Source: a virus | DNA: 64,000 bases | IMG/VR virus record: IMGVR_UViG_3300015371_000006 | Coordinates: 32,001 to 96,000 of that record | Direction: 5' to 3' (one strand) | Shown here: positions 1-64,000 of the stretch, piece by piece | Layout of the letters: each line of letters begins with the position of its first letter | Position numbering within the stretch: position 1 is the first letter of the stretch | Notes under the pieces: generated by a model | The model's input: only the letters and a program-made list of their open reading frames with translations | The model's database searches: none | What the model was told of the DNA's origin: nothing | Program-made: the position numbers and the translations under genes

Positions 1-162
1 GCCGTCGTCGGCGATGTGCACGAGCATCCGCCAGCCGTCTAGTTTCGGCTCGGCGGTGAAGTGCGGGGCTGCGTATGGCGCAAGCCCTTGAACCTTCGGG
101 GCCTCGGCGTTCTGCGCCAGCTTCTCGGCGCTTGTCGGGGCGGTGGTGGTCAGCGTGGTCAT
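1..162 (-). CDS. ATP-dependent DNA ligase, N-terminal part (runs off window)
   Basis: Manual translation MTTLTTTAPT...FTAEPKLDGWRMLVHIADDG contains nucleotidyltransferase motif I (KxDGxR); RBS AAGGAGG upstream. Not in the ORF track. Confidence 0.75.
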   Translation of the reverse strand, partial: MTTLTTTAPTSAEKLAQNAEAPKVQGLAPYAAPHFTAEPKLDGWRMLVHIADDG

Positions 163-291
163 CGGGAACCTCCTTGGTCGGTGCTTCAGATCATAGCACA
201 CCCTAGCTACGATCTGTAGCGCGCTCCCGGTCCGCCCCGTTGCGGGGTGTGCTATCATGTGTAGCAGTTGTTCCCGACCAGGAGGTTCCCG
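163..291. promoter_or_regulatory. Divergent promoter region with three TGCTA-N7-TAGCA-like boxes and two CCGACC(A)AGGAGG leaders
   Basis: Boxes at 182-198, 205-221 and 250-266; leader motifs at 169-181 (-) and ~274-285 (+). Confidence 0.75.
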
Positions 292-723
292 ATGAGCCCT
301 CGCTCTACCTTCACCGTCCGCTTCTCCGACGCCGCGTATCAGCTCGTCTCCGAGGAGTGCCGTCAGGCCCGCGCCGTCGCGCGGGAGTTCCGCTTCGACC
401 CGCCCCGGTCGCTGACCAACGCGATCCGGCAGGCCCGCGCGTACCGCGAGGCCGGGGTCGAGGTGCTCTACGTCTACGAGCAGGCGTGGCAGCGCTGCGG
501 GTCCATCCAGGGCCTCGGCTCGATGGAGGAGCAGGTCGGGCCGACCCGCTACTTCGACCTCGACCGCTCCGAGTTGTCGTCCGACGAGCGCCACCTGCGC
601 GACTACCACTCCCGCCGGGCGTGGCTGAAGACGACGGCGGTCCGTTGGGGCGACGGCTCGACCCGGCGCGGCAAGCTGCTCGCGCTGCAGGTCGAGTACC
701 GGACGCTCGGGTTGGAGGTCTGA
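292..723 (+). CDS. hypothetical phage protein
   Basis: ORF 268..723; start moved to ATG 292, which follows GGAGG; high-GC3 codon usage. Confidence 0.7.
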   Translation: MSPRSTFTVRFSDAAYQLVSEECRQARAVAREFRFDPPRSLTNAIRQARAYREAGVEVLYVYEQAWQRCGSIQGLGSMEEQVGPTRYFDLDRSELSSDERHLRDYHSRRAWLKTTAVRWGDGSTRRGKLLALQVEYRTLGLEV

Positions 724-724
724 G

Positions 725-997
725 ATGGCCTCCGATCCCCGCCACCCGCTCGCCCTTCCCGACTCCCCGCTCGCCTGCGTGGTCTGCGAAGGCTTCGGCT
801 CCGTCTACGTCGACGGGTCCGGCTGCAACGACTACGACTGCGGCGCGTGCGATGCGCTCGGCTTCCACGCCGACCGCGTGACCGCGTTGCAGGTCGAGGC
901 GCTGTTGGAGGACGAGGCGCGCACCGAGGATGCGTGGCTCGCCGCCGAGGAGGCTTATCTGTTGTCCGTCAACCCGACCGAGGAGGTTCTGTCATGA
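725..997 (+). CDS. small zinc-binding (CxxC) hypothetical protein
   Basis: CVVC and CGAC motifs; starts 2 nt after the upstream stop. Confidence 0.65.
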   Translation: MASDPRHPLALPDSPLACVVCEGFGSVYVDGSGCNDYDCGACDALGFHADRVTALQVEALLEDEARTEDAWLAAEEAYLLSVNPTEEVLS

Positions 998-1245
998 ACG
1001 CCCCCACTCATTTCGAGGTCAGCCCCGAGGACGGCTCGGCCTACTACGTCATCCCCGCCAACGACCTGTTCCCCGACACCCTCATCCAGGTGCCGCTCGA
1101 CTCTGAGGGCGCGCCGCTGTTTGAGGCGTCCGACGACGACACGTTCTTCGGCGGCGGCGAGGTCGATTGGGCTCGCGGTTTCGAGGACGATGCCGACCGG
1201 GATCGCGTCCAGGCGATCTTCGAAAGGCTGCGGGCCGGTGTTTGA
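994..1245 (+). CDS. acidic hypothetical protein
   Basis: ATGA overlap with upstream gene; CCGACCGAGGAGG leader at 974-986. Confidence 0.65.
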   Translation: MNAPTHFEVSPEDGSAYYVIPANDLFPDTLIQVPLDSEGAPLFEASDDDTFFGGGEVDWARGFEDDADRDRVQAIFERLRAGV

Positions 1246-1393
1246 GCGGCCCGTCCACTTCCTGATCTTCCTCGCGGTGTTCTCTGCGCCCGTCGTGCTG
1301 ATCGCGCGGGTGCAGGGGCTGCCGTGGTGGCAGATCGGGGCGTGCTTCGCCGTTGCCGTCGTGCTCGTCGGCCTCCGGCGTTCCGTCCGCTGA
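1238..1393 (+). CDS. small two-TM membrane protein
   Basis: GTG start; two hydrophobic segments. Confidence 0.5.
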   Translation: MFERPVHFLIFLAVFSAPVVLIARVQGLPWWQIGACFAVAVVLVGLRRSVR

Positions 1394-1438
1394 TGTGCTA
1401 CAGTCTGTAGCTCCAGTTCCCGACCAAGGAGGCCCCTC
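1394..1438 (+). promoter_or_regulatory. TGCTA-N7-TAGC box plus CCGACCAAGGAGG leader
   Basis: tgtgctacagtctgtagct at 1394-1412; ccgaccaaggagg at 1420-1432. Confidence 0.75.
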
Positions 1439-2287
1439 ATGCGAGGCACCCACTCTCAGTTGATCGTCACCACGACCGTCGATGAAGCGACGGGCTCCGA
1501 GGTGCCGCTGTTCCATTTCCCCGTCCAGATCTGCAAGGCCACGTCGGATGCGTCGGAGGTCAAGTTCGACCGCGCCGCTCCGTCGGGCGGCGAGTTGACC
1601 CGGCAGGAGATCGACTCCGTGACCGGCGAGGTCGTCGCGTCCGAGGACGTGCTGCGCGGTGTGCGGACCGGGGATTCGTTCTCCACGATCCCGGCCGAGA
1701 AGATCGCCGAGATCACCGACGCGACCAAGCTCGATGACGTGCGCGTGATCGACACGGTCGAGTTGGACGCGGTCCCGCGTGATCGCGGTGTCGCCCGGTA
1801 CTTCCTGCAGTCGCCCGCCAAGGGCGGGTCGCCGCAGGCGTTCCGGCTCACCTACGAGGCGCTGCTCCCGGCGAAGAAGAAGGGCTCGACGCCCGCTCGC
1901 CCGGCGCTTGCGCTGAAGGTGAAGTTCGGCGGCACGACCCGGCAGAAGTTCGGCATCGTCTACGCCGACGTGGCGACCGAGTCGCTGATCCTGCAGCAGC
2001 TGGTGTTCGGCGCGCAGGTCCGCGAGGCCGACGAGCAGGTCCGCTCGCACCTCGCCGTCCAGGTCGAGGAGCCGATGATCGCCAAGGTGCGGGCCGTGCT
2101 CGACGGGATGCTCGACGAGTCTGCGGACTTCGACGAGCCCGCCGATGATCTGATCCCCGCCCGCGAGGCGCTGATCGAGATCGCCCTGTCCGGGCAGGCC
2201 ATCCCGGCTCCGGTCGCCGAGGCCGAGGTCGCCGCGACCGACAACGTCGAGGCTGCCCTTGAGGCGAGCCTCGCCGCGCTCGCCTAG
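1439..2287 (+). CDS. ku: Ku-like DNA end-binding protein
   Basis: Matches the prokaryotic Ku pattern by eye: FPVQICKAT..EVKF...GGELTRQEIDSVTGEVV..EDVLRG...RYFLQ; 282 aa. Confidence 0.75.
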   Translation: MRGTHSQLIVTTTVDEATGSEVPLFHFPVQICKATSDASEVKFDRAAPSGGELTRQEIDSVTGEVVASEDVLRGVRTGDSFSTIPAEKIAEITDATKLDDVRVIDTVELDAVPRDRGVARYFLQSPAKGGSPQAFRLTYEALLPAKKKGSTPARPALALKVKFGGTTRQKFGIVYADVATESLILQQLVFGAQVREADEQVRSHLAVQVEEPMIAKVRAVLDGMLDESADFDEPADDLIPAREALIEIALSGQAIPAPVAEAEVAATDNVEAALEASLAALA

Positions 2288-2310
2288 CGAGCAACCGCAT
2301 CGCATCCGAG

Positions 2311-2339
2311 CGACGGCCCCGCCTTGCGCGGGGTCGTCG
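2311..2339. terminator. GC-rich hairpin after ku
   Basis: cgacggccccgc-cttgc-gcggggtcgtcg. Confidence 0.55.
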
Positions 2340-2382
2340 TCGTCTTGTGGTCCCGCCGTCGGGGCGTGCCACCATTCACGCG

Positions 2383-2592
2383 ATGAGCCGCGACCGGGTG
2401 TTTCTCTACGTGCTCGGCGCGCTGTTCGGGTTCATGATCATGTTCGGGGCCGGGGCCATCATCGTGTCGCTGATCCGCGACCCGACCGAGGTGGTGACGC
2501 TGCGCGTCGTCGGTGCGCTGGCGTCGATGTTCTCGGCCGTCGTCGGCCTGATCCTGGGCTACCTGGTCGGGCGCAACGGCAACGGCGGCTAG
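2383..2592 (+). CDS. small two-TM membrane protein
   Basis: MSRDRVFLYVLGALFGFMIMFGAGAIIVSL...; two hydrophobic helices. Confidence 0.6.
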   Translation: MSRDRVFLYVLGALFGFMIMFGAGAIIVSLIRDPTEVVTLRVVGALASMFSAVVGLILGYLVGRNGNGG

Positions 2593-2732
2593 GCCAGCGC
2601 GCAGATGGCGAGCGCGAGGCCGAGCAGGAAGGTCAGCAGTCCGAACGGTCCGGCCTGATCGCCCGCGCCGCCCGCGACCATCAGCAGGTAGCCGACGAAG
2701 CCGACGAGGTAGAGGATCGCGAGCGCCGTCAT
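2589..2732 (-). CDS. 47-aa hydrophobic membrane protein
   Basis: Manual translation MTALAILYLVGFVGYLLMVAGGAGDQAGPFGLLTFLLGLALAICALA; abuts the ssb stop. Confidence 0.55.
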   Translation of the reverse strand: MTALAILYLVGFVGYLLMVAGGAGDQAGPFGLLTFLLGLALAICALA

Positions 2733-3185
2733 CTAGAACGGGATGTCGTCGTCGCTGCCGGTGACCTCGCCGCCGCCGGTCGCCGGGGGCAGGTCGGCGG
2801 TGTCGGCGGGCACGTCGGAGGTCTGTCCGCTCGCGCCGCTGCCGCCCGCTTCGTTGGGCTTGCCGCCGAGGAAGATCACGTCGTGCGCGACGATCTCGAC
2901 CGCCTGGCGCTTCGTCCCGTCCTTGGCCTCCCACTCGCGCCACTCCAGCCGTCCCTGCAGGCCGACCTTGCGGCCCTTCGCCAGGTACTCAGCGGCGTTC
3001 TCGCCCTGCTTGCCCCACACGGTCACGTCGAAGTAGTTGGGCTTGTCCACCCAATCGTTGCCCTCCTTGCGGCGGGTGTTGCTCGCCACGCGCATGTTGC
3101 AGACGGGGGTGCCGCCTCCGGTGTGGCGCAGCTCGGGGTCGCGGGTGAGATTGCCCGTCAGGACGACGGTGTTCAGCTCAGGCAT
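2733..3185 (-). CDS. ssb: single-stranded DNA-binding protein
   Basis: LNTVVLTGNLTRDPELRHT...YFDVTVWGKQGENAAEYLAKG...C-terminal DDDIPF; CCGACCAAGGAGG at 3191-3203. Confidence 0.95.
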   Translation of the reverse strand: MPELNTVVLTGNLTRDPELRHTGGGTPVCNMRVASNTRRKEGNDWVDKPNYFDVTVWGKQGENAAEYLAKGRKVGLQGRLEWREWEAKDGTKRQAVEIVAHDVIFLGGKPNEAGGSGASGQTSDVPADTADLPPATGGGEVTGSDDDIPF

Positions 3186-3220
3186 CGAGGCCTCCTTGGT
3201 CGGGTAACGATGCCAGGAGG

Positions 3221-3517
3221 CTACCGCACAGCGCGGCGGCGGGCGAGTGCTCGGGCGGCTTTCTCTGCCACGGTCTGTAGCGATCCGTTGGCCGCAGCGA
3301 GGCACTCGGCTTCGCTGTCGGTGAGGTAGATCTCAACGCCCGCCCGGCGTGAGCGCGGGCGCTTCGGGTTCGGTCTGCCGCTCGGGTAGGGCAGCGGCAG
3401 GCCCTCATGCTCCAGGCGGGTTTTCTCTGCCCGGCAGCTGGAGCCACAGGCGTGGGCGTCCACGCGCTTGCCGGTGATGTCGCCGCCACAGATGACGCAG
3501 ATGCGGGCCTGCTTCAT
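3221..3517 (-). CDS. zinc-finger putative DNA-binding protein
   Basis: CVICG...CGSSCR; basic middle region; C-terminal VEIYLTDSE resembles a ribbon-helix-helix start. Confidence 0.55.
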   Translation of the reverse strand: MKQARICVICGGDITGKRVDAHACGSSCRAEKTRLEHEGLPLPYPSGRPNPKRPRSRRAGVEIYLTDSEAECLAAANGSLQTVAEKAARALARRRAVR

Positions 3518-3837
3518 CCCAGCTGCGGTCGGACGCGCAGGACTTGCTTGCTCGGGAAGGTCTTGCGAACGCCGTTGGGGAAGGTGACCTCCACCTCGCT
3601 GTCGTAGAGCCCCGGTGTGTCCAGGTCGTCGTTGCCCCAGGGCACGGTCGCGCGGTTGCTGTCCACGACGGGCACGTCGCAGGTGACCGTGACGGCCTTG
3701 ACCCCCTCGCGCTGGTCGATTCGGAACACGACCGTTGAGCCGTCGACCAGCGGAACGGGGCCGTTGATGTCTGAGACCTCGATCTCCATCGGCTGGGTGT
3801 CGCCCTGGGTGAGTTCCACAACGGTCGCGTCAGCCAT
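3514..3837 (-). CDS. BppU N-terminal-like (Ig-fold) baseplate/tail protein
   Basis: ELTQGDT.P...DLDTPGLYDSEVEVTFPNG.RKTFPS pattern. Confidence 0.65.
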   Translation of the reverse strand: MADATVVELTQGDTQPMEIEVSDINGPVPLVDGSTVVFRIDQREGVKAVTVTCDVPVVDSNRATVPWGNDDLDTPGLYDSEVEVTFPNGVRKTFPSKQVLRVRPQLG

Positions 3838-3846
3838 GCCGGAACC

Positions 3847-6800
3847 CTAGCCCGGCTGGCGGATGCGCACAACAGCGCGGTCGTCGATGAGCCCCGCCTG
3901 GGCGGCGGTGTCCTGCGCGCGGGCGCGCGCGCGGGTGTCGATCAGCAGCGCCAGGGCGTTGACCGCCGCCACCATCCGCATCGTCAGCTCGCCCTCCACG
4001 GTCGGGGAGGTGATCGTGGTGAGGATCAGGGCGGCGGTGGTGGCCTGCGCTGCGGCCTCGGCCAGCAGCAGCGTCGTGGGCCCGCTGAGCGTGAGCTGCG
4101 CGTCCGACTGAGCTGCGGCGTGCAGCAGCAGCTTCAGGACCAGGGCGAGCGCCGCCGTCGACTCGCCGTTGGCCGCCGCCAGCACCACGGTCGCGGCCAC
4201 GCCGAGCTGCAGGTCGGCGTCCGAGGTCGCGGTCGCGTCGCTCAGCAGCAGGTCGGCGGCGACGCTCAGCCTCGCCGTTGCGTCGCTCAGGGCGGTCGCG
4301 GGGGCGAGGATCACGGTCGTCGGCGCGGTGATGGCCAGGGAGCCCGACGAGGTCGCAGCGGCGCTCAGATCGACGAACGTCGGCGCGGTGGTGAGTGCGA
4401 GGCTCGCGGTGGACTGGCCTGCAGCCGTCAGCGTCAGCCGCGCCGGGGCGGTGAGCGTCAGGCTCGCGCTCGACGTTGCGGCCGAGCTGCCGAGTGCCAC
4501 CAGGCCGGGCGCGGTCAGCGCCAGGGTGGCCGACGAGCTGCCCGCCGTCGACAGGGTGAGGTACGGGACCGTGTCGGTCTGCACGAACAGCGTCGCGTTC
4601 GACTGGGCGCTCGCCGCGTCGAGCTGCACATAGGTCTGCGCGCGCAGAGCGAGGCTCGCCGCCGAGCTGCCTGACGTGCTCAGCGTCAGCAGCGCCGGAG
4701 CTGTCAGCGCCAAGGTTGCTGAGCTGCTCACCGTCGAGCTGCCGAGCTGCACCGTGGTCGGGGCGCTCAGCGCGAGGGTTGCCGAGCTGCTCGCGGCGGC
4801 TGGGTCCAGCGCCACCTCGGTCTTCGCGGTGAGCTGCAGGGTCGCGGCCGAGGCTGCCGCCGACGACAGCGAGAGGTACGGCACGGTGTCGCTCTGCACG
4901 AAGCACGTCGCCGAGGACTGAGCGTTGGCCGGGTCGAGCGGGATTACCGTCTGCGCGGTGAGGGCCAGCGTCGCGCTGCTTTGCGCGGCTGCCGTGCCGA
5001 GCGGCAGGATGGCCGTCGCCGTCAGGGTCAGCGCAGCGGTGCTCTGTGCTGCGGCGGGGTCGAGGGGCACGGTGGTCGGTGCGGTCAGCGCGAGAGTGGC
5101 GCTGCTCTGCGCGGCCGCCGTGCCGAGCGGCACATAGGTCTGGGCGGTGAGCGCAAGGCTCCCCGTCGACGTCGACGCCGCCGTGCCGAGCACCACGCGG
5201 GCGGCCGCCGAGAGCGCGAGCGTTGCTGAGGACTGCGCCGCAGCCGTGCCGAGCGCCACCGTGGCCGGGGCGGTGAGTGCCAGGGTGGCCGCCGACTGCG
5301 CCGTGGCCGTGCCGAGGGCCACGCGGGTCTGCGCCGTCAACGCCAGGGTGGCACTCGATACCGCCGCCGAGGTGCCGAGCGGGATCTGCGTCTTCGCGGT
5401 GAGCGCCATCGTCGCGCTCGATTGCGCCGTGGAGGTCAGCGTCAGCAGAGCCGGTGCGGTGAGCGTCAGCGTCGCGGTCGAGGTCGCTGCCGCCGTGCCC
5501 AGCGTCAGCAGTGCCGGTGCGGTGAGGGCGAGGGTCGCCGAGGACTGTGCGGCTGCGCTGCCAAGCGCCACCGTCGTCTTCGCCGAGAGCGCGAGCGTGG
5601 CCGAGGACTGGGCGGCGGCCGCGCCGAGCGCGATGGTCGTCTGCGCGGTGAGCGCGAGGGTGGCACTCGACTGCCCGTCGCTCGCCCCCAGCGGGATGAT
5701 CGGGATGGTCGCCGGGATGGTGAGCGCGAGAGTGGCCTGCGCCCTTCCCAGGGTGGGGGTGCCCTGCAGCTCGCCGACGTGAACGTCATCGATGCTCTGC
5801 GCCCCGAAGACGCCGACATAGGCGCGCACCGTGGTCACCGACGAGGTGACCGACTTGCTCAGCACGACCGTCCACGTCGAGCTGGCGGCGGGCTTGTACC
5901 AGACGGTTGCGTCGCCGTTGGCCTCCAGCGAGACGCCGATCTGATCGCCGAGGGACAGCGGGTTGTCCTCGGTGCCGACGCCGTAGCCGTCGGCCGTCCC
6001 GGCCTCGTATGCGTTGACCTGGTACGGAAGGTCGGTGGGCTGGCCGGTCCAGGTGCCGGGCGCGATCTCGACCTCGACGCCGACGTTTGAGTTGCTCGCG
6101 TCGACGATCCCGAAGTACGACCAGATGGTCGGCTCCAGCTCGTCGCCGAGGGTGAAGAAGATCCCCGCCGGGGCGGTGAGGTCGTGCGGCCAGAGGGCGG
6201 CGGAACCGTCCTGCAGGTCGCTGATCGAGTGCAGTTCGTTGCCGCGAATCTCGGCCAGCGTCACCGGGTAGGCGCTGCCCGGCACACTGTCCCATCCAGC
6301 AGGGGGCGATTCGTCGGCGCGATTGAAGTCGTCGACCAGGGGCAGGCGGGCGAAGTCGTCAGCCTCGGTGGCCCCGTTCAGCGTCAGGATCGCCGGGGCG
6401 GTGAGTGCCAGAGTTGCCGAGGACGTGGCCGCTGAGGTGCCCAGCGCCACCTTCGTGGCAGCGGTCAGGGCCAGGGTCGCGCTCGACTGGGCGGCGGCGG
6501 TACCCAGGGCCACCGTGGTCTTCGCCGTCAGCGCCAGGGTGGCGCTGGAGGTGGCCTGGCTGCTTTGCAGCGGGATCGTGGTCTGCGCGGTGAGCGCGAG
6601 GGTCGCGTTGCTGAGCGCGTCGGCCTGCCCGAGCACCACCTTTGCCGGGGCCGTCAACGCAAGGGTGGCGCTCGATTGCGCCGTGCTGGTCGCCAGCGAC
6701 ACCGGAGCCGGGGTCGCCAGCGCCAGGGTGGCGGCCGCGACCGCGCCGCTGGCCTGCGGGAAGATCCAGGCCGACGACTCGTAGGTCCACGGGCTCGGGC

Positions 6801-7536
6801 CGGTCGTGATAACCGTCGTGCCGGTGACCGTGTTTCCGTCGTAGCCGTGGGCGGTGACATCGGCCACCGGAGTGGCGGCCGCGCTCTGATCGAACTCCAG
6901 CAGCTGGGCCGGAGACAGCGCCGCCCAGTCAGAGGTCGCCCGGTTCGTGACCAGGGACTCGATGTTGCCGTCGCTCAGGGCCGAGGTCCACTCGCCCACC
7001 ATCGAGAAGTCGACGGGGTAGTAGGCGATGATCGCCGAAGCGAGCCAGAAGAAGCCCCCCGTATGGTCGTTCGGGTTGCCCATCGTGCCCGCGCCGTCTT
7101 CGTGCGTCCACGCGCCGCCCTTGTAGATGTGGAAACGAGGGGTCGCTGTGCCGCTGGCCTTCGTGACCGCCGCGATCACCCAGCCATCCGAGTCGGTGAT
7201 CGTCGTCGTCGAGGTCCGCGCGGTGCTGCCGACGATGGCGAGGTTCAGCTGGTTGGACGCGTTGATCCGCAGGCTGAGCGCCTCGGCGAAGCCCGAGGTC
7301 GAGTGCAGGATCACGTAGTCCGCCGAGCCTGCGCGCGTGCGCCTGATCAGCGTTGCAATCGTGAACGCGCCGGTCAGGTTGACGGTGTCGCCGGTAATTA
7401 CATCGCTTGAGCCATTGAAGCTCCGGGCGGTGACCGGCGTCACCGTGGTCGGCGTCAGGCCACCTCGCGGGCCCGACATCGGTACGCGCAGACCAGCGCG
7501 TACCGGCTCGTTGCCGCCTGAGCCGATGTTCGCCAT
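3847..7536 (-). CDS. tail-fibre-like protein: N-terminal LamG/ConA domain, ~21-aa Ala/Thr/Leu repeats, inserted beta-sandwich domain
   Basis: LamG-like N-terminus (FTIATLIRR...WVIAAVTK); many repeats such as SSATLALTAxTxVxLGTAAAQ. Confidence 0.65.
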   Translation of the reverse strand: MANIGSGGNEPVRAGLRVPMSGPRGGLTPTTVTPVTARSFNGSSDVITGDTVNLTGAFTIATLIRRTRAGSADYVILHSTSGFAEALSLRINASNQLNLAIVGSTARTSTTTITDSDGWVIAAVTKASGTATPRFHIYKGGAWTHEDGAGTMGNPNDHTGGFFWLASAIIAYYPVDFSMVGEWTSALSDGNIESLVTNRATSDWAALSPAQLLEFDQSAAATPVADVTAHGYDGNTVTGTTVITTGPSPWTYESSAWIFPQASGAVAAATLALATPAPVSLATSTAQSSATLALTAPAKVVLGQADALSNATLALTAQTTIPLQSSQATSSATLALTAKTTVALGTAAAQSSATLALTAATKVALGTSAATSSATLALTAPAILTLNGATEADDFARLPLVDDFNRADESPPAGWDSVPGSAYPVTLAEIRGNELHSISDLQDGSAALWPHDLTAPAGIFFTLGDELEPTIWSYFGIVDASNSNVGVEVEIAPGTWTGQPTDLPYQVNAYEAGTADGYGVGTEDNPLSLGDQIGVSLEANGDATVWYKPAASSTWTVVLSKSVTSSVTTVRAYVGVFGAQSIDDVHVGELQGTPTLGRAQATLALTIPATIPIIPLGASDGQSSATLALTAQTTIALGAAAAQSSATLALSAKTTVALGSAAAQSSATLALTAPALLTLGTAAATSTATLTLTAPALLTLTSTAQSSATMALTAKTQIPLGTSAAVSSATLALTAQTRVALGTATAQSAATLALTAPATVALGTAAAQSSATLALSAAARVVLGTAASTSTGSLALTAQTYVPLGTAAAQSSATLALTAPTTVPLDPAAAQSTAALTLTATAILPLGTAAAQSSATLALTAQTVIPLDPANAQSSATCFVQSDTVPYLSLSSAAASAATLQLTAKTEVALDPAAASSSATLALSAPTTVQLGSSTVSSSATLALTAPALLTLSTSGSSAASLALRAQTYVQLDAASAQSNATLFVQTDTVPYLTLSTAGSSSATLALTAPGLVALGSSAATSSASLTLTAPARLTLTAAGQSTASLALTTAPTFVDLSAAATSSGSLAITAPTTVILAPATALSDATARLSVAADLLLSDATATSDADLQLGVAATVVLAAANGESTAALALVLKLLLHAAAQSDAQLTLSGPTTLLLAEAAAQATTAALILTTITSPTVEGELTMRMVAAVNALALLIDTRARARAQDTAAQAGLIDDRAVVRIRQPG

Positions 7537-8285
7537 TACGACCTACGCTGCGGAATCCACAGCGGCTTGTTCTGCGGGATGGCCAGGGCGTTGCCCATCG
7601 TCGCTGCCCGGAAGCACAGCGCCGTGGTCAGGGTTCGACTGGAGGTCGTGTTCGACGGCGTGATCGTCGCGGTGCCGGTCGAGCCCGAGGCCGTCAGCGA
7701 CTTGTAGCCGATCTCGGTGCCGTGTCCGGTGCCCGTGGTCGTGTGCGCGTCGTAGCCCTCGGTCAGCGTGGCGATGGTGAACGTGTGCGCGGTGTCGTTG
7801 ACGCGCATCCCCATCCCGATCCACAGCGAGTTCGTGTTCGACGGCGAGCAGGCGTTGACGGTGAACGAGGTCGTGCTCGCCTGATCCTGCGCGGTCGCCA
7901 GCGAGCCGTCCAGGGTCTCGATTGCGTAGCGGAACGAGAGAATGCGCGCTCCGGCCGAGTCGCCCGTCGTGCCGGTTGTCAGCGACGACCACTGGAAGGA
8001 GGCATCGTCGGCCGAGCCGCTGGTCGAGGTGGCGATCCGCGTGAAGACGTAGAACTTGCCGCCGCTCGCCGTAGCCGACGCCACCGGGAACCCCGAGACG
8101 GTGTTCCAGCCCGAGGGCGTGGCAGCCGTCGCGCTGTTGCTGCGCGAGTTCGTGATCAGCACCAGCAGGTCGCCCACCAGCCGCGTCGGCGCGGCGGGGG
8201 CGAGGGTCGTCGGCGTCACCACGTTATTCGCGGTGAACGCACCCGAGCCCGCCGCGACGAATTCCGGTGTGTTGGGCCAGGCCAT
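7536..8285 (-). CDS. Ser/Thr-rich virion structural protein
   Basis: Real start probably MAWPNTPEF (ATG overlapping upstream stop); GDLLVL...TPSGW beta-rich pattern. Confidence 0.6.
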   Translation of the reverse strand: MAWPNTPEFVAAGSGAFTANNVVTPTTLAPAAPTRLVGDLLVLITNSRSNSATAATPSGWNTVSGFPVASATASGGKFYVFTRIATSTSGSADDASFQWSSLTTGTTGDSAGARILSFRYAIETLDGSLATAQDQASTTSFTVNACSPSNTNSLWIGMGMRVNDTAHTFTIATLTEGYDAHTTTGTGHGTEIGYKSLTASGSTGTATITPSNTTSSRTLTTALCFRAATMGNALAIPQNKPLWIPQRRS

Positions 8286-9715
8286 CAGCGCAGCCTCGGC
8301 GCGGCGTTGACGATCAGCGTGCGGTCGGAGGGGCCGGTGGTCGCCACGAACCCCGCCGCCGTCGCCAGCGACAGGATGGTGGCTCCGCTCAGGGCGCTGT
8401 TCCAGACCGCCACCTCGTCCAGCCCTCCGTAGAACGGCGCATTGTTGGGCACGCCCGAGTCGCCGACGGTGAAGTTGCCCCGGTTCCCGGCTGAGCCGTT
8501 GTAGCCGTTGGCGATGCCGACGTTCTGCGTCGTCCCGATTTGCTGGCCGTTGATGTAGAGGCTCGCGGGGCAGGGGTCTACGTCCGTGTAGACGATGGCG
8601 ACGTGGAAGTTGACGCCGAGCGTGATCCCGGTCGAGGCGAACGACCAGCCGACGGCGGTGCCGAAGTTCGCGTCCCAGTTGATGTTGTTGCCCGCCACGT
8701 CGTAGTACAGCTCGGGCGCGTTGACGCCGCTGCCTCCCCAAAAGACGCGGTAGGTGGAGATGTCGTCGAGGCGCGCGATGCCGACGAAGGTGTTCGAACC
8801 TCCGGGCGTGAAGCAGTTGTAGGACGAGGAGCAGCGCGATGACGCCGTGGCGTTCATCGTGATCGCCTGGTCGCCGTCGGAGGGCAGCAGCGAGGTCGCC
8901 TTGCGCGTGACTCCGCTCGCCACGGTCGCGTTGCGAGCGTTGCCGGAGCGGTCCACCATGTCGCCGAAGGGCTCGTCGAGCCGGTAGTAGATCGCCGGGC
9001 TCTGCGCCATGACAGCGGCCGGGTAGGTGGCGGTGAGATCGTCCCAGGCTTCCAGGCCGGTGGTGACCGAAGTGCCCGTGGTCGAGACCTCGTCTGCGGT
9101 GCCGATGGTGTCCTGCACGGCGGTCCCGGTGCTGCTCTGCGTCAGCGGCCAGAAGGCGGCGGGCGTGGACTGCTCCCAGGCGGTGCGCGAGCTGACCAGG
9201 TTCTCCACAGCGGCGTCCGACAGCGCCGACGACCAGTAGCCGAGCGCCTGCATCTGGCCGTCCCAGCCGTTGCCCGCCGAGTCGTTGTCCTGGCCAATCC
9301 AGACCGCACTGGTGGCTCCGATGGCACCCAGGTCGGCCTGCGTCCCGCCGCCGTTCTCATGGACCCAGCTCTGCGTCGTGTAGTCGTAGATGTGGAAGCG
9401 CGGCGTCGAGGTGCCCGTCGCCTTGGTCACGCAGGCCAGGTGCCAGCGACCCGAGACGATGCGAGAGGCAGCGGAGTTGCGCTTGCCCCCGACCGCCTCG
9501 GTGAACAGCGCCACGCTCTCGTCGGCGTCGACCTGGAACGTCCAGGCGTTCGATCCGGCGGGGCCGAAGGCGGCGATCACCTTCGTGTTGGTCACGTCCG
9601 TCGTCTTGATGATGGCGGCGATGGACGAGCCCCCGCCCCACTCAAGGCCCGTGGTTCCGTTGTTGCAGTTGACCTCGGAGTCAGGCCGGACGAACGTGCG
9701 GGCGTAGGTAGCCAC
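8285..9715 (-). CDS. double LamG/concanavalin-like domain virion protein
   Basis: Two LamG-like domains (WHLACVT...; FHVAIVY...LYING...GGLDEVAVWNSALS); first domain paralogous to the N-terminus of 3847..7536. Confidence 0.75.
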   Translation of the reverse strand: MATYARTFVRPDSEVNCNNGTTGLEWGGGSSIAAIIKTTDVTNTKVIAAFGPAGSNAWTFQVDADESVALFTEAVGGKRNSAASRIVSGRWHLACVTKATGTSTPRFHIYDYTTQSWVHENGGGTQADLGAIGATSAVWIGQDNDSAGNGWDGQMQALGYWSSALSDAAVENLVSSRTAWEQSTPAAFWPLTQSSTGTAVQDTIGTADEVSTTGTSVTTGLEAWDDLTATYPAAVMAQSPAIYYRLDEPFGDMVDRSGNARNATVASGVTRKATSLLPSDGDQAITMNATASSRCSSSYNCFTPGGSNTFVGIARLDDISTYRVFWGGSGVNAPELYYDVAGNNINWDANFGTAVGWSFASTGITLGVNFHVAIVYTDVDPCPASLYINGQQIGTTQNVGIANGYNGSAGNRGNFTVGDSGVPNNAPFYGGLDEVAVWNSALSGATILSLATAAGFVATTGPSDRTLIVNAAPRLR

Positions 9716-9729
9716 GGCGGGCTACCTCG

Positions 9730-10032
9730 CTACTCGTACCCGCGTCCGAAGTGGACCGGCTTATCCGCTTCCCAGGACTTCTTCTGGTGCTTCGGCGTCT
9801 TGGTCTTGGTTTCCGGGTTCCAGACCTCGACCTCGACCTTGCTGTAGGTCGGGACCATGTGCGTCGTCCAGCCGTTCGGGTTCTCCTCGGTGCAGAGCGC
9901 GAAGTCCTGAATCGGCTGCTCCTCTTCGCCCGTGACCTCGGCGGCCTTCAGCACTACGCCGGTCCAGTAGCCGGTCGGCTTGCCGTTGTCTGCGTGGAAC
10001 TCCGCGCCTTCTGCGAGGTCGCCCAGTTGCAT
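9730..10032 (-). CDS. hypothetical protein
   Basis: ORF with typical codon usage within the operon. Confidence 0.6.
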   Translation of the reverse strand: MQLGDLAEGAEFHADNGKPTGYWTGVVLKAAEVTGEEEQPIQDFALCTEENPNGWTTHMVPTYSKVEVEVWNPETKTKTPKHQKKSWEADKPVHFGRGYE

Positions 10033-10035
10033 CGT

Positions 10036-10473
10036 TCACTCGTCCCAGTGGATGTAGAAATCGAAGAATTGCCCGGTACCCGTCGGCAAATTAATGATGA
10101 TCCCGTTGCCGGTACCTGCCGCTCGGATGATCCCATTCTCGCCAAACGTCCAGACCCAACCGGAGCCGATAGCAGCCCCGATGGAGACGTGGCCGAACGC
10201 CGCGCCCACGGCGGTCGAGTCCGACGACTGCGAGGTGAAGGCGGCAGCACCCGGCGTCGAGCCCGGATCGTCGAGCGCCACCTCGGTCAGGCCGCCCGCC
10301 TGCGTGCCGGAGGTCGAGATCAGCAGCAGCGACGCCGCGAAGGCGGTCGTGGTCGTGTTCGTGATCCCGATCTCGCGGATCTTGATCGACTTCGACGCGC
10401 CCGCGCACACGCCCGGTCCGCGCAGCGAAGTCGGGAGGTTCGTGACGCCGCGCCCACCTGCAGAGCAGCGCAT
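10036..10473 (-). CDS. putative virion structural protein
   Basis: Beta-rich, ends YIHWDE; located within the tail-like cluster. Confidence 0.55.
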   Translation of the reverse strand: MRCSAGGRGVTNLPTSLRGPGVCAGASKSIKIREIGITNTTTTAFAASLLLISTSGTQAGGLTEVALDDPGSTPGAAAFTSQSSDSTAVGAAFGHVSIGAAIGSGWVWTFGENGIIRAAGTGNGIIINLPTGTGQFFDFYIHWDE

Positions 10474-10479
10474 GGTGCC

Positions 10480-11010
10480 TCAGTCCAGCGTGATGACTAG
10501 CCCGCCGATGGCGACCGTCGGCGGCGTCTGCGTCGTCGAGATCACCGTCGAGGTCGCGGTGCCCCAAACGATGTTGTCGCCCGCGCCCGAGGACGAGCTG
10601 GCCAGCATCCAGAAGGTCACCGTGCCGCCGCCGGAGGTGACCGCCGGGAAGGTGATCGCCACGTCGTTGGTCACCGAGCCGCCCGAGGCCGCGCTCATGT
10701 TCGTGGAGCTGATCGCCTGGCGGGCGTAGGTGGTGTAGGTCAGCTCGCCCGCCGTGGCGGCCGTCGAGGTGTCGTCGAGCGTCGATGTCCACAGCGCCAG
10801 GTACGGAGCCGGGGCCGTGTAGGTCGCGTTGGCGACGAGGTGGTCGAGCACCTTGTTCTCGACCGCGTTGCCGATGGAAGCGTTGACGAGGCCGAGCGGC
10901 ACTTGCTGCCTGACCAGCGACCAGCCGTAGGGGGTCAGCCGTCCGGGGTTGAGCGTGATCCGGTTCTCGACCGGCTCGACACCCTGCACCGGCTCGATGT
11001 CACTCGCCAT
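10480..11010 (-). CDS. phage tail-associated structural protein (gp80-like)
   Basis: ENKVLDHL...YLALWT...GELT...YARQAI...NDVAITFP pattern; the true start may be further downstream. Confidence 0.65.
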   Translation of the reverse strand: MASDIEPVQGVEPVENRITLNPGRLTPYGWSLVRQQVPLGLVNASIGNAVENKVLDHLVANATYTAPAPYLALWTSTLDDTSTAATAGELTYTTYARQAISSTNMSAASGGSVTNDVAITFPAVTSGGGTVTFWMLASSSSGAGDNIVWGTATSTVISTTQTPPTVAIGGLVITLD

Positions 11011-11305
11011 GCTTTCTCCCTCCGTCCTCGATGGTCGGGCCGGTGAGGGCGTCCCACCCGGCCTTCGTGTTCTTCCAGCCCTTCTTCGCCTTGGTCGCGT
11101 CGCCGTCTGCTTCCAGGTCGGCGAGGATCTCCACCACCTCGTCTACGTCGAGGTCGAGGAAGTCGTCGCGCTCCACCCGCACCATCAGGTCTTCGACGCT
11201 GATGTGGTCGTCGTCGGGGTTGGCGAGGTTCGCCATCACTCGACGGTGGGCGTCGGAGGCGAAGTTGCCGCCGGGGTCCGGTCTGCTTCTGAAGGTGGCT
11301 GCCAT
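11000..11305 (-). CDS. hypothetical protein (possible winged helix)
   Basis: ORF; TAGCAT 7 nt upstream of ATG. Confidence 0.55.
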   Translation of the reverse strand: MAATFRSRPDPGGNFASDAHRRVMANLANPDDDHISVEDLMVRVERDDFLDLDVDEVVEILADLEADGDATKAKKGWKNTKAGWDALTGPTIEDGGRKHGE

Positions 11306-11351
11306 GAAAGCGATGCTAAGGCACCCTGCGCGCCCGCCTTAGATCGGACTT

Positions 11352-11909
11352 TCAGTCCGGTGGGATCGGCGGCGGGTACGCCTTCTCGCAGTCGGCGTAG
11401 ACGGCCTTGACGCGCACCTCGCGGTTCTTGGCGGTCTCGGTGCCGGGGTAGAGCTGCAGGCCCTGGGCTCGCAGCGGCTCCACCATGTCCATGAACCGCT
11501 CCTCGTAGTCGCGGATGGCCTGCTCGGTGGACTCCAGCTCGGTTCCGGTCTGCGACTCGGCGGCGGCGATGTTGCGGGCCTGGGCGTCGAGGATGAACCC
11601 CGCCAGCACGCCCCGGATCGCCGGGTTGCTGCGCGAGCAGGCGTCGCGCTGGGCGTCGACCAGCAGCGTGTCCTGCTCGTTGAGCTTCTTCTCCAGGTCG
11701 TCCTGGGAGTTGACGTTCAGCCGCCAGACGCTGACCACGGCGACCACCAGAATGAAGATGGAGGCGATGGTCCGCCAGCGCTGCCCGTACTCGATGGTGT
11801 CGAAGCGGTCCCTGTTGTGCTGGTGGCCTCTCTCCAGCCGGGCGATGCGCTGCTCGGCCGTCAGCGGCTCAGGTGCGGTGACGGGCTCGGGGGGCTCAGT
11901 CGTTGCCAT
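11352..11909 (-). CDS. single-TM membrane protein with coiled coil
   Basis: TM IASIFILVVAVVSVW; Cys pair (ACSRSN...DCEKAY). Confidence 0.65.
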   Translation of the reverse strand: MATTEPPEPVTAPEPLTAEQRIARLERGHQHNRDRFDTIEYGQRWRTIASIFILVVAVVSVWRLNVNSQDDLEKKLNEQDTLLVDAQRDACSRSNPAIRGVLAGFILDAQARNIAAAESQTGTELESTEQAIRDYEERFMDMVEPLRAQGLQLYPGTETAKNREVRVKAVYADCEKAYPPPIPPD

Positions 11910-12477
11910 CAGACGGCGGCGGGATCGGCTCGCCGGACAGGACGCTCTCGACCAGCGCCTTGCAGTCCTCGGTGTCCTCCAGTTGGCGCTGGACCTCTTC
12001 GAAGCGCTGTTGCAGCGGCGAGTCCTCGGGGATCGACTGGATTACGTCGTTGATCGAGTTCAGCACCTGCACGTCGAAGGCGTCCAGGTTGCTCAGGTCT
12101 GCGCCCGTTCCGAACGGCGGCTGGGCGAGCGAGGCTGCCACCAGCCTCGCCAGCAGCAAGTCCTGGTTGTTGTCGGTGTTGCATCCGCGCTCGATGATCG
12201 AGCTGAAACCAGACGTGCGAGCGGCACGCTCGTCGTTGATCTTGTCGATGGCCTCGGAGTTCTTGCTGATAGCCGCGTATGCCCCGCCGAGGGAGATCAG
12301 CACGGCCCCGAACAGGACGATGTAGCCCCGGAACGCGCGCTTGCGGTAGCGCTCGTGAGCCTCGCGCTCGGCGACGAACTCCGCGATCAGCTTGTCCTCG
12401 CGCCGTCGCTGGAAGTCGACCAGCTCGTCGGTGGTCATCTCCTCGAAAGGCTTGTCGGGCTTCATCTTGTCCGGCAT
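11896..12477 (-). CDS. single-TM membrane protein with coiled coil
   Basis: TM GYIVLFGAVLISLGGAYAAI; Cys pair (GCNTDN...DCKAL). Confidence 0.65.
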   Translation of the reverse strand: MPDKMKPDKPFEEMTTDELVDFQRRREDKLIAEFVAEREAHERYRKRAFRGYIVLFGAVLISLGGAYAAISKNSEAIDKINDERAARTSGFSSIIERGCNTDNNQDLLLARLVAASLAQPPFGTGADLSNLDAFDVQVLNSINDVIQSIPEDSPLQQRFEEVQRQLEDTEDCKALVESVLSGEPIPPPSDGND

Positions 12478-12482
12478 GGGCT

Positions 12483-12584
12483 CTAGGGCTTGACCAGGGT
12501 GAGCACGAGGATGACCGTGACGACAGCAGCGATGTAAAGCTCCACCAGCCGTCCGCCGTGCAATGCCCGCGCCAGCCTATCCAT
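12483..12584 (-). CDS. 33-aa membrane peptide
   Basis: MDRLARALHGGRLVELYIAAVVTVILVLTLVKP; start coupled to the upstream stop. Confidence 0.45.
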   Translation of the reverse strand: MDRLARALHGGRLVELYIAAVVTVILVLTLVKP

Positions 12585-12802
12585 CACTCGATCTCTTCGT
12601 CGAAGCCGTTTCGGCGCTTGCGGTCCCGGAGGTTGAGCGCGATCTGCCCCGCGATTACGTCGGGGAGGCCGAGCAGGCCCGCGATGAGCAGCCCCACCCA
12701 TGAGGGCAGCCCCGGCGGGTTCACGAACACGATGTAGGCCAGGAACAGCAGGCCCGAGCCTCTGCGAATCCAGTCCCAGGTCCGGTCTCCCTGTTCGTTC
12801 AT
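12584..12802 (-). CDS. small two-TM protein (holin-like candidate)
   Basis: Two hydrophobic segments and a charged C-terminus. Confidence 0.5.
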   Translation of the reverse strand: MNEQGDRTWDWIRRGSGLLFLAYIVFVNPPGLPSWVGLLIAGLLGLPDVIAGQIALNLRDRKRRNGFDEEIE

Positions 12803-12822
12803 TCACAATCCGCCGACCGGCC

Positions 12823-15800
12823 TTATGGCTTCAGCCCGGCCGCCTTGATGACAGCAACCAGGGTATCCGCGTTCTCGACGGCAGGATCGAGGTCAATGCC
12901 CTGGGTTGCGAGTTGCGCAAGGGCGCTCTGCACGGCGGCGGCATTCCAATCGGGGCCGAGCGACTGGGCGGCGTCCGCCAGCCGCTGGTCAGCCTCGGTT
13001 ACCTCGGGCTCGGCGTCCCACTCGTCGGCGCGGTCGACCGCCGCCTTGGCGTCCTTGTATACCTCCGGCGAGTCGTAGCTCTCGCCGGGCGTGGGCTTGA
13101 CCACCAGGTAGGTGCTCTTCGTCTTGACGATCTGCGTCCCGTTCGGCAGCGTCTCGGTGTGGCCGGGCTCGGCGTCGTTCAGCGTGGCGACTCGGTCGCT
13201 CATGTTCGGCGCGGCCGTCGGCGTCGGCTCCTCGGCGGGCGGCTCGCCGTGGTCGGCGAACGCCTTGGCCTCGATCTTCGCCGCCTTCGCGTCGGCCAGC
13301 ACCGAGTCCATGCCCCGCGCCTCCAGCTCGTTGTTGACCTGCTGGGCGGCCCACGGATCTTTGTCCTCGTAGCCGACCATCTGATCGGCGAGGCCCGCCA
13401 GCTTTGCGTCGCTCATCTTCGGGATGTTGCGGAGGTTGCCCTTCGCGGAGTAGGCGGGGCTCACCTTCTGATCGTCGCCCGGCTCGGGCTCGCCGGGGGT
13501 GAAGTCGGGAGTGGTGCCGGGCTTCGGCTGGTCGCCCAGGCCCGCCAGCGGATCTTCGCCGGAGGGCGTCGGCCCGCCCTTGTCCAGCGTCAGGTCGATC
13601 CACCCCACATCGCTCAGCGGCACGCCCTCGGCCTTCAGCGCAGTGGCGATCTCGTCGCGCACGGCGGTGTCGTTGACCTCCGGGTGGTCGGAGGAGATGA
13701 TGTCCATCGTGCCCTTGAGCATCATCTCCCGCTCGCCGGGCTCGGCGTTGACGATGGCCTTGACCATCCGGTCGACCGCCAGGTTGCCCTCGGGGCTGAA
13801 CATGCCCAGGTCCGGCGCGTCGTAGAGGGCCTTATCGGCGGCGTCGGCCTTCGCGCCTGGCTCGATGTAGGAGGCCGGTGGCGCATCCCCTGCCGGGTCG
13901 CCGCTCTTCGCGCCGACCGAGGCCACGCTCTTCTTCAGGAGGTCGTACAGGTCGTCGTCGTTTCCGGCCGTCTGCGCCGCCACGGGTGCCGGGGTGGGCT
14001 TCGGGGCGGGTTCGGGCGCAGAGGCGCTCACAGGCGCTGCCACAGGCGCAGGCGCGCCCGTGGTGAAGCCACGCGACTCCATCTCGGTCTGCACGGCCGC
14101 GTATCCGTCGGGATCGGCGTGCGCGTAGGGGCTCATGTCGGCCCACAGGTTCTTCAGCTTGCCGTCGTTCATCGCCTTGACGTTGCGGATGTTGCCCTTG
14201 GCCGAGCGCACCGGGCTCTCGGGGTTGACGGGCAGCGGGGCGGCCGGGGTGACGCTCCACTCGTCGCTGTAGTCGGGGTGCATGTCGCCGAACGCGCCAG
14301 GCGGCATCCGGTAGTGGAAGATGCGGCGCTTCTCGCCCTGGTACTTCGACGGGGCCGGGTCGGAGGTCAGGATCTCGCCCGTGGAGGGATCGATGGGCTT
14401 GGCGATCACCCAGTTGCCGTTCGCCTTGTGGACGACGTAGCCGTAGCCGTCGTGGATGAACTTCGTCCCGACGGGCACCTCGCCCAGCTCGGTCGAGGAG
14501 GTGTTGGGGGTGAAGCCGTCCGGCACGCTGCCGGGGCTCGCCTGCCCCAGCTTCAAGCCGCCCAGCTCGCTCAGCACCTTCGCGCTCGCCTTCTTGTCGG
14601 AGCCGTTCGCGTACTCATCCCAGGCGGGCAGCAGCACAGCGCTGACGTCCGGCGGTGAGCGGTCGAGTGCGTCGGCGAGCATGACCGCGTTGACGGGGAA
14701 GGTCTGCACCCGGCCGGTGACGCCGCCGGAGCTGATGTTGATTCCGTCGGGCGTGCGCTCCAGCTTCGCGCCGCTGTTGAGCTGCGTCTCGCCGAAGCGA
14801 TCCAGCTCAGCGCCGTTCTTCAGCAGGGTCACCTCGTACTGCGTGCCGACCGCCAGGCCGGGGCTGTACTGGCCGTAGTTCGGGTCGAGCATGTCGGCCG
14901 CTGCGTCGGCGATCTCGTTGTCGAAGCGGTCCTCGTCGCTGTAGAGGCCCCGCGAGGTGCCCTTCGGGTTGCCGTGCACGGTGTCGAGCGCGTCCTCCAG
15001 GCGCTGCAGCAGATCGACGTACTCCTGCGCGCGGTAGTCGTCGTGCTCGGCGACCACCGGGAACCAGTCGCTCTGCACGTCGCCCGCCAGGTCGTCGATG
15101 AACTCGCCGTCGGCGTCCTTGCCCTGCGCCTCCACCTTGGCGATCTCCGTCTCCCACAGCTTCGGGCTCGCCTGGCCATCCTTGCCGAAGATGACGCCCG
15201 TGCCCTTCGCCAGCGGGTGCACGCCCAGGCCCACGCCCTCGTCGACGGCGTCGGGAAGCTTCATCGGGTCCGGCCAGGGGTTCGCCTTCGCCCAGATGCC
15301 CGTGCCCTCGGCCTCCTGGCGCTTCGCCCGCGCAGCGTCGGCCTTGTTCGCGGCGGCCTGCGCCTTCGCCCCGCCCGCGAGGAAGCCGGGGTAGCCGGGG
15401 CTTTGCTGGCCGGGCAGCCGGTAGAGCTGGGCGCGGCCGTCCTTCCACACCTCGACGACGCCCTGCGCCTCGTTGACGTTCACCTCGTCGGCCTTCGGGA
15501 AGTGCTTGGCCTTCAGGTCGGCCTGCAGCTTCTCGCGGCTTTGGGCGGCCTTCGGATCGACCACCTTCATCGCCGGGCTGCGCTGGCCCATCTTGCGGTC
15601 GTCGATCTCGCGGTCGACGGCCTCGTCGCGCGCAGCTTCGTTGGCGAGTTCGTCGTGCAGCTCAGCGACGTCGTCGGGCGTCTTCGCGTCGCCGAAGACG
15701 AAGGTGCCCTCCAGGTCGGTGATGACGTAGCTGTGCTCGTCGTCGCGCGCGATGACGGCGTTCGGTGCGACCGCCACCTCGTCGCCCACGGCCAGCTTCT

Positions 15801-18800
15801 CGGCGGCGTCCAGCGCGTCCTCGCGGCTCAGCGACGAGGAGGGGCTCGCCTGGCCTCCGGCGAAGCGACGCAGGTCGGGGTAGGTGGCGGCGAATTGCGC
15901 GTCGCTCATCGGCCGCCCACGCACGGAGCCCGTGCTGCCGACGGTCTGCGGGTCGCCCTCGTAGATGTACCAGCCGCGTCCGGCTCGCTGGGCGACGACG
16001 CGCCCGCCGGTCAGGCCGGGCTCGGGGCCGGGGCGGTCCCACACGTACTCGTCCAGCTTGCCGCCCCGTTCCTTGCGCACCTCCAGGCGGCCGCTGCCGG
16101 GGCTGCTTCCGGGGCTCCACTGGCCGGTCTTCTGGATCGCCAGCGCAGCTTCGACGGCCGGGCGCGGGACCATCTCCTCGTAGTCGAACTTCAGCATCAC
16201 GGCGTCGCCGTCATCCTCGTCGAGAGCGCTCTGCAGTTGCTCCTTCGTGAAGGCCCAGGCCAGCATCCCCGGCTCGTCGGTGTAGTCGTAGCTCGCCTGG
16301 TCGGTGCGGCCCTGCGGGATGAAGCGCTTGCCTGACTTGTCTGGCGCGGTCGCGCCCAGGCGCGCGTAGATCTCGGGCTTGCCGCCGCTGGCGGTCATGA
16401 ACGCTTCGCTCTCGCGCTTGCCGTCCTTGCCCACCCGGTACGCCTTGCCGTTGGTCGTGATCCCGCCGTAGCCGGAGTTGCCGTAGATCATGAAGCGGTT
16501 GCCGTCGTTGTCGACCGCAGCGGTGCCGTACTTGTCGGCCCAGCTCTGCGAGTCGGCGTTGATCAGCTTGTCCATCGAGCCCCACACGTAGCGGGCCTTG
16601 GAGGTGTCGCCCTCCCAGCCCTTCGTCCAGCCGAGCTTCTTCTTGCCCGTGCCGGGTGACGCCTGGCCGGGGCTGTGCTGACCGCCCATCGAGTCGGTGA
16701 AGCCGGGCGGCGGTTCGACTTCCTGATCGCTGGTCTCGACCTTGTCCAGCGGGACCACGAGCGTGCCGTGGTTGTCGGTCTTGACCCGCAGCTGGCCGAA
16801 CTTGTGGTCGACGACCTCGCCCTGGACGAGATCCTCCTGCCCGCCGATCCTCGCCACCTTCGTGGTGATGTTCGTGCCCACCGGGTAGGCGGCCCTCGCC
16901 GCTGCGTCGCGCTCCTCGCGGCTGAGCTTTCCGCCGGGGCTGGCCTGGCCCAGTGGCCCCGTGGTCACCGGCACCGAACCGCCCGCGTTCTTGAGCTGGC
17001 GCTTCTCGCCCTTGGTCAGCTCGCGCTTCTCGGCGACCCGACTGAGCAGCTGGGCGATCTGCTTGTCCCGCATCTCGGCGTTCGCCGAGGTCCGGCTGCG
17101 GATCTGGCGGATCGAGCGCTGGATCGACTCGTGCTCGGGCGTCCCACCGAGGGTCATCGTGGGGCTGCGCTGACCCAGCGGCGGCATGCTGCTCACGCCA
17201 CCGGACGCCAGCCTGCGGTTGTGAGCGCCCTTCGCCCGCGCGTAGTCGTTGGCCTGCTTGCGGGCGAGGTAGTCCTGGTCGTCGAGGACGGCTTCGGCGG
17301 CTCGGGGCGGGTCGTATCCCTCCCCGACCGAACCGTCGGCGTAGTGGACGTCCACCAGCCCGTCCTCGCGGGCCTTCACCCAGGTCAGGCCATAGCTCTG
17401 CTCCTCGCCGGGCCAGAGGTAGTCGAGGTCGCCGACGATCTCGTCCTTGCTCAGCGCCTCGCCGGGGCTGCGCTGGCCGCCGGGCTTCGCGTCGCGCAGC
17501 TTGACGATCAGGTCGAGATCCTCGGGGTCGATGATCGTCTTGTTGCGCAGTGACTTCGCCAGGTTGCCGAACACCCGGCGGGTGTTCTCCTTGTTGACGC
17601 CGTTCTTCGCCACGTCGGCGGCTAGGTTGCCGTCGGTCATCTTGATCATCGACACCACGTCGTCCATCTCGGCGTCGCTCATGTGCGTGTCGATTCGGCT
17701 GCGCTTCTTCGCCAGCTGCCGCAGCATGTCGTGGTCGCTGAGGCCGGGGCTCGCCTGGTAGCTGTCGGCGCGCATCTTCTCCAGCGCCGCGTCGTAGTCC
17801 AGCTTCGGCAGCTCGGGTGCCTTGCCGGTGGACGGGACGCGCTTGCGGCGTTCCAGGGCTCGCCGCTGCGGCGCGAGGGAGCGCACGGCAGCGTCGGCCT
17901 CCTCGGAGGGCGCGGCCTGCAAGCTCGGCGGGGAGAGCTGCAGCTTGTGGCCCGCGACCATCACCGACTTGCCGTCGGGGGTCACCTTGCCGCGCGAGCC
18001 GCCCAGGCTCACGCTGTCGCCGGGACGCAGCACGCGGCCGCGCCCCTCGGGGGCGAAGGTGCCGTCGGGCAGGCGGCGGATGCGGGCGATCCGGGCGGCC
18101 AGCTCGGAGGTCTTGCGCGCGGCTCCGCGCAGGCTCGCCTCCAGCAGCTCGCAGGCGGCTTCCTGCACGTCGATGTTCGGGTAGCGGCGCTTGACGGCGG
18201 CGCGGACCTTCTTCTTCTCGTCGGCCGATCCGTGCTGGCTTACGCGCGCGAGCGCGTTGCGCGCGTGGGCCTCGTCGTGGATCGGGTAGCGGCGGTCCGG
18301 CAGCGCGAAGTCGGAGTCGGGACGCTTCTTCCGAGCGGCGGCCGTCAGCGTGCCCTCCTCGACCTCCTTCTTGTTCGCGGCCGCCTTGGCCTTGAACTTC
18401 TCGTCGCGGGCCTTGCTCAGGGAGTGGCCGCACTTCTTGCAGTCGGCGTTGCGGGCGCTCTGCTCGGTGCCGCACTCGGGACACTTGACGCTCTGCTCGG
18501 TTGTCTCGTCGCCCTTGCCCTCCTTCTCGGCCTTCGTGTCAGCCTCGGCCAGGCTCTGGTCGCGCTGGGGGTTGCGGGCGTTGCGCTTCTTGCGGCGCTT
18601 GTTGCGCTCGGCATCGGTCAGCTTCGGCTCGGGGGTGGAGGTATCAGCCGCAGGCTTGTTTCCCAGCAGGCGCTTGCGCAGCTTGCGCTTGTCCTGCGGG
18701 GTGAGCGCGCCTGGCGTGACTTGAGCCGCCTCGCCGCCTGAAAGCAGCGCCGTAGCAGTCTGGTGACCCACGATCCCGTCGACCATTAGCCCGTTTTCGC

Positions 18801-20346
18801 GCTGGTATTGCCTGACCGCCTGTTGGAAGCCCTGGCCGCCGCCGCCCACCTTGTCGGCGATGGCCGATCCCAGGCCACCGGAGGCCGAGCGGATGAACTG
18901 GCCGCCGCCGGTCCGGCCCTTCGCGGCGCGCGGGTGCTTCTTTTCGAAGTCGCCTCCGGCCGACTGGCCGTCGCGGCCCTTCGGCTTCTTGCCGTAGTTC
19001 ATCCCCCAGCGCGTGGTCCCGAAGGGCGTCGTGATCGACTTCGTGCGGAACTCCTCCACGTCGGCGATGCTCTCCTCCAGCTTGTCGCCGTTCTTGCCGT
19101 GGCGCTTGAGCAGCGCCCACGTCTCCGGCCCGATGGCCCCGTCGGCCTTCAGCCCGTAGCGGCGCTGGATGCGCTTGACGCCCTTCTCGGTCTCCGGCCC
19201 GAAGCGCCCGTCCGGCCCGGCGTCGCCGACGTAGGTGCCCATCGCACCCATCGCCTCCTGGGCGGCCTTGACGGAGGGGTCGCCCTCGCCCTGTCCGACG
19301 CCCCGGCCCTTCGCCAGCCAGACGTTCGCGCTGGGCGTATCCGTGGGCGTATCCGTGGGCGTATCGTCGGCGTCCGCGTCGCCCTCGGGCTCGCTCGGGT
19401 TCGCCTCCTCATCAGGATTTCCCCCATTGGGGGAACCGGCGCGCAGCTTCTCCACGTCCTCGGGCGAGGTGCCGCGCATGGCGATCCGGGTCTTGTCGCC
19501 CAGCACGCCGTCGGGCTTCAGCTCGTGGTCGCCCTGAAAGCTCTCGACCGCGCCCTTGGTCTCCTCGCCGTACTCCCCGTCGACGCCGACGTCGTAGCCC
19601 AGCGTCTTCAGCCTGGCCTGGGCCTGGCCTACGAGTTCCCCGGACCCTCCCTGCTTGAGGGTCAGCCCGTCGCTATGTGCCTCGGTAGGGCGGCCTCGTG
19701 GGCTACGCGCTTTGACCTTGGACATGCGCCGCTCTGCATCAGCGACCGGGTCGTCCTTGGCCTCGCGTACCTCCCCGCCCAATTCCTTGGCGAGAGCACG
19801 AAGCTCGGTTGCCTCGGTCAGCAGCGCTCTCGCTGCCTGCGCCTGAGCGCGGGGTTCGGCCGGTGGGCCACCCATCTGCACGATCCGCACGGATTCGCTG
19901 AGCGGAGTTTCGATCAGCTCGGGGACGGCCTTGACCAGTCCCGCCTTGCCCGTTGTCCTCGGTTCGCTGAGCGGTCCCAGCGCGCCCTCGATGACGACCA
20001 GCCGCGCTTGCACCTCGCGCAGCACCCGCGCCGCCTCCTCGTCGCTGAGGATCAGGTCGGCGACCTCGGCCTCGGTCAGCTTCTTGCGCGAGTGCTTCAG
20101 TCGCCCCGGATCGAACTTGTCGAGCAGCACGGCGCAGCGGCGGTTCGCGTGATCCTTGCTGAGCCCGTGCTTGACCTGGTCGCGCACGCAGGACGTGAAC
20201 GGGTGCGGTTTCGCCAGGTAGTGCTTCGCCAGCGGCGCGATCTTCTTCGTGTCGCCAGGGGTTACGTCCGCCGTGCCGGGCTTGCTGAAGGTCTCCACCT
20301 CTTCGAGGTCACGCCTCTCGGGCGGCTGTTGCTGCGCCTCGGCCAC
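12823..20346 (-). CDS. giant modular (polyvalent) protein: 3 peptidoglycan-binding domains, Zn ribbon, DUF6582-like domain, 13 (G)QxSP motifs delimiting small modules
   Basis: PG_binding_1 signatures (VDGEYGEETKGAV..FQ...DGVLG; DGRFGPETEKGV..IQ...DGAIG; QYQRENGLMVDGIVG); CPECG..CKKCG; DSDFALPDRRYPIHDEAHARNALAR. Start placed at GTG 20346, 6 nt after TACGAT. Confidence 0.8.
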   Translation of the reverse strand: MAEAQQQPPERRDLEEVETFSKPGTADVTPGDTKKIAPLAKHYLAKPHPFTSCVRDQVKHGLSKDHANRRCAVLLDKFDPGRLKHSRKKLTEAEVADLILSDEEAARVLREVQARLVVIEGALGPLSEPRTTGKAGLVKAVPELIETPLSESVRIVQMGGPPAEPRAQAQAARALLTEATELRALAKELGGEVREAKDDPVADAERRMSKVKARSPRGRPTEAHSDGLTLKQGGSGELVGQAQARLKTLGYDVGVDGEYGEETKGAVESFQGDHELKPDGVLGDKTRIAMRGTSPEDVEKLRAGSPNGGNPDEEANPSEPEGDADADDTPTDTPTDTPSANVWLAKGRGVGQGEGDPSVKAAQEAMGAMGTYVGDAGPDGRFGPETEKGVKRIQRRYGLKADGAIGPETWALLKRHGKNGDKLEESIADVEEFRTKSITTPFGTTRWGMNYGKKPKGRDGQSAGGDFEKKHPRAAKGRTGGGQFIRSASGGLGSAIADKVGGGGQGFQQAVRQYQRENGLMVDGIVGHQTATALLSGGEAAQVTPGALTPQDKRKLRKRLLGNKPAADTSTPEPKLTDAERNKRRKKRNARNPQRDQSLAEADTKAEKEGKGDETTEQSVKCPECGTEQSARNADCKKCGHSLSKARDEKFKAKAAANKKEVEEGTLTAAARKKRPDSDFALPDRRYPIHDEAHARNALARVSQHGSADEKKKVRAAVKRRYPNIDVQEAACELLEASLRGAARKTSELAARIARIRRLPDGTFAPEGRGRVLRPGDSVSLGGSRGKVTPDGKSVMVAGHKLQLSPPSLQAAPSEEADAAVRSLAPQRRALERRKRVPSTGKAPELPKLDYDAALEKMRADSYQASPGLSDHDMLRQLAKKRSRIDTHMSDAEMDDVVSMIKMTDGNLAADVAKNGVNKENTRRVFGNLAKSLRNKTIIDPEDLDLIVKLRDAKPGGQRSPGEALSKDEIVGDLDYLWPGEEQSYGLTWVKAREDGLVDVHYADGSVGEGYDPPRAAEAVLDDQDYLARKQANDYARAKGAHNRRLASGGVSSMPPLGQRSPTMTLGGTPEHESIQRSIRQIRSRTSANAEMRDKQIAQLLSRVAEKRELTKGEKRQLKNAGGSVPVTTGPLGQASPGGKLSREERDAAARAAYPVGTNITTKVARIGGQEDLVQGEVVDHKFGQLRVKTDNHGTLVVPLDKVETSDQEVEPPPGFTDSMGGQHSPGQASPGTGKKKLGWTKGWEGDTSKARYVWGSMDKLINADSQSWADKYGTAAVDNDGNRFMIYGNSGYGGITTNGKAYRVGKDGKRESEAFMTASGGKPEIYARLGATAPDKSGKRFIPQGRTDQASYDYTDEPGMLAWAFTKEQLQSALDEDDGDAVMLKFDYEEMVPRPAVEAALAIQKTGQWSPGSSPGSGRLEVRKERGGKLDEYVWDRPGPEPGLTGGRVVAQRAGRGWYIYEGDPQTVGSTGSVRGRPMSDAQFAATYPDLRRFAGGQASPSSSLSREDALDAAEKLAVGDEVAVAPNAVIARDDEHSYVITDLEGTFVFGDAKTPDDVAELHDELANEAARDEAVDREIDDRKMGQRSPAMKVVDPKAAQSREKLQADLKAKHFPKADEVNVNEAQGVVEVWKDGRAQLYRLPGQQSPGYPGFLAGGAKAQAAANKADAARAKRQEAEGTGIWAKANPWPDPMKLPDAVDEGVGLGVHPLAKGTGVIFGKDGQASPKLWETEIAKVEAQGKDADGEFIDDLAGDVQSDWFPVVAEHDDYRAQEYVDLLQRLEDALDTVHGNPKGTSRGLYSDEDRFDNEIADAAADMLDPNYGQYSPGLAVGTQYEVTLLKNGAELDRFGETQLNSGAKLERTPDGINISSGGVTGRVQTFPVNAVMLADALDRSPPDVSAVLLPAWDEYANGSDKKASAKVLSELGGLKLGQASPGSVPDGFTPNTSSTELGEVPVGTKFIHDGYGYVVHKANGNWVIAKPIDPSTGEILTSDPAPSKYQGEKRRIFHYRMPPGAFGDMHPDYSDEWSVTPAAPLPVNPESPVRSAKGNIRNVKAMNDGKLKNLWADMSPYAHADPDGYAAVQTEMESRGFTTGAPAPVAAPVSASAPEPAPKPTPAPVAAQTAGNDDDLYDLLKKSVASVGAKSGDPAGDAPPASYIEPGAKADAADKALYDAPDLGMFSPEGNLAVDRMVKAIVNAEPGEREMMLKGTMDIISSDHPEVNDTAVRDEIATALKAEGVPLSDVGWIDLTLDKGGPTPSGEDPLAGLGDQPKPGTTPDFTPGEPEPGDDQKVSPAYSAKGNLRNIPKMSDAKLAGLADQMVGYEDKDPWAAQQVNNELEARGMDSVLADAKAAKIEAKAFADHGEPPAEEPTPTAAPNMSDRVATLNDAEPGHTETLPNGTQIVKTKSTYLVVKPTPGESYDSPEVYKDAKAAVDRADEWDAEPEVTEADQRLADAAQSLGPDWNAAAVQSALAQLATQGIDLDPAVENADTLVAVIKAAGLKP

Positions 20347-20374
20347 GTCGTCATCGTAACCGCGCCCTGGGCGG

Positions 20375-20584
20375 CTACCCCGGTTGGACTTCGATCCGTA
20401 GCGGCGTGTTGCCCGGTGCGGTGACGTGGATGATCCGGCGGCGGTGCTCGGTGCGGACCTCGCTGATCTTGATATCGGGGTCGGCGACCAGCGCCTGCTC
20501 GACGCCACTGAAGCCCCGGTTCAGCCGCTCGCGCGTGTCAGGCGGCGACGAGGAGGTCTTCGTCTCGGGCGTCGATGAGTCCAT
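20375..20584 (-). CDS. hypothetical protein
   Basis: Short ORF in the operon. Confidence 0.45.
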   Translation of the reverse strand: MDSSTPETKTSSSPPDTRERLNRGFSGVEQALVADPDIKISEVRTEHRRRIIHVTAPGNTPLRIEVQPG

Positions 20585-20837
20585 CGATGAGGGCGTTGAT
20601 GTCGAGCGGGGAGCCGATCCCGAGGTAGCAGCTCTCCCACGCCGGTCGGGTGTCTAGGAGGACGCGCTTCCATTCATGGCGGTTCTCCTTGTCGTGGGGC
20701 CAGACGATTCGTTGCTGGGCGATCCGCCAAGCGTGGTCGAAGGCGAGGCCCTTGCGCTTCATCCGCACCAGCTCCTCGCAGAGCTGTCGGGGCGGGGGAA
20801 CGCTCCTACGCCTCGCCTGTTCCAGCTCCGTTGCCAT
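20538..20837 (-). CDS. hypothetical protein
   Basis: MATELEQARR...; GGAGGG upstream. Confidence 0.55.
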   Translation of the reverse strand: MATELEQARRRSVPPPRQLCEELVRMKRKGLAFDHAWRIAQQRIVWPHDKENRHEWKRVLLDTRPAWESCYLGIGSPLDINALIDGLIDARDEDLLVAA

Positions 20838-21012
20838 CTCTGCCCTCCAGCTGCAGTCGCGTGTCATTGCGATACGTGCGGATGACGCCGAGGGTGTCGG
20901 TGAGGTCGCGCTCTAGGACCGACAGTGCGCGGTCGCGCTCTGCGGGGTCGGTGAGGGTCGCCTGCGTGCGCTCGACGTGTGCCCGGAGATCCTTCAGCAC
21001 CTGCGGGGCCAT
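20806..21012 (-). CDS. hypothetical protein
   Basis: Short helical ORF. Confidence 0.5.
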   Translation of the reverse strand: MAPQVLKDLRAHVERTQATLTDPAERDRALSVLERDLTDTLGVIRTYRNDTRLQLEGRDGNGAGTGEA

Positions 21013-21028
21013 GTGCGCGAGATAGTAG

Positions 21029-21229
21029 CTAGCCGTCGGACGGAATGGGGCCGTCTGTCGGAATGTCGGAGTGGTAGATGGAGCGAGTCGCCTGCCAGCG
21101 GTTCGGTGCGTCGTCGAAGACTTGCTCGGCGATGGTGCGCGCCTTGTCCCATCGGTCGCGGTTCTCAGGCGTCACCACGAAGGGCGGGTACTCCTCGGGT
21201 TCGGCCGCTGGCCGGGCCTCATCTGCCAC
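21029..21229 (-). CDS. hypothetical protein
   Basis: GTG start 6 nt after TACGCT. Confidence 0.5.
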   Translation of the reverse strand: MADEARPAAEPEEYPPFVVTPENRDRWDKARTIAEQVFDDAPNRWQATRSIYHSDIPTDGPIPSDG

Positions 21230-21255
21230 CCGGCCAGCGTACCGTTCTCGTCGGC

Positions 21256-21789
21256 CTACCCCTTCGGCTCGCGGTTGCCGAGCCGCACGCAGTCGCCGCA
21301 CCACTCGGTGCCGTTGTCGATCACGGCGTCGGGGTCGGTGGTGTCGATCTCGTCGCCGCAGCCGTCGCACATGGCGAAGCCGTGCGGCTCGCGGTCGAGC
21401 ACCGGCCAGTCCCACTCCATCTGGAAGCCGTCGCTCTCGACGCCCTCCCGGCCCTCGCGCTCGATGGCGAGCAGCCTGCCCCACACGGCGCTGTAGGTGC
21501 CCGCGCGCTCGTATCCGCAGCGCTGTCCGACCGCGTTCTTGAAGTTGTCGTAGTCGATGTCCCATGCGAGACGCTCTACGACCTTCGCCCACTCGGCCTT
21601 GGCGAGCACGATCCTTGCGGGGTAGTCCGCGCCCTTGATCCCTTCGATGATCTCCGGGGCCGTGTCGCGCTCCAGCAGCTCGATGAGACGCTCCAGGTCG
21701 GCGCGGGCGCGTGCCCGGACCATCACCAGGGTGTCGTCATCGCGGTGCTCGACGGCGCTGTAGAACCCGATGTCTGTCATCAGCCACAT
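21256..21789 (-). CDS. conserved phage hypothetical protein with C-terminal Zn finger
   Basis: MWLMTDIGFYSAV...VRARAR.DLE...DYPAR...IDYDNFK; CDGC..CGDC. Confidence 0.7.
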   Translation of the reverse strand: MWLMTDIGFYSAVEHRDDDTLVMVRARARADLERLIELLERDTAPEIIEGIKGADYPARIVLAKAEWAKVVERLAWDIDYDNFKNAVGQRCGYERAGTYSAVWGRLLAIEREGREGVESDGFQMEWDWPVLDREPHGFAMCDGCGDEIDTTDPDAVIDNGTEWCGDCVRLGNREPKG

Positions 21790-21791
21790 GG

Positions 21792-22196
21792 CTAGGCCTC
21801 CTGCTTCGCGTCGAGGTGCTCGCGCATCTCGCCGAGCCCGCTGAGGGTCGAGTTCTGCATGCCGTTCATGCTCGGCAGCCGCTGCGAGGCGAAGCCGACC
21901 GCGTCGGCCTGCCGCTCCGCAAGGTGCGCCTGCGAGCCCCGGACCAGCCCCAGGATGTAGTCGGTGTCGTCGCCGTCGTCGGTGACGATCTCGACCGGGA
22001 TCGCCCGCAGCTTGCGCGGCTGCAGGACGTAGCCCTCGACCTGGAACGTGGTGCCGTAGCTGAGGTACTTGTGCTCGTTCGCCTCCTCGTCGGTGACCAG
22101 GGTGCTGGTCGCCAGGAAGATGTTGAGGCTGTCCGCTCCGCTGCCCATGAACTCGCGCAGCTCGGCGGTGTCGGTGATGTAGTCGTTGTTGCTCAT
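21792..22196 (-). CDS. hypothetical protein
   Basis: RBS GAGGA; typical codon usage. Confidence 0.65.
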   Translation of the reverse strand: MSNNDYITDTAELREFMGSGADSLNIFLATSTLVTDEEANEHKYLSYGTTFQVEGYVLQPRKLRAIPVEIVTDDGDDTDYILGLVRGSQAHLAERQADAVGFASQRLPSMNGMQNSTLSGLGEMREHLDAKQEA

Positions 22197-22211
22197 GTTG
22201 TCCTCTCTGCC

Positions 22212-22721
22212 CTAGACCGCGTACTCGCGGAGGTCGGGCATGGTCGGGTCGTTCATGACCTGCTCGGCGCGGTCCGCGCCCTCTGCGGTCAGTTCCTGCT
22301 TCGGCAGCCGCGCCTTGATGTGGATGTCGAAGCCGTGGGCGGGCCAGAAGCGCCTGCCCTCGTCGTCGACCTCCGGCAGGGTCGCGTCCTCGTCCAGCTT
22401 CAGGACGAAGCCGGGGCTGCAGGGGCACATCGAGCAGCCCGCGTGCTGGTCCCACCGGAGGGTGCCGCTGATGCCCAGCTCGGCGAGCGCCACCTTGGCG
22501 ATCTTCCGGTAGAGCGCCGTCGGGCGGCTCGTCCGGTTCGCCATGTTCTCCAGCAGGTTCTCGCCCTCCGGCCAGACGTAGACGCGGGGGGCCTTGTTCC
22601 GGCTGCGCCAGCTGCGCTCGTAGCGCCTGCCGCTGATCGCCGCCTTGACGTCCAGGCCGTCGGCCGGGGTGCGGCGGGTCTTGATCGTCCGGTATCCGTC
22701 CTTGTCGGTGCGTGTGCTCAT
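22212..22721 (-). CDS. hypothetical phage protein (AGCSMCPCSPGF motif)
   Basis: Start at 22721, after GGAGGTTCCCG and the promoter box at 22751-22767. Confidence 0.7.
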   Translation of the reverse strand: MSTRTDKDGYRTIKTRRTPADGLDVKAAISGRRYERSWRSRNKAPRVYVWPEGENLLENMANRTSRPTALYRKIAKVALAELGISGTLRWDQHAGCSMCPCSPGFVLKLDEDATLPEVDDEGRRFWPAHGFDIHIKARLPKQELTAEGADRAEQVMNDPTMPDLREYAV

Positions 22722-22798
22722 CGGGAACCTCCTGTAGTTGGTCGGGCTACTGCTACAGATGGTAGCACATGACGACGGCGGTGATACGGTGGTGCGCA

Positions 22799-23527
22799 AT
22801 GGGGATTGCGGTCGTCAAGCGCGACGTCTGTTCGGTGCCGGACCCGCTTCCGTTCTGGCACGCCGTGGGCGCTGACCGCGTGGACGGCAAGCCCGAGGAG
22901 CAGTCGACGTCGCTCGCCCAGGTCACGCCCAGCCGCATCGACTGGTTCGCCTCCGGGGGCCCCGGCAACCGGCCCTTCCGACGGCTGCGGGTTCTGCCCG
23001 GCGATGAGTGCTTCGGGGAGCGGTGCGAGTTGGGCAACAACGGCCAGCCGACGTTCTTCGTCTATGCGCCCGAGACCTATTCGGTCACCCGCTATCACCT
23101 GCGGCTCGGCCCCTTCCCGCTCGACACCCGGTCGTGGCAGGTGGTGACGCAGTTCAAGCAGGTGCAGCCGCACCCGCGCGAGGACACCAACGGCTCGCCG
23201 ATCCTCGCCATCGAGGCCAACGAGGGGCGCTGGTGGTTGAAGTCGTCGGGCGAGAAGGTGCTCCAGGGGCCGCCCGCAGCGCTCGCGCGGTGGACGTTCC
23301 TGTCGCTGAAGGTGCGCTGGTCGCTGACCGGGGGCCGGGTGCAGTTCATCGTCGACGACTGGCGCTCGGAGGTGCGCTCGATGCGGACGCTGAAGTTCGC
23401 CGCCGAGGCCGGGCGCGGGTTCGCTGCCGGTGATCCGATCCCCTGCCACCTCCGCATCGGTCCGTACCACGCCACGGGGCTGCCCGAGGCCGTGGTCGAC
23501 GTCGCCAACGTCCGCGTGCTGGCCTGA
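22799..23527 (+). CDS. polysaccharide lyase / heparin-lyase-like ConA-fold protein
   Basis: ERCEL...WQVVTQFKQ...SPILAI...HLRIGPYH pattern; no signal peptide. Confidence 0.6.
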   Translation: MGIAVVKRDVCSVPDPLPFWHAVGADRVDGKPEEQSTSLAQVTPSRIDWFASGGPGNRPFRRLRVLPGDECFGERCELGNNGQPTFFVYAPETYSVTRYHLRLGPFPLDTRSWQVVTQFKQVQPHPREDTNGSPILAIEANEGRWWLKSSGEKVLQGPPAALARWTFLSLKVRWSLTGGRVQFIVDDWRSEVRSMRTLKFAAEAGRGFAAGDPIPCHLRIGPYHATGLPEAVVDVANVRVLA

Positions 23528-23534
23528 ACGACAT

Positions 23535-23557
23535 GAGCCCGGCGCGTGGCCGGGCTC
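23535..23557. terminator. hairpin between convergent genes
   Basis: gagcccggc-gcgtg-gccgggctc. Confidence 0.55.
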
Positions 23558-23600
23558 TGTCGCATAGGGGTGCGCAGTCAGGTCGCGCGACCCTATCGCC

Positions 23601-24632
23601 TCATGCAGCGAGCACCAGGTCCAGACCCTTCTGCTTGAGGTTCTGATCCTCGAAGCTCCGCTGCACCTGGTCGGTGCGCTTCGTGACCCGCCGGAAGTGG
23701 TCGGCGAATTCCGCGACCGCGTTCGCGGCCACCCACTTCGTGCCGGGGCTGTTCCCGGTCGTGTCGCCGTCCGGCGCGGTGCCGTTGAAGAGCGCGTTCA
23801 GCAGCTCGCGGTTGTCCTCGCGGTTGCGGATTGCGATCTTGCGGTCGGCGTCGCGCATCTCGGCCTCCTGCGCCTCGGTGAATCCGATCAGCGGCCGGAC
23901 CACCTTCTTGTCGAAGCGGTCGGGGCTCATCGCCTCGCGGGCGAGTTCGTCGCCGAGCTTCTTCATGGCGGCGTTCCAGTTGAGGGTGATGTCCATGACC
24001 TTGCGGGCCTCGCCCAGCTTCTCGGCCATGTCACCCGTGTGCCGGAACTTGTAGGTGCGGGGGCTGTTCTCCGACTTGGAGAGCGCCCATCCGAGGGTGT
24101 TCGCGCAGACGATCCGCACGTCGGTCGCGGCAGCAGTGACCGCCATCGAGCCGTCGTGCGAGTTGGCGCAGTAGACGTAGCGGGCGATCTCGTCGCCGCC
24201 GATCTCCACCAGCTCGGGGATCTTCGCCAGCACCCACACGCGGCGTCCGTTGCCGAGGCTGCCTGCCGTCTCGATCTCGATCTCGCCGCCGAGCAGCGCG
24301 TCGAGCCAGAGGAAGGCGTCGCGGTTCGGGACCACCTTGTAGTCGTTGCTGACGATCCCGAGGACTTCCGAGGTGTCCTCGCGGATGTTCGCCCGCCAGT
24401 TCGCAGCCTGCACGAGGTTGCTCTCCATCTGCGGGACGAAGATGCCGGGCATGCCCTCCTGCGGGGGGAGCGCGACGAACACGTCGCCCTGGTTGACGGC
24501 CCAGGTCAGCTCGGCCTTCTCCAGCGCCTCGTCGATGGACTTCGGATAGTCGTCGAGGACGACGCCGAGTCCGTGCCAGGGCATGCTGCGGACGCTGAAC
24601 ATGCTGTCCGCTTCCTTGATTCCGTGAGCCAT
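23601..24632 (-). CDS. DUF932 family phage/plasmid protein (TIGR03299-like)
   Basis: PWHGLG...LGIVSNDYKVVPN...ETAGSLGNGRRVW...NSHDGS...VRIVCANTL; CCGACCAAGGAGG at 24638-24650. Confidence 0.9.
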   Translation of the reverse strand: MAHGIKEADSMFSVRSMPWHGLGVVLDDYPKSIDEALEKAELTWAVNQGDVFVALPPQEGMPGIFVPQMESNLVQAANWRANIREDTSEVLGIVSNDYKVVPNRDAFLWLDALLGGEIEIETAGSLGNGRRVWVLAKIPELVEIGGDEIARYVYCANSHDGSMAVTAAATDVRIVCANTLGWALSKSENSPRTYKFRHTGDMAEKLGEARKVMDITLNWNAAMKKLGDELAREAMSPDRFDKKVVRPLIGFTEAQEAEMRDADRKIAIRNREDNRELLNALFNGTAPDGDTTGNSPGTKWVAANAVAEFADHFRRVTKRTDQVQRSFEDQNLKQKGLDLVLAA

Positions 24633-24832
24633 GTTGGCCTCCTTGGTCGGTTGACCGGACAGCCTACCAGCAATTTCTTACGGCTATTTATTACTGCGGC
24701 TCAGGGTGCCCGCCAGCCGGATCGGGCAGGCGCGCGCGTGTGAGGTCGTCTCGCGGTCGCAGATGCGGCAGTAGTCGCCGAGGCCGGGGTAGCGGCGGTG
24801 GCCGTTGATCCAGATCCAGTAGAACGCGTCGC

Positions 24833-25264
24833 TCAGCGTGGATCGCCCCATTGCGCCTCCTCCAGCTCGACCTCGCACTCGGGCACGCGCGCGTCGTTGA
24901 GGCCGCGCCGCCAGAACTCCAGCACGCGGATCGGCTCGCTGTTCATCGTCGGGCCGCTTGCGCAGCAGCCCGCGTTGGGCGGGTCGCCGTAGTGCAGCCC
25001 GTTGCCCTTGCGCAGCGCGTTCTCCATCTCGTTGGGGCTCCAGTGGAATCCCTTCGGCCCGAAGTTGCCGGGCGTGTTGCTGATCGCCACCTTGAAGTGC
25101 GTGTGGCAGTTCTGGCAGCGGATCTCCAGCAGCGCGATCTCGTTCGCGTAGATGTGCGCCCCCTCGTCGGGGCCGAACTCGCAGTAGCGGGGCACGCCGT
25201 CCTCGTCCCACCACTTCGGCCGCTCGTCGATGCGGTCGATGATGTCGCGGTAGTGGTGGTGCAT
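24833..25264 (-). CDS. Cys-rich conserved phage hypothetical protein
   Basis: PKWWDEDGVPRYCEF...CQNC...LHYGDPPN.GCC. Confidence 0.65.
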   Translation of the reverse strand: MHHHYRDIIDRIDERPKWWDEDGVPRYCEFGPDEGAHIYANEIALLEIRCQNCHTHFKVAISNTPGNFGPKGFHWSPNEMENALRKGNGLHYGDPPNAGCCASGPTMNSEPIRVLEFWRRGLNDARVPECEVELEEAQWGDPR

Positions 25265-25441
25265 CAGGCCGGGTCGGGCTCGTCCGGCATCATTGCGCCG
25301 ATGTAGTCGAGGCCCAGCTTGATCGGCATGTCCGATCCCTCCCACCAGCCGATCCAGCGGCCGTCGGCGGCGATCCCGACGCGGATGAAGGTGTCGCCCT
25401 CGCCGTCGGTGAAGCGCTCCTCGGTGCAGGCTTCGCTCGGG

Positions 25442-25723
25442 CTAGTCAACGCGCCACCCGGCTTCCAGCATCTCGTCGAGCGTCGCGTATTCGGTCTGCT
25501 CCAGCTTGTCGATCCCGTCGTGGCTTGTGACGTGCTCGGCCAGGTCGTACCAGTTGACGTGGTGCACGCGCGTGAGCCCGCGCCCGAGGATCAGGCAGCC
25601 AAGCGTCGGCCGGTCGGCGCTGTCCAGCTGCGCGAAGTTCTTCATCGGCAGCACGCTGCCCATCGACCAGCTCGCCGGGTTGCGGATGATCTGACGGTCG
25701 CGTGTCGGGTCGGGAAGGCTCAC
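25442..25723 (-). CDS. hypothetical protein
   Basis: Ends YATLDEMLEAGWRVD; GTG start. Confidence 0.55.
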   Translation of the reverse strand: MSLPDPTRDRQIIRNPASWSMGSVLPMKNFAQLDSADRPTLGCLILGRGLTRVHHVNWYDLAEHVTSHDGIDKLEQTEYATLDEMLEAGWRVD

Positions 25724-25931
25724 CCGACCGCCCTGTATTCGACCAGCTTCATCGACGTGCGCTTGTGCGAGGCCCCCGCCGGGCCGGTGCAGGCGTAGCT
25801 GGTGCGCGCGCCGCCGGGCTGCTTGCCGACCAGGCCGCATTCGGGGCAGACGGGCAGCTCGACGCTGCGCGCTGCCTCGGGGACCGGGGTGCCGTTCATG
25901 TGCTCGGTGAAGCGTTCCATCGGCCGCGACC

Positions 25932-26213
25932 CTAGCGCGCCTGCTTGACGCCCTCGTCGGTGGCCCAATAGGCCACGCCGCTCAGCCCGTCCGGGCGCTG
26001 CACCTGGTCGATCAGGCCCTGGCGGTGCAGGCTGGTGAGGCTGGAGATGATCCGCTGCGCCGGGTTGAACACCCGGTGGCCCTTGCCGCGCCCGCCCTGC
26101 CCCCGTCCGCCGTGGACGGGGGTCATGCCGATGCCGTGGGCGATCTGCGCCGGGGTCTGCGCCTGCTCGCGGAGGCTGAGCCAGCGCAGGATGTCGAGCT
26201 GGCGCTCGGTCAC
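25932..26213 (-). CDS. putative winged-helix DNA-binding protein
   Basis: TERQLDILRWL...TPAQIAHGIG...SLTSLHRQGLI...YWATDEG. Confidence 0.55.
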   Translation of the reverse strand: MTERQLDILRWLSLREQAQTPAQIAHGIGMTPVHGGRGQGGRGKGHRVFNPAQRIISSLTSLHRQGLIDQVQRPDGLSGVAYWATDEGVKQAR

Positions 26214-26416
26214 GCCCGCCTCGCTGCCGTGCGCAGGATCGCCGCGCGCTCGTCGTGCGTCTCGCGCTGCCAGCGCATCGCGTCGGCCATGCTCACCCGG
26301 CGGCAGGCCCCGCAGATGTCCTCGCCCTCGCGCGCGAAGCCGTTGCGCTCGCGCGGGATCGGCCGACCGCACTTCGTCCACAGGCTGTTGCCGGGGTAGT
26401 AGGCGTGCTCCTTCAC
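26210..26416 (-). CDS. small Zn-binding hypothetical protein
   Basis: TKCG...CGAC. Confidence 0.5.
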   Translation of the reverse strand: MKEHAYYPGNSLWTKCGRPIPRERNGFAREGEDICGACRRVSMADAMRWQRETHDERAAILRTAARRA

Positions 26417-26492
26417 TTGCGCGCCCCCTGCGGCCCGGCCAGAATTGCGAGGCCCGCAGCTTTGGTCGCCTGCAGGCCCCGCAGGTAGGCCC

Positions 26493-26696
26493 TTACGTAT
26501 GCCGCTTCGTGTGGCGCTTCTCTGCGACCTTCGTATGCCGCTTCGTGTGGCGCTTCGTGTGCCGCTTCGTGTGGCGCTTCTCCTGCGCGGAGGTCACCTT
26601 CGTGTGCCGCTTCGCCGTCGCGGTCGCCCCGAAGGACGCCCCCGTGAAGGCCAGGGCCAGGGTCGTTGCCGCCACGGCCAGACGCTTTCCGAACAT
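26493..26696 (-). CDS. secreted cationic peptide with KRHT repeats
   Basis: Signal-peptide-like N-terminus; 7 KRHT units encoded by 12-bp repeats; RBS GGGAGG. Confidence 0.6.
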   Translation of the reverse strand: MFGKRLAVAATTLALAFTGASFGATATAKRHTKVTSAQEKRHTKRHTKRHTKRHTKVAEKRHTKRHT

Positions 26697-26777
26697 CGTT
26701 CCTCCCGGTTGCGGGGTCGGTTGTCCGGGCCACGCTACTCGGCGGCAGCCCCGCCGTCCAGCCCTTGTGTCGGGGCA

Positions 26778-27113
26778 TCAGACGCGCTCCCACTCTGCGG
26801 CGGCGATGGCGCGCTCGCACGCGGGGCACTCGGTGTCGACGTCGCCCGCGTACTCGCCATGCGTCGGGCAGCGCTGCATCTCGCCGCGAAGCTCGCCGTC
26901 CTCGTCGAGGCGCGCGCGCTCCCACTCGCGCTGCAGGTCGACGAGCGCCTGCGCGGTCGGGTAGTTGGTCGGGCTCGGGCCGGTGAGCCGGTCGCCCGCC
27001 CACTCCACGAAGTCGTCGGCGTGCTCGGCCGAGGCGAACAGCGGTCCGCCGATGGTCTGCCCGGTCGTCGTGTCGTAGAGCGCGAAGGCCAAGTTGTCGG
27101 TGGCGCGGATCAT
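26778..27113 (-). CDS. hypothetical protein
   Basis: ATGA overlap; CPTH...CPAC. Confidence 0.6.
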   Translation of the reverse strand: MIRATDNLAFALYDTTTGQTIGGPLFASAEHADDFVEWAGDRLTGPSPTNYPTAQALVDLQREWERARLDEDGELRGEMQRCPTHGEYAGDVDTECPACERAIAAAEWERV

Positions 27114-27403
27114 GCTGCGACCTCCAGTTCGTCGGTGACGTATTCCTCGTCGTAATCGCCGGGGTAGCGGACCGGGCTCGCCAGCTCGGATTCGAACTCC
27201 GACTCCTCGGGGTCGCCGGGGAAGCGGACCGTGATCCGGGGGCAGATCAGGTAGACCCGCTCCGGGGCGTCGCGGTCGTCGATGTCCGGTTCGTGGATGG
27301 CGGTGATGATCCCGATCTCGGCCGGGTCGTCGGCGTAGGGCGCGGTGACCTTTCCGCCGACCTTCAGCTCGCGCTTGCCTGCGTCCGTCAGGGTGAATTC
27401 CAT
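27110..27403 (-). CDS. acidic hypothetical protein
   Basis: Coupled to neighbouring genes. Confidence 0.6.
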   Translation of the reverse strand: MEFTLTDAGKRELKVGGKVTAPYADDPAEIGIITAIHEPDIDDRDAPERVYLICPRITVRFPGDPEESEFESELASPVRYPGDYDEEYVTDELEVAA

Positions 27404-27639
27404 CAGCTCATCTCCAGCCGGAACTCGTCGCAGAAGGCGAAGCTGCCGCTTGCGCCGTCGGGGATCGCCATCGTCTGCAGGTCGCCGTCGGGCTTGCGGA
27501 CCGCGAGGCCGTTCTCCACGTTGGCGGTGAAGGTGACCTTCATGCGGCCGGGCATGCTCTGGCTCGCGCGCAGGCTCAGCTCGGCAAGTTTGGGCGTGCC
27601 GTCCTCGTTCGTGAGGAGGGCGAGGGGTCGTGTGCTCAT
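27403..27639 (-). CDS. hypothetical protein
   Basis: MSTRPLALL start after AAGGAG; promoter box at 27670-27686. Confidence 0.6.
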   Translation of the reverse strand: MSTRPLALLTNEDGTPKLAELSLRASQSMPGRMKVTFTANVENGLAVRKPDGDLQTMAIPDGASGSFAFCDEFRLEMS

Positions 27640-27698
27640 CTGTCGCTCCTTCGGTAGTGCCTTGGTCGGTGCTACCGACTGTAGCACACCGGGCGGCG

Positions 27699-28052
27699 CT
27701 AACGGAAGGCTGCGGGGGCCGTTGAGTGGAGCGCGGTGAGCAGCCGTTGGCGGGTCGCGCGCGGGGTGGCCCTGAAGGTGAGGCCCTCGCTGAGTTGCGC
27801 CCGTCGGTACGCCTTGCGGCACTTCGTCTTGCCGATGCCCGGCGTGTGGATGATCAGCGCGGCGATGCGCATCGTCGTCAGCCACTCCGGGTCTTCGTGG
27901 GGGTGTCGCCCAAGCAGCTCCTCCAGCGTGACCTCGCCGGACTTGAGTTGCCCCTTCAGCTTTGACCTTGAGGACCGATGCGCGTTCGCCTTGCGCAGCG
28001 CCCTCTCGCGCTGCTCCAGCTGGTGGCCGGTCCCTGCAACCGATATCGCCAT
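27699..28052 (-). CDS. mihF: actinobacterial-type integration host factor (mIHF-like)
   Basis: QRERALRKANAHRSSRSKLKGQLKSGEVTLEELL...TPGIGKTKCRK...RQRLL matches the mIHF/sIHF architecture. Confidence 0.75.
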   Translation of the reverse strand: MAISVAGTGHQLEQRERALRKANAHRSSRSKLKGQLKSGEVTLEELLGRHPHEDPEWLTTMRIAALIIHTPGIGKTKCRKAYRRAQLSEGLTFRATPRATRQRLLTALHSTAPAAFR

Positions 28053-28067
28053 GCGCGGCACGCTACC

Positions 28068-31000
28068 TCACGAGTCCAGCTCACGGACCCGGTTCACGCC
28101 GCTGACCAGGAACGCCTTGCCGGTCGCGGGCCGCCAGATCAGAACCAGGCCCCCTCCGGCGGCCTGCACGTAGATGTATTCGTTGCCGCCCTTGTCGCGG
28201 AAGCCCTGGCCCGGCATCAGATCCTTGACGTGGGGGTGCTTGTATTTCCCGCCGCTTCCCCATGCGGATTTGTAGCCCAGCAGATCGGTCATCGGGACGC
28301 CGCTGATGCTCCCGTGCTCGGCGAGGATCTTCGCCAGCAGCGCCTTCGCGTCGCCGCCCGTGTTCGTCTCGGCCTCCACGTCGGGGCTGCTCAGCTCGGT
28401 CGCAGCCTTCGGCTGCACGTCGTCGAGCTTGGTCTGGTCGCTGACCACCTGCAGCAGCCCGCTCTGCAGATCCTTGACGATCACCTGGTTGCCCTGGCTC
28501 GGGCCGGGCGGGGTCTTGAAGGCGACCACCTGGAAGGGATGCCCGCTCGCGTTCTCGAACTCGTACTCGGGTTCCATGTCGTAGAGGTAGCCCCCGGTGA
28601 ACGGCGTCGTCTCGGTTTCGGCCTCCGGGTCGGCGGCGGGCGGTTGCTCGGGGAGGTCCGCCAGCGGCGTGCCGGGGCTCACCTTGGTCATCCCGGCGGC
28701 GTCGGGGCCGGAAGGCCCCACGACCTTCTCGCCGTTCGCCAGCTCGGCCACGACGATCCACGGCTCGCCATCCGGGCCGGTGAAGGTTTCGCCGCCCTGC
28801 AGCTGGTCGATGTTCGTCGGCTCGGGGTCGGGCGGTGTCGGCGCGACGCTGATCTTCGCGGGCTTCAGCGCCCCGACCACTCCGGTGATCGTTGACTCGG
28901 TGCCGTTCTGCAGGCTGACCGCCTTCTCGTGGTCCGACTTCATGAACTTGTAGCCGCCGTATTCGTAGGTGCTGCCGATGGGCAGGTCGTCGACGGCGAG
29001 GCCTTCGGTGTTGTCGTAGGTCGGCGGGTCGTGGTCGGGGATCGTCTGCGTCGGCGTCGGCGTCTGTGGCGGCAGCGCCATGCCGCCGGGCGGGCCGGGC
29101 ACAAAGCCCTCTTCGAACTTCAGCGTCTCGCCGGGGTCGCCGCTACTCCCGAAGCTCTTCTTCAGCAGCGTCACCTCGACCTGTCCGTTGACCGGGCCGC
29201 CCTGCACCTCGTAGATCGAGCCGGAGGCCATCTTGATCTGCGTCCCTGCGGGCATCTCGCCCAGCGTGGCGGTGGTCGGCTGGAAGGCCGCTTCGGGGAA
29301 CGGCGCGGCCAGGCCCTCGGGCGGCTCCACGCTGATCGGCGTGCCCCCTCCCGCCGGGGTCGCCAGCGCCTTCACGTCCTTGGCGTAAACCATCTTCAGG
29401 CCGCCCGTGGTGTAGACGCCCTTGATCCCGGTGCCCGCCACCTGGTTGTCGGTGATCTTGACCGTCTGCCCGTCCGTCAGCTCCACGACGTCGCCGTTCG
29501 CCAGCGAGTTGAAGAGTTCCTCCTGGTCGGCGGTTGCGATTCCCGCCTCGGGCGCTGGCCAGGTGATGACGGTCGGGTTGTCGACCGTCGTGTCCATCGG
29601 CACGGTGCCCCCGGTCGCCACGTTCTCCAGGTCGACGAAGCCGTCGAAGTTGTTCGTCACCTTGTAGCGGACGTCCTGGTAGATGACGGTCTGCCCCACC
29701 GGGATGTCGGCGAGCTTCACCTGCGCGCCGGTGGCCCCCGGAGGTGCCGCAACAGCGCCCGGCTCGTCTACGTCGGTCATCTGCGGCCCCGGCTGCGTGA
29801 CCACCTTCTCCAGGCTGACCGTGTACTCCTTCTGGCCCTTCTGGATCAGCAGCGCGTCCTTGCCCGACGGCGTGGTCGCTGATCCGACCACGGTGCCGGT
29901 CCAGGTCTTGCCGTCGGCGCGCTTCATCTCGACCGTCTGCCCCAGCTCGTAGCCGTGGTGCTTGATCGGCTCAGCGGGTGCCATGTCCAGGCCCTGTCCC
30001 GGCGGCGGCGGGGCGTCCATCGTCTCCTCGGGCAGCTCGCGCACGCGCAGCTTTCCGCTCACGGTGAAGTTCGTCTGCCCGTCGGAGATGATCGGCTCGT
30101 CGCCCGCGACCTGCAGCTTGAACAGCTTTCCGGTCTTGTCGCGGAACACGGTCCCGGCGGGCAGGTTCTTGATCCGCTCGTGCTTGTAGGCCCCGCCCGG
30201 CCCGTGGGAGGACTTGTAGGGCACCAGCTGGTCGCCGATGTCGAACAGCGCGTCCTCGGCCTGCTCGGACTGGTTGAGGCTCGGCGACGTGGTTGCGGGC
30301 TTGAGCGCAGGGTGGCTTTCGCCGTAGGTGACGTTGTCGCTCGGGGCGGGCATCGTCGTCTTCTGCGGGTTCAGCGTCCCGTCCTCGCGGATCAGGTTGC
30401 CGGTGATCTGCTTCTCGCCCGACTCGCCGACCGACACGCCGGTCACCTGCCACACCTTGCCGTCGTGGATGAACGTGTCGAAGTTCTCCAGCTGCTCGGC
30501 TTGGACCGTGTCGCCCGGCTTCAGCTCGGAGTGCGGGGTCAGCGACTTCGGCGGCCCGGACTTCTTGACCTGGCTCTCGTTGGTCGGGCTCTCGTGGTCG
30601 TGCCCCACGCCACCGTCTGCCGACTCCAGGGACTTGACCTTCTTCTTCAGCAGCGCCTTGCCGGTCTCCCCGGTGTCCAGGTTCGTGAAGTAGACCCAGC
30701 TCTCGTCCTTGCTGTCCACGCGGTAGGGGCGGATGCGCGAGCCCCGGCCGCCGTGGAACAGGTCGCCGTCGGCGAGGTCGCCCATCTGCGTGGACTTGCC
30801 GATCTTCCACGCCTTCGGGTTGAACAGGCCCTGCAGCGCGTCGTTGTCAGGGTCGATCTGCACGACCTTCGCGCCGGGCTTGGCCTCCTTGATCGAGACG
30901 ATGCCGTTCTTCTTGACCGAGGTGACGACGTGCTTGGCCCCGTTGTAGGCCAGCGTCATCCCCTTCTCCGGCGGCTGCTTCAGCTTGAAGTAGCCCTCGA

Positions 31001-32939
31001 TTTCGACCAGCTGCACGGCCTTGTAGTCGCCGTTGATGGTGCCGGTCAGGCCGCTGTTCAGGTCTTGGATCTGCGTCAGGCCCAGCGTGGGCGTGTCCTT
31101 GATCTCATACGGCGTCCCGTTGACCTTGAACTTGTCGCCGATCTGCATCTTGGCGATGGGCTTCGCGTCGTCGGTGCCGAATTGCCAGGCGGCCGGGTCG
31201 AAGCCGCTCTCCTCGACCTTGGTCGGCGGCACGTTGCCCAGCAGCTTGTAGTTCGGGTAGCCCTCTTGGAAGGCCATCTCCTCGCCGTTGTATTTCAGCC
31301 CGCCCTCGCCGTCGGGCACGATCTTGTGGATGCGCAGCCCGCTGGGGCTGGCAGGGTCGGCGTTGACGTAGTAGAGGGTGCCCTGCAGGCCCATCAGGAA
31401 GTCACCTGCGCCCGCGTGCGACTCGGCTGCCTCCAGCGCCTCGGGGTTGCCGTTGGGGTCGAGGTTGTCGAATGGCAGCCCCAGCTTCCCCAGCTCCTCG
31501 GGTGACCAGCCGGACTTGATCTCGGGCAGCTTGTCGGCGTACTCCTCCAGCGCGGTGATCGCAGCGGGCGGTGGCGGCAGGTGCGCCGAGCCCTTCATCT
31601 TGATCTCGGCTGCGACCGGCGGCACGGGCAGCGGCTCGCCGCCTCGGACAGCCGACAGGAACATGCGGATCGTGTCGCCGCCTCGGGGCTGCTTGGTCAT
31701 CTTCCCCAGCCACTGGCGGTAGCCGGACGGCACCTCGTCGTTGTGGTAGCTGATCGCCTGGTCCGGGTCCAGCACCATCTGGTAGGGGATCGCCACCTCC
31801 TGCTCGCCGTGGCAGCTCCCCTGCGCGTTCTTCATCGGCCCCGAGACGTAGGTCGCCATGACGATGTGGCGCATGCTGACCGCCGTCGCCACGCCGGTCT
31901 GCTTCTTGCCGATGGCCTCGCTGTTGAAGCTGCAGCTCAGGCCGCTGAACACCCTCGCCTTGCCGCTGATGAACTTCTTCCACCACGAGGTCGGCTTCGC
32001 CGGGCTCAGGTAGCCGGACTTGTGGATGATCGTCAGGTCGGGGCTGCGGGTGCGGTTGTAGAGATCCCAGGCGTAGGCGTCGCGGATCAGGCCCTGCAGC
32101 TCCATCGCCTGCTCGCGCTTGGCCCGCGCGGACTCCAGCGTCTTCGGGTTCTTCTCGTGCATGTTGATGATCCCGGCGAGGCTCAGCGACATGCCCGACG
32201 AGCTGCCGTACTGCGAGCTGAAGCCGCCGCTGACGAGCTGTCCGATCTCGGCGTCGTAGCCCTGGTACGCCTTCGTGATCAGCTGGCTGGCCTTGAGCTT
32301 GCCGTACTCGCCGTAGCGCTTCTGCAGGTCGGTGTAGTGGAGCTGCTCGGCACGACCGAAGGCGGCCCACTCCTCGGCGGTCAGCGCGCTGTTGGGCGGG
32401 ATCGGGATCGAGGGGTCGTGCGTCTTCGGGTCGACGTGCGGGTTGACGGCCGTGACCGTGGACTTCGGGCCGCCCGCGTGCTCGCCCTTGCCGCCGATGA
32501 CCGCCACGGGCTTAGCCCGCTTCGCGCCGGTCAGCTCCTGGGCGGGGCCGCCGGTCGTGGTCGGGTCCAGCACCACGGTCTTCGCCACCTCGCCGCCGGT
32601 CTTGTGGGCGATGATCTGCCCCTGCCCGTCGGGCCCCGCGACGATGTTGGCGATCTCGTAGGTGTCGCCCTTGAAGTCGAAGGTCTGCCCCACGCGCATG
32701 AACTTGCCGCCCAGGCCGCCCGGCGTCCCGGCGGGCCAGCGCGGGTGCAGGTGCTCCTCGACCGACGTCCACGGTCCGGCGGCCGCCTCCTCCAGGTTCT
32801 CGCCCTCGACGTCGGGCTCTCGGGGCTCCGGCCCACGCTCCCTGCGCCCACCCTGCTCGGCCGCTGCTCGGATCAGCCCCAGCGGGTCGTCGGAGTTCGC
32901 GTCGGGGGGCGTCGGCAGCGGAACGAGGACGGTCGTCAC
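28068..32939 (-). CDS. giant modular protein: ADP-ribosyltransferase-like domain plus >12 small beta-barrel-like repeats
   Basis: HPRWPAGTPGGLGGKF near the N-terminus; ART-like motifs IIHKS / GLSCSFN / GEQEVAI; repeats of the form (D/E)LxxGxxFxxxGxxYxV. Start GTG 32939. Confidence 0.7.
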   Translation of the reverse strand: MTTVLVPLPTPPDANSDDPLGLIRAAAEQGGRRERGPEPREPDVEGENLEEAAAGPWTSVEEHLHPRWPAGTPGGLGGKFMRVGQTFDFKGDTYEIANIVAGPDGQGQIIAHKTGGEVAKTVVLDPTTTGGPAQELTGAKRAKPVAVIGGKGEHAGGPKSTVTAVNPHVDPKTHDPSIPIPPNSALTAEEWAAFGRAEQLHYTDLQKRYGEYGKLKASQLITKAYQGYDAEIGQLVSGGFSSQYGSSSGMSLSLAGIINMHEKNPKTLESARAKREQAMELQGLIRDAYAWDLYNRTRSPDLTIIHKSGYLSPAKPTSWWKKFISGKARVFSGLSCSFNSEAIGKKQTGVATAVSMRHIVMATYVSGPMKNAQGSCHGEQEVAIPYQMVLDPDQAISYHNDEVPSGYRQWLGKMTKQPRGGDTIRMFLSAVRGGEPLPVPPVAAEIKMKGSAHLPPPPAAITALEEYADKLPEIKSGWSPEELGKLGLPFDNLDPNGNPEALEAAESHAGAGDFLMGLQGTLYYVNADPASPSGLRIHKIVPDGEGGLKYNGEEMAFQEGYPNYKLLGNVPPTKVEESGFDPAAWQFGTDDAKPIAKMQIGDKFKVNGTPYEIKDTPTLGLTQIQDLNSGLTGTINGDYKAVQLVEIEGYFKLKQPPEKGMTLAYNGAKHVVTSVKKNGIVSIKEAKPGAKVVQIDPDNDALQGLFNPKAWKIGKSTQMGDLADGDLFHGGRGSRIRPYRVDSKDESWVYFTNLDTGETGKALLKKKVKSLESADGGVGHDHESPTNESQVKKSGPPKSLTPHSELKPGDTVQAEQLENFDTFIHDGKVWQVTGVSVGESGEKQITGNLIREDGTLNPQKTTMPAPSDNVTYGESHPALKPATTSPSLNQSEQAEDALFDIGDQLVPYKSSHGPGGAYKHERIKNLPAGTVFRDKTGKLFKLQVAGDEPIISDGQTNFTVSGKLRVRELPEETMDAPPPPGQGLDMAPAEPIKHHGYELGQTVEMKRADGKTWTGTVVGSATTPSGKDALLIQKGQKEYTVSLEKVVTQPGPQMTDVDEPGAVAAPPGATGAQVKLADIPVGQTVIYQDVRYKVTNNFDGFVDLENVATGGTVPMDTTVDNPTVITWPAPEAGIATADQEELFNSLANGDVVELTDGQTVKITDNQVAGTGIKGVYTTGGLKMVYAKDVKALATPAGGGTPISVEPPEGLAAPFPEAAFQPTTATLGEMPAGTQIKMASGSIYEVQGGPVNGQVEVTLLKKSFGSSGDPGETLKFEEGFVPGPPGGMALPPQTPTPTQTIPDHDPPTYDNTEGLAVDDLPIGSTYEYGGYKFMKSDHEKAVSLQNGTESTITGVVGALKPAKISVAPTPPDPEPTNIDQLQGGETFTGPDGEPWIVVAELANGEKVVGPSGPDAAGMTKVSPGTPLADLPEQPPAADPEAETETTPFTGGYLYDMEPEYEFENASGHPFQVVAFKTPPGPSQGNQVIVKDLQSGLLQVVSDQTKLDDVQPKAATELSSPDVEAETNTGGDAKALLAKILAEHGSISGVPMTDLLGYKSAWGSGGKYKHPHVKDLMPGQGFRDKGGNEYIYVQAAGGGLVLIWRPATGKAFLVSGVNRVRELDS

Positions 32940-33137
32940 CCGTCCATTGTGAACCCCGCGCAAGCGGGAGGGCGATTCAGACCACGGAGACGATGCCCTG
33001 GTGGCGGCGTTGCCACCAGCGCGCGCCCGCGCGCGTGAGCGCGAGGTGCGCGATCTCCTCGCCATAGGCGGTCGGCATCACCACCCGCCAGCGCCAGGGT
33101 CTCGGGTCGCCGCAGCAGGTGCGCTCGACCCGGCCCT

Positions 33138-33503
33138 TCACTTGACGGCTCTCCAGCCCTTCGGCTTCTCGCCGCCCTTCGGCGCGTTGGCCTGGGCGTT
33201 TCGCAGCTTCCGGTTCCAGCTGGTGTGCTTGTGGCCGCCCCACTCGGTGTAGCGGTCCGCCTCGCTGCGCTTGAAGGGCAGTCCGCTGAAGGCCCGGCGG
33301 AACTTCGCGTTGCCGTCCATCTGCTTCGGCTGGGGGATGTCGCCCAGCGCATGCGACTGCGCCTTACGCGAGCCCCGGCGCAGGTGCCCGACGTTGCGCG
33401 ACTCCATCTTCTCCTCCACAGAGCGAGTGCCCTGGCGACGGTTGGCACGGCGCTGTTGGCGGTGGGTCAGGCCCCGGCCGCCCCGCTTGGCCCGGATGCT
33501 CAC
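33138..33503 (-). CDS. highly basic small protein
   Basis: Arg/Lys-rich; CCGACCGAGGAGG leader at 33512-33524. Confidence 0.6.
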   Translation of the reverse strand: MSIRAKRGGRGLTHRQQRRANRRQGTRSVEEKMESRNVGHLRRGSRKAQSHALGDIPQPKQMDGNAKFRRAFSGLPFKRSEADRYTEWGGHKHTSWNRKLRNAQANAPKGGEKPKGWRAVK

Positions 33504-33541
33504 TTCGCGTACCTCCTCGGTCGGGTGTTGACCGGGGCAGC

Positions 33542-36500
33542 CTAACGGGGCTTGACGACGGCGTCGACCACGGTCGCCCCGTCGATGAGCTTGCTGCCGG
33601 TGATGCGAATCGACGTGCGCCGGGGCAGCACCACGCGGCCGGGCGTCGGATCGGTGACGGTGTCGAGCGTCGAGGGCATCAGCGCGTGCGCTCCGGTCGG
33701 GACCGTGAGCCGCAGGGTGACCACGCCGGGCGTCGGCGCGTACTGCGTCTCGGCGTTGAGGTAGCTCTTCTCGGTCATCCACTTCCCGGCCAGCTCGCCT
33801 GCGTTGTCGGCGTTGATCTTGCTGTCGGCGGGCAGCGGGACGTAGGCGTAGAAGTCCTCGTCGACTCGGGTCACCCTGTCGCCCAGCAGGGCGTCCAGCT
33901 GCGCCACGGTGCCCTGCGTCTCGGCGTCGGCGGCCGCGCGCTTGGCCCCGGAGCGCAGGTGGGCGTCCACCACGTCGTGGCCCTGGCCCAGGTAGTGCTC
34001 CATCGCTGCGTCCTCCTCGGGGTAGGTCTCCAGCGATGCGTCGCGCGCGCTGAATTCGTCGAGCACCTCCTCGCCGCTCAGCGGCTCGGGGATCTCCTCC
34101 TCGCCTCGGCTGTAGCGCCCCAACCAGGCGACTCGGGCCTTGAGGTTCTCGCGGACGCGCTCGCGCATCTCCTCATCGTCGAACGGGGCCGCGTCCACCA
34201 GCGCGTCGATGCGCTCGGGGGTCAGACGCAGCTCGGCGTCCTTGGCGGCGGCCCGCATCCCCTCCTCGGTGATCGCCATCCGCGTCCACGCCTGCCCGCC
34301 AGGCTTGTTCATCGTCCACAGCTCGGTCGGCACCGGCCCGAACGGCTTCGGCCCGCCCATCGCCCGGTACTCCAGGGTGCCGCCCTGGTCGAGTCGGATC
34401 GGGGTGTCGCCGTTCCACAGCACGTTGTCCTGCGCCAGGCCGACCACGTCCCAGTTGCCCAGCAGCGCGTCGGCGACGAAGCCGTCGGCCAGCGTTTCAT
34501 CGGCGTGTTGCCACTGGCGCTCCTCGCCGTCCACGAGCGGGTAGGTCAGCGCGCGGGTCTTGCCGAACTTCGGCACGTTCACCTCGGTGTAGCCCGCGTT
34601 CGGGACGGTGATCCCCAGCTCGCGGTAGATCGAGTTCGCCAGCAGCTCGGTTGCCACGCGGTCGCGGTTGCCCTTGTACGTCTTCACCAGCCAGCGGCGG
34701 CCCTCGGCGTCCTCGGCCATCCGCGCCCCGTTCGACCCTCCTGCGGGCTTGACGTCCTTGAGCTTCGTGGCGGTGTAGTCGGGGATGCCCTGCACCGGCT
34801 CGGGCGGGGCTTCCATCTCGGAGCGCTCGACCTCTTCGGTGCGCTCGGGCTTGCCGCCGTCCCAGCTCGCCTGCATCTTCGCCAGGAACGCCTTCATCCC
34901 CGGCAGCTCAGGTGGGCTGGCCTGGCCTACTCCTCCGGCTTCTCCTCCGGCTTCTCCTCCGGCTCCGGGTCCGACTCGTAGCGCAGCGTCTCCCCCTCCA
35001 GGTACTCCGCTGCGTCCGGCGGGAGATCCGGGGCTGGCGGCGGCTGCTCCTTCGGGTCCATCGAGGCCCATCCTACCCTGCGCCAGGAAGCCGTCCATCT
35101 TCTCGGCGTCGAGAATCTTCAGCTCGCCGCCCACATCCTTGTCGGCGATCAGCTTCGCGGGCTCGCCGCGCGGCACGTCGGTGTCCCACACCCGCAGCCG
35201 CAGCCAGGGGAGTTCGTCGTCGTACTCGGTGAAGCGCTGGGGCACGCTGCGGTAGGCGTTGTCGACGATGTGGTCGGGCACGGTGCGGCCGCTGCGCTCG
35301 GCGCGCTCGGCCACGCGGACCTTGCCCTTTTCGTGGGGGAGGTGGGCGACGTCGACCTCCACGTCGTAGCCGTCGGCGTGCGCCTGCTCCAGCTTCTCGC
35401 GGAAGCGCCCCGCGCCGGAGTTGCCGACGCCGTCGATCAGCACGTCGAGGCCCCGGTTGAAGGCTCGCGCGCGCAGCGTCCGGGCGATGATCGAGGACTC
35501 CTCATGCACGCCCGCGCCGCTGTAGGGGTCGCGCGCTTCGATCATCGCCTGGTACTCGGGCAGCTTCTCCTTGATCGCGTCGGGGTTGACCTCGACCATG
35601 CCGGTGGCCTCGGCGCTCAGCATCGAGGACTTGCCCGAGCCCGGTCCGCCTGCGGTGAACGCCGCGCGCGGCTTGCGGCCCGAGGGTGGTTCGTGGCCTT
35701 CCAAGAAGCTGTTGATGATCTCCTCGTGCAGCGCCCGGCGCTCGTCGGCGTAGACCCGGCCGGTCGGGGTCATGCGCGACCACTTCGCCTCGGTGTCGAC
35801 GGCCTCGCCCAGCACCTCATTGGCCGTCGGCCCCTTCTCCACCTGCAGCCGATCCTCGGGGCGCTCGGCGGGGCTGGCCTGGCCCATCATCACCGAGCTG
35901 AGCGCATCCCAGGCGTTGGCTGCCAGCTGCTCCTCTGAGGCCGCGTCGGCGTCACGGATCGCCTCCAGGGCGCGCACCTCCTCTTCGTCTCGCAGCGTCG
36001 TGATCGCCGGTTCGACCTCCTCGCGGCTCAGCCCGTCAACCGAACCCACGTCGCGCTTGACCGCGTAGGTGCGCGTGCCGTCGCGGTCGCGGGTGACGCT
36101 TACCTCGCTGCCGTCGCTCAGGGTGATCGTCGATGCGTCGGGCTGACCGGGGTAGAAGTCCAGCTCGTCGAGGTTCCTGCGGTCGCGGTCGCTCAGCGGC
36201 CTGCGGCCGAAGCCGGTCGGGCGGGGGCGGTCCAGTGCGCCCCGCCAGGCGGCGAGCGCAGGCATCGGCCCCGCTGCTCCGAGGGTCTGCACGCGCTGGG
36301 CATAGGGATTCCACGCCACATGGCGCGACAGGTGCAGGCCGGGGCTGGCCTGCCCGCCTTGCGCCTCCAGGGATTCGCGGTCGAGCAGCAGCTCGTTCTC
36401 GCCCGCCAGCTTGCCCAGCCACAGCGCCTTGGTCCCGGCGGGCACCGTGACCTCCTGAACGTCGCCGAATCGCTCGGCATCAGCCTTTCGCGTGCTGGTG

Positions 36501-39500
36501 CTCACGAACGGCCCGCGCAGCTTGCCGTCGTCGGCCCCGCCTCGGTAGACCGTGACCGCCTCGGGGAGCGCCCTCATCGCCCTGCGCAGCATCTTGACCT
36601 GCGGCCCCAGCTTGTACTCGCGGTCGAGCGAGGGGTCGTAGAGGATCTCGTCGGGATCGTCCGACTCTTGGAACGGCGTGCTGTCAACGATGTACAGCTC
36701 AGCCGCGTTCTGTTGGCGCGGTCCCAGCTCGGGCGCATTCGCGTCGAGCATCTCCTCAGCCGCCTTACCCTTCAGTCCGGGGCTGGCCTGGCCAGTCGCC
36801 TTACTGATTGCGGCCTTCACCAGCGAGTCGTCGAGCGCCCGGCGCTCCTCCGGCGTGCGGTCGGGGTCGTCGTCGGCGTGCTGATCCATCGCGTCGGCGA
36901 TCAGCGCCTCCAGGTCGGCGGTGTCCTCGCCGGGCTCGACCCAGCCGTTGAGCATCGACTTCGTCAGCTCGTCCTGCACGGCCTGGCGCTGCTCAGGGGT
37001 CAGCTGGTCGAGGCCGGGGCTGGCCTGGCCTGCCATCGCGCGCAGGCGCGGGTCGTCTGACTGGGACAGGTACTCCTGCTTGCGGGCCTGCAGCGAGTCG
37101 GCGATCTCGCTGCCCACCGGCTCGCCGTCGCGGGTGTAGCGGGCCTGGTGGCCGTAGTACGCCTGCGACCAGTTGTAGCCGTCGGTAAGCCGGTAGCCGT
37201 GGTCGATGACCTTGCCCTTGTTCTGCGCCTCCAGCTCGCGCATCAGCTGGGTGGCGATGCCCCGGCGCTGGAACTCGGGGATGACCTCGATCTTGTCGAT
37301 GCCGATGTCGGCGTTGGCCTCGCGCGCTTTCTTGCCGATGGCGGGCCGGTAGCGGCTGTAGGTCAGCTTGCCCACCTCCCTGCCGTCTACCTCGGCCACC
37401 AGGCCGTCGAAGTATTCGGTGTCGCCTCGCTTGCGCGGCTTGATCTCGGCGGGGCTCAGCTGGCCCGACTTGACCGCGTCGTCTACCTGGGGGTTCCAGG
37501 CGTCCAGGGTTGCGGGCGGACTCGCCTGCCCCAGCGCGAGCTTCGTGTCCGGCATCAGGCCCTTGCCTGCGGGCTGGGCGACACCGGAGCGCACGGCGAT
37601 GCCGTAGCTCTCGGCGTTGCTCATCCGGTTCGTGGTCGCGTAGCGCTTCCGTGAGCCGTCGGGGCGTTCGATCAGCACGCTGTCGCCGCGCTTGCCTCGG
37701 GTGATCGTCGAGCCATCGGCGGCCTGCAGGCTGTCGCCTCGCTGCAGCGCTCGGACCTTGCGGATCAGCGCCCGGCGCGGGTCGGAGTAGTTGTGCGGGT
37801 CGAAGCTGCCGGGCTCGATGTCGAGCGCCTCGGCGTTCGGCTCGGCGATCCCCATCTCCTTCATCGTCCGCTTGACGAAGACGCGGTCCTTCTCCTTCTC
37901 GGCTTCGGGCAGGTCGGCGTAGGGCTTCAGCAGCTCCGGCTGGTCGGCCTTCGCCCAGCTCTGGTTGCGGTCGATCCAGGCGTCGTGCACCTCGGAGGCC
38001 AGCCGCTCCATGTCGAGCGCACCCTCCTCATCGCGCATCCGGGTGATCGCGTCGTAGGCCGACGCCGCGCCGTCGCGGTTCTCGGCTTGGAACTTCTCGG
38101 GCAGCTCGTCGTAGGTCATGTCGGCGATGTCGATGGTCCCGCCCCCATAGGGCTTGGGCCGGGGCTCGTAGTTGCGGTCCTTGCGCCACTGTTCGTGGGC
38201 CTGTGCCGCGACCCTCTCTACGACCTTGTCTCGCTGCATGGCAGCGCCTGTGAGCGGTTGTTCGGGCGCGCCCTCTGCACCCTGCCCCTCCGGGGCGTCG
38301 CCGCCTCTGGCGCGCTTACGGCTCTCCGCTCCAGGGCGGGCTCGGGACACGTCGAGGACGCTCGACTCGCGCAGCAGCACCATCTCGCCGTCCTCGGTGA
38401 GCGCCTCGGCCTTCCAGCCCAGCGCGTCGTCGTCCTCGACCTTGCGCAGCTCGGCCACGGTGATGTCGCCGTTGTTCTGCTTGATCCGCACCACATCGCC
38501 CTCCGCGACCGGGCCGGTGATGTTGTTGCCCTTCAGGTTGCGCCGGGGCGGATCGGCCAGGAACTCCACGTCGTCGGGGTCGGGGTAGCGGGTGACGGTG
38601 TCCACGATCTGGCCGTTGTGGTCGCGCAGCTTGACCTCGACCTCGGCGTACCAGCGCCCGTCCTCGCCCACCATCGCGTCGGTGACCACGCCCTCCCAGG
38701 GCTCCTTGCGCCCCGTCACGCGCACGCGCGCGCCCGCGCGGATGCGCATGCGGTGGTCGGTGTAGTTGGGCTGGCGCAGCACCTCCGCTCCGGCGGCCCC
38801 CGGCCCGGCGAAGTGCTCGACCGTCCTCGCCATCAGGTCGCGCGCTCGCGCCTCGCCCTTCTCGGGGGTGACGCCCTGCGCGCCTGCCAGCAGCCCGCCG
38901 AGGATCTCGAAACGCTTCTCGGGGTCGGCGCTGAAGGCCAGGTTGTGCAGCAGCTCGCGGCGGTTCTCCAGCGGGACGTGGGCTTCGTCGAGCAGGAGCC
39001 CGAGCGCTGCGCGCTGGGGCAGGTAGGTGCCCTGGGCTCGGATGTCGTCGGGCTTGCGGCCCAGCCAGCGCAGGACGTCGTGCTGTCCGTTGCGCTTCAG
39101 CAACTCGACCGCCCACTCGTGAGCCATCTCCTCGGTCAGCGCCTCGTCGAGGCTGAAGTGCTCCGGCTGGGCGAAGGTCTCGGGGTTGATCGGGTTGACG
39201 CCGTGGGAGGCCTCGTGCATCGCCGTGCGGTAGGCGTTGTAGACGCCCGCTGCGGTGTCGTCGTCGAGCCGCCGCTTCTCCACGCGGGCGGCGTGGGCGG
39301 CCTGCAGGTGCACCTGGGCGGCCCGGCCGACTTGCACCTCGCCGTCCCAGCTGCGAAAGCCGCCCGTGTCCTCGTCGGCTTCGTTGATGCGGATCGACTT
39401 CAGCACCACCTGGCGGCCGTGCGTGTCGCCGATTTGCTGTGCAAGCCCGGCCACTCCGGCGGCAAGACCGGAGAAGTCCTCTGGTGCGCCAGCCTTCTGG

Positions 39501-40705
39501 GCCGCCATATTGCCTGCAAAGGGCACAGGAACTGGAGAAGACGTCGGGCCCCCGGCTCCATCCGGCACATCCGGCACATCCGGCGTCCCAGCAGGCATCC
39601 CGCCGGGTGCCGCCTGGCCCCCGACCTGCGTGGTGACCCTTGCTGGGATCGGGTCCGACCCGCGCTGCGCGAGCTTCGGCGCGTCCGTGCCGTGCAGGAA
39701 CCGGAGCACGTCGTTGAGGCTGATCCTCGGCGCAAAACCCCCGCGTCTTGGGCGGAAACGGCCGCCCCACACCGTGCCCTTGGCGAACCGCTCGTCCCAG
39801 GCGACCTCCTCCATGTCGAGCACGAGGTCTGCGGGTGGGACATCGGTGCCCTCGGGCTGGGACATACCGCCGGACATATCCCCAGTCAGAGACACGAGAA
39901 AGTCACCATTTGCAGGGGTTTCGCCGTTCGAGCTGAGGGACATCTCCAGGGACATCTCGGTGACACGTTCGGCCAGTAGGGCCTCTTGCAGCAGGCCGTA
40001 TCGCTCAGCGATCTGCTGGGCGCGCCGGTCGGCCGCCTCGGTGTCGGGAGCCTCGGCTCCCATCAGCCCCATGTCGTATGCCTCGTCGTGCGTGAGCAGC
40101 TCGCAGCGGCAGCCCGTGTGCGTCGGCGGGTTGATCCGGTCGAGCACGCTCCAGGGCCACCAGCCGACCGTCGCCATCGCCAGGCAGTCCGGGGTGTGCT
40201 CCTTGACCGCTTCGCTGAGGTGCCAGAACGCGCCCTCGGGGCTCAGCCTGCGGACCATGCCCCTGCGCGCGGTCGCCTGCACGCGAGCGGCCGCCGCCTC
40301 GTGGTGTGCCTCGGTGAACCGCCGCTCGCGCTCCAGCACCCGCTTGACCGCCGCCTCGGGTTCGTCGCGCTGCAGGGCCGCCGGGATGTCGCGGCGCATC
40401 CGCTCCTCCATGCGCCGGTAGAACTCGACGTCGCGCTCCTGCTCGACCCGCGCGGCCTCGGCCAGCTCGGCATCGCTCACGTCGGCGCGTGCGAACTCCG
40501 GTCGGATCGCCTTGACGATCCAGTCCGCGCCCTTGCTGCGCCGCCTCAGCGCCGCGACGGCCGCCCCGATGGCGGCCCCGGCCTGTCCCGAGGCCACCTC
40601 GCCCCCAGCAGCGTCGTCGTCGCCGGAGGCTGCGATGACGCCCCCCGCTGCGGCCGCCGCCAGGATCGCCTCGGTGTTGTCGTCCTGCTTCGCGCGCGTC
40701 GGCAT
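33542..40705 (-). CDS. MuF (minor head protein)-fused polyvalent effector protein: zincin, SH3-like, RyR, GNAT, ART, zeta toxin, HipA/PI-kinase-like, degenerate ART
   Basis: PPTHTGCRC (MuF); HEASH...DEALTE; AHEQW/VHDAW...PYADLPEAEKEKDR; VIPEFQRRGIATQL; VYRG/FVSTS/GENE; GGPGSGKS; GGSN..LVK..E...DALLGNWD...N...LDQGG. Confidence 0.85.
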   Translation of the reverse strand: MPTRAKQDDNTEAILAAAAAGGVIAASGDDDAAGGEVASGQAGAAIGAAVAALRRRSKGADWIVKAIRPEFARADVSDAELAEAARVEQERDVEFYRRMEERMRRDIPAALQRDEPEAAVKRVLERERRFTEAHHEAAAARVQATARRGMVRRLSPEGAFWHLSEAVKEHTPDCLAMATVGWWPWSVLDRINPPTHTGCRCELLTHDEAYDMGLMGAEAPDTEAADRRAQQIAERYGLLQEALLAERVTEMSLEMSLSSNGETPANGDFLVSLTGDMSGGMSQPEGTDVPPADLVLDMEEVAWDERFAKGTVWGGRFRPRRGGFAPRISLNDVLRFLHGTDAPKLAQRGSDPIPARVTTQVGGQAAPGGMPAGTPDVPDVPDGAGGPTSSPVPVPFAGNMAAQKAGAPEDFSGLAAGVAGLAQQIGDTHGRQVVLKSIRINEADEDTGGFRSWDGEVQVGRAAQVHLQAAHAARVEKRRLDDDTAAGVYNAYRTAMHEASHGVNPINPETFAQPEHFSLDEALTEEMAHEWAVELLKRNGQHDVLRWLGRKPDDIRAQGTYLPQRAALGLLLDEAHVPLENRRELLHNLAFSADPEKRFEILGGLLAGAQGVTPEKGEARARDLMARTVEHFAGPGAAGAEVLRQPNYTDHRMRIRAGARVRVTGRKEPWEGVVTDAMVGEDGRWYAEVEVKLRDHNGQIVDTVTRYPDPDDVEFLADPPRRNLKGNNITGPVAEGDVVRIKQNNGDITVAELRKVEDDDALGWKAEALTEDGEMVLLRESSVLDVSRARPGAESRKRARGGDAPEGQGAEGAPEQPLTGAAMQRDKVVERVAAQAHEQWRKDRNYEPRPKPYGGGTIDIADMTYDELPEKFQAENRDGAASAYDAITRMRDEEGALDMERLASEVHDAWIDRNQSWAKADQPELLKPYADLPEAEKEKDRVFVKRTMKEMGIAEPNAEALDIEPGSFDPHNYSDPRRALIRKVRALQRGDSLQAADGSTITRGKRGDSVLIERPDGSRKRYATTNRMSNAESYGIAVRSGVAQPAGKGLMPDTKLALGQASPPATLDAWNPQVDDAVKSGQLSPAEIKPRKRGDTEYFDGLVAEVDGREVGKLTYSRYRPAIGKKAREANADIGIDKIEVIPEFQRRGIATQLMRELEAQNKGKVIDHGYRLTDGYNWSQAYYGHQARYTRDGEPVGSEIADSLQARKQEYLSQSDDPRLRAMAGQASPGLDQLTPEQRQAVQDELTKSMLNGWVEPGEDTADLEALIADAMDQHADDDPDRTPEERRALDDSLVKAAISKATGQASPGLKGKAAEEMLDANAPELGPRQQNAAELYIVDSTPFQESDDPDEILYDPSLDREYKLGPQVKMLRRAMRALPEAVTVYRGGADDGKLRGPFVSTSTRKADAERFGDVQEVTVPAGTKALWLGKLAGENELLLDRESLEAQGGQASPGLHLSRHVAWNPYAQRVQTLGAAGPMPALAAWRGALDRPRPTGFGRRPLSDRDRRNLDELDFYPGQPDASTITLSDGSEVSVTRDRDGTRTYAVKRDVGSVDGLSREEVEPAITTLRDEEEVRALEAIRDADAASEEQLAANAWDALSSVMMGQASPAERPEDRLQVEKGPTANEVLGEAVDTEAKWSRMTPTGRVYADERRALHEEIINSFLEGHEPPSGRKPRAAFTAGGPGSGKSSMLSAEATGMVEVNPDAIKEKLPEYQAMIEARDPYSGAGVHEESSIIARTLRARAFNRGLDVLIDGVGNSGAGRFREKLEQAHADGYDVEVDVAHLPHEKGKVRVAERAERSGRTVPDHIVDNAYRSVPQRFTEYDDELPWLRLRVWDTDVPRGEPAKLIADKDVGGELKILDAEKMDGFLAQGRMGLDGPEGAAAASPGSPAGRSGVPGGGDAALRVGPGAGGEAGGEAGGVGQASPPELPGMKAFLAKMQASWDGGKPERTEEVERSEMEAPPEPVQGIPDYTATKLKDVKPAGGSNGARMAEDAEGRRWLVKTYKGNRDRVATELLANSIYRELGITVPNAGYTEVNVPKFGKTRALTYPLVDGEERQWQHADETLADGFVADALLGNWDVVGLAQDNVLWNGDTPIRLDQGGTLEYRAMGGPKPFGPVPTELWTMNKPGGQAWTRMAITEEGMRAAAKDAELRLTPERIDALVDAAPFDDEEMRERVRENLKARVAWLGRYSRGEEEIPEPLSGEEVLDEFSARDASLETYPEEDAAMEHYLGQGHDVVDAHLRSGAKRAAADAETQGTVAQLDALLGDRVTRVDEDFYAYVPLPADSKINADNAGELAGKWMTEKSYLNAETQYAPTPGVVTLRLTVPTGAHALMPSTLDTVTDPTPGRVVLPRRTSIRITGSKLIDGATVVDAVVKPR
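34927..35061 (-). CDS. nested out-of-frame 44-aa acidic peptide (candidate zeta-domain antitoxin)
   Basis: MDPKEQPPPAPDLPPDAAEYLEGETLRYESDPEPEEKPEEKPEE*; 41/44 codons end in G/C, versus 18/45 in the host frame; TAGGAT 8 nt upstream. Confidence 0.65.
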   Translation of the reverse strand: MDPKEQPPPAPDLPPDAAEYLEGETLRYESDPEPEEKPEEKPEE

Positions 40706-40813
40706 GCCCAACGAGTCTAAGCCCGAAAGCGGCGAGCGGCCCAGGTCGCCCTGGACCGCCCTCCCAGCGCCGCTCGATTGCCTTTCTTCGCCGCCGGGTG
40801 CCGCTCTCCTGCC

Positions 40814-41032
40814 CTAGACCAGAGCAGCCTTCAGGCGCATCTCATCGACGCGCCGGTCCAGCCACTCCAGCGGAGACTCTTCGCGTTCGGGCTCGGGCTC
40901 GACCGGGACGACCGGGACGTAGGTCGTCTCCTGTTGCCAGCTGGTCGTCGGCCAGGTGGTGATCGACGTCGTGCCCCCGGTCGTGTTGAACCAGGGGGAC
41001 ACCTGGACGTAGCGGTCGCCGAAGGCAGCCAT
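40814..41032 (-). CDS. hypothetical protein
   Basis: Coupled ORF. Confidence 0.55.
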   Translation of the reverse strand: MAAFGDRYVQVSPWFNTTGGTTSITTWPTTSWQQETTYVPVVPVEPEPEREESPLEWLDRRVDEMRLKAALV

Positions 41033-41394
41033 CAGCCGTTCTCCGGCTCCGGCGGCTCAGGCAGCGCGTGTCCGGCCGCGCGCTCATAGACCTCCGCGTA
41101 GCGCTCCTCGCGCTTGCGGAGTTCGTTCCAGCACGCCGCCGTGACCGATACGGCCTTGGCCTGCTTCGCGTGCCAGCGCCCGACGCGCTCGCGGTAGTCG
41201 AGACGAACGTCCTCGGGGACCGCCGCGTGCGCATGCGCCTTGGCGATCTCGTCGGAGGTGTTCGGGTCCAGCGCCAGCAGCGCCTTGGACTCGATGTCGC
41301 GGATCTGCTCGCCGAGCTTCTCCAGCGCGACGGCCTCGTCCTCCATCCCGGCTGCCTCGTTGAGCAGCTCCAGCGTGGTGACTGCTTCAGGCAT
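41032..41394 (-). CDS. helical hypothetical protein
   Basis: RBS AAGGAGG; typical codon usage. Confidence 0.65.
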   Translation of the reverse strand: MPEAVTTLELLNEAAGMEDEAVALEKLGEQIRDIESKALLALDPNTSDEIAKAHAHAAVPEDVRLDYRERVGRWHAKQAKAVSVTAACWNELRKREERYAEVYERAAGHALPEPPEPENG

Positions 41395-41878
41395 GCTCGA
41401 CCTCCTTGGCCGCGCCGTTGCCGTTGTCGGTGATCTGCTTGTCGACGGTGACGACGGGGAGCCGCTTCAGGATCTGCTCCTGCAGCGCCGTGATGCGGTC
41501 GACCTCCTCGGTCATCCGCGTCCGGGTGAACTCCATCTCCTTTTCGAACGCCTCGCGCTCGCGGGAGAGGTTGCCCTCGCGGACGGCCAGCTCGGCCTCC
41601 TTGACGGCGATGTCGCGCTCGGCCTCGCCGCGCAGCTTCTCCAGGCCGACCTTGTGTTCGACCTCTCGCAGCTGGCGCTCGTTTTCCTCCTCGCGCTTCG
41701 ACTTGCTGATCTCCAGGTCGGTGATCTGATGCTTCAGCTTCTTGACCTCGTCGCTGAGTCGGATCGCCTCCCGGCGTCCCTTCTGTTCGCCCCGAAGCTT
41801 CGTGACCTCTTCGGTCAGCGCCTCCAGGCGGTTGAGCACTTCCTGCGTCGCAGGGTGCTCCTCGCGCTTCTTCAACAT
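41387..41878 (-). CDS. coiled-coil protein
   Basis: Glu/Lys/Arg heptads; GAGGAGG RBS preceded by CCGACC. Confidence 0.7.
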   Translation of the reverse strand: MLKKREEHPATQEVLNRLEALTEEVTKLRGEQKGRREAIRLSDEVKKLKHQITDLEISKSKREEENERQLREVEHKVGLEKLRGEAERDIAVKEAELAVREGNLSREREAFEKEMEFTRTRMTEEVDRITALQEQILKRLPVVTVDKQITDNGNGAAKEVEHA

Positions 41879-42160
41879 CGGCCCTCCTCGGGTCGGTCGG
41901 GTTGTTCTATGAAGCGCGTGTTCGGCAGCCGCCGCCCGTGAAGGTTGCGGCCGGGCCTCATCGCGGCGAACGACCGCCTGCGGGGTTCGACGTTCCTGCC
42001 GTCTGGACCGCACGGTCGTTCACGGCCGGGCAAGCTATCAGGCGCTTCGGTTGTTAGCTAGCCAGCGCGACGATCAGGGCTGTCAGGCCGACGATGATCG
42101 CGGCGATGAGCACCGGAACCCACCAGTGCACGCTGCTCGTCGTCATCGTCGGCCCTGCCC

Positions 42161-42568
42161 CTATACGCCGTAGTTGTAGCCGCTGTTGCTCGTGTCGGCG
42201 CTCGCGGCGATGATGATGATCAGGACGACGATGGCCGCGCCGATGATCCCGAGGACGAGCCCGGCGGTTGCCATGCCCCCTCCGGTCTGCATCCCGTTGC
42301 TCTCGCGGATGTTCTTCTTGGCGACGGCCGCGAAGATGATCGCCAGGATGCTCAGGACGCCGTAGCCCCACAGCAGGCCGCAGACGAGGCTGGCGATTGC
42401 CATGCCGGACGTCTTCGCCTGCGCCGCCGGTCCGGTGACGGTCTGCGCCGGGGCGCGGTTGTCGGTCCACTCCGAGCCGGTCCAGTAGCGGACGGTGCTC
42501 GGGTCGTTCGGGTCCGGGTACCAGCCCGCGCCGGGTGCGGCCGGGGCTGCCGGAGTTGCGTCGCTCAT
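42161..42568 (-). CDS. DUF2510 + DUF4190 membrane protein
   Basis: GWYPDP...RYWTGSEWT; GMAIASLVCG...GMATAGLVLG; CCGACCAAGGAGG at 42575-42587. Confidence 0.85.
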   Translation of the reverse strand: MSDATPAAPAAPGAGWYPDPNDPSTVRYWTGSEWTDNRAPAQTVTGPAAQAKTSGMAIASLVCGLLWGYGVLSILAIIFAAVAKKNIRESNGMQTGGGMATAGLVLGIIGAAIVVLIIIIAASADTSNSGYNYGV

Positions 42569-42693
42569 ATTGGTCCTCCTTGGTCGGGTGGAGCGATTGA
42601 TTGTCGCAACCTACCACGCCCGCGCCTCAATGGTCATGACCCGCCCGATGTGCTACAGTCGTTAGCAGTTGTTCCCGACCAAAGGAGTTCCCG

Positions 42694-43380
42694 ATGAACG
42701 ACGGACCCCACCTCACCGATGCCCAGTCGACGGCCCTTCGCATGGCCGCCGTCGAGTACCTTCGCCGCCGCCCCGAGCTGGTGGGCCGCGTCGAGGGCGA
42801 CGATCCCTTCGCCGCCTCCGTCGAGGACGAGCGCTACTGCCGCCGCGTATCCGGCATGGCCGCAGGCACCCGCCGCGTCCTTGAGGAGCGCGGGCTGCTT
42901 GAGCGCGAGACCTCGCCCTCGGGCGGCGTCGAGTACATCGTCGTCAGCGACGCGGGCATGGAGTTGGCGCGGATGATCTACAACGACGAGTACGGGCTCG
43001 ACGCTTTCGAGAACACCCTCGTCGAGCGGATCGATGCGGCGGCTGCGGCCGAGCGCGAGTACGAGGAGCGCCAGAACGCGTTCCGCCATCGCGCGATGCT
43101 CGTCGGCGATGTCCTGTCCGGCCTCCGTGGCCCGGCCAACTACCTCAACATCCGCCCCGAGGACTACCCGGACCTCGGCGCGGAGATCGTCCGGCTGTTT
43201 GAGCGGCCCGACGCGCATCGCCCCGAGCCGACCGAGAAGATCAGCCTGCGCCTGCAGGACTTGGAGGCGCTGATCGCGCGCGTGTACGCGCACGGGCTCG
43301 ATGTTCAGGCCGGGCATGAGGTGTCCGGCCGCCTGCGCGATGCCATCGAGGACATCGACATGCAGGTCAACGCTTCCTGA
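42694..43380 (+). CDS. hypothetical protein
   Basis: Preceded by the promoter box 42651-42667 and CCGACCAAAGGAG; followed by a hairpin. Confidence 0.75.
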   Translation: MNDGPHLTDAQSTALRMAAVEYLRRRPELVGRVEGDDPFAASVEDERYCRRVSGMAAGTRRVLEERGLLERETSPSGGVEYIVVSDAGMELARMIYNDEYGLDAFENTLVERIDAAAAAEREYEERQNAFRHRAMLVGDVLSGLRGPANYLNIRPEDYPDLGAEIVRLFERPDAHRPEPTEKISLRLQDLEALIARVYAHGLDVQAGHEVSGRLRDAIEDIDMQVNAS

Positions 43381-43401
43381 CTTCGTCGGGAACCGAAGCG
43401 C

Positions 43402-43429
43402 GACGGCCCCGCTGAGATGCGGGGCCGTC
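43402..43429. terminator. hairpin between convergent genes
   Basis: gacggccccgc-tgagat-gcggggccgtc. Confidence 0.6.
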
Positions 43430-43642
43430 TGCGTCTTGCGGTTAGGACGTCTCCTTGGAGTCGCGGGTCTTGTCCCGGTTCTCCTTGTCGTCCTGCGGCG
43501 GCTCCGTCGTTGCCGGATCGACGCCGCGCTGCTCGGTGGCCGGATGCGGACCGGCGTCGGGCTTCTGCTCGTCCGCCTTGTCCTTCTGCTCGGTGTCACC
43601 CATCGGTGATCCCTTCCGTTGCTTGCCAGCTACGTCTACCCG

Positions 43643-44125
43643 CTATTCGGGTTCCGTCACCATCGCCGTGAAGGGCGCGGAGCCGTTGTGCTCCAGGCCC
43701 GCGTCATAGCTCGCGTCGGCGACGATGATCGCCATCCACTCCTTGACGTGCTGGCGCACCATGTCCTTGAACGCCTTGCGCTGCACCTGGTCGGTGAAGG
43801 TCGCGTCGCAGAGCGTCAGCAGCCGCCCGACGAGGTTGTCGACCTCCTGCCAGTTGATCCCGTACAGCGTCTTGCCGTGCGAGCCGCCGTACTCGATGGT
43901 CAGCAGCTGGCCGTTGGCGCTGACGCGGATCTTCGCCCCGCTCTCGGGGTAGCTGCCCGCGCCCAGCAGCTCGACCTGGATGTGTTCGGCCGCTTCCTTG
44001 TCGAACTCGTCGCGCTCGCGGCTTCCGTCGCCGCGCCACGGCCGCGACTGGATCGGTCCGGTGGTGCCGGTGCTCGCGTAGACCTCGCCGCCGCTCGACG
44101 TGAGTTCAGTGATGCCGTCGCCCAT
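43643..44125 (-). CDS. hypothetical protein
   Basis: RBS AAGGAGG. Confidence 0.65.
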   Translation of the reverse strand: MGDGITELTSSGGEVYASTGTTGPIQSRPWRGDGSRERDEFDKEAAEHIQVELLGAGSYPESGAKIRVSANGQLLTIEYGGSHGKTLYGINWQEVDNLVGRLLTLCDATFTDQVQRKAFKDMVRQHVKEWMAIIVADASYDAGLEHNGSAPFTAMVTEPE

Positions 44126-44220
44126 GAGGGCCTCCTTGACTTGACGCCGGGGCTGCGCCTCGCGCTGGCCCGGCTATGACTTGACTTGACCGGGCCAGCG
44201 TAGGTGCGCAAGCAGACGGA

Positions 44221-44592
44221 TCAGTTCAGCCGTGCGTGCTGCGCCATGTGGAGCGCGATCAGCTGGTTGAGCGGATCGTTCGGGTCGGTGACCTCGACGC
44301 ACATCTCGGCGGCTTCGTCCTCGTGCAGCGGATCGTGGCAGTGGCGCTCGGCGAAGGCGCGGGGCATCGGCGGCTGCCCCAGCAGCCCGCCGGTCAGGTT
44401 CCACAGCCGGAACGCCTCGGTGTACTTGCCGAGGGTCTGCGCGATGTCGCGCTCGCGCAGGTCGCGGTAGGTGCAGTTGTCCTCGATGTAGCCCACGAAC
44501 TCGTCGCAGCAGTCCGTCTCGCCCAGGCGGTGGATGCGGCCGCAGTAGCAGCGGGTGCTCTCCTGCGGGCTGTTGGGCTCGATGCAGCTCAT
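44221..44592 (-). CDS. Cys/His-rich hypothetical protein
   Basis: CCGACCAAGGAGG at 44598-44610. Confidence 0.65.
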   Translation of the reverse strand: MSCIEPNSPQESTRCYCGRIHRLGETDCCDEFVGYIEDNCTYRDLRERDIAQTLGKYTEAFRLWNLTGGLLGQPPMPRAFAERHCHDPLHEDEAAEMCVEVTDPNDPLNQLIALHMAQHARLN

Positions 44593-44741
44593 CGTGTCCT
44601 CCTTGGTCGGGGTGCCTTCCCCTACTACGTCGCTCGGCCTCCCGAACTTCTGACACGAGTTGTACCCGCTGTTTCTCGGGCTTTGTGACCTGGACGAGCG
44701 AACCCCGCAGCGGTTGACCGGCGCTGCGGGGCTCGTCGTGC

Positions 44742-45014
44742 TCACTCGGGCTTCGGCTTGGCCTTCTGCCCCTTGCGGTCGCGCCCCTTGAGCCCGTAGG
44801 TGCCGGGCATGGTGCGGACGAAGGTATCCCCCTTCGTCGCTGCGACGCTGAGCTGGGCCTGCATGGTCGCCTTCGGGGTCTTGCCCTTGGACTTGACCAG
44901 CCCGCGCTCCAGCGCGACCTCGGTGATGTCGTCGGCCTTCATCGGGCCTTCGGCCTCTTCGAGAATTCGCGCCGCTGCCTGCTTCATCGGCAGGGTTTCC
45001 GTTGCTGTCGCCAT
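44742..45014 (-). CDS. HARE-HTH winged-helix protein
   Basis: AAARILEEAEGPM..DDI...ALERGLV.SKGKTP.ATM.AQL...FVR..PG.YGL. Confidence 0.8.
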   Translation of the reverse strand: MATATETLPMKQAAARILEEAEGPMKADDITEVALERGLVKSKGKTPKATMQAQLSVAATKGDTFVRTMPGTYGLKGRDRKGQKAKPKPE

Positions 45015-45238
45015 CGGAGTCCTCCTTTCGGTGGCGGACCGGACAAGCTACCGACAATCGCTCCTCAACGGGCTTTTTCGGCCCAGTGCGGGCAGGATTC
45101 TTCGTGCCCGATGGTGATCGTCTTGCCGACGTGGACGACCGGGCGGCAGGTGCAGCCGGTGGCCGCGAGCGTGACTCGGATCAGCGCATCCCACGTTCCG
45201 CCCCGGCACAGGTAGAGCTGGGGCGTGGCGGGCACGGC

Positions 45239-45571
45239 CTACACCAGCTCGGCCTTGACTGCCTGTCGCCGCTCGTCGGTGCCCTGGTAGTTGCCGGTCG
45301 CCTCGGCGCGCACGATGTAGGTGCCGGGGTCGGCCAGGTCGACGTCGATGTAGTAGCGCCCGGCTGCCACCCGGACCACCTCGACGTCGTCGTCGTAGAC
45401 GTAGGCGCTCTGCGTGAAGTCGGGGTTGCGGACGCGGATCGTCAGCACGGTCGGGTCCACGTAGGCCAGCGTGCCGGGATCTCGGACCGTCACGCTGTGG
45501 CGGACGCCGTCGCCCTCGGGCAGCGGCCCCACGGGCTTGTCGACGGTGATCTCGACTAGCCCTGCCGCCAT
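45239..45571 (-). CDS. Ig-like putative structural protein
   Basis: DP...IRVRNPD...GRYYIDV....PGTYIVR pattern; downstream of portal. Confidence 0.55.
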   Translation of the reverse strand: MAAGLVEITVDKPVGPLPEGDGVRHSVTVRDPGTLAYVDPTVLTIRVRNPDFTQSAYVYDDDVEVVRVAAGRYYIDVDLADPGTYIVRAEATGNYQGTDERRQAVKAELV

Positions 45572-45722
45572 CGCAGCACCTTCGGCCGGGAGGTTGACGT
45601 GCTGGCCGCCGGTTGCCGCCGCGCCGCCAGCCTCTGGCGCATGACGAGGATGAACGCCTTCTTCGCCGGGCTCTTGGGCAGCGGCTCGTCGGCTTCCCAG
45701 GACGTCCGCGACGTGTAGGTGC

Positions 45723-47729
45723 TCATTGGCCCAGCTCCCTGATCGGCTTCGTGATGTCGTCGAAGTCGTCGGCGGCCCGTTTCGCCTGCTCGCGCACACG
45801 GCGCTGGGCCTCCTCGGTGCGCAGGCGGTCGACCATCTGCTCCTCCAGGTCCGACAGGGCCTGCTCGCGCGTGACGTAGCGGCTCTCGGTTGGCCCGTAG
45901 GGGTTGGCCTCCGGCGTCGAGGCCGCCATCGGCGCGCCGTAGGGGTTGGCCTCGCCCTGCGGGGCCCCGCCGTTGCCGTTGATGGTGATCCCTGGCGGGA
46001 GCTGCTCCTGGGGCTGTTGCTGTTGCTGCAGCGCTTCCATCGCCGGGTCGGTGTAGCCGGGCGGGAACACCTTCTCGGTGACCTCGGCCGGGTCGCTCAT
46101 CTCCAGGCCCTCGCCGATGGCGATGCTGAACAGCGTCCGGGTCAGCTCGATGTTGGTCCCGTTCGGGTCGAAGGTGCGCGCCACGGTGGCGACGCTGTTC
46201 ACCAGCTCGGTCATCATCCGCCGCAGCGGGCTCGGCAGGGAGAAGTCGTAGCTGAGATCGCGCTTGCGCTCGTCCTCGGGCACCTCCTCGGGGATCTCGC
46301 CGTCCTCGTCGGTCGGGTCGGGCGCGCCCAGCTCGGCCTGGGTGTCGGCCTTCGGCGGCGTCGGCACGGCGGGGGCGTCCTCGGTGCCCTCCTGCTCGCG
46401 GTCCTCCTGGCGCTCTGCCCACTCCTCGTAGCTCAGCTCCTCGGTCAGCCGCCCGGCCTCCAGGGCCTCGTGGATCACCTGGTCGCAGAACCAGCGGAAC
46501 ATCTGCTCGAAGACCTCTTGGCGCGATTCGACCGCCTTCAGCACGGGCAGCTCCATCGAGGTGGCCGTCGCCAGGTTCGCCGAGCCGATGTCGCCGAGGT
46601 AGTGCTGGGGGAAGTGCGTCGCGGCGCTGATCTGCGAGCGGATCATCTGCCCGTCCACGTTCGCGCCGGTCGCCCCGCTGTCCAGCTTGAAGCTCTCGTG
46701 CTCGACCTGCTCGTTCTCGGTGATGATCGAGCCGCCGCTCGGCCCAGCGACCACGGAGGTGTCGGAGTCCACGGTCCGCCCCAGCTCGCCTCGGGTGCTC
46801 AGCGCCTGGTTGGCCATCTTGCGGATCTGGTTCGGCGTGCCCTTGACCTTGCGCTTCATGATGAACGCGGCGGCTGCCTTCGCGGCATCCACGCGGGCCT
46901 CCATCAGCGAGTTGAAGGCGTTGGCCCAGCGCAGCACCCGGTGCATGGTCGGGTGCCCGAAGGCCATCTCGGAGGTCTTGTTGACGGCGACGTGGTAGAC
47001 GCGGCCCTTGCCGGTCTTGTTCGCCGGGGGCTTGAGCCCGCCCTTCTCGTTGTTCCAGTGCTGGTAGTAGAGGATGCGCTGGCCGCGCTCGGGCGCGTCG
47101 TAGAGCAGCTGGGGGCCGTCCTTTTGGAAGTCCCACTTCATCTGCTTGCGGCGGCTGACGTAGTAGAGGACGCGCAGGCGGTTGTCGGGATCGCGGACGA
47201 CGTTCTCGACGCTGTCGTGCTCCAGCATCCCGAGCTTGACCTTGCCGTCGTCGCCCGTGAACTTCAGCAGGAAGATGTTGCTCTGCAGGGTGATGTCGGT
47301 CCCGAGCGCGAGCTGCGCCGGGTAGCTGGTCAGCGCCAGCTGGTTGTCCTCGTCGTCCCAGGCTTCGTCGAGGATCTCCTGCACCTTCTCGTCGCGGGCC
47401 TTCGGACGCGGGACGCCCCGGCCCAGGCAGAAGTCGTTCATCAGGTCGGTGGCCGCGCCGAGCTGCGCGTCCTGTTGCCAGGCTACCCGCGCTTGCTGCA
47501 CCAGCGCCCGGCGCTTGACCGCCTGCAGATCCTGCTCGGAGCCGCCCTCGTAGTCCAGCAGGGTCCAGCCGATCAGGTCGAGCTGTTGGCGCAGCACTCG
47601 CCGGTCCTCGACCATCGCCTCCATGACGTCGAGTTCGTCGGCGTCGACGGTCGTCTCGCCCCGGTTGCTCAGGCGCGTGCGCGCCCAGCGGTCGAGGAAG
47701 CCCTCGCGCTTCTCGTCGTCCTCAGCCAC
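45723..47729 (-). CDS. phage portal protein
   Basis: FCLGRGV..PK...VQEILDEAWDD..N...FPQHYLGD...ANLATATSMELP...RQ; same strand as, and downstream of, terminase. Confidence 0.8.
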   Translation of the reverse strand: MAEDDEKREGFLDRWARTRLSNRGETTVDADELDVMEAMVEDRRVLRQQLDLIGWTLLDYEGGSEQDLQAVKRRALVQQARVAWQQDAQLGAATDLMNDFCLGRGVPRPKARDEKVQEILDEAWDDEDNQLALTSYPAQLALGTDITLQSNIFLLKFTGDDGKVKLGMLEHDSVENVVRDPDNRLRVLYYVSRRKQMKWDFQKDGPQLLYDAPERGQRILYYQHWNNEKGGLKPPANKTGKGRVYHVAVNKTSEMAFGHPTMHRVLRWANAFNSLMEARVDAAKAAAAFIMKRKVKGTPNQIRKMANQALSTRGELGRTVDSDTSVVAGPSGGSIITENEQVEHESFKLDSGATGANVDGQMIRSQISAATHFPQHYLGDIGSANLATATSMELPVLKAVESRQEVFEQMFRWFCDQVIHEALEAGRLTEELSYEEWAERQEDREQEGTEDAPAVPTPPKADTQAELGAPDPTDEDGEIPEEVPEDERKRDLSYDFSLPSPLRRMMTELVNSVATVARTFDPNGTNIELTRTLFSIAIGEGLEMSDPAEVTEKVFPPGYTDPAMEALQQQQQPQEQLPPGITINGNGGAPQGEANPYGAPMAASTPEANPYGPTESRYVTREQALSDLEEQMVDRLRTEEAQRRVREQAKRAADDFDDITKPIRELGQ

Positions 47730-48114
47730 TCTTCGCCTTCGCCTTCGACTTGGACTTGGACTTCGGCTCGGGCTCCTCGTCGCCGTCACCGTTCGTGCCC
47801 TGCTCGCCCTTGCGCGCTGCATCGCGCAGGATCGCGGCCGCCTCGCGGTAGGCCATCTGCGCCTTGTTGGAGTTCGGCATCCCCGACGTGCGGGCCAGCG
47901 CTTGGTCGAGCATGTCGGCCGAGGTCTCCAGCAGCACTGAGCGGCCGTTCGTGGCGGCGTGCTCGTCCTCTGCCTCGGCTCTGCCCTCTTCGCGGCCCCG
48001 CTCGTAGTTGCGCTTCAGTAGGTCGCGGACCTCCTTGGCGGTGTCGCGCGTGTCGCCCCCCTTGATCGCAATCCGGCGGGCATCAGCCGCCAGCCGTCGT
48101 CGGTTGTCAGCCAT
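47722..48114 (-). CDS. hypothetical protein
   Basis: Overlaps the portal start. Confidence 0.6.
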   Translation of the reverse strand: MADNRRRLAADARRIAIKGGDTRDTAKEVRDLLKRNYERGREEGRAEAEDEHAATNGRSVLLETSADMLDQALARTSGMPNSNKAQMAYREAAAILRDAARKGEQGTNGDGDEEPEPKSKSKSKAKAKSG

Positions 48115-48313
48115 TGCTGCCGTTGTCCTTTCTGACGAGTCGATAGCGCAGGGCTTCGTCGCGGTGCAGCAGCCGGGTGGTCATCAACGAGGCATCCTCA
48201 ACCAGCCACGCCGGGTGTCCATCCTCGCTCTCGACTTCCTTGATCACGAACAGCAGCCGTTCCTCGTCGGTTAGGTAGTCGCCCTCCTGTGGTGCTCGGA
48301 CGGCGACTGCCAT
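48107..48313 (-). CDS. hypothetical protein
   Basis: Coupled ORF. Confidence 0.55.
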   Translation of the reverse strand: MAVAVRAPQEGDYLTDEERLLFVIKEVESEDGHPAWLVEDASLMTTRLLHRDEALRYRLVRKDNGSNG

Positions 48314-48663
48314 GTCTGCCCCTCAGCTGGGCCTCGGGTCTCGCGGCGCTGCGGCGGCCAGTTCCGCCTCCAGCTCCTTCGCCTTGCGCTTCCAGGTTTC
48401 TCTCTTGTTCCGTCGCCAGATCGGGCAGTGCTCGTACCCGGTCCGGTCTGACTGCGGCCCCGCGCAGAAGGTGGTCAGCGAACCACTGTTCTCGTCGCGG
48501 GTGATCGTCTCCATCGACAGGCGGCAGTAGCACGCTGGGCCACGCAGGGTTTCCTCGACGGCGGCTCCGGCGGGGCAGCGAATGGCATCTGCGGCTGGGG
48601 CGATGGCGCTCACTGCCCGGTAAGTGTAAGCGCACGCGGCGGATGACCGGGCACTTCTATCGA

Positions 48664-48736
48664 TAGCGGGGGTGGGACTCGAACCCACGGCCTCCGGGTT
48701 ATGAGCCCAGCGATCTACCAGCTGATCTACCCCGCA
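48664..48736 (-). tRNA. tRNA-Met(CAT), initiator (fMet) type
   Basis: TGCGGGGTAGATCAGCTGGTAGATCGCTGGGCTCATAACCCGGAGGCCGTGGGTTCGAGTCCCACCCCCGCTA: cloverleaf, 1:72 mismatch, GGG/CCC anticodon stem; no encoded CCA. Confidence 0.9.
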
Positions 48737-48744
48737 GCGCGGGC

Positions 48745-49050
48745 CTAGCGTATCGCGCGCTCGGGGAACGGCGGATCGTGGCGGGTGACGCGGAAGACCT
48801 CGCGGTGGCCCCGGTGCAGCGTGTCGGTCAGGAACGGCTGCGTGGCGATCTCCCACTTCGCGCCCCGGTGCAGCGTCTTCATCCCGGTGCGCTCCAGCCA
48901 CATCTCCAGAATCTCGACCAGCGGCCAGTCGGGCACGTTGGTCTGCCGGGCCACCAGGTCGCTGCGCGCCACGTCGAAGCGCTCGCTCATCTCGCCGTAG
49001 CGCCCGGTGTAGACGACCTCAACCGGGACGATGTCCCTTTCGAGCGTCAC
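48745..49050 (-). CDS. hypothetical protein
   Basis: ORF with typical codon usage. Confidence 0.55.
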   Translation of the reverse strand: MTLERDIVPVEVVYTGRYGEMSERFDVARSDLVARQTNVPDWPLVEILEMWLERTGMKTLHRGAKWEIATQPFLTDTLHRGHREVFRVTRHDPPFPERAIR

Positions 49051-49245
49051 CTACCGGCGATCCCTGTCGTGCCACCAGCGGGGCGGGAAGCTCAGGAGCA
49101 AGCCCAGCAGCTTGCGGATCAAAGTGTCGGCCTCTCCCGTCCGCCTACCGACTCGCCGGTTTCGACTACCGGCCCCTCTTCAGCGGGGCTGTTGCGCATC
49201 GTTGAGAGGCTTCCCCGTTGCGCCCTGCACGGTACCAAGAGCCGC

Positions 49246-49482
49246 TCACGCATACCAGCGGGCGAAGTCGAGGTGGCGGACCACCAGCGCGGCTCCCGCG
49301 AGCGCGCGCGCGTCCTCGGCCGTCAGGGCGTCGTCGCGCCAGATCGCCTCCAGCACGTCGCGGTACAGCTCGTCCTCGGCCTTGTGCCAGTCGCTCTCGT
49401 CGCCGCGCTCCTCTTGGATCGCGATGCGGATCGAGTTCGCCCGCTGTTGGACGACGCTTTCGGTGAGCCTCTCCTCGGTCAT
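49246..49482 (-). CDS. conserved phage hypothetical protein
   Basis: D.E..H.AEDELY.DVL.AI...F.RWYA pattern. Confidence 0.6.
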   Translation of the reverse strand: MTEERLTESVVQQRANSIRIAIQEERGDESDWHKAEDELYRDVLEAIWRDDALTAEDARALAGAALVVRHLDFARWYA

Positions 49483-49796
49483 CAGTCGGGACAGCCGGGG
49501 CCGGAGGTCGGGTCTGCTCCCAGGTCGAGGCGCTCGGCGTGCGCAGTCAGCAACCCGACGATCTGCTTGAGGACCGCATCGCCGTGCTCGGCGTGGACGC
49601 CCACCATCACGATGTCGATGGCCGGAAGGTCATCCGGGTTGTGGCCCTGGGTCTCGGCCTGGTCGCGCGCGTTGCCGACCAGGCGGGCCAGCGCGTCGAT
49701 GACCATGTTCCCGTTGCCTGGCGAGAGGTGCTCGATACCGACCACGCGCAGGTCGTCCTGCGCCCACTGGCCGATTACCTCCGTCCTCTCGCTCAC
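49482..49796 (-). CDS. hypothetical protein
   Basis: GTGA overlap. Confidence 0.55.
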   Translation of the reverse strand: MSERTEVIGQWAQDDLRVVGIEHLSPGNGNMVIDALARLVGNARDQAETQGHNPDDLPAIDIVMVGVHAEHGDAVLKQIVGLLTAHAERLDLGADPTSGPGCPD

Positions 49797-49993
49797 GTCG
49801 CCCGTGTGAGGTCGATCTTGCCGTCGGCGACCAGCTGCAGCACGGTCCGCGCGATCTCGGCCAGTCCTCGGTCGGCGTTGGACTTGCTGTCGTAGACCTC
49901 GGTGCCCAGCTGCTTCTCGCCGTTGCCGCCGAACACCTGCGCCTTGACGCGGCCCTCCTCCAGCTCGTCGTACTCGATCCTCGGTGCTCCCAT
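49793..49993 (-). CDS. DUF1508/YegP-like protein
   Basis: GGNGEKQLGTEVYDSKSNADRG. Confidence 0.6.
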   Translation of the reverse strand: MGAPRIEYDELEEGRVKAQVFGGNGEKQLGTEVYDSKSNADRGLAEIARTVLQLVADGKIDLTRAT

Positions 49994-50193
49994 GTCGGGG
50001 CTCCTTTCGGTCGGGGTCGCTCAGAACGCTAGCCCACATCGGGGACAGTAGGAGTTGCGCGTCCGCCCTCCGCACTCCGAGCACTCGCCTCGCAGTTCGA
50101 CCGGGGCCGTCAGCTTCGGCGGCGGGGGCGGCTCCACCTTGTCCGGGGTCCAGGGTCGGTTGCGGTAGCGGCGTCGACGACGACGCCGCCCGA

Positions 50194-51918
50194 TCACTGG
50201 TCGAATCCGGGCTCGTAGACGTCCACCTTGCTCTCCAGCTGCACGGTGCCCCGGTCCAGCTCCGTGCGTTCGAAGTCGTACATCTCTTCGAAGCTCATCG
50301 TCTCGCCCTGCTCCAGCTCGTTGACGCCGGTCTGCCAGAGGAAGACCTCTTTGGCGAGCATGTCGTAGACCTCGGCCATCGCGTGGTCGAACGGCTGCCC
50401 GCCGTTGACGTACTCGACCTTCATCTGGCCCTTCTCGTTCTCCTCCTGCACGCGCGTGAGCGCCTGTAGCTGCTCGACGTAGTCGGTCGGCCGGGTCTCC
50501 GGGCTCGGCAGCAGGTTGCGTTGCTGGCGGATCGCGTCGAAGGTCGCGTCGATGGCGGGGGTCCGCTGCACGCTCACGGCCCGCATCTCCGGCTCGACCT
50601 TCATCACCTCGTTGTGCGTCCCGAAGCGGGCGAGGTAGATGCGGCCGGGGAAGCGCTCGGCCAGCTGGCGGGCCAGGCGGCCTTCGGGCAGGTGGTCGAT
50701 GCAGAGGATGTTCACGGAGTAGCGGTCCATCAGCTCGCCGACCTGGCCGAAGCTCTCGACCTCGCCGACGAACAGCGGCGTCTTGTACGGGTCGCCGCCG
50801 CCCTTGCGCTTGGGCTCGTGGTGCAGGCTGATCCGCACGTTCAGGTTGCGCGTCGTGGCGACGTCGACGCCTCCGGTGACCAGCGAGCCGCCGCTGTAGG
50901 GGTCGGCGATAGCGGGGAGGTCGCGGGTGGCCGCTTCGATTGCAGCATCGGTCAGGCGGCCCTCTGCCGGTGCCCACGCCTCGGCGAGATCCTTGTTGAA
51001 GTGGACCTGGCGCTCGTAGGCGTTCGTCTTGTAGTGCGCCGCGACGATGGTCGGGATGTCGGCGTGCGCCACGATCAGGCGGGGCATGTGGTACCCGCGC
51101 ACCAGCCGGTCGGGGTGCTTTGCCACCCACTCGCCGCCCAGCACATCGAGGGGCTTCCGGCACTTCGTGCAGACCAGGTGGGCGTCGGGCCACTCGTCGT
51201 TGACCGGCGTGCCCTCCTCGATGTTCGCGTAGCTCGGCGTTTGCTGCTCGCCGCAGCGCTCGCACTTGACCATCCAGAAGCGCTGGTCGGTGCGGTTGAA
51301 GGCGCGGTCGATCCCGTAGCCGGGGATGGAGGGGACGCCGACCCGTCGGGTCTTGCCGTCCAGCGACCCGGAGATCCGGCGCTCGGCGTCAGGGATGTTC
51401 TCCTGGCGCAGCGTGTCGTACTCATCCAGCGCGAGGATGTCGGCCGGGACCGCATCGAGGTCGTGCTTTGACTCGCTCCCGCGCGCGTAGAGGTGGCCGC
51501 GCCCGATCTTCTTCAGGCCCTTGTTGTTCACGTCGCCGACGGGGATGCGCTTGCTCAGGTACGGGCTCGCCAGGATCGCCGCCTTCACCCGCGCGTCGGA
51601 GAAGTCGTACATCTGCTGGCGCTTCGGGAACACGTAGAGGCTGTCGGTCGCGCGCACGTCGCAGTGCCACATGACCCAGCGCAGCAGGTAGGTGCTGACG
51701 CCGACCTGGGTGGCCTTCTTGACCACGGCCTCCTTCGCCATCGCTCCCGGCGTGTCGTACAGCTCGCGTTGGAACGGGTAGCGGTTGAAGTCCAGCTTGC
51801 CGGTCTTCGGCTCGGGCACCAGCAGGGACCATTCGAAGAAGCTGATGATCATCCCCGCGCGGTGCTCGCGACGTCGGTTGACGCTCTCCATGAACGCGCT
51901 GCCGGGGGTTGCCGTCAC
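50194..51918 (-). CDS. terL: terminase large subunit (lambda GpA-type)
   Basis: YPFQRE; KKATQVGVST (GpA Walker A variant); ILALDEYD (Walker B); CERCG/CTKC Zn motif; GGVDV nuclease; DHAMA. Confidence 0.9.
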   Translation of the reverse strand: MTATPGSAFMESVNRRREHRAGMIISFFEWSLLVPEPKTGKLDFNRYPFQRELYDTPGAMAKEAVVKKATQVGVSTYLLRWVMWHCDVRATDSLYVFPKRQQMYDFSDARVKAAILASPYLSKRIPVGDVNNKGLKKIGRGHLYARGSESKHDLDAVPADILALDEYDTLRQENIPDAERRISGSLDGKTRRVGVPSIPGYGIDRAFNRTDQRFWMVKCERCGEQQTPSYANIEEGTPVNDEWPDAHLVCTKCRKPLDVLGGEWVAKHPDRLVRGYHMPRLIVAHADIPTIVAAHYKTNAYERQVHFNKDLAEAWAPAEGRLTDAAIEAATRDLPAIADPYSGGSLVTGGVDVATTRNLNVRISLHHEPKRKGGGDPYKTPLFVGEVESFGQVGELMDRYSVNILCIDHLPEGRLARQLAERFPGRIYLARFGTHNEVMKVEPEMRAVSVQRTPAIDATFDAIRQQRNLLPSPETRPTDYVEQLQALTRVQEENEKGQMKVEYVNGGQPFDHAMAEVYDMLAKEVFLWQTGVNELEQGETMSFEEMYDFERTELDRGTVQLESKVDVYEPGFDQ

Positions 51919-52082
51919 GCCTCCATCCTAATTGCCGAGGTCGGCTACCCGGCCAGCAGCCAGATGATCCAGGCCCAGGCCGTGAGGTACAGCGCGCAGG
52001 CCGCCCAGCCGTCGCGCGCGTAGTTGTCGGAGGTCAGCTTCACGCCCCACCCATCGGCAGGCGCGGCCGGAGATTGAGGGCT

Positions 52083-52919
52083 TCAGGTCAGCTTTCGTAC
52101 AACCGTCCGCCAGGCGTCGAGCGCCGCCGGGGAGCTGTCCACGCGCCAGTCGCGTTCCTGCGGGCGGTCGTACCAGACGGCCGCCTTGATCCGGGGCAGG
52201 TGGTTGGGGATCGCGCGCAGGAAGCCGCCTCTGATCCAGGTGTTCTTGTCGCCGCCCGCCTCCACCGAGGCCACCTCGCCCAGCATGATCGGTCGCTGGC
52301 TCAGGCCCTGCAGCGTCCGGTAGCTCGGCTCGAAGACTTCGCGCAGCGTCTGCCACTTCCCCGGCCCCCCGCCCGGCCCCCAGTTGTAGCCGTCGAGCGC
52401 CATCCAGTGGACGAAGTTCGCGCCGGGCCAGTACGGGCGGATCGGGTAGTTGCCGTAGTCCACGTTCGGGCACCAGACGGTGCGCACGTTGGGCGCTGCT
52501 CGCAGCCGCCCCGCGACCCGCCGGAACGCGGCGACGTACTCGCCGGGCTGTTTGCCCCAGCCGTACCAGTCGCCGTTCATCTCATGGGCGAAGCGGATCA
52601 GGATCTTGAACGGCTGCTCCAGCGCCAGCGCGCAGGCCGCGTCGATGTAGCTGTCGTAGACGCCCCTGGCGACGTCGGCCAGCGGGATCGTCGGCCCTTC
52701 CCAGCCCGAGCGGTAGAGCTGCCAGGTGATCATCGGGGTCGTCGCGTGCGCTTTGACGTTGGCGATCTCCGCGTCGGTCAGCAGCGGGTCGGTGATGTTG
52801 CGGTAGTCGTGCAGGATCGCCGGGTGGTGGCCGGTGCGCCCGATGTAGGCGTCGAGCGTCGCTGCGCTCTCCAGCCCCGATGACTCCCCCTGCCGCGCGG
52901 TGTAGACGCCGAGTTGCAC
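52083..52919 (-). CDS. glycoside hydrolase family 26
   Basis: IRFAHEMNGDWYGWG; YWPG..VHWMALDGYNWG; PIMLGEVA. Confidence 0.85.
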   Translation of the reverse strand: MQLGVYTARQGESSGLESAATLDAYIGRTGHHPAILHDYRNITDPLLTDAEIANVKAHATTPMITWQLYRSGWEGPTIPLADVARGVYDSYIDAACALALEQPFKILIRFAHEMNGDWYGWGKQPGEYVAAFRRVAGRLRAAPNVRTVWCPNVDYGNYPIRPYWPGANFVHWMALDGYNWGPGGGPGKWQTLREVFEPSYRTLQGLSQRPIMLGEVASVEAGGDKNTWIRGGFLRAIPNHLPRIKAAVWYDRPQERDWRVDSSPAALDAWRTVVRKLT

Positions 52920-53155
52920 AGGCCCAGCCTACGCCCCAAGCAGGAGGGCCCGGCGATCTACCGGGCCCATCGGTCCTGCCGCCCCGTCGCTTCCCGCCAG
53001 CTTTCGCGGTTCCGCTCTGACGGCTACGGCCATCTGTCCACACCGTGGGGCGTCGCGTTTGCGGCTGCCGGGCTTCACCACGCGCAGGCGGTACTTGGCC
53101 CGGCGGTCCGGCCTAGTGCACCTCGGTCGGCTCGGCCGCGCTATCGACTGTAGCA

Positions 53156-53701
53156 CTATGGCAGCTCGGATGTGAGCGGCCAGCTGTTTTCGTGGCAGCC
53201 CTGCAGCCCGTAGGTCTGTTGCTGCATCACCGGGGCGGGGTTGCCCGCGCCCGTGCAGAAGCGATGGCCCTGTCCTATCCGGTGGCCGAATTCGTGGCAG
53301 ATGACCATCTGGCGGTAGGTCTTCACGCTGCCCTTCCAGTGCGGGACGGCGTCCATCCAGCGGTCGTGGTTGAAGACGACGCGCTGGCCGATGCTGCAGC
53401 TCACCTGGCCGTCGGTCTGCAGCGGTGCGCACAGCCGGTCGACCGTGTGCGGCTTCGCCAGGTAGACGTAGGTGCTCGCGTTTCGCTCGACCCGTTGGAA
53501 GCGCACGCCGCCGCCTCGGGTCCAGCCTCGCGGGTCGGCCAGCGTCCGGTCGATCATCGCGGCGACCTTGTCGCGCTGCAGACCCAGCCCTTGCTGCACG
53601 AACACCGTGTAGGTGAACAGCGGGCCGCCTCGCCCGCACACCTCGGTGGCACCCATGCAGCGGTTGAAGGTCGCACCCTCGACCTCGATGGTCTCGCTCA
53701 C
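53156..53701 (-). CDS. DUF3152 zinc metalloprotease
   Basis: TLADPRGW...TVDRLCAPL...YRQMVICHEFGH.IG.GH..C...APVMQQQT. Confidence 0.85.
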   Translation of the reverse strand: MSETIEVEGATFNRCMGATEVCGRGGPLFTYTVFVQQGLGLQRDKVAAMIDRTLADPRGWTRGGGVRFQRVERNASTYVYLAKPHTVDRLCAPLQTDGQVSCSIGQRVVFNHDRWMDAVPHWKGSVKTYRQMVICHEFGHRIGQGHRFCTGAGNPAPVMQQQTYGLQGCHENSWPLTSELP

Positions 53702-54132
53702 GCCGGGGAGGCTATCCGCTCTGGCGGCCAGGGCCAGGTATCGCCCTTTGCGTTGTTGCACGGGCTGCACATCGTCTGCAGGTTGCGGTCGTCGTTGGTC
53801 CCGCCCTTGGAGCGGGGCTTGATGTGGTCGATGGTCAGCGCCTTGCCGGTCGGGTCGTTGAGCCCGCAGCCCATGCAGGTGTAGCTGTCGCGCAGGTAGA
53901 TGCGCGCGCGGCGGCCCAGCGTGATCCGCTTCGACTTGCCGCCGTTGTTGTAGCCGTTGGGCGGGGCACCCTCGCGGGTCTTGACCTGCTTCCAGCCGGG
54001 CCGGTAGCCCTTGCGGTGGCGGCAGATTTCGCAGTCCACCGGGCAGAGTCGCTGAAACCACACGGTGCCGCAGGCCCAGCAGCGCCAGCCCGTCCGCCAG
54101 GCGCGCGTCAGCCCTCCGGCGTCCGTGCTCAC
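53698..54132 (-). CDS. HNH endonuclease
   Basis: RDSYTCMGCG...TIDHIKPRSKGG...NLQTMCSPCNNAKG. Confidence 0.85.
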   Translation of the reverse strand: MSTDAGGLTRAWRTGWRCWACGTVWFQRLCPVDCEICRHRKGYRPGWKQVKTREGAPPNGYNNGGKSKRITLGRRARIYLRDSYTCMGCGLNDPTGKALTIDHIKPRSKGGTNDDRNLQTMCSPCNNAKGDTWPWPPERIASPA

Positions 54133-54383
54133 CGGAGGGCCTCCGCGTCGGCGTCGAGCTTCGCCGTGCGCCGGGCCGCCTTGTCCAGGTCGCGGTCCAG
54201 CTCGCGCATGTATCCGTCCTCGTCCTCGGTGCCCTTCGTGTGGATCAGGCACTTCGGGCCGGGGTTGTAGCCGTTCAGCAGGGTGATGCAGCCCTCCTGG
54301 GCGCACGGGCGGTCGGCCCCGCCGTAGGGGCTGTACTGGCGGATCGCCAGCGGGTGCAGCTTGCTCCGGCTGATGCTCGGCAT
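54129..54383 (-). CDS. small Cys/His protein
   Basis: RPCAQEGCITLLNGYN...CLIH. Confidence 0.55.
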   Translation of the reverse strand: MPSISRSKLHPLAIRQYSPYGGADRPCAQEGCITLLNGYNPGPKCLIHTKGTEDEDGYMRELDRDLDKAARRTAKLDADAEALR

Positions 54384-54440
54384 AACCCGAGCCGCCGTGT
54401 TGCGAGGGCTGGGGTTAGGTCGAGCGGCGGGTGCGCACTC

Positions 54441-54509
54441 CGGCAACCTGGATCACGTTCGTTGGGCGACCCGCTACGGCAACCTGGATCACGTTCGTTG
54501 GGCGACCCG
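54441..54509. repeat. perfect 33-bp tandem direct repeat (period 36)
   Basis: cggcaacctggatcacgttcgttgggcgacccg at 54441-54473 and 54477-54509. Confidence 0.9.
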
Positions 54510-54653
54510 AGTTCGGATCGGGCTTCGGACTCAGGCAGGCGATCAGGTCGCGCGGCATCTGCGCTTCGGTCCTGACGGGAAAGCCATGCCATGTCCGGTA
54601 GCCCATGCGTGGCAGGGTGCCAGCTGGTCCGGCGGAAGTCAACGGTTCGCGCG

Positions 54654-56177
54654 TCACATCAGCTCCATCTGCCCGGCCTCGCGGTGCTCTCGCTTCGCCG
54701 CGTCGGAGGCTGTGCCCAGCTGCAGCGCTTCGGCGGTGTCGCGGCCCTCGTGCTTGACCCACCAGTCGATGCGGGCGCGCGCGACCGGGACGTACTCTGC
54801 CTCGCGCTCGACGCCGATGAAGTCCACGCCCTCCAGCACGGCAGCGCAGCCGGTCGTTCCGCTGCCGGTGAACGGGTCGAGCACCGTGCCGCCGGGCGGG
54901 GTGACCATGCGGATCAGCCAGCGCATCAGGTCGATGGGCTTCACCGTCGGGTGCGGGTTCTTGGTCGGCAGCACCAGGTTGGGCGCACCGTCGGCCTTCA
55001 GCTGGTGGACCTTCTTCAGCGCGGCGTAGTCCTCTGACGGGTTCTCCACCTCGGGGAAGTCCTCCAGCCCGGCGTTGCGCTCGGCCTTGCTGGCCTTGGC
55101 GATGTAGAAGAACCGGCTCGGTCCGCCGCTGTCGCCGTACTGCGCCGCCGTCACACCGTCGATGTCGATGCTCGCCGGACCGTCGAAGCTGCCGCCGCCC
55201 TTGTCGTAGAACCCGGCGCTGCGGGCCGGTCCGGCCTGCGCGTCCAGCTCAGCGGCCGCCTCGGGGCTCAGGGCCATGTTCGCGGGCCAGCGTCCCTCGG
55301 CGTGGTACTCGATGGCCTTGCGCGTACCGTCGGATTCGAAGCCGCTGTAGGCGACCCGGTCCTCGGGGCTCACCCACTCGCGCCCGTCCACGTTCTCGCG
55401 GTCGGCGTCATCGACGGGGATGCGCGTCGCGTCGATGTTCAGGGCTCCGGTGCCGTGCTCCTGCACGTTGTGCGCCACCGTTGTGGGGATCGGCTTGCGC
55501 GCCATGACGATGGGCTCCCAGCTCGGCTTCAGGGCCGTGCCCCAGCCCTCCCACGCCTTCGCCTCGTCGGTGCAGGGCCGCGTCACGTCTACGGTGCCGC
55601 CGTTGTCCTGCCCGGCGCGGTTGAACACGTCGCCCTTGCCCTGCCAGCGGTCGGGGATCGTCTCGACCACCTCGGGTTCGGCTCCGTTGGCCTTGTCGAT
55701 GGCCTTGGCGACGTTCAGCGACTTCGGGAAGCCCGAGCCGTAGTTCCAGGTGAGGCAGTCGCGGATCTCGAACCCGGCGTCCTCGATACCCGCCGCCAGC
55801 CGGTGGTAGGTCCGGGTGCCGCCGAAGGCCAGCAGGTGGCCGCCGGGCTTGAGCACTCGCAGCGCCTCGGTCGCCCAGGTCTCGCACCACTCTTGGAAGG
55901 CCCGCCCGCCCTTGACCGGCCCGGCGATGATCGCCTCGTTGCCGAAGGCCGAAGAGGATCGCGGCTCGGCCCTGCCCGGCCTGCTCGGGGAGTGGTCGCC
56001 CAGCGACTTGCGCGTCGCTCGGTCGCGCTCGGCCGCCGCGCTGATCGCTTTGCCGTCCCACTCCTTGCCCATGAACGAGATCCCGTAGGGCGGGTCGCAC
56101 ACCACGGCGTCGATGCTCTCTGCGTCCATCGCCTGCATCGCCTCGATGCAGTCGGCGTGGCAGACCTCCCAGCTCAC
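54654..56177 (-). CDS. DNA methyltransferase, N4C/N6A beta class
   Basis: N-terminal DPPY; HPTVKP; VLDPFTGSGTTG at the C-terminus. Confidence 0.92.
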   Translation of the reverse strand: MSWEVCHADCIEAMQAMDAESIDAVVCDPPYGISFMGKEWDGKAISAAAERDRATRKSLGDHSPSRPGRAEPRSSSAFGNEAIIAGPVKGGRAFQEWCETWATEALRVLKPGGHLLAFGGTRTYHRLAAGIEDAGFEIRDCLTWNYGSGFPKSLNVAKAIDKANGAEPEVVETIPDRWQGKGDVFNRAGQDNGGTVDVTRPCTDEAKAWEGWGTALKPSWEPIVMARKPIPTTVAHNVQEHGTGALNIDATRIPVDDADRENVDGREWVSPEDRVAYSGFESDGTRKAIEYHAEGRWPANMALSPEAAAELDAQAGPARSAGFYDKGGGSFDGPASIDIDGVTAAQYGDSGGPSRFFYIAKASKAERNAGLEDFPEVENPSEDYAALKKVHQLKADGAPNLVLPTKNPHPTVKPIDLMRWLIRMVTPPGGTVLDPFTGSGTTGCAAVLEGVDFIGVEREAEYVPVARARIDWWVKHEGRDTAEALQLGTASDAAKREHREAGQMELM

Positions 56178-56530
56178 AGGCCGCCCTTGACGCGGCCCAG
56201 CTCATCGGGGTCGGGCCGCTGGGGGTCGCCGTTCGTGAGCGCCGTCAGCGCAGCATTCGCCTCGTCGAGCGCTCGCTCGGCGATCAGCGCTCCGCTCGGC
56301 CGGGGGCCACGGTAGTCCTCGCCTGCGATCTCCCTCAGCGATCCCATCGCGCGTTGCAGGATTGCGTAGATCTGCAGCTCGGCCTGGCGCTGGCTGTTCG
56401 CCTTGTCGTGCACGACGACCCGTCGGCACGCCTTGTCGCAGAAGGGGCAGTAGCCCCGGTTGCCGTCGGCCCCGGTGACGAAGCCGCAGGCCGGGGTGTC
56501 GCACACGTCGATCTGCCAGGTGTTGTTCAT
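56174..56530 (-). CDS. Zn-finger hypothetical protein
   Basis: CDTPACG...CPFC. Confidence 0.55.
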   Translation of the reverse strand: MNNTWQIDVCDTPACGFVTGADGNRGYCPFCDKACRRVVVHDKANSQRQAELQIYAILQRAMGSLREIAGEDYRGPRPSGALIAERALDEANAALTALTNGDPQRPDPDELGRVKGGL

Positions 56531-56663
56531 CGATCCATGCCCGACGCAAGGAATGCACACCCGATGGCGATCTGTGCACAGCCGATGGCGATCCAGGCCG
56601 TGTCTGCTCCGGCGGCGACCGACCCGAACGCGAAGGCGGCGGCCACGAACATGAGGCAGGCGG

Positions 56664-56894
56664 CTACTGCCATTCGCGGTACAGCTTCCAGCCGCAGTAG
56701 GCCACGCCGACCAGCTCTGCTCCGATCAGCGTCCACAGGAACCAGTCCCGCAGCGAGTCGGCCAGGGCGAACGTGCAGAGGGCGATGACCAGCGAGCGCA
56801 GTCCCATGACGTGCAGCCAGTACTGCGTGTGCTCAACGGCCAGCTTGTCTCGCCAGCGACGCTCTACCTGTCGCCGGTCCTCGGCGTCGTTCAT
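56664..56894 (-). CDS. small membrane protein
   Basis: Two hydrophobic segments. Confidence 0.5.
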   Translation of the reverse strand: MNDAEDRRQVERRWRDKLAVEHTQYWLHVMGLRSLVIALCTFALADSLRDWFLWTLIGAELVGVAYCGWKLYREWQ

Positions 56895-57115
56895 GCGCCT
56901 ATCCGCAGTTGGATTGCCTCTCCTGTACCCAGCTCAACGGTACGCCTCACCTCGTCGAGGCGCTCTTCGCTCACCTGCGCCGAGTCGCCGACGCCGTGCA
57001 GCTTGCCCTCGCAGATGCATTGGCAGTCGGCGACCGGGCCGCGCGCGGCGTGACAGGCTGCATCGCAGCGGCGCTCGGTTCCCTGCGGTGTGCGGACGGC
57101 GATCAGGGTGGTCAT
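56891..57115 (-). CDS. Cys-rich hypothetical protein
   Basis: RCDAACH.A....CQCICEG..HG. Confidence 0.6.
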   Translation of the reverse strand: MTTLIAVRTPQGTERRCDAACHAARGPVADCQCICEGKLHGVGDSAQVSEERLDEVRRTVELGTGEAIQLRIGA

Positions 57116-57323
57116 CGCTCGGGGGGGCTGTCGCCCCACAGCTCGACCATGAACGCGCAGTCATCGCGGTGGCCGGGGTACTTGCCGGGCGCTCCGGGGT
57201 AGTGCGAGCCGAGTTCGCAGCCGCAGGCTTCGCAGACCGTGACGCCGTTCGCGTCGTGGACGTAGCGGGGAACGTCGGCGGGCGGGTCGAGTTGTTCGGT
57301 GCTCATGGTCGGGTGCGGGCACC

Positions 57324-57962
57324 CTACCCGGACTCGCCGACGGCCTCCAGCGCGAGCGCCGGGGTCACCTCTCTGGCGGTCCCTTGCAGCGCCTCGTCGA
57401 ACTCGTCGTTGATCGACTTCGCCACGTCGTCGGTCAGCAGATCGTGGCGCTCCAGGATGTCTGTCAGTCGCTCGGCAAGGTCGAGGATGTTGATCTGCAC
57501 GCGGACCTCCTGGGCCTCGCTCGGGAGCACGCCGACGCTCTGCAGGAACTTCGCCTTGTCGAACAGCGCCCGGATGCGCGCGGTCACGGCGTTGACTCGG
57601 GCCGTGCCCTTCTCCCTCGCCGCCAGCGCAGCCAGCTCGCTGATCCCGGCGTCGATCTGCGCGGTCATTGCCTCGATTACGTCCAGCGGGTTGGCGCGCG
57701 TGAGCCGGGGGCCCTCTGCTCGCACGCCCTTGATGATCTCGCGGACGGTCGGCACGGTCAGCGCATAGGTGGCGGCCAGGTCGTAGTCGCTGATCCCGCG
57801 CAGATGCGCCCGGTAGATCTCGATATCGCGCTGCACCTGGTCGTAGCGCCCGCCCTCGCGCGGCCCCTTGTCACCCGCCTTGGCGACCTTCTTCGTGTCC
57901 TCGACTCGCTGCGCCTTGGTCCGCTTGCGCTGTCGGGGCTTCGGCTTCTTCGGCTCAGCCAC
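57324..57962 (-). CDS. putative terminase small subunit / HTH protein
   Basis: N-terminal HTH (RDIEIY...GIS.YDLA....LTVPTV) followed by a helical region ending LQSVGVLP; same strand, upstream of terL. Confidence 0.5.
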   Translation of the reverse strand: MAEPKKPKPRQRKRTKAQRVEDTKKVAKAGDKGPREGGRYDQVQRDIEIYRAHLRGISDYDLAATYALTVPTVREIIKGVRAEGPRLTRANPLDVIEAMTAQIDAGISELAALAAREKGTARVNAVTARIRALFDKAKFLQSVGVLPSEAQEVRVQINILDLAERLTDILERHDLLTDDVAKSINDEFDEALQGTAREVTPALALEAVGESG

Positions 57963-58411
57963 GCCTCAGATTGTCGCAGGCATCACGGCAGCTTTGGGGG
58001 TTCACCCTTGCCGGTATTGAGTTCGAAGTCGAAGGGAGCCCTGATCGTCAGCAGGCCGCCCTCGGTCAGCGTGTGTTCGCGCCCCTCGGCCTCCAGCGTC
58101 ACCTTCCCTCGGCGGGCTCGGACGATGCGCACCTCGGTCTCGGTGAAGCCGTGGGCCTCTGCTCGGCGCAGGCTCACGGTCTCGCCCTCGCGCGGGTCCA
58201 CGCCTTGATCGCGCCCTCGGCCTCCAGCGCCGCCATCTGCACCTCGTAGGGCACGTTGCTGCGCGGCTCGCCTCCGGGGCGGTTGATCCACTCGGCCATC
58301 CTGGCCGCTGCGCTCTGCAGCTGGTCACCGGGGGCGATCAGGGCTGTCAGCGGGTGCTGCGAGGGCAGCGCGTCGGTCTCGGAGTTGGCGAGCTTCTGCA
58401 CCAGGTCCGGC

Positions 58412-59239
58412 CTACTCATCGTCGGGCTCGATGCCGGGCTGGGGCTCGGGCTCATCGTCGCCGGGCACCTCGATGCCGGGCACCGGGTACGGGGGCTCGG
58501 GCTTTTCTGCGGTCGATCCCATGTGGCCGCCCTCGGGGGCCATCGACTCGGGCTCGGGGTTCTCCATGTCGTCCTCCTGTCGTCCGGTGAATGGTTTCGT
58601 GAAGGTTGTCATCGTCCAGCCGTCGTCCTCGCTGATCGCCGTCTTCGGCGTCTTGACCGTGGCGATCCGCGCGCGCAGCTTCGTGCACAGCATGTGGTAG
58701 CGGTGCGGGTCGTCCATGCCGTCGGTGTACTCGATGCAGCTTTCGATCTCCTCCACCAGCCAGTCGAGGTCTGCGTCGGCGTCGTCGCGCTGGGTGCGCA
58801 TCTGCTCGGCCACGCGCTGGGCCATGTCGGCGGCGGGCTCGCGGAGCCGGTCCACGGCCGCGCGCATCGCATCGACCAGCAGCTCTGAGCCCTGCACCAG
58901 CCGCTCCATGATCGGCTCGTCGCGCTCGCCCAGCCTGCCGGGGTGCAGCGTGCCGGGGCCGTCGATCAGGTCGGCGCAGTAGCGCAGGATGCCGTCGACG
59001 TCGCCCGCCCGCGCGAACTCCCCGCCTTCGTCGCCGCACACCAGCCACTCGCCCTCCCGCGCGACCCACACCCGGTCGGCAGGGGTCAGCCGCCAGCCCC
59101 GGACCTCCAGCTCGCTGAGGAACTCGGCCAGGACGTGACTCGGGGCTCCGTTGATCCAGCGGCCGTTGCGGGTGGTGGCGAACGCCTGCAGCGCCACCGT
59201 GATCTCGCGCTGGTGCATCTCGCGGTCGGTCGCCATCAC
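58412..59239 (-). CDS. hypothetical protein (possible internal in-frame start at MENPEP)
   Basis: ORF with typical codon usage. Confidence 0.5.
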   Translation of the reverse strand: MMATDREMHQREITVALQAFATTRNGRWINGAPSHVLAEFLSELEVRGWRLTPADRVWVAREGEWLVCGDEGGEFARAGDVDGILRYCADLIDGPGTLHPGRLGERDEPIMERLVQGSELLVDAMRAAVDRLREPAADMAQRVAEQMRTQRDDADADLDWLVEEIESCIEYTDGMDDPHRYHMLCTKLRARIATVKTPKTAISEDDGWTMTTFTKPFTGRQEDDMENPEPESMAPEGGHMGSTAEKPEPPYPVPGIEVPGDDEPEPQPGIEPDDE

Positions 59240-59733
59240 TCGCCCCTCATCAGTTCGTCGAGCCGGAACTTAGTGCCCAGCGCATCATCGACGGTCACGT
59301 CGTCACCCGCCCAGCCCAGCCGCCGTCCGTCGTAGACAGTCGCGTACTTGCGCACCACGCGGCGGCGGTGCAGGAACTCCTCGCCCTCGCGCGTCACCAG
59401 CCACCAGCCCGAGCGCCCGCCGTCCTCGCGCCGGGCTGTCTCCTCGGCCACCAGCCCGAACAGCGCCAGCTTGCCTACCTCCCCGCCAAAGACGTTCGTG
59501 CCCCGCAGGACGGTCGGGCCGTGGACGTAGCGCTCCGTCCCACCCGCCCGGTAGAGCGCCACCAGCGCCCGGATCATCGTCGCGTTCAGCTTGCGCCTGT
59601 AGACGCGGGCGTACTGTTCACAGCAGGGGCACCTCGCGCCGTCGTAGAGCCGTTCGCGCAGCCAGTCGCGGGCTTCGGTCAGCGTCGCACCGCTCTGCGG
59701 TGTCGGTGCCTGTCCGTTAGGTGATGTAGCCAT
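59236..59733 (-). CDS. Zn-ribbon + winged-helix-like hypothetical protein
   Basis: CPCCEQ..KVYRRKL...GWWLVTREG. Confidence 0.65.
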   Translation of the reverse strand: MATSPNGQAPTPQSGATLTEARDWLRERLYDGARCPCCEQYARVYRRKLNATMIRALVALYRAGGTERYVHGPTVLRGTNVFGGEVGKLALFGLVAEETARREDGGRSGWWLVTREGEEFLHRRRVVRKYATVYDGRRLGWAGDDVTVDDALGTKFRLDELMRGE

Positions 59734-60016
59734 TCGGATTCTCCTCGTCGATTCGCTTCGCCATCTTCTGCGCCATGCGCGCGGCGTCCTCCCAGCTGTC
59801 GTAGCGACACCGTGCCATGAAGGCGGCGTCGCGGCTCGACGGCTGGGGTTCGAACTCCCACTCGGCGTCCTTGTTCGCGCAGCGGCCTCGCCAGGTCACG
59901 GCCCAGGTCGCGCCGTCGGGGTTGCCTCGCTCGACGATTCGCACCTCGCCGATCTGCGGCGGGCCGATCCGCCACTCGACGGCGGTGATCGCCAGCTGCT
60001 CTGCGGTCAGGGTCAT
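59717..60016 (-). CDS. conserved phage hypothetical protein
   Basis: WAV...G.C.NKD.EWEFEPQPSSRD..F.ARCRY. Confidence 0.65.
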   Translation of the reverse strand: MTLTAEQLAITAVEWRIGPPQIGEVRIVERGNPDGATWAVTWRGRCANKDAEWEFEPQPSSRDAAFMARCRYDSWEDAARMAQKMAKRIDEENPNGYIT

Positions 60017-60546
60017 GCAGGCCCCCGCAGGCTGCCGTCGGGGTAGACCACGCTGTCGACCATCTCGCGCAGCCAGCCGTAGATGCCGTCCAGGCCACCG
60101 TAGGCCCAGGCCCGGTAGGCCATGTCGCCGAGCGAGAAGCCGATGTCGGTGTAGCAGGGGCCGCCGATGAAGTCGCACTCCTCTGCCGGGCCGGGCGCTC
60201 CGTCGTAGGTCGGCCAGCGGCAGTGAATCCACACCGGCCCCTTGGTCGGGCCGAGGCTGTAGTGCGGGCCGTACTTGCGCTTCAGGATGTCCTCGGTTTC
60301 GGGCAGCGGCTCTGCGCTCAGCAGCTCCCACTCGGCGGCGGCGGTTCCGGCGGGGTGCACCGAGGTGAAGAACATGCACAGGCTGCCGCGCCCGTAGGTC
60401 CGGCTGATGTCCTGGTGCTCGACCTCTGCGTCGTAGGCCGCTCGGGTCACCAGCCAGCGCCCGTAGCCGTCGTTGCCGGACGGCAGCTTCAGGCGGCTGA
60501 TGTGGGGCTTGGGCTTGCGGTCGGTCGCCTCCGTGGCCTCAGCCAT
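60013..60546 (-). CDS. hypothetical protein
   Basis: GAGGAGG RBS; CDFIGGPCY. Confidence 0.6.
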   Translation of the reverse strand: MAEATEATDRKPKPHISRLKLPSGNDGYGRWLVTRAAYDAEVEHQDISRTYGRGSLCMFFTSVHPAGTAAAEWELLSAEPLPETEDILKRKYGPHYSLGPTKGPVWIHCRWPTYDGAPGPAEECDFIGGPCYTDIGFSLGDMAYRAWAYGGLDGIYGWLREMVDSVVYPDGSLRGPA

Positions 60547-60958
60547 GTTTTCCTCCTCGGTCGAGTTCGCGCAGTGCGTGTCGGATGGTTGACTCGTCAA
60601 CGTTCATCAGCTCAGCCACCTTACGGCGGCTCATCCCCGACGACACCAGCCTGTAGGCGCGATCTCGCAGCCTCGGGGTCAGCGCCGTGCGCCCGTAGCG
60701 ATAGGCCAGCTCGCGGTGCGTCATCGGCTCACGATGGCGCGGCCTCACGCACAGGGTCTCCCCGCATAGCGATCCGAGCACCTTGCCCTTCGGCACGGGG
60801 CCGTTCTTGCGCTCCCACAGCGCCTTGGCGGCGGTGGTGTTGCCCTGCGTGGTGTGGATCACCGGGGTTCCGTCGCGGTCGGTCTGTCCGTCCCACAGGT
60901 GGCAGCCGCACACGTAGGCGTTCTCGCCGTCCTCGGGTGTCGCCAGGTGCCAGGTCAT
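60539..60958 (-). CDS. degenerate HNH-like domain + C-terminal HTH
   Basis: GCHLWDG...GPVPKG.VL..LCG..LCVRP.H; SGMSRRKVAELMNVDESTI. Confidence 0.65.
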   Translation of the reverse strand: MTWHLATPEDGENAYVCGCHLWDGQTDRDGTPVIHTTQGNTTAAKALWERKNGPVPKGKVLGSLCGETLCVRPRHREPMTHRELAYRYGRTALTPRLRDRAYRLVSSGMSRRKVAELMNVDESTIRHALRELDRGGKHG

Positions 60959-61287
60959 GTCCACGGCAGCTTCAGCCCGTCGTCCTTGTGCCGGGGCAGC
61001 AGGTGGATGTGCAGGTGGTGAACGGTCTGCGTCGCCGCGTCGCCCTTGGAGGTGATCAGGTTCCAGTCGCCGGGGTGGCGGGCGGCCCACCAGCTCGCCA
61101 GCTTCATCGCCCAGGCGCTCACCGTCGGGTTCTGCGCGAAGTCGTTGACGTGCGAGAAGGGGACCACGAGCAGGTGTCCCTTGGTCACCGGGTGCAGCGG
61201 CTCGATGATGTAGCCGTAGCGGCCCTGGTACAGCGGCTTGCTCGGGCCGGTGTAGTCGCAGAAGGGGCAGTCGTCGCGGCGGCTCAT
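60955..61287 (-). CDS. HIT family hydrolase
   Basis: CPFC; GHLLVVP..H; QTVHHLHIHLLPR. Confidence 0.9.
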   Translation of the reverse strand: MSRRDDCPFCDYTGPSKPLYQGRYGYIIEPLHPVTKGHLLVVPFSHVNDFAQNPTVSAWAMKLASWWAARHPGDWNLITSKGDAATQTVHHLHIHLLPRHKDDGLKLPWT

Positions 61288-61542
61288 CGCTTCAGTCGAC
61301 GGGGGTCAGCTCGTTGAGCAGCTGGATTCCGCTGCCGACCCACGGCGGTTCGACGCTGATCGGGATCGCCTCGGCGTTGCAGACGCTGATCGCTGCCTGC
61401 TCCATCGCCTCGCGCTTGGTCGCGGCGGTGCCGCTTCCCCAGTTGGTCTGATTGAGTGCCCCGCTCGGCAGGAAGCTCTCCTCATAGACGCGCCACGTCC
61501 AGCCGCCTGCGCCGGTCGGCTCGATGGTCACCTTCGTCTGCC

Positions 61543-61977
61543 TCACAGGACCACCACCAGGACGACGGCGACGATCACCATCATCAGCGCGCAGAGGATG
61601 ATCGCCAGGCCGAGGCCGCTCGCGGCGTGCTGGCCCTCCCACCAGTCGTTGTCGAGGTGCGACCGGCTTGCCGGTACCGGGACCGGCTCGCCCCGTTCGT
61701 TGGGCTTGGTCGTGCGCGGGTTGTGCCAGCGCCAGCAGGTGTAGACCTCGCTGTCTGAGCGAAAGACCTTGATCCAGTGCAGCCGGTCGCCGTCGCCGTA
61801 GCGCTCCACGCCCTGCTCGGCGTAGGCCACGGCGTCGGCCTGATTGTCGAACTTCGCCGCCTGCGGCACGGGCGGGCCGCCGTCGTCGGCCATGTACCAG
61901 ACCGTGTGCGGGTGCTCGGGGTAGCCGCAGCTCGGCGGGTCGCGCAGCTCGGGGCTGATCGGAGTCGGTTCGCTCAT
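61543..61977 (-). CDS. hypothetical protein with C-terminal TM
   Basis: GGAGG RBS; hydrophobic C-terminus. Confidence 0.55.
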   Translation of the reverse strand: MSEPTPISPELRDPPSCGYPEHPHTVWYMADDGGPPVPQAAKFDNQADAVAYAEQGVERYGDGDRLHWIKVFRSDSEVYTCWRWHNPRTTKPNERGEPVPVPASRSHLDNDWWEGQHAASGLGLAIILCALMMVIVAVVLVVVL

Positions 61978-62459
61978 CCGCGTGTCCTCCATTCGGTCAT
62001 GCTCGGGATCGGGGCGGGGCTCGCCCGCCACACTAGGTGGTGGTCGTCGTCCTGGGTGAAGCTGCACGCGGTGGCGCGGACGACGCCCAGCGGCTGTCCG
62101 TCGTCGGGCCTCTCGGCCCACACGACGCCGCTGTCACGTCCGTTGCGCCGGTCCTGGTAGTCGCGCCCGTTGAGCCAGGGGCAGTTCTCCCAGGCGAAGT
62201 CGAAGCAGTCGGGGTGCATCGGCGGCTCGCCGAAGCTGTTGCGCTCGACCGACCCGGCGAAGCCGATCAGGATCATCTGCCCGCGCATCTGCTCGCCGCA
62301 GAGCTGGCAGAGGTTCCGCATCGCGCAGCGCTGGCGGTTGCCCTCGTCGTGGACCCTGAAGTCGGGCCGTCCATCGATGATCGCGGTGACGTAGGGGATC
62401 GGCAGGCTGCCGTGCTGCGGGCGCTTCGCCAGGGCAGGGATCACGATTGGTCGGGTCAC
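61974..62459 (-). CDS. conserved Cys-rich hypothetical protein
   Basis: LPIPY...PDF...LCQLCG...EPPMH..C...CPWL. Confidence 0.65.
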   Translation of the reverse strand: MTRPIVIPALAKRPQHGSLPIPYVTAIIDGRPDFRVHDEGNRQRCAMRNLCQLCGEQMRGQMILIGFAGSVERNSFGEPPMHPDCFDFAWENCPWLNGRDYQDRRNGRDSGVVWAERPDDGQPLGVVRATACSFTQDDDHHLVWRASPAPIPSMTEWRTRG

Positions 62460-62689
62460 TCGGCGGCACCTTACCCGGAACGCTCGGACGTGCAAGCAGC
62501 CTGTACGCTCGCGGCCGCCGTGGACCCGGACCGCCTCCTCAGACTCATCCTCGTCGGCCTGCTCGCAGTCGGCGTTATCTGCTGGATCTTCGTCGCGGTG
62601 TTCCTGGGCTACCTGGTGTTCGAGGGCTGACTTTCCGCCCGTCGGTGTGCTATCGTCTGTAGCACGTTATCCGACCAAGGAGGTTCCCG

Positions 62690-63199
62690 ATGGAGTTCGT
62701 GATTCCCGAGTTTGAGGTCACCACGCGCAAGGCCGTTGCCGACGCGCTGCGGATCGGCGGGCGCGCTCGCGTGTCCGTGAAGTCACTCGCCACGGGCCAG
62801 CATCTGACCGTGCGGCTCGCCTGCAAGCGCCGGGGCGAGGACGGCAAGTTCATTTCTCGCGCACGCAAGGTCGGCCGGGTCGGCTTCGACGAGTGCGACG
62901 CCCTGTTCGTTGACGGCGATGCCGCCTTCGACGGGTGGATCGCGACGTGGTACGCCGACGAGGGCGAGTGGCGGCAGCCCAAGTCCTACGTCGATCCGCG
63001 TGGCGCGCATTACGCGTGGGCCGCGAAGGCGGTCGTCGCGTGGGCGCTCGACGGGGCCGTCGGCCTTGAGGAGCAGGCCGAGATCCGGCTCGCCAACGAG
63101 TGCTGCATCTGCGGCCACAAGTTGGAGCACCCCGAGTCGGTGGATCGCGGGATCGGCCCCGAGTGCCTCGGGAAGCTGACGGCCGGTCAGCACGTCTAG
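62690..63199 (+). CDS. DUF6011 domain protein
   Basis: CCICGHKLEHPESVDRGIGPEC; promoter box 62648-62664 and CCGACCAAGGAGG at 62671-62683. Confidence 0.85.
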   Translation: MEFVIPEFEVTTRKAVADALRIGGRARVSVKSLATGQHLTVRLACKRRGEDGKFISRARKVGRVGFDECDALFVDGDAAFDGWIATWYADEGEWRQPKSYVDPRGAHYAWAAKAVVAWALDGAVGLEEQAEIRLANECCICGHKLEHPESVDRGIGPECLGKLTAGQHV

Positions 63200-63225
63200 C
63201 CGCCGCGCGCCCTCGCTCTCGGTTG

Positions 63226-63251
63226 AAGGCCCCGCTTCGGCGGGGCTTTCT
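63226..63251 (+). terminator. intrinsic terminator
   Basis: aaggccccgc-ttcg-gcggggcttt, followed by a short T-rich tail. Confidence 0.7.
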
Positions 63252-63455
63252 CGTCTCGCCACGCCTCCAGCATTCCGGCGTGCCAGAGGGCGACCCGAAC
63301 GCTGTTGAGCGTCAGCTCGGCCCCCTTGCCGATCATCCAGCGGAGCGCCCGCACGCGGCCAGGGTAGGTGCCGGGGGTGCCGGTGCCCCGTTCGGACCTA
63401 CGATCCGCTCAGAGGTGCTGCTACGGCGTCTGACGGGCCGTCGTAGGCTTGCTCG

Positions 63456-63617
63456 ATGCGGGTGTTGGAGGTCTATCGCGTCGAGGACGCCGGGCGGCGG
63501 GTCCGGGTGCTCGGGCTGCGCGTGCACCACGGCTTGCTCGGAGCGAGCCTTGCTGCGCTCGGGCTGGTGCTCGTGTGGCACGACCGGCGCGACTGGCCCT
63601 GGCGCTTGTTGGATTAG
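63456..63617 (+). CDS. 53-aa membrane protein
   Basis: Manual translation MRVLEVYRVEDAGRRVRVLGLRVHHGLLGASLAALGLVLVWHDRRDWPWRLLD; TAGGCT 6 nt upstream. Confidence 0.5.
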   Translation: MRVLEVYRVEDAGRRVRVLGLRVHHGLLGASLAALGLVLVWHDRRDWPWRLLD

Positions 63618-63660
63618 GTCCGCTTCCGGTCGCCCCCAGGTCCGCTAGTACGATCCCGGC

Positions 63661-64000
63661 ATGGCGACGTTCTCGGCCCAGCGCTCGGTCACCACAGCGG
63701 CCACCTTGCTGTCCGACGATCCCGACGCGCTCGCCGAGGCCGATGTCGTGCTGCGCAACACCGACGGGGCTGCCTCAGTGTTCATCGGCGGTCCGACGAT
63801 CACCGACTCCGACGGCGTCGATGAGGTGCAGGTCGTCACGATCAGCGGCGCGCCGACGGGCGGCAGCTTCAAGCTCACCTTCCAGGGCCAGCAGACGGCG
63901 ACCATCGCCTACAACGCAGCGGCGGCCACGGTCGAGTCGGCGCTGGAGGCGCTGTCGAACCTTGCGCCCGCCGACGTCGCGGTCGCCGGGTCTGCCGGTG
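63661..64000 (+). CDS. virion structural protein, N-terminal part (runs off window)
   Basis: Manual translation includes EVQVVTISGAPTGGSFKLTFQGQQTATIAYNAAAATVESALEAL, a domain typical of actinophage structural/minor tail proteins. Confidence 0.7.
   Translation, partial: MATFSAQRSVTTAATLLSDDPDALAEADVVLRNTDGAASVFIGGPTITDSDGVDEVQVVTISGAPTGGSFKLTFQGQQTATIAYNAAAATVESALEALSNLAPADVAVAGSAG

What the first reader, a model, noticed from the sequence alone, without database searches (positions are those of the whole stretch)
12823..40705. Shared GQxSP motif punctuates two giant phage proteins at domain boundaries: candidate processed effector polyprotein system
Seen: the MuF-fused protein has six exact GQASP copies (37517-37531, 37016-37030, 36779-36793, 36341-36355, 35870-35884, 34913-34927). 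They cut its C-terminal half into GNAT (167 aa), acidic helical (79), ART (146), unknown (157), zeta toxin (319) and kinase+ART (~460) segments. The otherwise unrelated 12823-20346 protein has 13 copies (GQASP/GQRSP/GQHSP/GQWSP/GQQSP/GQYSP and one YQASP) between 14530 and 17760. Codons vary synonymously (S = AGC/AGT/TCA; A = GCC/GCG), so selection acts on the peptide and not the DNA. Established: MuF proteins are minor head proteins that carry toxin domains, and phage polyvalent proteins often carry zincin peptidases. Inference: GQxSP is a cleavage signal that releases packaged, injected effectors, and the HExxH zincin lying N-terminal to all motifs in the MuF protein is a candidate protease. 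Alternative: a Ser-Pro phospho-site for the kinase in the same protein.
Basis: partly seen in the sequence, partly recalled or inferred. Interest (0 to 1): 0.92.

Follow-up and report, generated by a model that had tools for sequence, protein, structure and literature searches.

The report
Junction peptide punctuating phage effector polyproteins
Two giant virion-associated proteins of an uncultivated high-GC myovirus are strings of unrelated enzyme and orphan modules, each separated by the same five-residue signal (G-Q-x-S-P); related phages use their own version of this signal, which looks like the cut-site code of a packaged effector polyprotein system that has not been described before.

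Summary
GQxSP occurs 7 times in the zincin-bearing giant (33542-40705, -) and 12 times plus one YQASP in the peptidoglycan-binding giant (12823-20346, -). About 0.03-0.04 copies are expected in each. Apart from one copy in the tape-measure protein, it occurs nowhere else in the 111.6-kb phage.

- **Module boundaries:** The motifs sit at module boundaries. BLAST matches to relatives begin at them, and modules are reordered and exchanged between the two carrier proteins. One site that I modelled lies in a disordered linker.
- **Variants in relatives:** Relatives use GMxSP, xQASP or MATPT. More distant members of the same zincin family (117 representatives) use other short motifs, such as [RK]xDPG, PxSPG, GEKGD and GMGAGK.
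- **Agreement within a genome:** In four genomes, the giants of one phage share one variant (GQxSP, MxSP, xQASP, GEKGD). This points to a single trans-acting reader.
- **No array, no motif:** Relatives without module arrays have no motif.

The best reading is a protease cleavage code. The invariant gluzincin domain (HExxH...E) in the MuF-like giant is the leading candidate protease. Neither cleavage nor the enzyme is shown. I found no cultured relative and no paper describing the motif. Other first-stage notes of this scan had already flagged the motif on this same genome.

The parts
33542..40705 (-). Giant carrier 1: MuF-like N-terminus, gluzincin, beta-rich and RyR-like regions, five variable cassettes, then a conserved kinase-like + ART end module (2387 aa from ATG 40705; the frame is open to 40711).
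   Evidence: ORF list and translation; database gene call P0004; Pfam.
40103..40198 (-). MuF-like metal-binding signature (H172, C176 ... H198, C201, C203; PPTHTGCRC).
   Evidence: Invariant in 9 giants. It aligns with the HPNCRC of two Pfam-annotated MuF proteins. The Pfam MuF model itself does not match.
38810..39487 (-). Gluzincin-like metallopeptidase domain, the candidate protease. HEASH lies at 39203-39217; the invariant Glu residues E523 and E527 lie at 39131-39145.
   Evidence: AlphaFold2 pLDDT about 97 over 225 residues. The top structural neighbours are almost all gluzincins: M1 aminopeptidases Z 8.6-7.5, thermolysin 6.7, ArdC 6.3. H-E-x-x-H and the two Glu are invariant in 14 sequences. 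This is the only peptidase-like HExxH domain in the genome.
37517..37531 (-). GQASP junction 1 (end of the conserved N-terminal 1060 aa, start of the GNAT cassette).
   Evidence: BLAST matches to P0005 start here.
37451..37465 (-). GQLSP, an extra copy 22 aa after junction 1 and upstream of the GNAT fold.
   Evidence: the Pfam GNAT match starts 19 residues later.
37016..37030 (-). GQASP junction 2 (GNAT cassette | acidic 79-aa cassette).
36779..36793 (-). GQASP junction 3 (acidic cassette | ART cassette).
36341..36355 (-). GQASP junction 4 (ART cassette | 157-aa orphan cassette).
   Evidence: The orphan cassette matches P0005 from exactly this residue to the next motif, at a different place in that protein.
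35870..35884 (-). GQASP junction 5 (orphan cassette | zeta-toxin-like P-loop kinase cassette).
34913..34927 (-). GQASP junction 6, in front of the conserved end module.
   Evidence: It lies in a 58-residue stretch with pLDDT about 31; the first helix starts about 6 residues after it. The same junction carries the local motif variant in every array-bearing relative and none in array-free relatives.
33545..34912 (-). Conserved end module: kinase-like domain (invariant K, E, D..N, D.GG) plus a C3-exoenzyme-like ADP-ribosyltransferase.
   Evidence: Alignment A3; AlphaFold2; Foldseek E 1e-9 to C3-type ARTs.
12823..20346 (-). Giant carrier 2: conserved N-terminal part with three PG_binding_1 domains, a zinc ribbon and a DUF6582-like region; an 11-cassette array; and a conserved 574-aa C-terminal part.
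   Evidence: homologues share the N- and C-terminal parts but not the array.
14533..17760 (-). Cassette array of carrier 2. It holds 13 junction motifs (YQASP 17746; GQRSP 17464, 17161, 15574; GQASP 16936, 16654, 15841, 15163, 14533; GQHSP 16669; GQWSP 16111; GQQSP 15397; GQYSP 14860). Cassettes are 59-181 aa, mutually unrelated, with no Pfam family.
   Evidence: no internal repeats; no Pfam; no shorter homologues found.
28068..33065 (-). 1665-aa neighbour with no motif here. Its homologue in phage G001 carries a 430-aa N-terminal extension cut by four MASP motifs, so this family is a third carrier in relatives.

Best explanation
G-[Q/M]-x-[S/T]-P is the junction signal of a cassette-array polyprotein system.

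**Architecture.** Virion-module carrier proteins hold a variable run of unrelated cargo modules between conserved ends. The carriers are the MuF-like/zincin giant, the peptidoglycan-binding giant and, in relatives, the 28068-33065 family. The cargo includes a GNAT acetyltransferase, ADP-ribosyltransferases, a zeta-type kinase and many orphan 60-180-aa modules. Every module boundary carries the same short peptide.

**Reader.** One phage-specified reader recognises that peptide in all carriers of a genome, and its specificity drifts between phage lineages. The leading candidate is the invariant gluzincin domain in the MuF-like giant, which would act on its own chain and in trans on the other carriers.

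**What is shown and what is inferred.**
- Shown: the motif is non-random, delimits modules, is selected at the peptide level, agrees within genomes, and goes together with module arrays.
- Inferred: that the chains are cut, which bond is cut, which enzyme does it, and when.
For: **Enrichment.** 7 and 12 copies against about 0.03-0.04 expected. None occurs in about 120 other ORFs apart from one in the tape-measure protein.

**Boundaries.**
- All Pfam domains fall between motifs.
- BLAST matches to relatives start exactly at motif residues 1061, 1453 and 1929, and the modules stand in a different order in P0005.
- Across 19 giants, 24.6% of match starts in array zones lie within 5 aa of a motif, against 5.6% at random.
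- The junction before the end module is disordered, with pLDDT about 31.

**Cargo exchange between carriers.** One module bounded by motifs on both sides is shared at 45-49% identity between PG giant P0019 and MuF giants P0005, P0006 and P0007.

**Selection on the peptide.**
- Q (CAG) is replaced by M (ATG), and S by T, in relatives.
- The MuF giant of G001 keeps M-x-S-P with mixed codons from both Ser codon families.

**Agreement within genomes, across four phages.**

| Genome | Giants and motif counts |
|---|---|
| G000 | all Q type, 20 of 20 |
| G001 | M type: 11 + 24 + 4 MASP in three giants |
| 35,081-bp ENA contig | x-Q-A-S-P in both giants |
| G005 | G[DE]KG[DG]: 14-15 in the 5280-aa MuF giant, 5-7 in the PG giant |

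**Arrays and motifs go together.** Complete relatives G003 and G004, and P0012, have short proteins, no arrays and no motif, including at the junction before the kinase module.

**Candidate enzyme.** HExxH plus two Glu are invariant. The fold model has pLDDT about 97, and its structural neighbours are almost all gluzincins. All 117 representatives found with this domain were scanned; nearly all are 1000-5900-aa giants, and 34 carry a lineage-specific punctuating motif.

**Precedent.**
- Polyvalent proteins were predicted to be processed by embedded metallopeptidases (PMC5512222).
- Prohead proteases cut many head and ejection proteins at a short shared motif, for example A-X-E in SPN3US (PMC10052503).
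Against: - No proteomic or biochemical evidence of cleavage exists. No cultured relative carries this zincin.
- The zincin is present and invariant in relatives that have no motif, so it must have another role or other substrates.
- No zincin residue was found that tracks the motif class.
- The tape-measure protein, which is not a head protein, also carries one GQASPG. This is either chance or an awkward substrate.
- Junction DNA is more uniform than the peptide requires in the PG giant of G001 (GGC ATG GCA TCG CCC in most copies) and, more mildly, here. Part of the conservation therefore reflects recent array growth or exchange at the junctions.
- The position after Q/M is variable, and Pro follows Ser. 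The scissile bond cannot be guessed from known zincin preferences.
Confidence: 0.5

Rival explanations
1. The motif is a cleavage signal, but the enzyme is not the zincin. It could be a prohead (morphogenetic) protease acting inside the head, as in T4, phiKZ and SPN3US, or a host protease acting after ejection.
For: The 429-aa gene just upstream of the decoration and major capsid genes (L095:13229-14515, outside the window) has language-model look-alikes among Peptidase_S77 and Mu-like protease clusters (0.94 and 0.93). It stands where protease-scaffold genes usually stand. Known prohead proteases cut many packaged proteins at one short motif. The PG giant has no zincin of its own, so it needs an enzyme in trans anyway.
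Against: No S78 match was found in the genome. PHROGs, Pfam, NCBIfam and PDB sequence searches gave no protease match for the 429-aa protein. The major capsid protein, portal and the 429-aa protein have no motif, whereas prohead proteases normally also cut these. A host enzyme does not easily explain why close relatives use Q in one phage and M in another.
Confidence: 0.17
2. The motif is not cut. It is a short linear docking or hinge motif between modules, read by a binding partner (a chaperone, a head-interior or portal component, or the ejection machinery), or it is needed for orderly unfolding and passage through the tail.
For: The position in linkers, the agreement within genomes and the lineage-specific drift fit any single trans-acting reader, not only a protease. 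Phage N4 packages and ejects a 3500-aa protein uncut (PMC5512222).
Against: Ordinary linkers in related polyvalent proteins are low-complexity Pro- or Thr-rich runs, not a fixed pentapeptide. A docking site at every one of 13-24 boundaries has no precedent or obvious use. The cargo enzymes have unrelated targets and would work better apart.
Confidence: 0.13
3. The conserved junction is mainly a DNA-level device. It would be a short in-frame homology at which cassettes are inserted, deleted and exchanged by recombination, with the peptide a by-product.
For: Cassettes are reordered and move between carriers exactly at the junctions. The junction DNA is almost fixed in the PG giant of G001 (Ala GCA in 17 of 18, Ser TCG in 19 of 25, against backgrounds of 38% and 21%). 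Here Ser is AGC in 18 of 21 and Pro is CCC in 16 of 21. Up to 15-18 identical bases recur.
Against: In the MuF giant of G001 the peptide is kept while the codons are scrambled, including both Ser codon families. Q to M needs two base changes, yet the peptide stays equivalent. The middle codon varies freely while G, Q, S and P are held. Distant lineages keep a punctuation motif of quite different sequence. This mechanism may act alongside a peptide function rather than replace it.
Confidence: 0.08
4. The Ser-Pro (or Thr-Pro) is a phosphorylation site for the kinase-like module of the same protein. It would act either as the whole function or as an ATP-dependent switch that licenses cutting only once the protein is inside a host cell.
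For: The motif core is [S/T]-P. The kinase-like module has all its catalytic-type residues invariant. Among 35 giants with a defined motif, the kinase module is present in 21 of 24 with an S/T-P type motif and in 1 of 11 with a D-P or other type. Asp-Pro resembles phospho-Ser-Pro.
Against: On a tree of the zincin domains the kinase changes state 3 times and the motif type 2 times. Only 2-3 independent pairs exist and the sign test gives p = 1, so the association may be plain descent. The GEKGD, GMGAGK and GEKSGG classes have no phosphorylatable or acidic equivalent. The kinase module also occurs in motif-free relatives and in many unrelated phage proteins. Its substrate class is unknown.
Confidence: 0.07

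Closest known systems
Polyvalent proteins of phages and conjugative elements (Iyer, Burroughs, Anand, de Souza, Aravind 2017, PMC5512222)
   Same: Giant phage late-gene proteins that join 2-15 unrelated effector domains (ART, GNAT, 2H, NUDIX, kinases, lysozyme or PG-binding parts), often on a MuF-type head protein, and often with an embedded HExxH peptidase that was proposed to release the domains.
   Different: That work names no junction or cleavage motif; the word 'linker' does not occur in its text. The zincin here does not match the Pfam library, which should include the MPTase-PolyVal model. It resembles M1/thermolysin-type gluzincins at least as much as ArdC. New here are the fixed junction peptide, its agreement across carriers of one genome, and the orphan mini-cassette array on a PG-binding carrier.
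Head and ejection proteins processed by morphogenetic proteases (T4 gp21 at L/I-x-E; phiKZ gp175 and SPN3US gp245 at A/S/G-x-E)
   Same: One phage enzyme cuts many packaged proteins at a three-to-five-residue consensus. Several sites can occur per substrate, and the products are ejected into the host (PMC10052503).
   Different: Those enzymes are serine proteases of the assemblin fold. They cut after Glu, mostly remove N-terminal propeptides, and also process capsid and portal. Here the motif is absent from capsid, portal and scaffold candidates. It separates full-size cargo modules, and the only clear peptidase is a zincin.
Polyproteins of RNA viruses with protease-specific junction sites (for example picornavirus 3C or coronavirus main protease, cutting after Gln; my own knowledge, not tested here)
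   Same: Unrelated functional units in one chain, a short conserved junction peptide at every boundary, a Gln (sometimes Met) key residue followed by a small residue, and sites that co-evolve with the virus's own protease.
   Different: No relationship of sequence or fold. The phage proteins are minor virion components, not the replication machinery. The protease class differs, and processing is unproven.
MuF-toxin fusions / SPP1 gp7-type minor head proteins carrying C-terminal toxin domains (PMC3482391 is listed; the biology stated here is my own knowledge)
   Same: The gene lies downstream of the portal gene, the N-terminal region has the H-P-x-C-R-C signature, and toxin-type domains follow C-terminally.
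   Different: Those proteins usually carry one variable toxin domain and no repeated junction motif. The Pfam MuF model does not match this protein.

Membership tests
Phage_Mu_F / SPP1 gp7 minor head protein (PF04233) | Significant match to the family profile | tested here: not met
   No Pfam match in residues 1-1060 at E <= 1. No match in the six-frame genome at E <= 10. No NCBIfam match.
Phage_Mu_F / SPP1 gp7 minor head protein (PF04233) | C-terminal P-x-H-P-x-C-R-C signature, and a gene placed after the portal gene | tested here: met
   A profile of the N-terminal region aligns PPvHpgCrC with the HPNCRC of two PF04233-annotated proteins, but with weak scores of 3-5 bits. The portal lies at 45726-48014, upstream on the same strand.
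Polyvalent proteins (Iyer et al. 2017) | Several unrelated effector domains in one phage late-gene polypeptide | tested here: met
   GNAT, ART, zeta-like kinase, kinase-like domain and C3-like ART in one 2387-aa chain, between the portal and capsid genes.
Polyvalent proteins (Iyer et al. 2017) | Embedded MPTase-type (ArdC-like) metallopeptidase | tested here: inconclusive
   No Pfam family matches the zincin. ArdC appears among the structural neighbours at Z 6.3, below M1 aminopeptidases at Z 8.6-7.5.
Gluzincin metallopeptidases | HExxH plus a downstream Glu ligand on the following helix | tested here: met
   H499, E500, H503, E523 and E527 are invariant in 9 and in 14 sequences.
Gluzincin metallopeptidases | Thermolysin-like catalytic fold | tested here: inconclusive
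   The model has pLDDT about 97. Nearly all of the top 50 neighbours are gluzincins, but the best Z is 8.6 with rmsd 4.5 A, a range that the tool says can arise by chance. Foldseek gave no match at E <= 0.001.
Gluzincin metallopeptidases | Peptidase activity | not testable with these tools
   Needs an enzyme assay.
Substrates of a prohead (morphogenetic) protease | A prohead protease gene of the S77, S78 or S49 type in the head module | tested here: inconclusive
   PF04586 is absent. The 429-aa gene upstream of the capsid gene has only language-model look-alikes among S77 and Mu-like protease clusters and no profile match.
Substrates of a prohead (morphogenetic) protease | The same motif also present in capsid, portal or scaffold proteins | tested here: not met
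   No [QM]x[ST]P in the major capsid protein, the 429-aa protein or the portal.
Proteolytically processed polyprotein (functional class) | A conserved junction peptide at module boundaries that agrees across substrates of one genome and varies between lineages | tested here: met
Proteolytically processed polyprotein (functional class) | Observed cleavage products | not testable with these tools
   No isolate and no proteome. The zincin has no match among 50,697 GenBank phage records.

The most novel reading that the evidence does not exclude
A widespread and undescribed grammar of 'punctuated effector polyproteins'. More than a hundred lineages of uncultivated phages would package giant carriers whose interchangeable cargo cassettes are separated by a lineage-specific cut-site peptide that co-evolves with a dedicated carrier-borne gluzincin. 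The cargo would include arrays of a dozen or more orphan mini-proteins, possibly anti-defence factors. The same in-frame junction would also serve as the recombination joint that lets cassettes shuffle between carriers. In the S/T-P lineages, cutting might be licensed by the co-packaged kinase only once ATP is available in the host.
Probability: 0.3. Interest if true: 0.9.

Novelty: new variant of a known kind. Interest (0 to 1): 0.8.

Why it matters
Polyvalent proteins are among the largest and least understood phage proteins. Whether and how they are taken apart has been an open prediction since 2017. This finding supplies three things:
- a defined candidate cut site;
- a defined candidate protease;
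- natural specificity variants (GQxSP, GMxSP, MATPT, GEKGD, [RK]xDPG) that can be cross-tested.

With these, the question can be tested in a simple expression system without an isolate.

If the reading holds, it also gives a rule for parsing such giants into their functional units. That would expose hundreds of orphan cassettes as candidate injected effectors or anti-defence proteins. It could also supply orthogonal protease and site pairs for use as tools.

Tried and rejected
- **Complex prediction.** The zincin domain with a 40-aa junction peptide scored 0.01 against a mark of 0.32. No verdict, so not used either way.
- **Zincin residues against motif class.** No class-specific residue was evident in the alignment.
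- **Kinase against S/T-P motif.** The raw association is 21 of 24 against 1 of 11, but the tree leaves only 2-3 independent pairs (p = 1). Kept as a lead only.
- **Free-standing homologues of the carrier-2 cassettes.** None was found among shorter proteins, in Pfam or in the protein atlas.
- **Internal translation starts at the Met of M-type motifs.** Rejected as a general reading, because the Q type (CAG) cannot initiate.
- **Internal repeats as the source of the motif.** Rejected, because no giant has off-diagonal self matches.
- **A DNA site independent of coding.** All 17 DNA pattern matches are in-frame copies in the two genes.
- **Literature.** Searches for the motif strings found only unrelated uses. 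Searches for MuF, toxin and proteolysis found no description of such junctions.
- **More genome pairs for the [RK]xDPG class.** Two metagenome scans and one viral scan gave only a 1.7-kb fragment and array-free relatives. The zincin scan of IMG/VR added one short contig with APQSPG.
- **Genome collection.** A single array-free relative turned up, in a Baekduia sp. MAG. This is only a weak host hint.
Full report
**Setting.** The window is bases 32001-96000 of a single 111,596-bp viral contig with 69% G+C. It is a myovirus. On the minus strand the gene order is:
- large terminase (50197-51927);
- portal (45726-48014);
- the two giants and a 1665-aa neighbour;
- outside the window: a DNA ligase, a 429-aa protein, a decoration protein, the major capsid protein, tail sheath, tube, chaperone, and a 1390-aa tape-measure protein.

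The terminase is only about 25% identical to those of Herelleviridae-type phages. The zincin domain has no match in 50,697 GenBank phage records. The lineage is therefore known only from metagenomes. One array-free relative in a Baekduia sp. MAG gives a weak hint of an actinobacterial host.

**The observation.**
A seventh copy (GQLSP, 37451-37465) was missed.
- The second giant has 12 GQxSP plus YQASP.
- Shuffles of each protein give 0.025 and 0.045 copies on average and never more than 2 in 20,000.
- Among about 120 GC3-supported ORFs of the contig, the only other copy is one GQASPG in the tape-measure protein.
- The corresponding DNA pattern occurs 17 times against 0.27 expected, always as an in-frame copy in these two genes.
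- No giant has internal repeats, so the motif is not part of a repeated domain.

**The motif marks module boundaries.**
- In carrier 1 every Pfam match (GNAT, ART, zeta toxin) lies between two motifs.
- BLAST matches to metagenomic homologues begin exactly at motif residues 1061, 1453 and 1929 (my numbering from TTG 40711). The GNAT, orphan and end modules stand in a different order in P0005.
- Over 19 giants, 24.6% of match starts inside array zones fall within 5 residues of a motif, against 5.6% for random points.
- The model of the last 510 residues shows the final motif inside a 58-residue stretch of pLDDT about 31, a few residues before the first helix of a well-folded module. That module is a kinase-like domain plus a C3-like ADP-ribosyltransferase.
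- Both carriers have conserved N- and C-terminal parts and a variable middle.
- One module bounded by motifs on both sides is shared at 45-49% identity between a PG-binding carrier (P0019) and three MuF-like carriers. Cargo therefore moves between carriers together with its junctions.

**Conservation and variation in relatives.**
- Nine metagenomic homologues share the N-terminal third and the end module but carry different cargo, such as NUDIX, 2H phosphoesterase, zeta, GNAT and ART.
- De novo motif counting finds GQxSP in P0009 and P0011, x-Q-A-S-P in P0006, GMxSP in P0005, P0007, P0008 and P0010, and M-A-T-P-T in L005.
- Over 196 instances the logo is: G 65% at position -1, Q 52% or M 48%, A 61%, S 91% or T 9%, P 100%, then G or A. 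Pro is enriched a few residues to either side.
- Selection on the peptide is clearest in phage G001. Its MuF-like giant keeps M-x-S-P with scrambled codons, including both Ser codon families.
- The PG giant of the same phage has almost fixed junction DNA. Here Ser is AGC in 18 of 21 copies and Pro is CCC in 16 of 21.
- I read this as recent array growth or exchange at the junctions on top of peptide selection. It also suggests that the in-frame junction doubles as a recombination joint.

**Agreement within genomes.**

| Genome | Motif variant and counts |
|---|---|
| This phage (G000) | all 20 copies are Q type |
| G001 (80.9 kb) | MuF-like giant 11 M-x-S-P; 3794-aa PG giant 24 (19 GMxSP, no Q-x-S-P copy); homologue of the 1665-aa neighbour has a 430-aa extension cut by four MASP, the last one 4 residues before homology to the window's protein begins |
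| 35,081-bp ENA contig | MuF giant P0006 and a PG giant of the P0018 cluster both use x-Q-A-S-P with a relaxed first position |
| G005 (126 kb) | 5280-aa MuF-like giant 14-15 G-[DE]-K-G-[DG]; PG giant 5-7 (about 0.1 expected) |

- P0005 mixes M and Q, so at least one reader accepts both.
- The complete relatives G003 and G004, and P0012, have short versions of these proteins with no arrays and no motif, even at the junction before the end module.
- A motif shared by unrelated proteins of one genome, differing between genomes, and present only where modules are appended is what a single trans-acting reader predicts.

**The wider family.**
- The zincin domain has 117 representatives at 50% identity. 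Nearly all lie in 1000-5900-aa proteins that share the same N-terminal region.
- Many carry their own punctuating motif: GLxSP, GKxSP, PxSPG, ExSPGR, SPGT, [RK]xDPG[TVI], GVEKP[DE], GEKGD, GEKSGG, GMGAGK and TGKANP.
- Each occurs 4-21 times against 0.01-0.2 expected, and each is confined to a clade of the zincin tree.
- Polyvalent proteins that I retrieved through the kinase-like domain alone mostly show ordinary poly-Pro or TPAP linkers.

**Candidate readers.**
- *The zincin.* The HExxH domain folds with pLDDT about 97. Its structural neighbours are almost all gluzincins, with Z 8.6 and downwards. This is coherent but lies in a range that can arise by chance. H-E-x-x-H and two downstream Glu are invariant. 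It is the only peptidase-like HExxH domain in the genome.
- *The 429-aa protein.* This protein, upstream of the capsid gene, is a weak candidate for a prohead protease and scaffold. It has language-model look-alikes only and a coiled-coil-like C-terminal half. Capsid, portal and this protein carry no motif.
- *An extra site in relatives.* Several relatives have a bona fide motif between the MuF-like part and the zincin. Here that site has decayed to RGSDPIP, followed by GQAAP. The window's N-terminal 1060 residues would therefore stay in one piece.

**The phospho-site idea.**
- The kinase-like module has invariant catalytic-type residues.
- It is found in 21 of 24 giants with S/T-P motifs and in 1 of 11 with D-P or other motifs.
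- The tree allows only 2-3 independent contrasts (p = 1). Classes such as GEKGD do not fit, and motif-free relatives keep the kinase. I keep this as a lead.

**Comparison with what is known.**
- Iyer et al. (PMC5512222) defined polyvalent proteins and proposed that embedded metallopeptidases release their domains. They give no junction motif.
- Morphogenetic proteases of T4, phiKZ and SPN3US cut many packaged proteins at a short consensus ending in Glu (PMC10052503).
- The present system works like these, and like the polyproteins of RNA viruses. It differs in its motif, in its probable enzyme class, and in separating full-size interchangeable cargo cassettes on several carriers.
- Text searches found no description of the motif.

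**Verdict.**
- The cleavage interpretation is the best-supported mechanism but is unproven. I give about 0.67 that the motif is a cut site at all, and about 0.5 that the zincin is the enzyme.
- I class it as a new variant of a known kind, with high interest, because it turns a long-standing prediction into a simple bench test.

Noticed in passing
outside the window: G000:C1:17005-21174 (-), L095:1006-5175: The 1390-aa tape-measure protein carries one full GQASPG inside a Gly/Ala-rich stretch (residue 500). It may be chance, or a tail protein may be read by the same factor. I could not check this in relatives.
   Followed up: partly
L092:810-12191 (-) in phage G001: The 3794-aa PG-binding giant has 24 junctions whose DNA is almost fixed (GGC ATG GCA TCG CCC). 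The MuF-like giant of the same genome has scrambled codons at the same peptide. This suggests recent array expansion or cassette exchange by recombination at the in-frame junction.
   Followed up: partly
proteins P0020-P0129: The kinase-like module co-occurs with S/T-P type junction motifs (21 of 24) and is nearly absent from giants with Asp-Pro or other motifs (1 of 11). The association is confounded by descent.
   Followed up: partly
L026:7943-14917 (+), IMGVR_UViG_3300049927_000070: A 2325-aa protein with the kinase-like domain carries six LPxGT motifs (0.07 expected), a different and unexplained punctuation.
   Followed up: no
window 3850-7542 (-): A 1231-aa protein with a repeat region that matches the TX13 'MVPLGDSxSHS' repeat model (E 5e-12). 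It lies next to a 478-aa protein with a concanavalin-like lectin domain (8288-9721). These may be fibre or receptor-binding parts placed between the giants and the capsid genes.
   Followed up: no
window 23604-24677 (-), 44745-45047 (-), 54657-56201 (-), 52086-52928 (-): Non-structural genes are interspersed in the head region: a DUF932 protein, a HARE-HTH protein, an N6/N4 DNA methylase and a GH26-like protein.
   Followed up: no
window 39560-39700 (-), residues about 340-385 of carrier 1: Relatives have a proper motif (RGGQRSPA and similar) between the MuF-like part and the zincin. This protein has the decayed forms RGSDPIP and GGQAAPGG there.
   Followed up: yes
That linker is the disordered stretch holding junction 6. 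I did not test the ORF.
   Followed up: no

Follow-up and report, generated by a model that had tools for sequence, protein, structure and literature searches.

What does a short peptide do when it recurs again and again within one giant phage protein: does it simply join the parts, or does it allow them to be exchanged and perhaps set free? This question is raised by a gene, here termed A, in a 64,000-nucleotide stretch (positions 32,001 to 96,000 of IMG/VR record IMGVR_UViG_3300015371_000006), which is called the window below. The record is that of an uncultured, 111.6-kb, myovirus-like metagenomic phage (89% complete), and since it also contains a gpA-type terminase, a portal, a Mu-like capsid protein, a cement protein, a sheath and a tape measure, gene A is phage-encoded. 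Gene A lies on the minus strand, as do all the features given below, at 12823..20346, and encodes a carrier protein of 2507 aa, the database gene call P0002. Its frame is open up to 20508 (12823-20508, stop-free in translation up to the stop codon at 12823-12825), its most likely start is the GTG at 20346, and its GC3 is 0.92; residue numbers refer to the translated open frame. The array described below is the middle of this single gene and does not consist of separate genes.

Orthologues of A were found in phage G001 (G001_A), whose terminase is 56% identical, and as P0033, L174 and L175. The N-terminal head of A (17761..20346), as defined by Pfam, PHROGs and identity to relatives, is 30-57% identical to G001_A, P0033 and L174/L175 over aa 135-859. 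It comprises a KPHPFTSC domain (20188-20211), three PG_binding_1 domains (about 18733-19662; Pfam 2.2e-37), a KHPR...F motif (18895-18939), a zinc ribbon (18430-18483), a DUF6582-like domain (18187-18354) and the sequence RLPDGTFAP (18049-18075), with phrog_16160 and DUF6582 as profile matches. The C-terminal tail (12826..14547; aa 1988-2561) starts at the last linker of the array, is 27-43% identical to G001_A, P0033, P0011 and L174/L175, and carries two copies of an SP-x-[RY]-SAKGN element (14191-14217 and 13435-13461).

Between these conserved ends lies the variable array (14533..17760), which consists of 11 modules and 13 linkers of the form [G/Y]-Q-x-S-P, the first at 17746-17760 and the last at 14533-14547. 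One linker is Y-Q-A-S-P (aa 917), and the other 12 are G-Q-x-S-P (aa 1011, 1112, 1187, 1276, 1281, 1462, 1552, 1641, 1700, 1778, 1879 and 1988); in the window, the linkers start, reading down from the high coordinate, at 17760, 17478, 17175, 16950, 16683, 16668, 16125, 15855, 15588, 15411, 15177, 14874 and 14547. The spacings listed in an earlier note on this DNA (94, 101, 75, 89, 5, 181, 90, 89, 59, 78, 101 and 109 aa) were recovered exactly from the translation. When the protein was shuffled 20,000 times, GQxSP occurred on average 0.043 times and at most twice, versus the 12 copies observed. As a hexapeptide, the linker that bounds each cassette reads G-[Q/M]-A/x-S-P-[G/A], and because position x is variable (A, R, H, W, Q, Y or L), the scissile bond, if there is one, cannot be deduced from it.

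The modules, of 59-181 aa, show no similarity to one another within the protein (BLASTP, E<=1e-4), as the earlier note had held, and its description of them as both acidic and basic is borne out by pI values from 4.1 (net charges of -16 and -18) to 11.2 (+7). None of them has a match in Pfam, PHROGs, NCBIfam or the ESM Atlas, and the role as small anti-defence proteins or nucleic-acid mimics suggested in the note finds no support. Four are orphans: m1 (17479..17760; aa 917-1010, 94 aa, pI 8.2), m2 (17176..17478; aa 1011-1111, 101 aa, pI 4.6), m6 (15856..16125; aa 1462-1551, 90 aa, pI 9.7) and m7 (15589..15855; aa 1552-1640, 89 aa, pI 4.1, net charge -16). Module m9 (15178..15411; aa 1700-1777, 78 aa) has one weak match, to the 43-aa fragment P0029. 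A single-sequence AF2 model of the whole array reached a pLDDT of only 41.5, the one stretch confidently folded in this way being m8 (15412..15588; aa 1641-1699, 59 aa), with a helix and three strands (pLDDT 75-85).

The module that had been called SH3/KOW-like is m4 (16684..16950; aa 1187-1275, 89 aa). With a family alignment, AF2 confidently gave one helix and a five-stranded SH3-like small barrel (pLDDT 81.7), with the linker in its low-confidence, unstructured ends; the best Foldseek rows were SH3-like, Tudor, chromo-barrel and Hfq folds, none better than E=0.045. Besides the three PG_binding_1 domains, the zinc ribbon and the DUF6582-like domain of its head, gene A therefore has this SH3-like module and at least ten further modules.

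A separate search with each module, as had been proposed, revealed many complete stand-alone homologues of at least two, m4 and the C-terminal half of m5. Those of m4 have 59-109 aa, and the domain also occurs in P0006, P0007 and P0025. Module m5 (16126..16668; aa 1281-1461, 181 aa), in front of which the linker is doubled (GQHSP-GQASP, 16654-16683), ends in a mobile mini-domain of 70 aa (16126-16332) in which the motifs are GRTDxxSxDYTDxP and LKFDYEExVP; it exists in stand-alone form at 63-161 aa, and further copies are found in P0004, P0008, P0010 and the giant protein of phage DSL-LC01. Cassettes exist both as free small genes and within other carriers. The earlier suggestion that the array grew by the capture of small genes between motifs fits these homologues, but they do not tell capture from release. 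The GC3 of all the modules is native-like (0.91-0.98) and hence gives no sign of recent foreign capture.

The comparison with relatives shows turnover of the array in units of single cassettes. In the array-bearing relatives G001_A, P0033 and P0011, the ends of A are kept while the array is almost wholly replaced: they carry mostly different modules between linkers of their own, so that module order is not invariant and the modules behave, as predicted, as independent and exchangeable units. The equivalent region of G001_A has no similarity to the array of A. P0033 has about 19 copies of x-Q-A-S-P and shares with the array only m3 (16951..17175; aa 1112-1186, 75 aa, pI 11.2, helical), along with m11 (14548..14874; aa 1879-1987, 109 aa) at its C-terminal edge. 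In P0033, m3 (52% identity) also lies between two linkers but has different neighbours, and a further copy makes up the C-terminal end of P0030, a protein of 190 aa. P0011, in which M and Q linkers are mixed, has m11, the tail and the C-terminal part of m10 (14875..15177; aa 1778-1878, 101 aa, pI 4.1, net charge -18) in common with A; m11 is also weakly related to G001_A. The more distant orthologues L174 (1476 aa) and L175 (1507 aa) lack an array, and L174 has a single QYSP exactly at the junction to the tail. In G001, G-M-A-S-P occurs 24 times in A, 11 times in B and 4 times in C. Cassettes move between carriers, as seen from the match of G001_B 1654-1765 to G001_C 136-264 and of G001_A 2443-2502 to the tail repeat. 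The ends of its A and B proteins are conserved, and their linker-bounded middles have no similarity to this phage. A metagenome contig of a P0033-like phage starts exactly at GGA CAG GCG AGC CCC. In P0006, the linker is G-K-A-D-P-G-T, with Asp at the Ser position.

The motif is not confined to gene A. In the 111.6-kb record, the in-frame linker is found in three proteins only, with 13 copies in A, 7 in gene B and 1 in the tape measure; the first reading of the motif missed the copies in the other two. Gene B (33542..40813; open frame of 2423 aa) encodes a MuF-type polyvalent protein with Zeta_toxin, GNAT, ADPrib_exo_Tox and RyR domains (Pfam), and its translation shows the MuF signature PPTHTGCRC and the sequence HEASH; it carries Zeta-type and PI3/4-kinase-like kinases and ADP-ribosyltransferases (ARTs). 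Its variable region (34913..37531) has G-Q-x-S-P at aa 1095, 1117, 1262, 1341, 1487, 1644 and 1963, and these linkers bracket the GNAT (1136-1197), ART (1436-1481) and Zeta (1708-1867) domains. As with A, the N- and C-terminal ends of B are conserved in G001_B and the middle is not. The tape measure contains a single exact GQASPG (0.003 expected). Both MuF and the tape measure belong to the virion, and a linker common to these and to A points to a signal at the protein level. From the peptidoglycan-binding domains and the shared motif alone, we infer that A is located in the virion.

The codons of the linker bear on whether it is the DNA or the peptide that is conserved. The linker Ser is AGC in 18 of 20 linkers in this phage (background 0.46, P=6e-5), whereas in G001 it is TCG in 27 of 39 (background 0.15, P=3e-14); in G001, the linker Ala is GCA in 22 of 30 (P=7e-6), and on one strand the 11-mer ATGGCATCGCC is present 17 times, its reversed control 0 times. 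The x-A-S-P DNA is CAG GCS AGC CCC in G000, this phage, and ATG GCA TCG CC in G001, the Ser codons coming from two families that are unconnected. In the tape-measure copy, Ser is TCG, so the peptide has been kept independently of the DNA. The linker peptide, and Ser-Pro itself, is kept across phages, while the silent positions are homogenised within each genome; the junction between constant and variable parts is conserved at the DNA level too, as in polymorphic toxins. This codon homogeneity could also have causes other than recombination.

These observations may be combined in a single explanation, to which we give about an even chance: the GQxSP array would be a set of in-frame cassettes whose linkers act as seams for recombination and probably also as protease sites, at which small, virion-delivered proteins are freed. 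The hypervariable middle of A would then be a row of independent small-domain cassettes held between the conserved head and tail. At the DNA level, the linker would be a short in-frame seam, such that recombination between any two copies could lead to the gain, loss or swap of a cassette with the reading frame intact. At the protein level, it would be a site that is recognised, most likely by a phage protease, and cleavage would leave A, B and the tape measure in separate pieces. The small proteins released, delivered by the virion, might act in the newly infected cell in host takeover or counter-defence, which is speculation from context.

Which protease might do this? One candidate is the HEASH domain of B (39203..39217; aa 533-537), a zincin-like assignment made on the HExxH signature alone; this is the only peptidase-like signature in the record, and G001_B has HEMTH at the equivalent place. 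The region gave no Pfam or PDB sequence match to a zincin fold, and gene A has no HExxH. Another candidate would be an unrecognised head protease: the prohead protease families S78, Mu-like I, ClpP and S49 (PF04586, PF10123, PF00574 and PF01343) were not found in the 89%-complete record, no 3C-like protease was found, and the ORF upstream of the cement and capsid genes matches nothing. Moreover, [QM]xSP is absent from the capsid, the cement protein, the scaffold-like ORF, the portal and a 1670-aa protein.

That no protease was identified, and that the capsid and scaffold-like proteins are without the motif, would suit an uncut protein in which the modules are beads on a string: A would act at full length as a large structural protein associated with the virion or cell wall, the modules being spacers or binding units and the linker only a preferred flexible hinge. 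Conservation of both ends suggests that the protein needs them in a single molecule, and packaging without processing is noted by Iyer et al. (PMC5512222) for some polyvalent proteins, the N4 vRNAP among them. However, a plain hinge would not need an invariant Q/M, S and P, nor would it account for the same hexapeptide at the borders of the MuF enzymes and at one site in the tape measure, or for Ser-Pro being kept across phages via different codon families; a structural role that depends on the modules is also difficult to reconcile with their complete replacement between relatives. We regard the uncut protein as rather unlikely.

Less likely still, and on a par with each other, are two further explanations of the linker. 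It might be a modification or docking site, with its Ser phosphorylated or ADP-ribosylated by the kinase or ART domains of the MuF protein, or with the peptide docking to the capsid, portal or a chaperone for loading. Ser-Pro is indeed invariant, the adjoining MuF protein has the Zeta-type and PI3/4-kinase-like kinases and the ARTs, and the Asp in the G-K-A-D-P-G-T of P0006 could mimic phospho-Ser; but it is hard to see what use a docking motif would be 13-24 times in each chain, and a strictly inter-domain position is the classical place of a cleavage site. Alternatively, the repeat might exist purely as a joint at which cassettes recombine, the encoded peptide being incidental, for which the homogenised silent positions, the turnover of cassettes exactly between repeats and the contig break at a repeat could be taken as evidence. 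Against this, G000 and G001 write x-A-S-P with different DNA and unconnected Ser codons, the tape measure has the exact peptide in other codons, and, for homologous recombination, a seam of 11-14 nt is very short.

The proposed exchange of cassettes through the linker, and their probable release at it, have parallels in known systems. Iyer, Burroughs, Anand, de Souza and Aravind (2017, PMC5512222) described polyvalent proteins as giant multi-domain proteins of phages and conjugative elements that adjoin or are fused with MuF and vary rapidly in domain architecture; processing by zincin-like metallopeptidases and delivery along with the DNA are predicted for them. With its MuF, HExxH, RyR, GNAT, ART and Zeta parts, gene B is a textbook case, and the carrier also has many disparate domains in a varying architecture, its module arrays differing among G000_A, G001_A, P0033 and P0011. 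Unlike B and the polyvalent proteins, A has small orphan domains only, with no recognisable effector or enzymatic domain in its array (Pfam, PHROGs and NCBIfam). A repeated inter-domain junction peptide ('linker' occurs 0 times in PMC5512222), the fixation of its silent sites and the wholesale replacement of cassettes between conserved ends are also absent from that account.

The prohead proteases gp245 of phiKZ/SPN3US (motif A-X-E; PMC10052503) and gp21 of T4 (internal proteins, and Alt with its capsid-targeting sequence) read a short consensus in many virion-internal, later ejected proteins, in which several sites per protein are possible. Their motif marks the capsid, portal and scaffold, whereas the capsid, portal and scaffold-like ORF of this phage lack the linker; cleavage there mainly trims N-terminal propeptides, and none of the four prohead protease families searched for was found here. 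T4 internal proteins are encoded by separate genes, not as one in-frame string.

In polymorphic toxins, VENN of CdiA and PxxxxDPxGL of Rhs mark the junction, which in Rhs coincides with the cleavage point. There, too, a short conserved motif lies between a constant carrier and exchangeable cargo. MuF polymorphic toxins are phage-encoded; the paper on them (Jamet et al. 2017, PMC5576092) does not mention cleavage, a linker or a recombination motif. Polymorphic toxins have one C-terminal toxin and an immunity gene, whereas here 11-24 internal cassettes follow one another in a row before a conserved C-terminal end, and no immunity-type gene was identified for the cassettes of A. In viral polyproteins, cleavage follows a protease-specific consensus, as in picornavirus 3C sites, which follow Gln. 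A has in common with them a repeated short consensus strictly at domain borders, but it belongs to a dsDNA tailed phage, and its cargo is accessory and variable rather than core replication machinery. The alternation of Q and M at one position of the linker would suit a P1 pocket.

The virus record, whose bases 32001-96000 form the window, is 111,596 bp long, with about 69% G+C and an estimated completeness of 89%. Its genes point to a large, myovirus-like phage: they encode a Mu-like/Phage_capsid_4 capsid protein together with cement protein, tail sheath, portal, and gpA-type terminase, as well as a tape measure of 1391 aa in which lysin-like segments are embedded (genome 17002-21174, equivalent to L003:5002-9174, minus strand, outside the window); a DNA methylase is encoded too. 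The G+C content suggests a likely actinobacterial host, as do the closest partial matches, to Streptomyces phages and the Actinomycetia phage DSL-LC01. Gene A, which encodes a giant carrier protein, is a single open frame of 2561 aa on the minus strand (12823-20508) and contains the whole array of modules; the database call begins at the GTG at 20346 and gives 2507 aa, and residues are numbered here on the 2561-aa frame. That gene A might be a chance open frame in high-GC DNA is ruled out by its GC3 of 0.92 and by the existence of orthologues.

Gene A encodes 12 copies of G-Q-x-S-P and one of Y-Q-A-S-P; shuffled versions of the protein contain on average 0.043 G-Q-x-S-P, with a maximum of 2 in 20,000 trials. 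The eleven modules that they mark off in aa 917-1987 are 59-181 aa long and have pI values from 4.1 to 11.2. The spacings between successive motifs reported in the earlier note were reproduced exactly in the translation, and its description of the modules as dissimilar agrees with BLASTP, which shows no similarity among the eleven.

The relatives of gene A reveal what happens between the linkers. The terminase (56% identical) led to an 80.9-kb contig, G001, with orthologues of gene A (a 3794-aa open frame), of gene B (2661 aa), and of protein C. In G001, the linker is G-M-A-S-P, present in 24, 11, and 4 copies in A, B, and C, respectively. The two A proteins can be aligned over aa 148-859 and 1942-2561, and their linker-bounded middles (917-1988 in the present phage, 873-3128 in G001) have nothing in common. 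Gene B behaves in the same way: its ends are conserved in G001, and the stretch from the first to the last linker is replaced. A full-length relative, the database protein P0033 (2852 aa), has about 19 copies of x-Q-A-S-P and, within the array, has only module m3 in common with A, again between two linkers and with other neighbours; the two proteins also share m11, which borders the conserved tail. Another array-bearing relative, P0011, mixes M-type and Q-type linkers and has m10, m11, and the tail in common with A, and its upstream modules differ. Two more distant orthologues on contigs of ~130 kb, L174 (1476 aa) and L175 (1507 aa), have no array, and L174 has a single Q-Y-S-P exactly at the junction to the C-terminal domain. 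Cassettes also recur between carriers of one phage, since G001_B 1654-1765 resembles G001_C 136-264, and G001_A 2443-2502 is a copy of a repeat element from the conserved tail. Two extra M-A-S-P-delimited modules follow the conserved C-terminal end of G001_A (aa 3572-3794; L017:810-12191, minus strand), and G001_C has linker-delimited N-terminal modules that protein C of the present phage lacks; cassettes can therefore occupy either end of a carrier. The order of modules, the point on which the earlier note had proposed that its reading could fail, is thus not invariant across these relatives, and the outcome clearly favours a cassette array. That the locus is such an array inside a conserved carrier protein is very probable and is the best-supported part of the mechanism.

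A six-frame scan of the whole record found in-frame G-Q-x-S-P in only three proteins: A, the MuF polyvalent protein encoded by the neighbouring gene B (33542-40813), and the tape measure. In gene B, seven linker copies flank Pfam GNAT, ART, and Zeta-toxin domains; in the tape measure, one exact GQASPG lies at aa 500-505, when 0.003 would be expected across all other ORFs. No copy of the linker is present in the portal, the capsid and cement proteins, the product of the scaffold-like ORF (genome 29225-30514), or the 1670-aa protein. The tape measure also contains glycine-zipper-like hydrophobic stretches, a metallopeptidase-like segment (HSDHVHIG), and a C-terminal lytic-transglycosylase-like segment (AKGESG...GLWAI).

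At the DNA level, the linker codons are almost uniform within each genome. In the present phage, AGC encodes Ser in 18 of the 20 linkers (background 0.46, P=6e-5), and CCC encodes Pro in 16 of them (P=1e-3); in G001, the prevailing codons are TCG for Ser (27 of 39, background 0.15, P=3e-14) and GCA for Ala (22 of 30, P=7e-6). The 11-mer ATGGCATCGCC occurs 17 times in G001, always within A and B and in coding orientation, and its reversed control does not occur. No conservation extends past about six codons. Between the two genomes, Ser comes from two codon families that are not interconvertible by one synonymous step, and Ser-Pro is nonetheless invariant; the tape-measure GQASPG is the exact peptide in codons other than those of the array linkers (with TCG for Ser). 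We read these observations as two layers, a peptide selected across lineages and a DNA word homogenized or spread by templating within each genome, the pattern expected of an in-frame recombination seam. The metagenome contig Ga0307376_10015551 starts exactly at a linker, GGA CAG GCG AGC CCC (L171:1-45), located ahead of the C-terminal domain in a P0033-like protein. Though only an anecdote, this start would fit an assembly fork at the seam, possibly a break to which cassette heterogeneity or the repeat gave rise.

Searched exhaustively with phmmer, a set of 1.8 billion representatives contains 30 matches to the array. At least two of the modules have stand-alone homologues. Those of the 89-aa m4 are numerous, complete, and small (59-109 aa); all are Met-initiated and end just past the domain, which is also present in the database proteins P0006, P0007, and P0025. 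In the 181-aa m5, a mini-domain occupies the last 70 aa and is marked by the motifs GRTDxxSxDYTDxP and LKFDYEExVP; it has stand-alone forms of 63-161 aa and copies in P0004, P0008, P0010, and a 3289-aa protein of phage DSL-LC01. Short contigs carry many of these small homologues. A confident AF2 model of m4 with its alignment (pLDDT 81.7) has a helix and a five-stranded small barrel, with the linker as its low-confidence N-terminal end. The Foldseek matches, to SH3-like, Tudor, chromo-barrel, and Hfq folds, all have E-values short of significance, so the SH3-like character proposed for m4 holds at the level of fold class only. The ESM Atlas gave only weak SH3-like leads for m4 and nothing for the C-terminal half of m5; no array module matches Pfam, PHROGs, or NCBIfam; and an AF2 model of the whole array from a single sequence (pLDDT 41.5) was uninformative. 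The picture of a library of small modules stands as regards modularity and turnover across relatives.

Megablast of gene A against cultured phages gave no match, and tblastn against phages gave matches confined to the PG-binding and DUF6582 parts. A word-based search with aa 900-2100 of A returned only the gene A protein itself, a search of viral contigs for loci related to the array, P0011, or P0006 found none, and the 14-mer GGCATGGCATCGCC had, among the matches listed from viral contigs, single chance ones besides G001.

Several explanations for the array and its linker were considered and rejected. Tandem duplication of one module is ruled out by the lack of self-similarity in the array, and a shufflon-type inversion system by the repeats, all of which are direct and in one frame. 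A 2A-like ribosome-skipping peptide is excluded by the absence of NPGP and by the bacterial system. Internal translation starts at the linker would fit the ATG in G001, but the present phage has CAG there, and upstream of the motif there is no conserved ribosome-binding sequence. Gln as a transglutaminase or cross-link site is rejected because the relative has Met in its place.

The explanation that we retain is that the hexapeptide is a putative protease site, to which we give about an even chance, because the motif lies strictly between domains, is common to A, the MuF protein, and the tape measure, and is conserved at the peptide level, and because Iyer et al. predicted that polyvalent proteins are processed by zincin-like peptidases (PMC5512222). 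A candidate peptidase signature exists, HEASH in B and HEMTH at the equivalent place in G001_B; comparison of B with Pfam and the PDB found nothing besides this HExxH in favour of a zincin fold. S78, Mu-I, ClpP, and S49 proteases were not detectable in the record (89% complete), and the ORF ahead of the cement and capsid genes had no match in the searches. A P1 pocket would accommodate the alternation of Q and M; the variable third position and the lack of the motif in shell proteins, however, fix neither the scissile bond nor the compartment.

Among polyvalent proteins, gene B is a typical case, whose type of architecture gene A repeats without any recognized effector domain. The 2017 survey of polyvalent proteins describes no repeated junction peptide, and the word "linker" does not occur in it (PMC5512222); nor does the MuF-toxin paper describe one (PMC5576092). 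The nearest experimentally grounded analogue, along with the T4 gp21 system, is SPN3US gp245, which cuts head and ejection proteins at A-X-E (PMC10052503), but in these systems shell proteins also carry sites, whereas here they do not. The finding is real, beyond chance, and belongs to the polyvalent phage proteins, with a concrete, testable junction code. Such proteins and their predicted processing are already known; the locus bears on the cut sites and on rapid change of the domain set. It offers the 13 + 7 + 1 copies of one hexapeptide in this phage as concrete candidate cut sites, a comparative series (four array-bearing and two array-less relatives) with cassette-by-cassette turnover between fixed ends, and a codon-level signature that tells peptide selection from DNA homogenization.

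In a further-reaching reading, one hexapeptide with its fixed DNA word would double as a recombination seam and a cleavage signal. Via this in-frame seam, small effector cassettes could be gained, lost, and moved among several virion carrier proteins, and, once delivered, they would be released by cleavage at the hexapeptide. From lineage to lineage the code would drift: GQASP, GMASP, and possibly, in further polyvalent proteins, GKADPGT, G[DE]KGGG, and KHGDHDQSxHG. That the tailed phages of this lineage use such a dual-coded junction is a tentative proposal, rather doubtful as it stands, and delivery of the modules into the host, like any counter-defence role, is speculation from context. If cleavage does occur, the linker would let giant phage proteins be parsed automatically into functional units, and dozens of orphan 60-180-aa modules would become candidates for injected effectors, open to screening in laboratory strains against the defence systems of bacteria; if the junction code is true, the arrays would amount to natural and addressable collections of injected mini-proteins, of which many would probably be new factors for counter-defence.

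Other junctions were found in other polyvalent proteins. P0006, which has its N-terminal domain and the SH3-like module in common with A, has modules separated by four copies of G-K-A-D-P-G-T, and in P0010, the GRTD...LKFDYEE mini-domain is flanked by KHGDHDQS(S/D)HG(D/N)RGGG. A polyvalent ORF of 2395 aa with PG-binding and DUF6582-like domains (L141:5987-13171, plus strand, IMGVR_UViG_3300047409_000574) has about 7-8 G-[D/E]-K-G-G-G junctions bounding ~60-aa modules, mostly spelled GAC AAG GGC GGC GGC. The giant protein of DSL-LC01 has no repeated junction.

Protein C (1670 aa; 28068-33077, minus strand) has no family match. It shows 36% identity to G001_C along a stretch of about 900 aa and seems to be a series of numerous short, beta-rich units in which G-x-x-Y/F-x-V motifs appear again and again. 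Besides the linker, another short motif, roughly (F/W)(D/E)xxxHPRxxxG(x)F, turns up repeatedly in polyvalent proteins and N-terminally in small ones: it occurs at window 18895-18939 (minus strand), at aa ~110-127 of protein C, and in P0007, P0025, P0030, and the L141 giant ORF, which has four copies. It may be another loading or processing signal. A 1231-aa protein (3847-7542, minus strand), with only a spurious-looking repeat match (TX13_rpt), and a 478-aa Laminin_G_3 protein downstream of gene A (8285-9721, minus strand) are possibly fibre or receptor-binding proteins. Finally, the DUF6582-like YPIHDEAHARNA domain, found both as free proteins of 73-97 aa and inside large proteins on about 30 viral contigs (L140-L170), is another mobile mini-domain.

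Follow-up and report, generated by a model that had tools for sequence, protein, structure and literature searches.

The linker behind the zeta-toxin-type kinase domain of a giant polyvalent phage protein contains a complete ORF of 44 codons on the same strand, in frame +1 of the host gene, which is probably a working gene with a small acidic product that binds, and probably inhibits, the kinase encoded just upstream. This ORF bears a gene-like coding signature, belongs to a family of stand-alone small proteins, occupies a position conserved behind zeta domains and is preceded by a promoter-type hexamer; it is probably a built-in antidote overlooked by ordinary annotation. The first-pass annotation had proposed an internal antitoxin at this site, and the proposal gains support from homology to genes placed like toxin immunity genes, from a model of the complex and from the hexamer, from which we infer the activity itself. 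All positions (Table 1) refer to the window, i.e., the whole analysed stretch of 64,000 nucleotides.

Table 1. Features of the zeta module and of the nested ORF, with positions in the window.
Feature	Position	Strand	Remarks
Host ORF, polyvalent protein	33542..40711	(-)	2389 aa counted from TTG
GQASP junction motif preceding the zeta module	35870..35884	(-)	
Zeta-toxin-type P-loop kinase domain	35069..35794	(-)	Host residues 1640-1881; PF06414; 1GVN_B match
-10-type promoter hexamer TAGGAT	35070..35075	(-)	8 nt before ATG; made of rare host codons GGT and AGG
Putative nested small gene, 44 codons and TAG	34927..35061	(-)	Frame +1 of host ORF; codon usage, family match, predicted binding
Conserved core of small protein, residues 13-30 LPPDAAEYLEGETLRYES	34972..35025	(-)	Family HMM positions 6-22; predicted interface
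Host-frame reading of nested-ORF DNA	34928..35062	(-)	Gly-rich 45-residue linker, residues 1884-1928; atypical codons
GQASP junction motif opening the next module	34913..34927	(-)	Start of homology to relatives falls exactly here

Host protein and its zeta domain

In its database form the host protein comprises 2387 aa and starts from ATG at 40705. The zeta domain was recognised by PF06414 (80.8 bits at a cut-off of 22.3; Pfam core at residues 1674-1833, window 35213-35692) and by comparison with the zeta structure 1GVN_B (E 6e-4). Its Walker A sequence GGPGSGKS (35627-35650) is aligned to GQPGSGKT of zeta and the Asp of VNPD to zeta D67 (IDND in 1GVN_B), both Walker A and the D67-equivalent Asp being invariant in alignment A3. 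The hallmark of zeta toxins is phosphorylation of UDP-GlcNAc or a related precursor, and toxicity. The host protein also displays the zincin motif HEASH, and its GQASP junctions recur. A MuF domain was searched for using PF04233 (host protein and whole genome, E up to 1) and, for a MuF-type N-terminus, PHROGs, with no match in either case; the motif PPTHTGCRC, noticed by eye, is the sole hint of MuF in the host protein. The record (89% complete) was also examined for a tyrosine integrase, and none was found.

Position and coding signature of the nested ORF

The ORF reported by the first-pass annotation in a shifted frame of the same strand was confirmed as a 44-codon reading in frame +1, running from ATG (35061-35059) to TAG (34929-34927). 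The +1 frame is closed by a stop at about 35110, and the ATG at 35061 is the first start codon after it, lying approximately 8 nt past the point where terminal-type zeta proteins end (about 35069). As had been noticed earlier, the stop codon adjoins GQASP: TAG shares its bases with the host codons GTA-GGC, which specify Val1928 and the Gly opening this motif. The deduced product has an acidic pI of 4.05 and a high content of Pro and Glu. Sequencing or assembly error as the source of the ORF was rejected, the region being identical in contigs from two samples: Logan contigs of run X1, which may be the source sample, cover 34569-35001 and 35006-35195, those of run X3, a different sample of another year, cover 34803-34985, and both show zero differences. 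A duplicated or imported segment was likewise rejected, no second copy being present in the genome.

Peculiar codons of the linker, many of them GGA, and the prevalence of G/C-ending codons in the shifted frame were reproduced by codon counts and scores. In the host frame only 18 of the 45 linker codons end in G or C, and GGA accounts for 12 of 14 Gly codons (7% of Gly genome-wide), while in the +1 frame G or C occupies the last position of 41/44 codons. Judged by synonymous codons, the host frame obtains a score of -2.05, about 6.5 sd lower than true frames (-0.69 +/- 0.21); the score of the +1 frame, -0.57, is gene-like, ordinary +1 frames having -1.87 +/- 0.28. Two scans of the 111.6-kb genome revealed no second frame-switch island inside a gene, all other matches of both scans representing ordinary gene-gene junctions. 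A complete ORF is situated inside another one in a different frame with evidence of selection on both: on the host frame, because reading must continue in order to reach conserved C-terminal modules, and on the +1 frame, because the family motif described below appears to be kept in two diverged lineages. The possibility that SD-like GGAGG runs of the linker let ribosomes enter internally ahead of the next module was discarded, the nearest ATG being 32 nt off.

Promoter-type signal

The hexamer TAGGAT, indicated by the first-pass annotation 8 nt upstream of the ATG, is indeed present and represents a rare, promoter-linked word of this genome: both strands of the genome, 223 kb in all, contain 20 copies of TAG[GC][AC]T; 17 of them are on the coding strand, and at least 12 of these 17 precede a gene start by no more than 40 nt. 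The host codons yielding the hexamer and the ATG are all infrequent (GGT, 4% of Gly; AGG, 3.3% of Arg; GAT, 9.5% of Asp; joint frequency 1.3e-4), and they appear to be retained solely because the hidden gene takes its promoter and start codon from them. The accompanying suggestion that this is the leaderless layout used by other genes of the phage stands in part. At least three predicted genes do begin 6 nt after TAGG[AC]T, a spacing typical of most leaderless-type starts of the phage (8 nt at the nested ORF), whereas in most genes this -10 hexamer is separated from the start by a leader of approximately 20-25 nt containing CCGACCAAGGAGG. A two-hexamer sigma-70 scan, in which the -10-only promoters of this phage are not modelled, found no promoter. 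Among the sequencing runs listed for this DNA, none is of RNA.

A family of small genes behind zeta domains

Direct searches with the 44-aa peptide returned nothing, either by word index among longer proteins or by phmmer against 1.84 billion representatives; Pfam at E up to 10 matched its product to no epsilon, PezA or other family, and neither Pfam nor PHROGs gave anything for any of the small ORFs. The family was recognised only via synteny and a profile built from relatives. According to our own tally of zeta-terminal ORFs in non-redundant viral loci, 14/18 are accompanied by an ORF of 47-94 aa starting from -1 to +14 nt relative to the stop. In the relatives with readable DNA (L003, L004, L037 and L038) the small ORF starts on the stop codon of the gene ending with zeta. 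The nested ORF aligns locally with the small ORF of L004 (score 65, shuffle p 2e-4) and with that of L003 (score 59, p 6e-3). A scan of genome contigs using the small-protein alignment gave nothing; the reciprocal scan with the small-protein alignment led to four contigs, in each of which the zeta end overlaps the small ORF by ATGA or GTGA. The idea that the toxin-antitoxin cassette is bounded by GQASP motifs is valid for the lineage studied here but not for these four relatives, where zeta and the small gene occur with no G[QM]ASP.

In a large protein collection the stand-alone family, designated 'IPPDSAEYL', comprises 19 clusters (P0052-P0070) of 52-73 aa, all of them unnamed and absent from Pfam and PHROGs. 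A family HMM made exclusively from these 19 stand-alone proteins was compared with 1942 six-frame genome fragments, and the nested ORF turned out to be its sole match (E 0.0016, the next best having E 9.4). The match covers HMM positions 6-22 and, weakly, 42-53, i.e., 17 residues and a weak acidic tail. Judging from these alignments, the nested ORF is a short variant of the family; the central block of the family, about 18 residues (DG.FTV.GKKVDA.KL.P), is absent here and apparently also from P0003, the closest collinear homologue, and its loss in the nested ORF could reflect decay. A location directly behind zeta is established for the nested ORF and the small genes of the above four relatives, these loci only. 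The whole 19-cluster family provides candidate inhibitors of zeta-type kinases.

An open alternative frame, which the first-pass annotation had advised looking for in homologous linkers, is compatible with P0003, the zeta domain of which is 55% identical. When 50 polyvalent proteins were back-translated and 108,510 positions were asked whether the +1 frame could encode the family motif, all 10 specified residues proved possible at 2 positions: in the nested ORF and at residue 1060 of P0003, just past zeta. Compatibility of P0003, read from protein sequence, not DNA, extends to a possible ATG (His-Gly) and stop (Val-Ala) at matching places. L019 and, less clearly, L031 have nested +1 ORFs of their own directly behind the zeta domain, that of L019 having no relatives in viral contigs, and L007 and L008 may contain an in-frame version of the antitoxin with an AYEDSDE tail. 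Otherwise, blastn of the region against phage records gave no match, tblastn found distant zeta domains only, a single-protein scan of viral contigs returned nothing, and a scan of metagenome contigs provided one distant locus.

Predicted complex

Structure prediction, recommended earlier as a check, distinguished the pair of kinase and nested product (score 0.77) from controls (0.01 for the best of 3). The mark applied to this score is passed by 58/80 solved complexes and 2/110 mismatched pairs, and is a rough one here as our own alignments were used. Model runs share at least 57% of contacts, with partner pLDDT of at least 59. The predicted interface involves residues 13-31 and 33-34 of the partner, and on the kinase side residues 46-51 (where the P-loop begins), 69-71 (next to the D67-aligned Asp), 97-109 and 120-134. 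In the model the nested product is predicted to bind the zeta kinase so that its conserved motif sits over the P-loop cleft.

Alternative explanations

Coding signature, family and synteny testify to linkage with zeta and not to the sign of the effect, so that a real, selected and zeta-linked protein might serve as something other than an inhibitor, namely a folding or packaging helper, an adaptor for capsid loading or another regulator, and a short, acidic and probably disordered product does resemble many assembly factors. We consider this rather unlikely, since the predicted interface lies on the P-loop and catalytic cleft, not on a distal surface, and the gene is positioned as are immunity ORFs of phage-borne toxins (PMC5576092). 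Lower still is the probability that the ORF is a relic, a separate small gene overrun after loss of the zeta stop and now unexpressed, with its codon bias not yet decayed. Absence of the central block agrees with such a fate, and an open host frame across the ORF would come nearly for free, few +1 codons having T as their last base. However, the ORF is intact with its ATG, rare host codons maintain both TAGGAT and the start, and P0003 allows the motif at the same site in 10/10 positions, while at 55% identity of zeta domains the two lineages are too diverged for unconstrained DNA to have kept it.

The remaining alternatives deny the small gene its independence, and both seem very improbable. 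Two compensating frameshifts in the linker, with the +1 frame as the former linker reading that never was a separate gene, would account for the codon bias, and linkers tolerate nearly any sequence; this scenario, which the first-pass annotation had raised against its own idea, is contradicted by homology of the +1 reading to independent genes that have start and stop codons of their own, and by the ATG at the beginning and the stop exactly at the end of the biased stretch. The related idea that the stretch had been the C-terminal tail of a once terminal zeta cassette was dropped on the same grounds, since relatives have the +1 reading as a gene by itself. Programmed +1 ribosomal frameshifting at the zeta end, which would produce a short zeta with an acidic tail up to TAG beside the full-length protein, is permitted by frame geometry and might be suspected from the rare AGG codon just upstream; it is just as hard to credit, given that no slippery site is recognisable, GGU-AGG cannot re-pair in the +1 frame, and the small ORF of relatives forms an independent gene whose own ATG overlaps the stop.

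Proposed mechanism and implications

For the favoured reading, an antidote gene nested behind its toxin domain, the following scenario may be put forward. The ancestral layout would be that of most related phages, where zeta is the last module of a large protein and the small gene is a separate ORF with its start overlapping the zeta stop codon. In the lineage of the nested ORF and P0003, extra modules would have joined behind the formerly terminal zeta, so that the long frame crosses the small gene, its own reading there being just a flexible Gly-rich linker. The small ORF lies inside rather than after the gene because further modules follow the toxin domain. The direction of overprinting is thereby opposite to that initially suggested: the small gene, standing alone in 19 clusters, is older, and the Gly-rich linker is younger and laid over it. 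As to expression, inhibition, timing and packaging, we infer that the internal -10 promoter TAGGAT would direct a leaderless or near-leaderless mRNA starting 0-2 nt before the ATG, and the stretch LPPDAAEYL.G....Y would cover the P-loop and the substrate cleft, so that the kinase is blocked inside the cell that makes it; the protein carrying the toxin would presumably be packed into the capsid without the antidote and become active after delivery.

There is, in our estimation, an even chance that mid-protein toxin domains of giant phage polyvalent proteins are regularly accompanied by antidote genes in another frame of the next linker, with hidden promoters, the Gly/Ala/Arg-rich linker being a by-product; P0003, L019, probably L031 and the ORF described here would make four independent or semi-independent examples. 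If true, a whole class of dual-coding toxin-antidote cassettes has been overlooked by gene callers. The arrangement suggests how an antidote gene can stay with a toxin domain buried in a multi-domain protein, namely in another frame where the long frame is linker, and it is an example of dual constraint on one DNA stretch. For annotation, it implies that other frames of Gly-rich linkers with odd codons behind toxin domains of giant phage proteins should be checked.

Comparison with known systems

Many effector domains, zeta-like kinases among them, are combined in the polyvalent proteins that Iyer et al. (2017, PMC5512222) describe for phages and conjugative elements, and processing of these proteins by built-in peptidases has been proposed; a term search of that paper found no mention of a nested immunity gene. 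The host protein resembles them in being multi-domain, with the HEASH zincin motif and GQASP junctions. A nested antidote arrangement behind a zeta domain was not described in the literature searched.

MuF polymorphic toxins of temperate phages have a small immunity ORF downstream (Jamet et al., 2017, PMC5576092), and fusions of zeta kinases to phage MuF proteins have been described (PMC5512222). The likeness is in a toxin domain within a large phage protein with a small unnamed ORF directly behind; the ORF of <150 aa immediately past the toxin domain, by which MuF systems are recognised, is found here in nested form. The four stand-alone relatives show exactly the MuF-type layout, while the nested ORF differs from it in being inside the gene, in frame +1 and apparently with its own promoter.

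With epsilon/zeta and PezA/PezT the present pair shares a zeta-type P-loop kinase and a small partner predicted over the nucleotide site. In the classical operons the epsilon or PezA antitoxin gene comes first and is followed by the toxin gene. The order here is reversed, the small gene being downstream of, or nested behind, the kinase domain; its product has no sequence likeness to the three-helix-bundle antitoxins, and the toxin, instead of belonging to a plasmid addiction module, is a single domain within a phage protein of 2389 aa. In gonococcal epsilon1/zeta1 the antitoxin is stretched across the ATP site of the toxin that it binds (PMC5923241), and the nested product would likewise bind as an extended chain, not as a folded bundle.

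EzeT of Escherichia coli is a zeta toxin with a cis-acting, in-frame N-terminal antitoxin domain (PMC4826407). It likewise unites a toxin and its neutralising element in one gene, whereas the antidote proposed here would be a separate polypeptide from another frame. With regard to frame geometry, the spanin gene Rz1 of phage lambda is fully embedded in the +1 frame of Rz. As in Rz/Rz1, a small gene lies wholly inside the +1 frame of a larger phage gene and the two products would cooperate; their function is different, and Rz1 occupies a functional part of Rz, while the nested ORF overlaps a linker only.

The nested reading frame within the polyvalent protein gene

The window covers bases 32001-96000 of an IMG/VR virus contig, which comprises 111.6 kb with G+C content of about 70%, and the nested ORF is located within the gene of a 2389-aa protein, which beside its zeta-toxin domain carries GNAT, ADP-ribosyltransferase and RyR domains recognized by Pfam as well as a zincin motif. 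Since no MuF profile gave a match to its N-terminus, this product is named a polyvalent protein and is not counted as a proven MuF toxin. Its modules are set apart by exact GQASP motifs, recurring in a second giant ORF and usually spelled GGCCAGGCCAGCCC in both, while the first residues of modules shared with homologues are exactly G[QM]ASP; thus by its look the motif resembles a module junction, perhaps a site of protease cleavage. At about 60 aa ahead of zeta, where the window has GQASP, four other viral loci (L003, L004, L037 and L038) have the conserved motif EALHPRGRGGKWI, which may be another junction or processing motif.

The layout proposed by the first-pass annotation was found as described: the +1 frame is open from ATG to TAG, the hexamer TAGGAT lies 8 nt ahead of this ATG, the stop shares bases with the Val-Gly codons preceding GQASP, and in the host frame A or T is the third base of 27 of the 45 linker codons. 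GGA accounts for 12 of 14 linker glycine codons in this frame and for 7% of Gly codons genome-wide. The score based on synonymous-codon choice alone tells the two frames over the linker apart, being -2.05 for the host frame (true frames: -0.69 ± 0.21) and -0.57 for the +1 frame (ordinary +1 frames: -1.87 ± 0.28). Two genome-wide scans revealed no second frame-switch island inside any gene, the remaining matches being junctions of neighbouring genes. Assembly error was excluded because Logan contigs from two samples have zero differences from the window sequence across both island borders. A 147-codon ORF in the +1 frame overlies another stretch of the host gene, over which host-frame GC3 falls to 0.53-0.6; the synonymous-codon scan gave no flag for it.

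Features of the window and of related zeta-bearing viral loci (L019, L031, L007)
Feature	Position	Strand	Remark
Host ORF	33542-40711	-	2389 aa
Zeta-toxin domain	host residues 1674-1833		Pfam, 80.8 bits
Nested ORF	34927-35061	-	ATG 35061, TAG 34927
Hexamer TAGGAT	35075-35070	-	
Exact GQASP, host protein	34913-34927, 35870-35884, 36341-36355, 36779-36793, 37016-37030, 37517-37531	-	n=6
Exact GQASP, second giant ORF	14547, 15177, 15855, 16668, 16950	-	n=5; about 2565 aa, stop to stop
Zincin motif HEASH	about 39203-39217		host protein
147-codon +1 ORF	39400-39843	-	host residues about 290-437, Pro/Gly/Ala-rich
Promoter-plus-leader examples	3223, 24666, 33544	-	others besides
Leaderless-type genes, starts	about 51918, 52919, 63456		smaller set; start 6 nt past hexamer
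+1 ORF	L019:3180-3344	+	54 codons, ATG
+1 ORF	L031:3123-3251	+	42 codons
In-frame acidic tail	L007:885-1320		about 140 aa

Expression signals

The -10 hexamer of the promoters of this phage, TAG[GC][AC]T, is present in 20 copies only, both strands combined, and at least 12 of 17 coding-strand copies precede a gene start by no more than 40 nt, being followed by a conserved leader (CCGACCAAGGAGG) or else by a start codon 6-7 nt on. The repeated combination of promoter and leader reads ggTAG[GC]CT, about 15-20 nt, CCGACCAAGGAGG, 4-6 nt, ATG. Leaderless layout, ascribed earlier to other genes of this genome, holds for the smaller set starting 6 nt past the hexamer, as against 8 nt in the nested ORF, while most genes have the leader. 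TAGGAT is one of three genomic copies of the exact hexamer, and the spacer GGGCCT following it recurs unchanged in front of the leaderless-type gene 52083-52919; given the 8-nt spacing, the 5′ end is predicted 0-2 nt ahead of the nested ATG. Host codons encoding hexamer and ATG are GGT (4% of Gly), AGG (3.3% of Arg) and GAT (9.5% of Asp), their joint frequency being 1.3e-4, and GGT-AGG is seen once among 82 Gly-Arg pairs.

Separate small genes behind terminal zeta domains

Because direct searches with the 44-aa peptide returned no match, a fossil left by two compensating frameshifts was favoured at first; in homologues the next module begins at G[QM]ASP without exception and the zeta domain is usually terminal, which suggested the old tail and stop of a terminal cassette. 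Alignment-based scan collected 33 viral loci with zeta domains, and behind zeta-terminal ORFs a small ORF (47-94 aa) begins -1 to +14 nt from the stop in 14 of 18 non-redundant loci by our own tally, frequently with ATGA overlap. In the closest loci, L003 and L004, the small ORFs read MTE.RIPPDSAEYL.GPMPKY... and align with LPPDAAEYLEGETLRYES of the nested ORF and with its acidic tail (shuffle p of 6e-3 and 2e-4, respectively). Reciprocal scan with the small-protein alignment yielded four contigs, in each of which the zeta end overlaps the small ORF by ATGA or GTGA. The family comprises 19 clusters of 52-73 aa in a large protein collection, all "hypothetical" and with no Pfam family; the profile built from these stand-alone clusters alone matches one of 1942 six-frame genome fragments, namely the nested ORF (E 0.0016; runner-up 9.4), which is devoid of the central family block of about 18 residues. 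Both the fossil and the terminal-cassette tail were dropped, since the +1 reading is homologous to separate small genes behind terminal zeta: homologues, expected to expose a fossil if there was one, display a separate gene instead. Small proteins P0068 and P0067 come from contigs of 19534 and 119583 nt, as do the polyvalent proteins P0014 (with C-terminal zeta) and P0036, respectively, so that each pair probably shares a contig.

The only collinear homologue, P0003, has zeta (55% identical), linker and the same next module. All 50 homologous polyvalent proteins were back-translated and searched for +1 frames able to encode PPD[SA]A[ED]YL.G....Y, the motif derived solely from the stand-alone family. 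All ten specified residues are possible at 2 of 108,510 positions, the nested ORF and residue 1060 of P0003, about a dozen residues past zeta; nine are possible nowhere and eight at ten positions, and a looser motif gave the identical two sites. His-Gly of P0003 is aligned to the window Asp-Gly whose codons give the +1 ATG, and Val-Ala at the right distance could, at protein level, encode the +1 stop. The short host-frame likeness SG[VL]PGG.DA of both linkers is explained by the +1 motif as well. As far as protein sequences tell, this second linker is compatible with the same nested frame, which therefore appears older than a deep split and retained by selection, and this counts against a relic.

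Open frames behind other zeta domains, sought as suggested by the first-pass annotation, were confirmed in part. In L019 (56% G+C) the +1 ORF begins about 12 nt past zeta and has AGGAT-N8-ATG at its start, as in the window; codon-position composition is rotated to the +1 frame (GC3 0.8-0.85 vs 0.2 in the host frame), and the long frame runs on for more than 790 codons. In L031 the ORF occupies the equivalent place, within about 12 nt of the zeta end, its composition being uninformative on frame. Both belong to unrelated sequence families, neither resembling that of the window.

Predicted complex and comparison with known systems

Modeling of the kinase domain with the small protein, each from its own alignment, predicts the proposed binding: the score was 0.77 (three runs: 0.76, 0.81, 0.77) vs 0.01 for the best of three controls. 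The mark was attained by 58 of the 80 solved complexes and 2 of the 110 mismatched pairs, counts that are rough here as own alignments were used. Contact agreement between runs was at least 57% and partner pLDDT at least 59. The predicted interface joins residues 13-31 of the small protein, its conserved core, with the P-loop start, the strand beside the Asp aligned to zeta D67, the HEESS helix and the IDGVGNS segment, which fits occlusion of the kinase active site.

Taken together, we have little doubt that the nested ORF is a real gene, on which selection very probably acts; putative inhibition of the kinase by its product is the best-supported function and a likely one. Zeta kinases are listed in phage head proteins by Iyer et al. 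(PMC5512222), and the small ORFs that follow MuF toxin genes of phages were described as likely immunity genes (PMC5576092). The literature searched contained no natural case of an immunity or antitoxin gene lying in another frame within the toxin-bearing gene. An antitoxin domain in frame with the toxin is known from the zeta toxin EzeT (PMC4826407). In L007 and L008, which encode the same protein, zeta is followed by an in-frame acidic tail with AYEDSDE and DEKSDEDS repeats and then by a stop; by analogy with EzeT this tail may be the cis form of the small partner. Gonococcal epsilon1 (PMC5923241) has an extended mode of binding similar to that predicted here, without sequence likeness.
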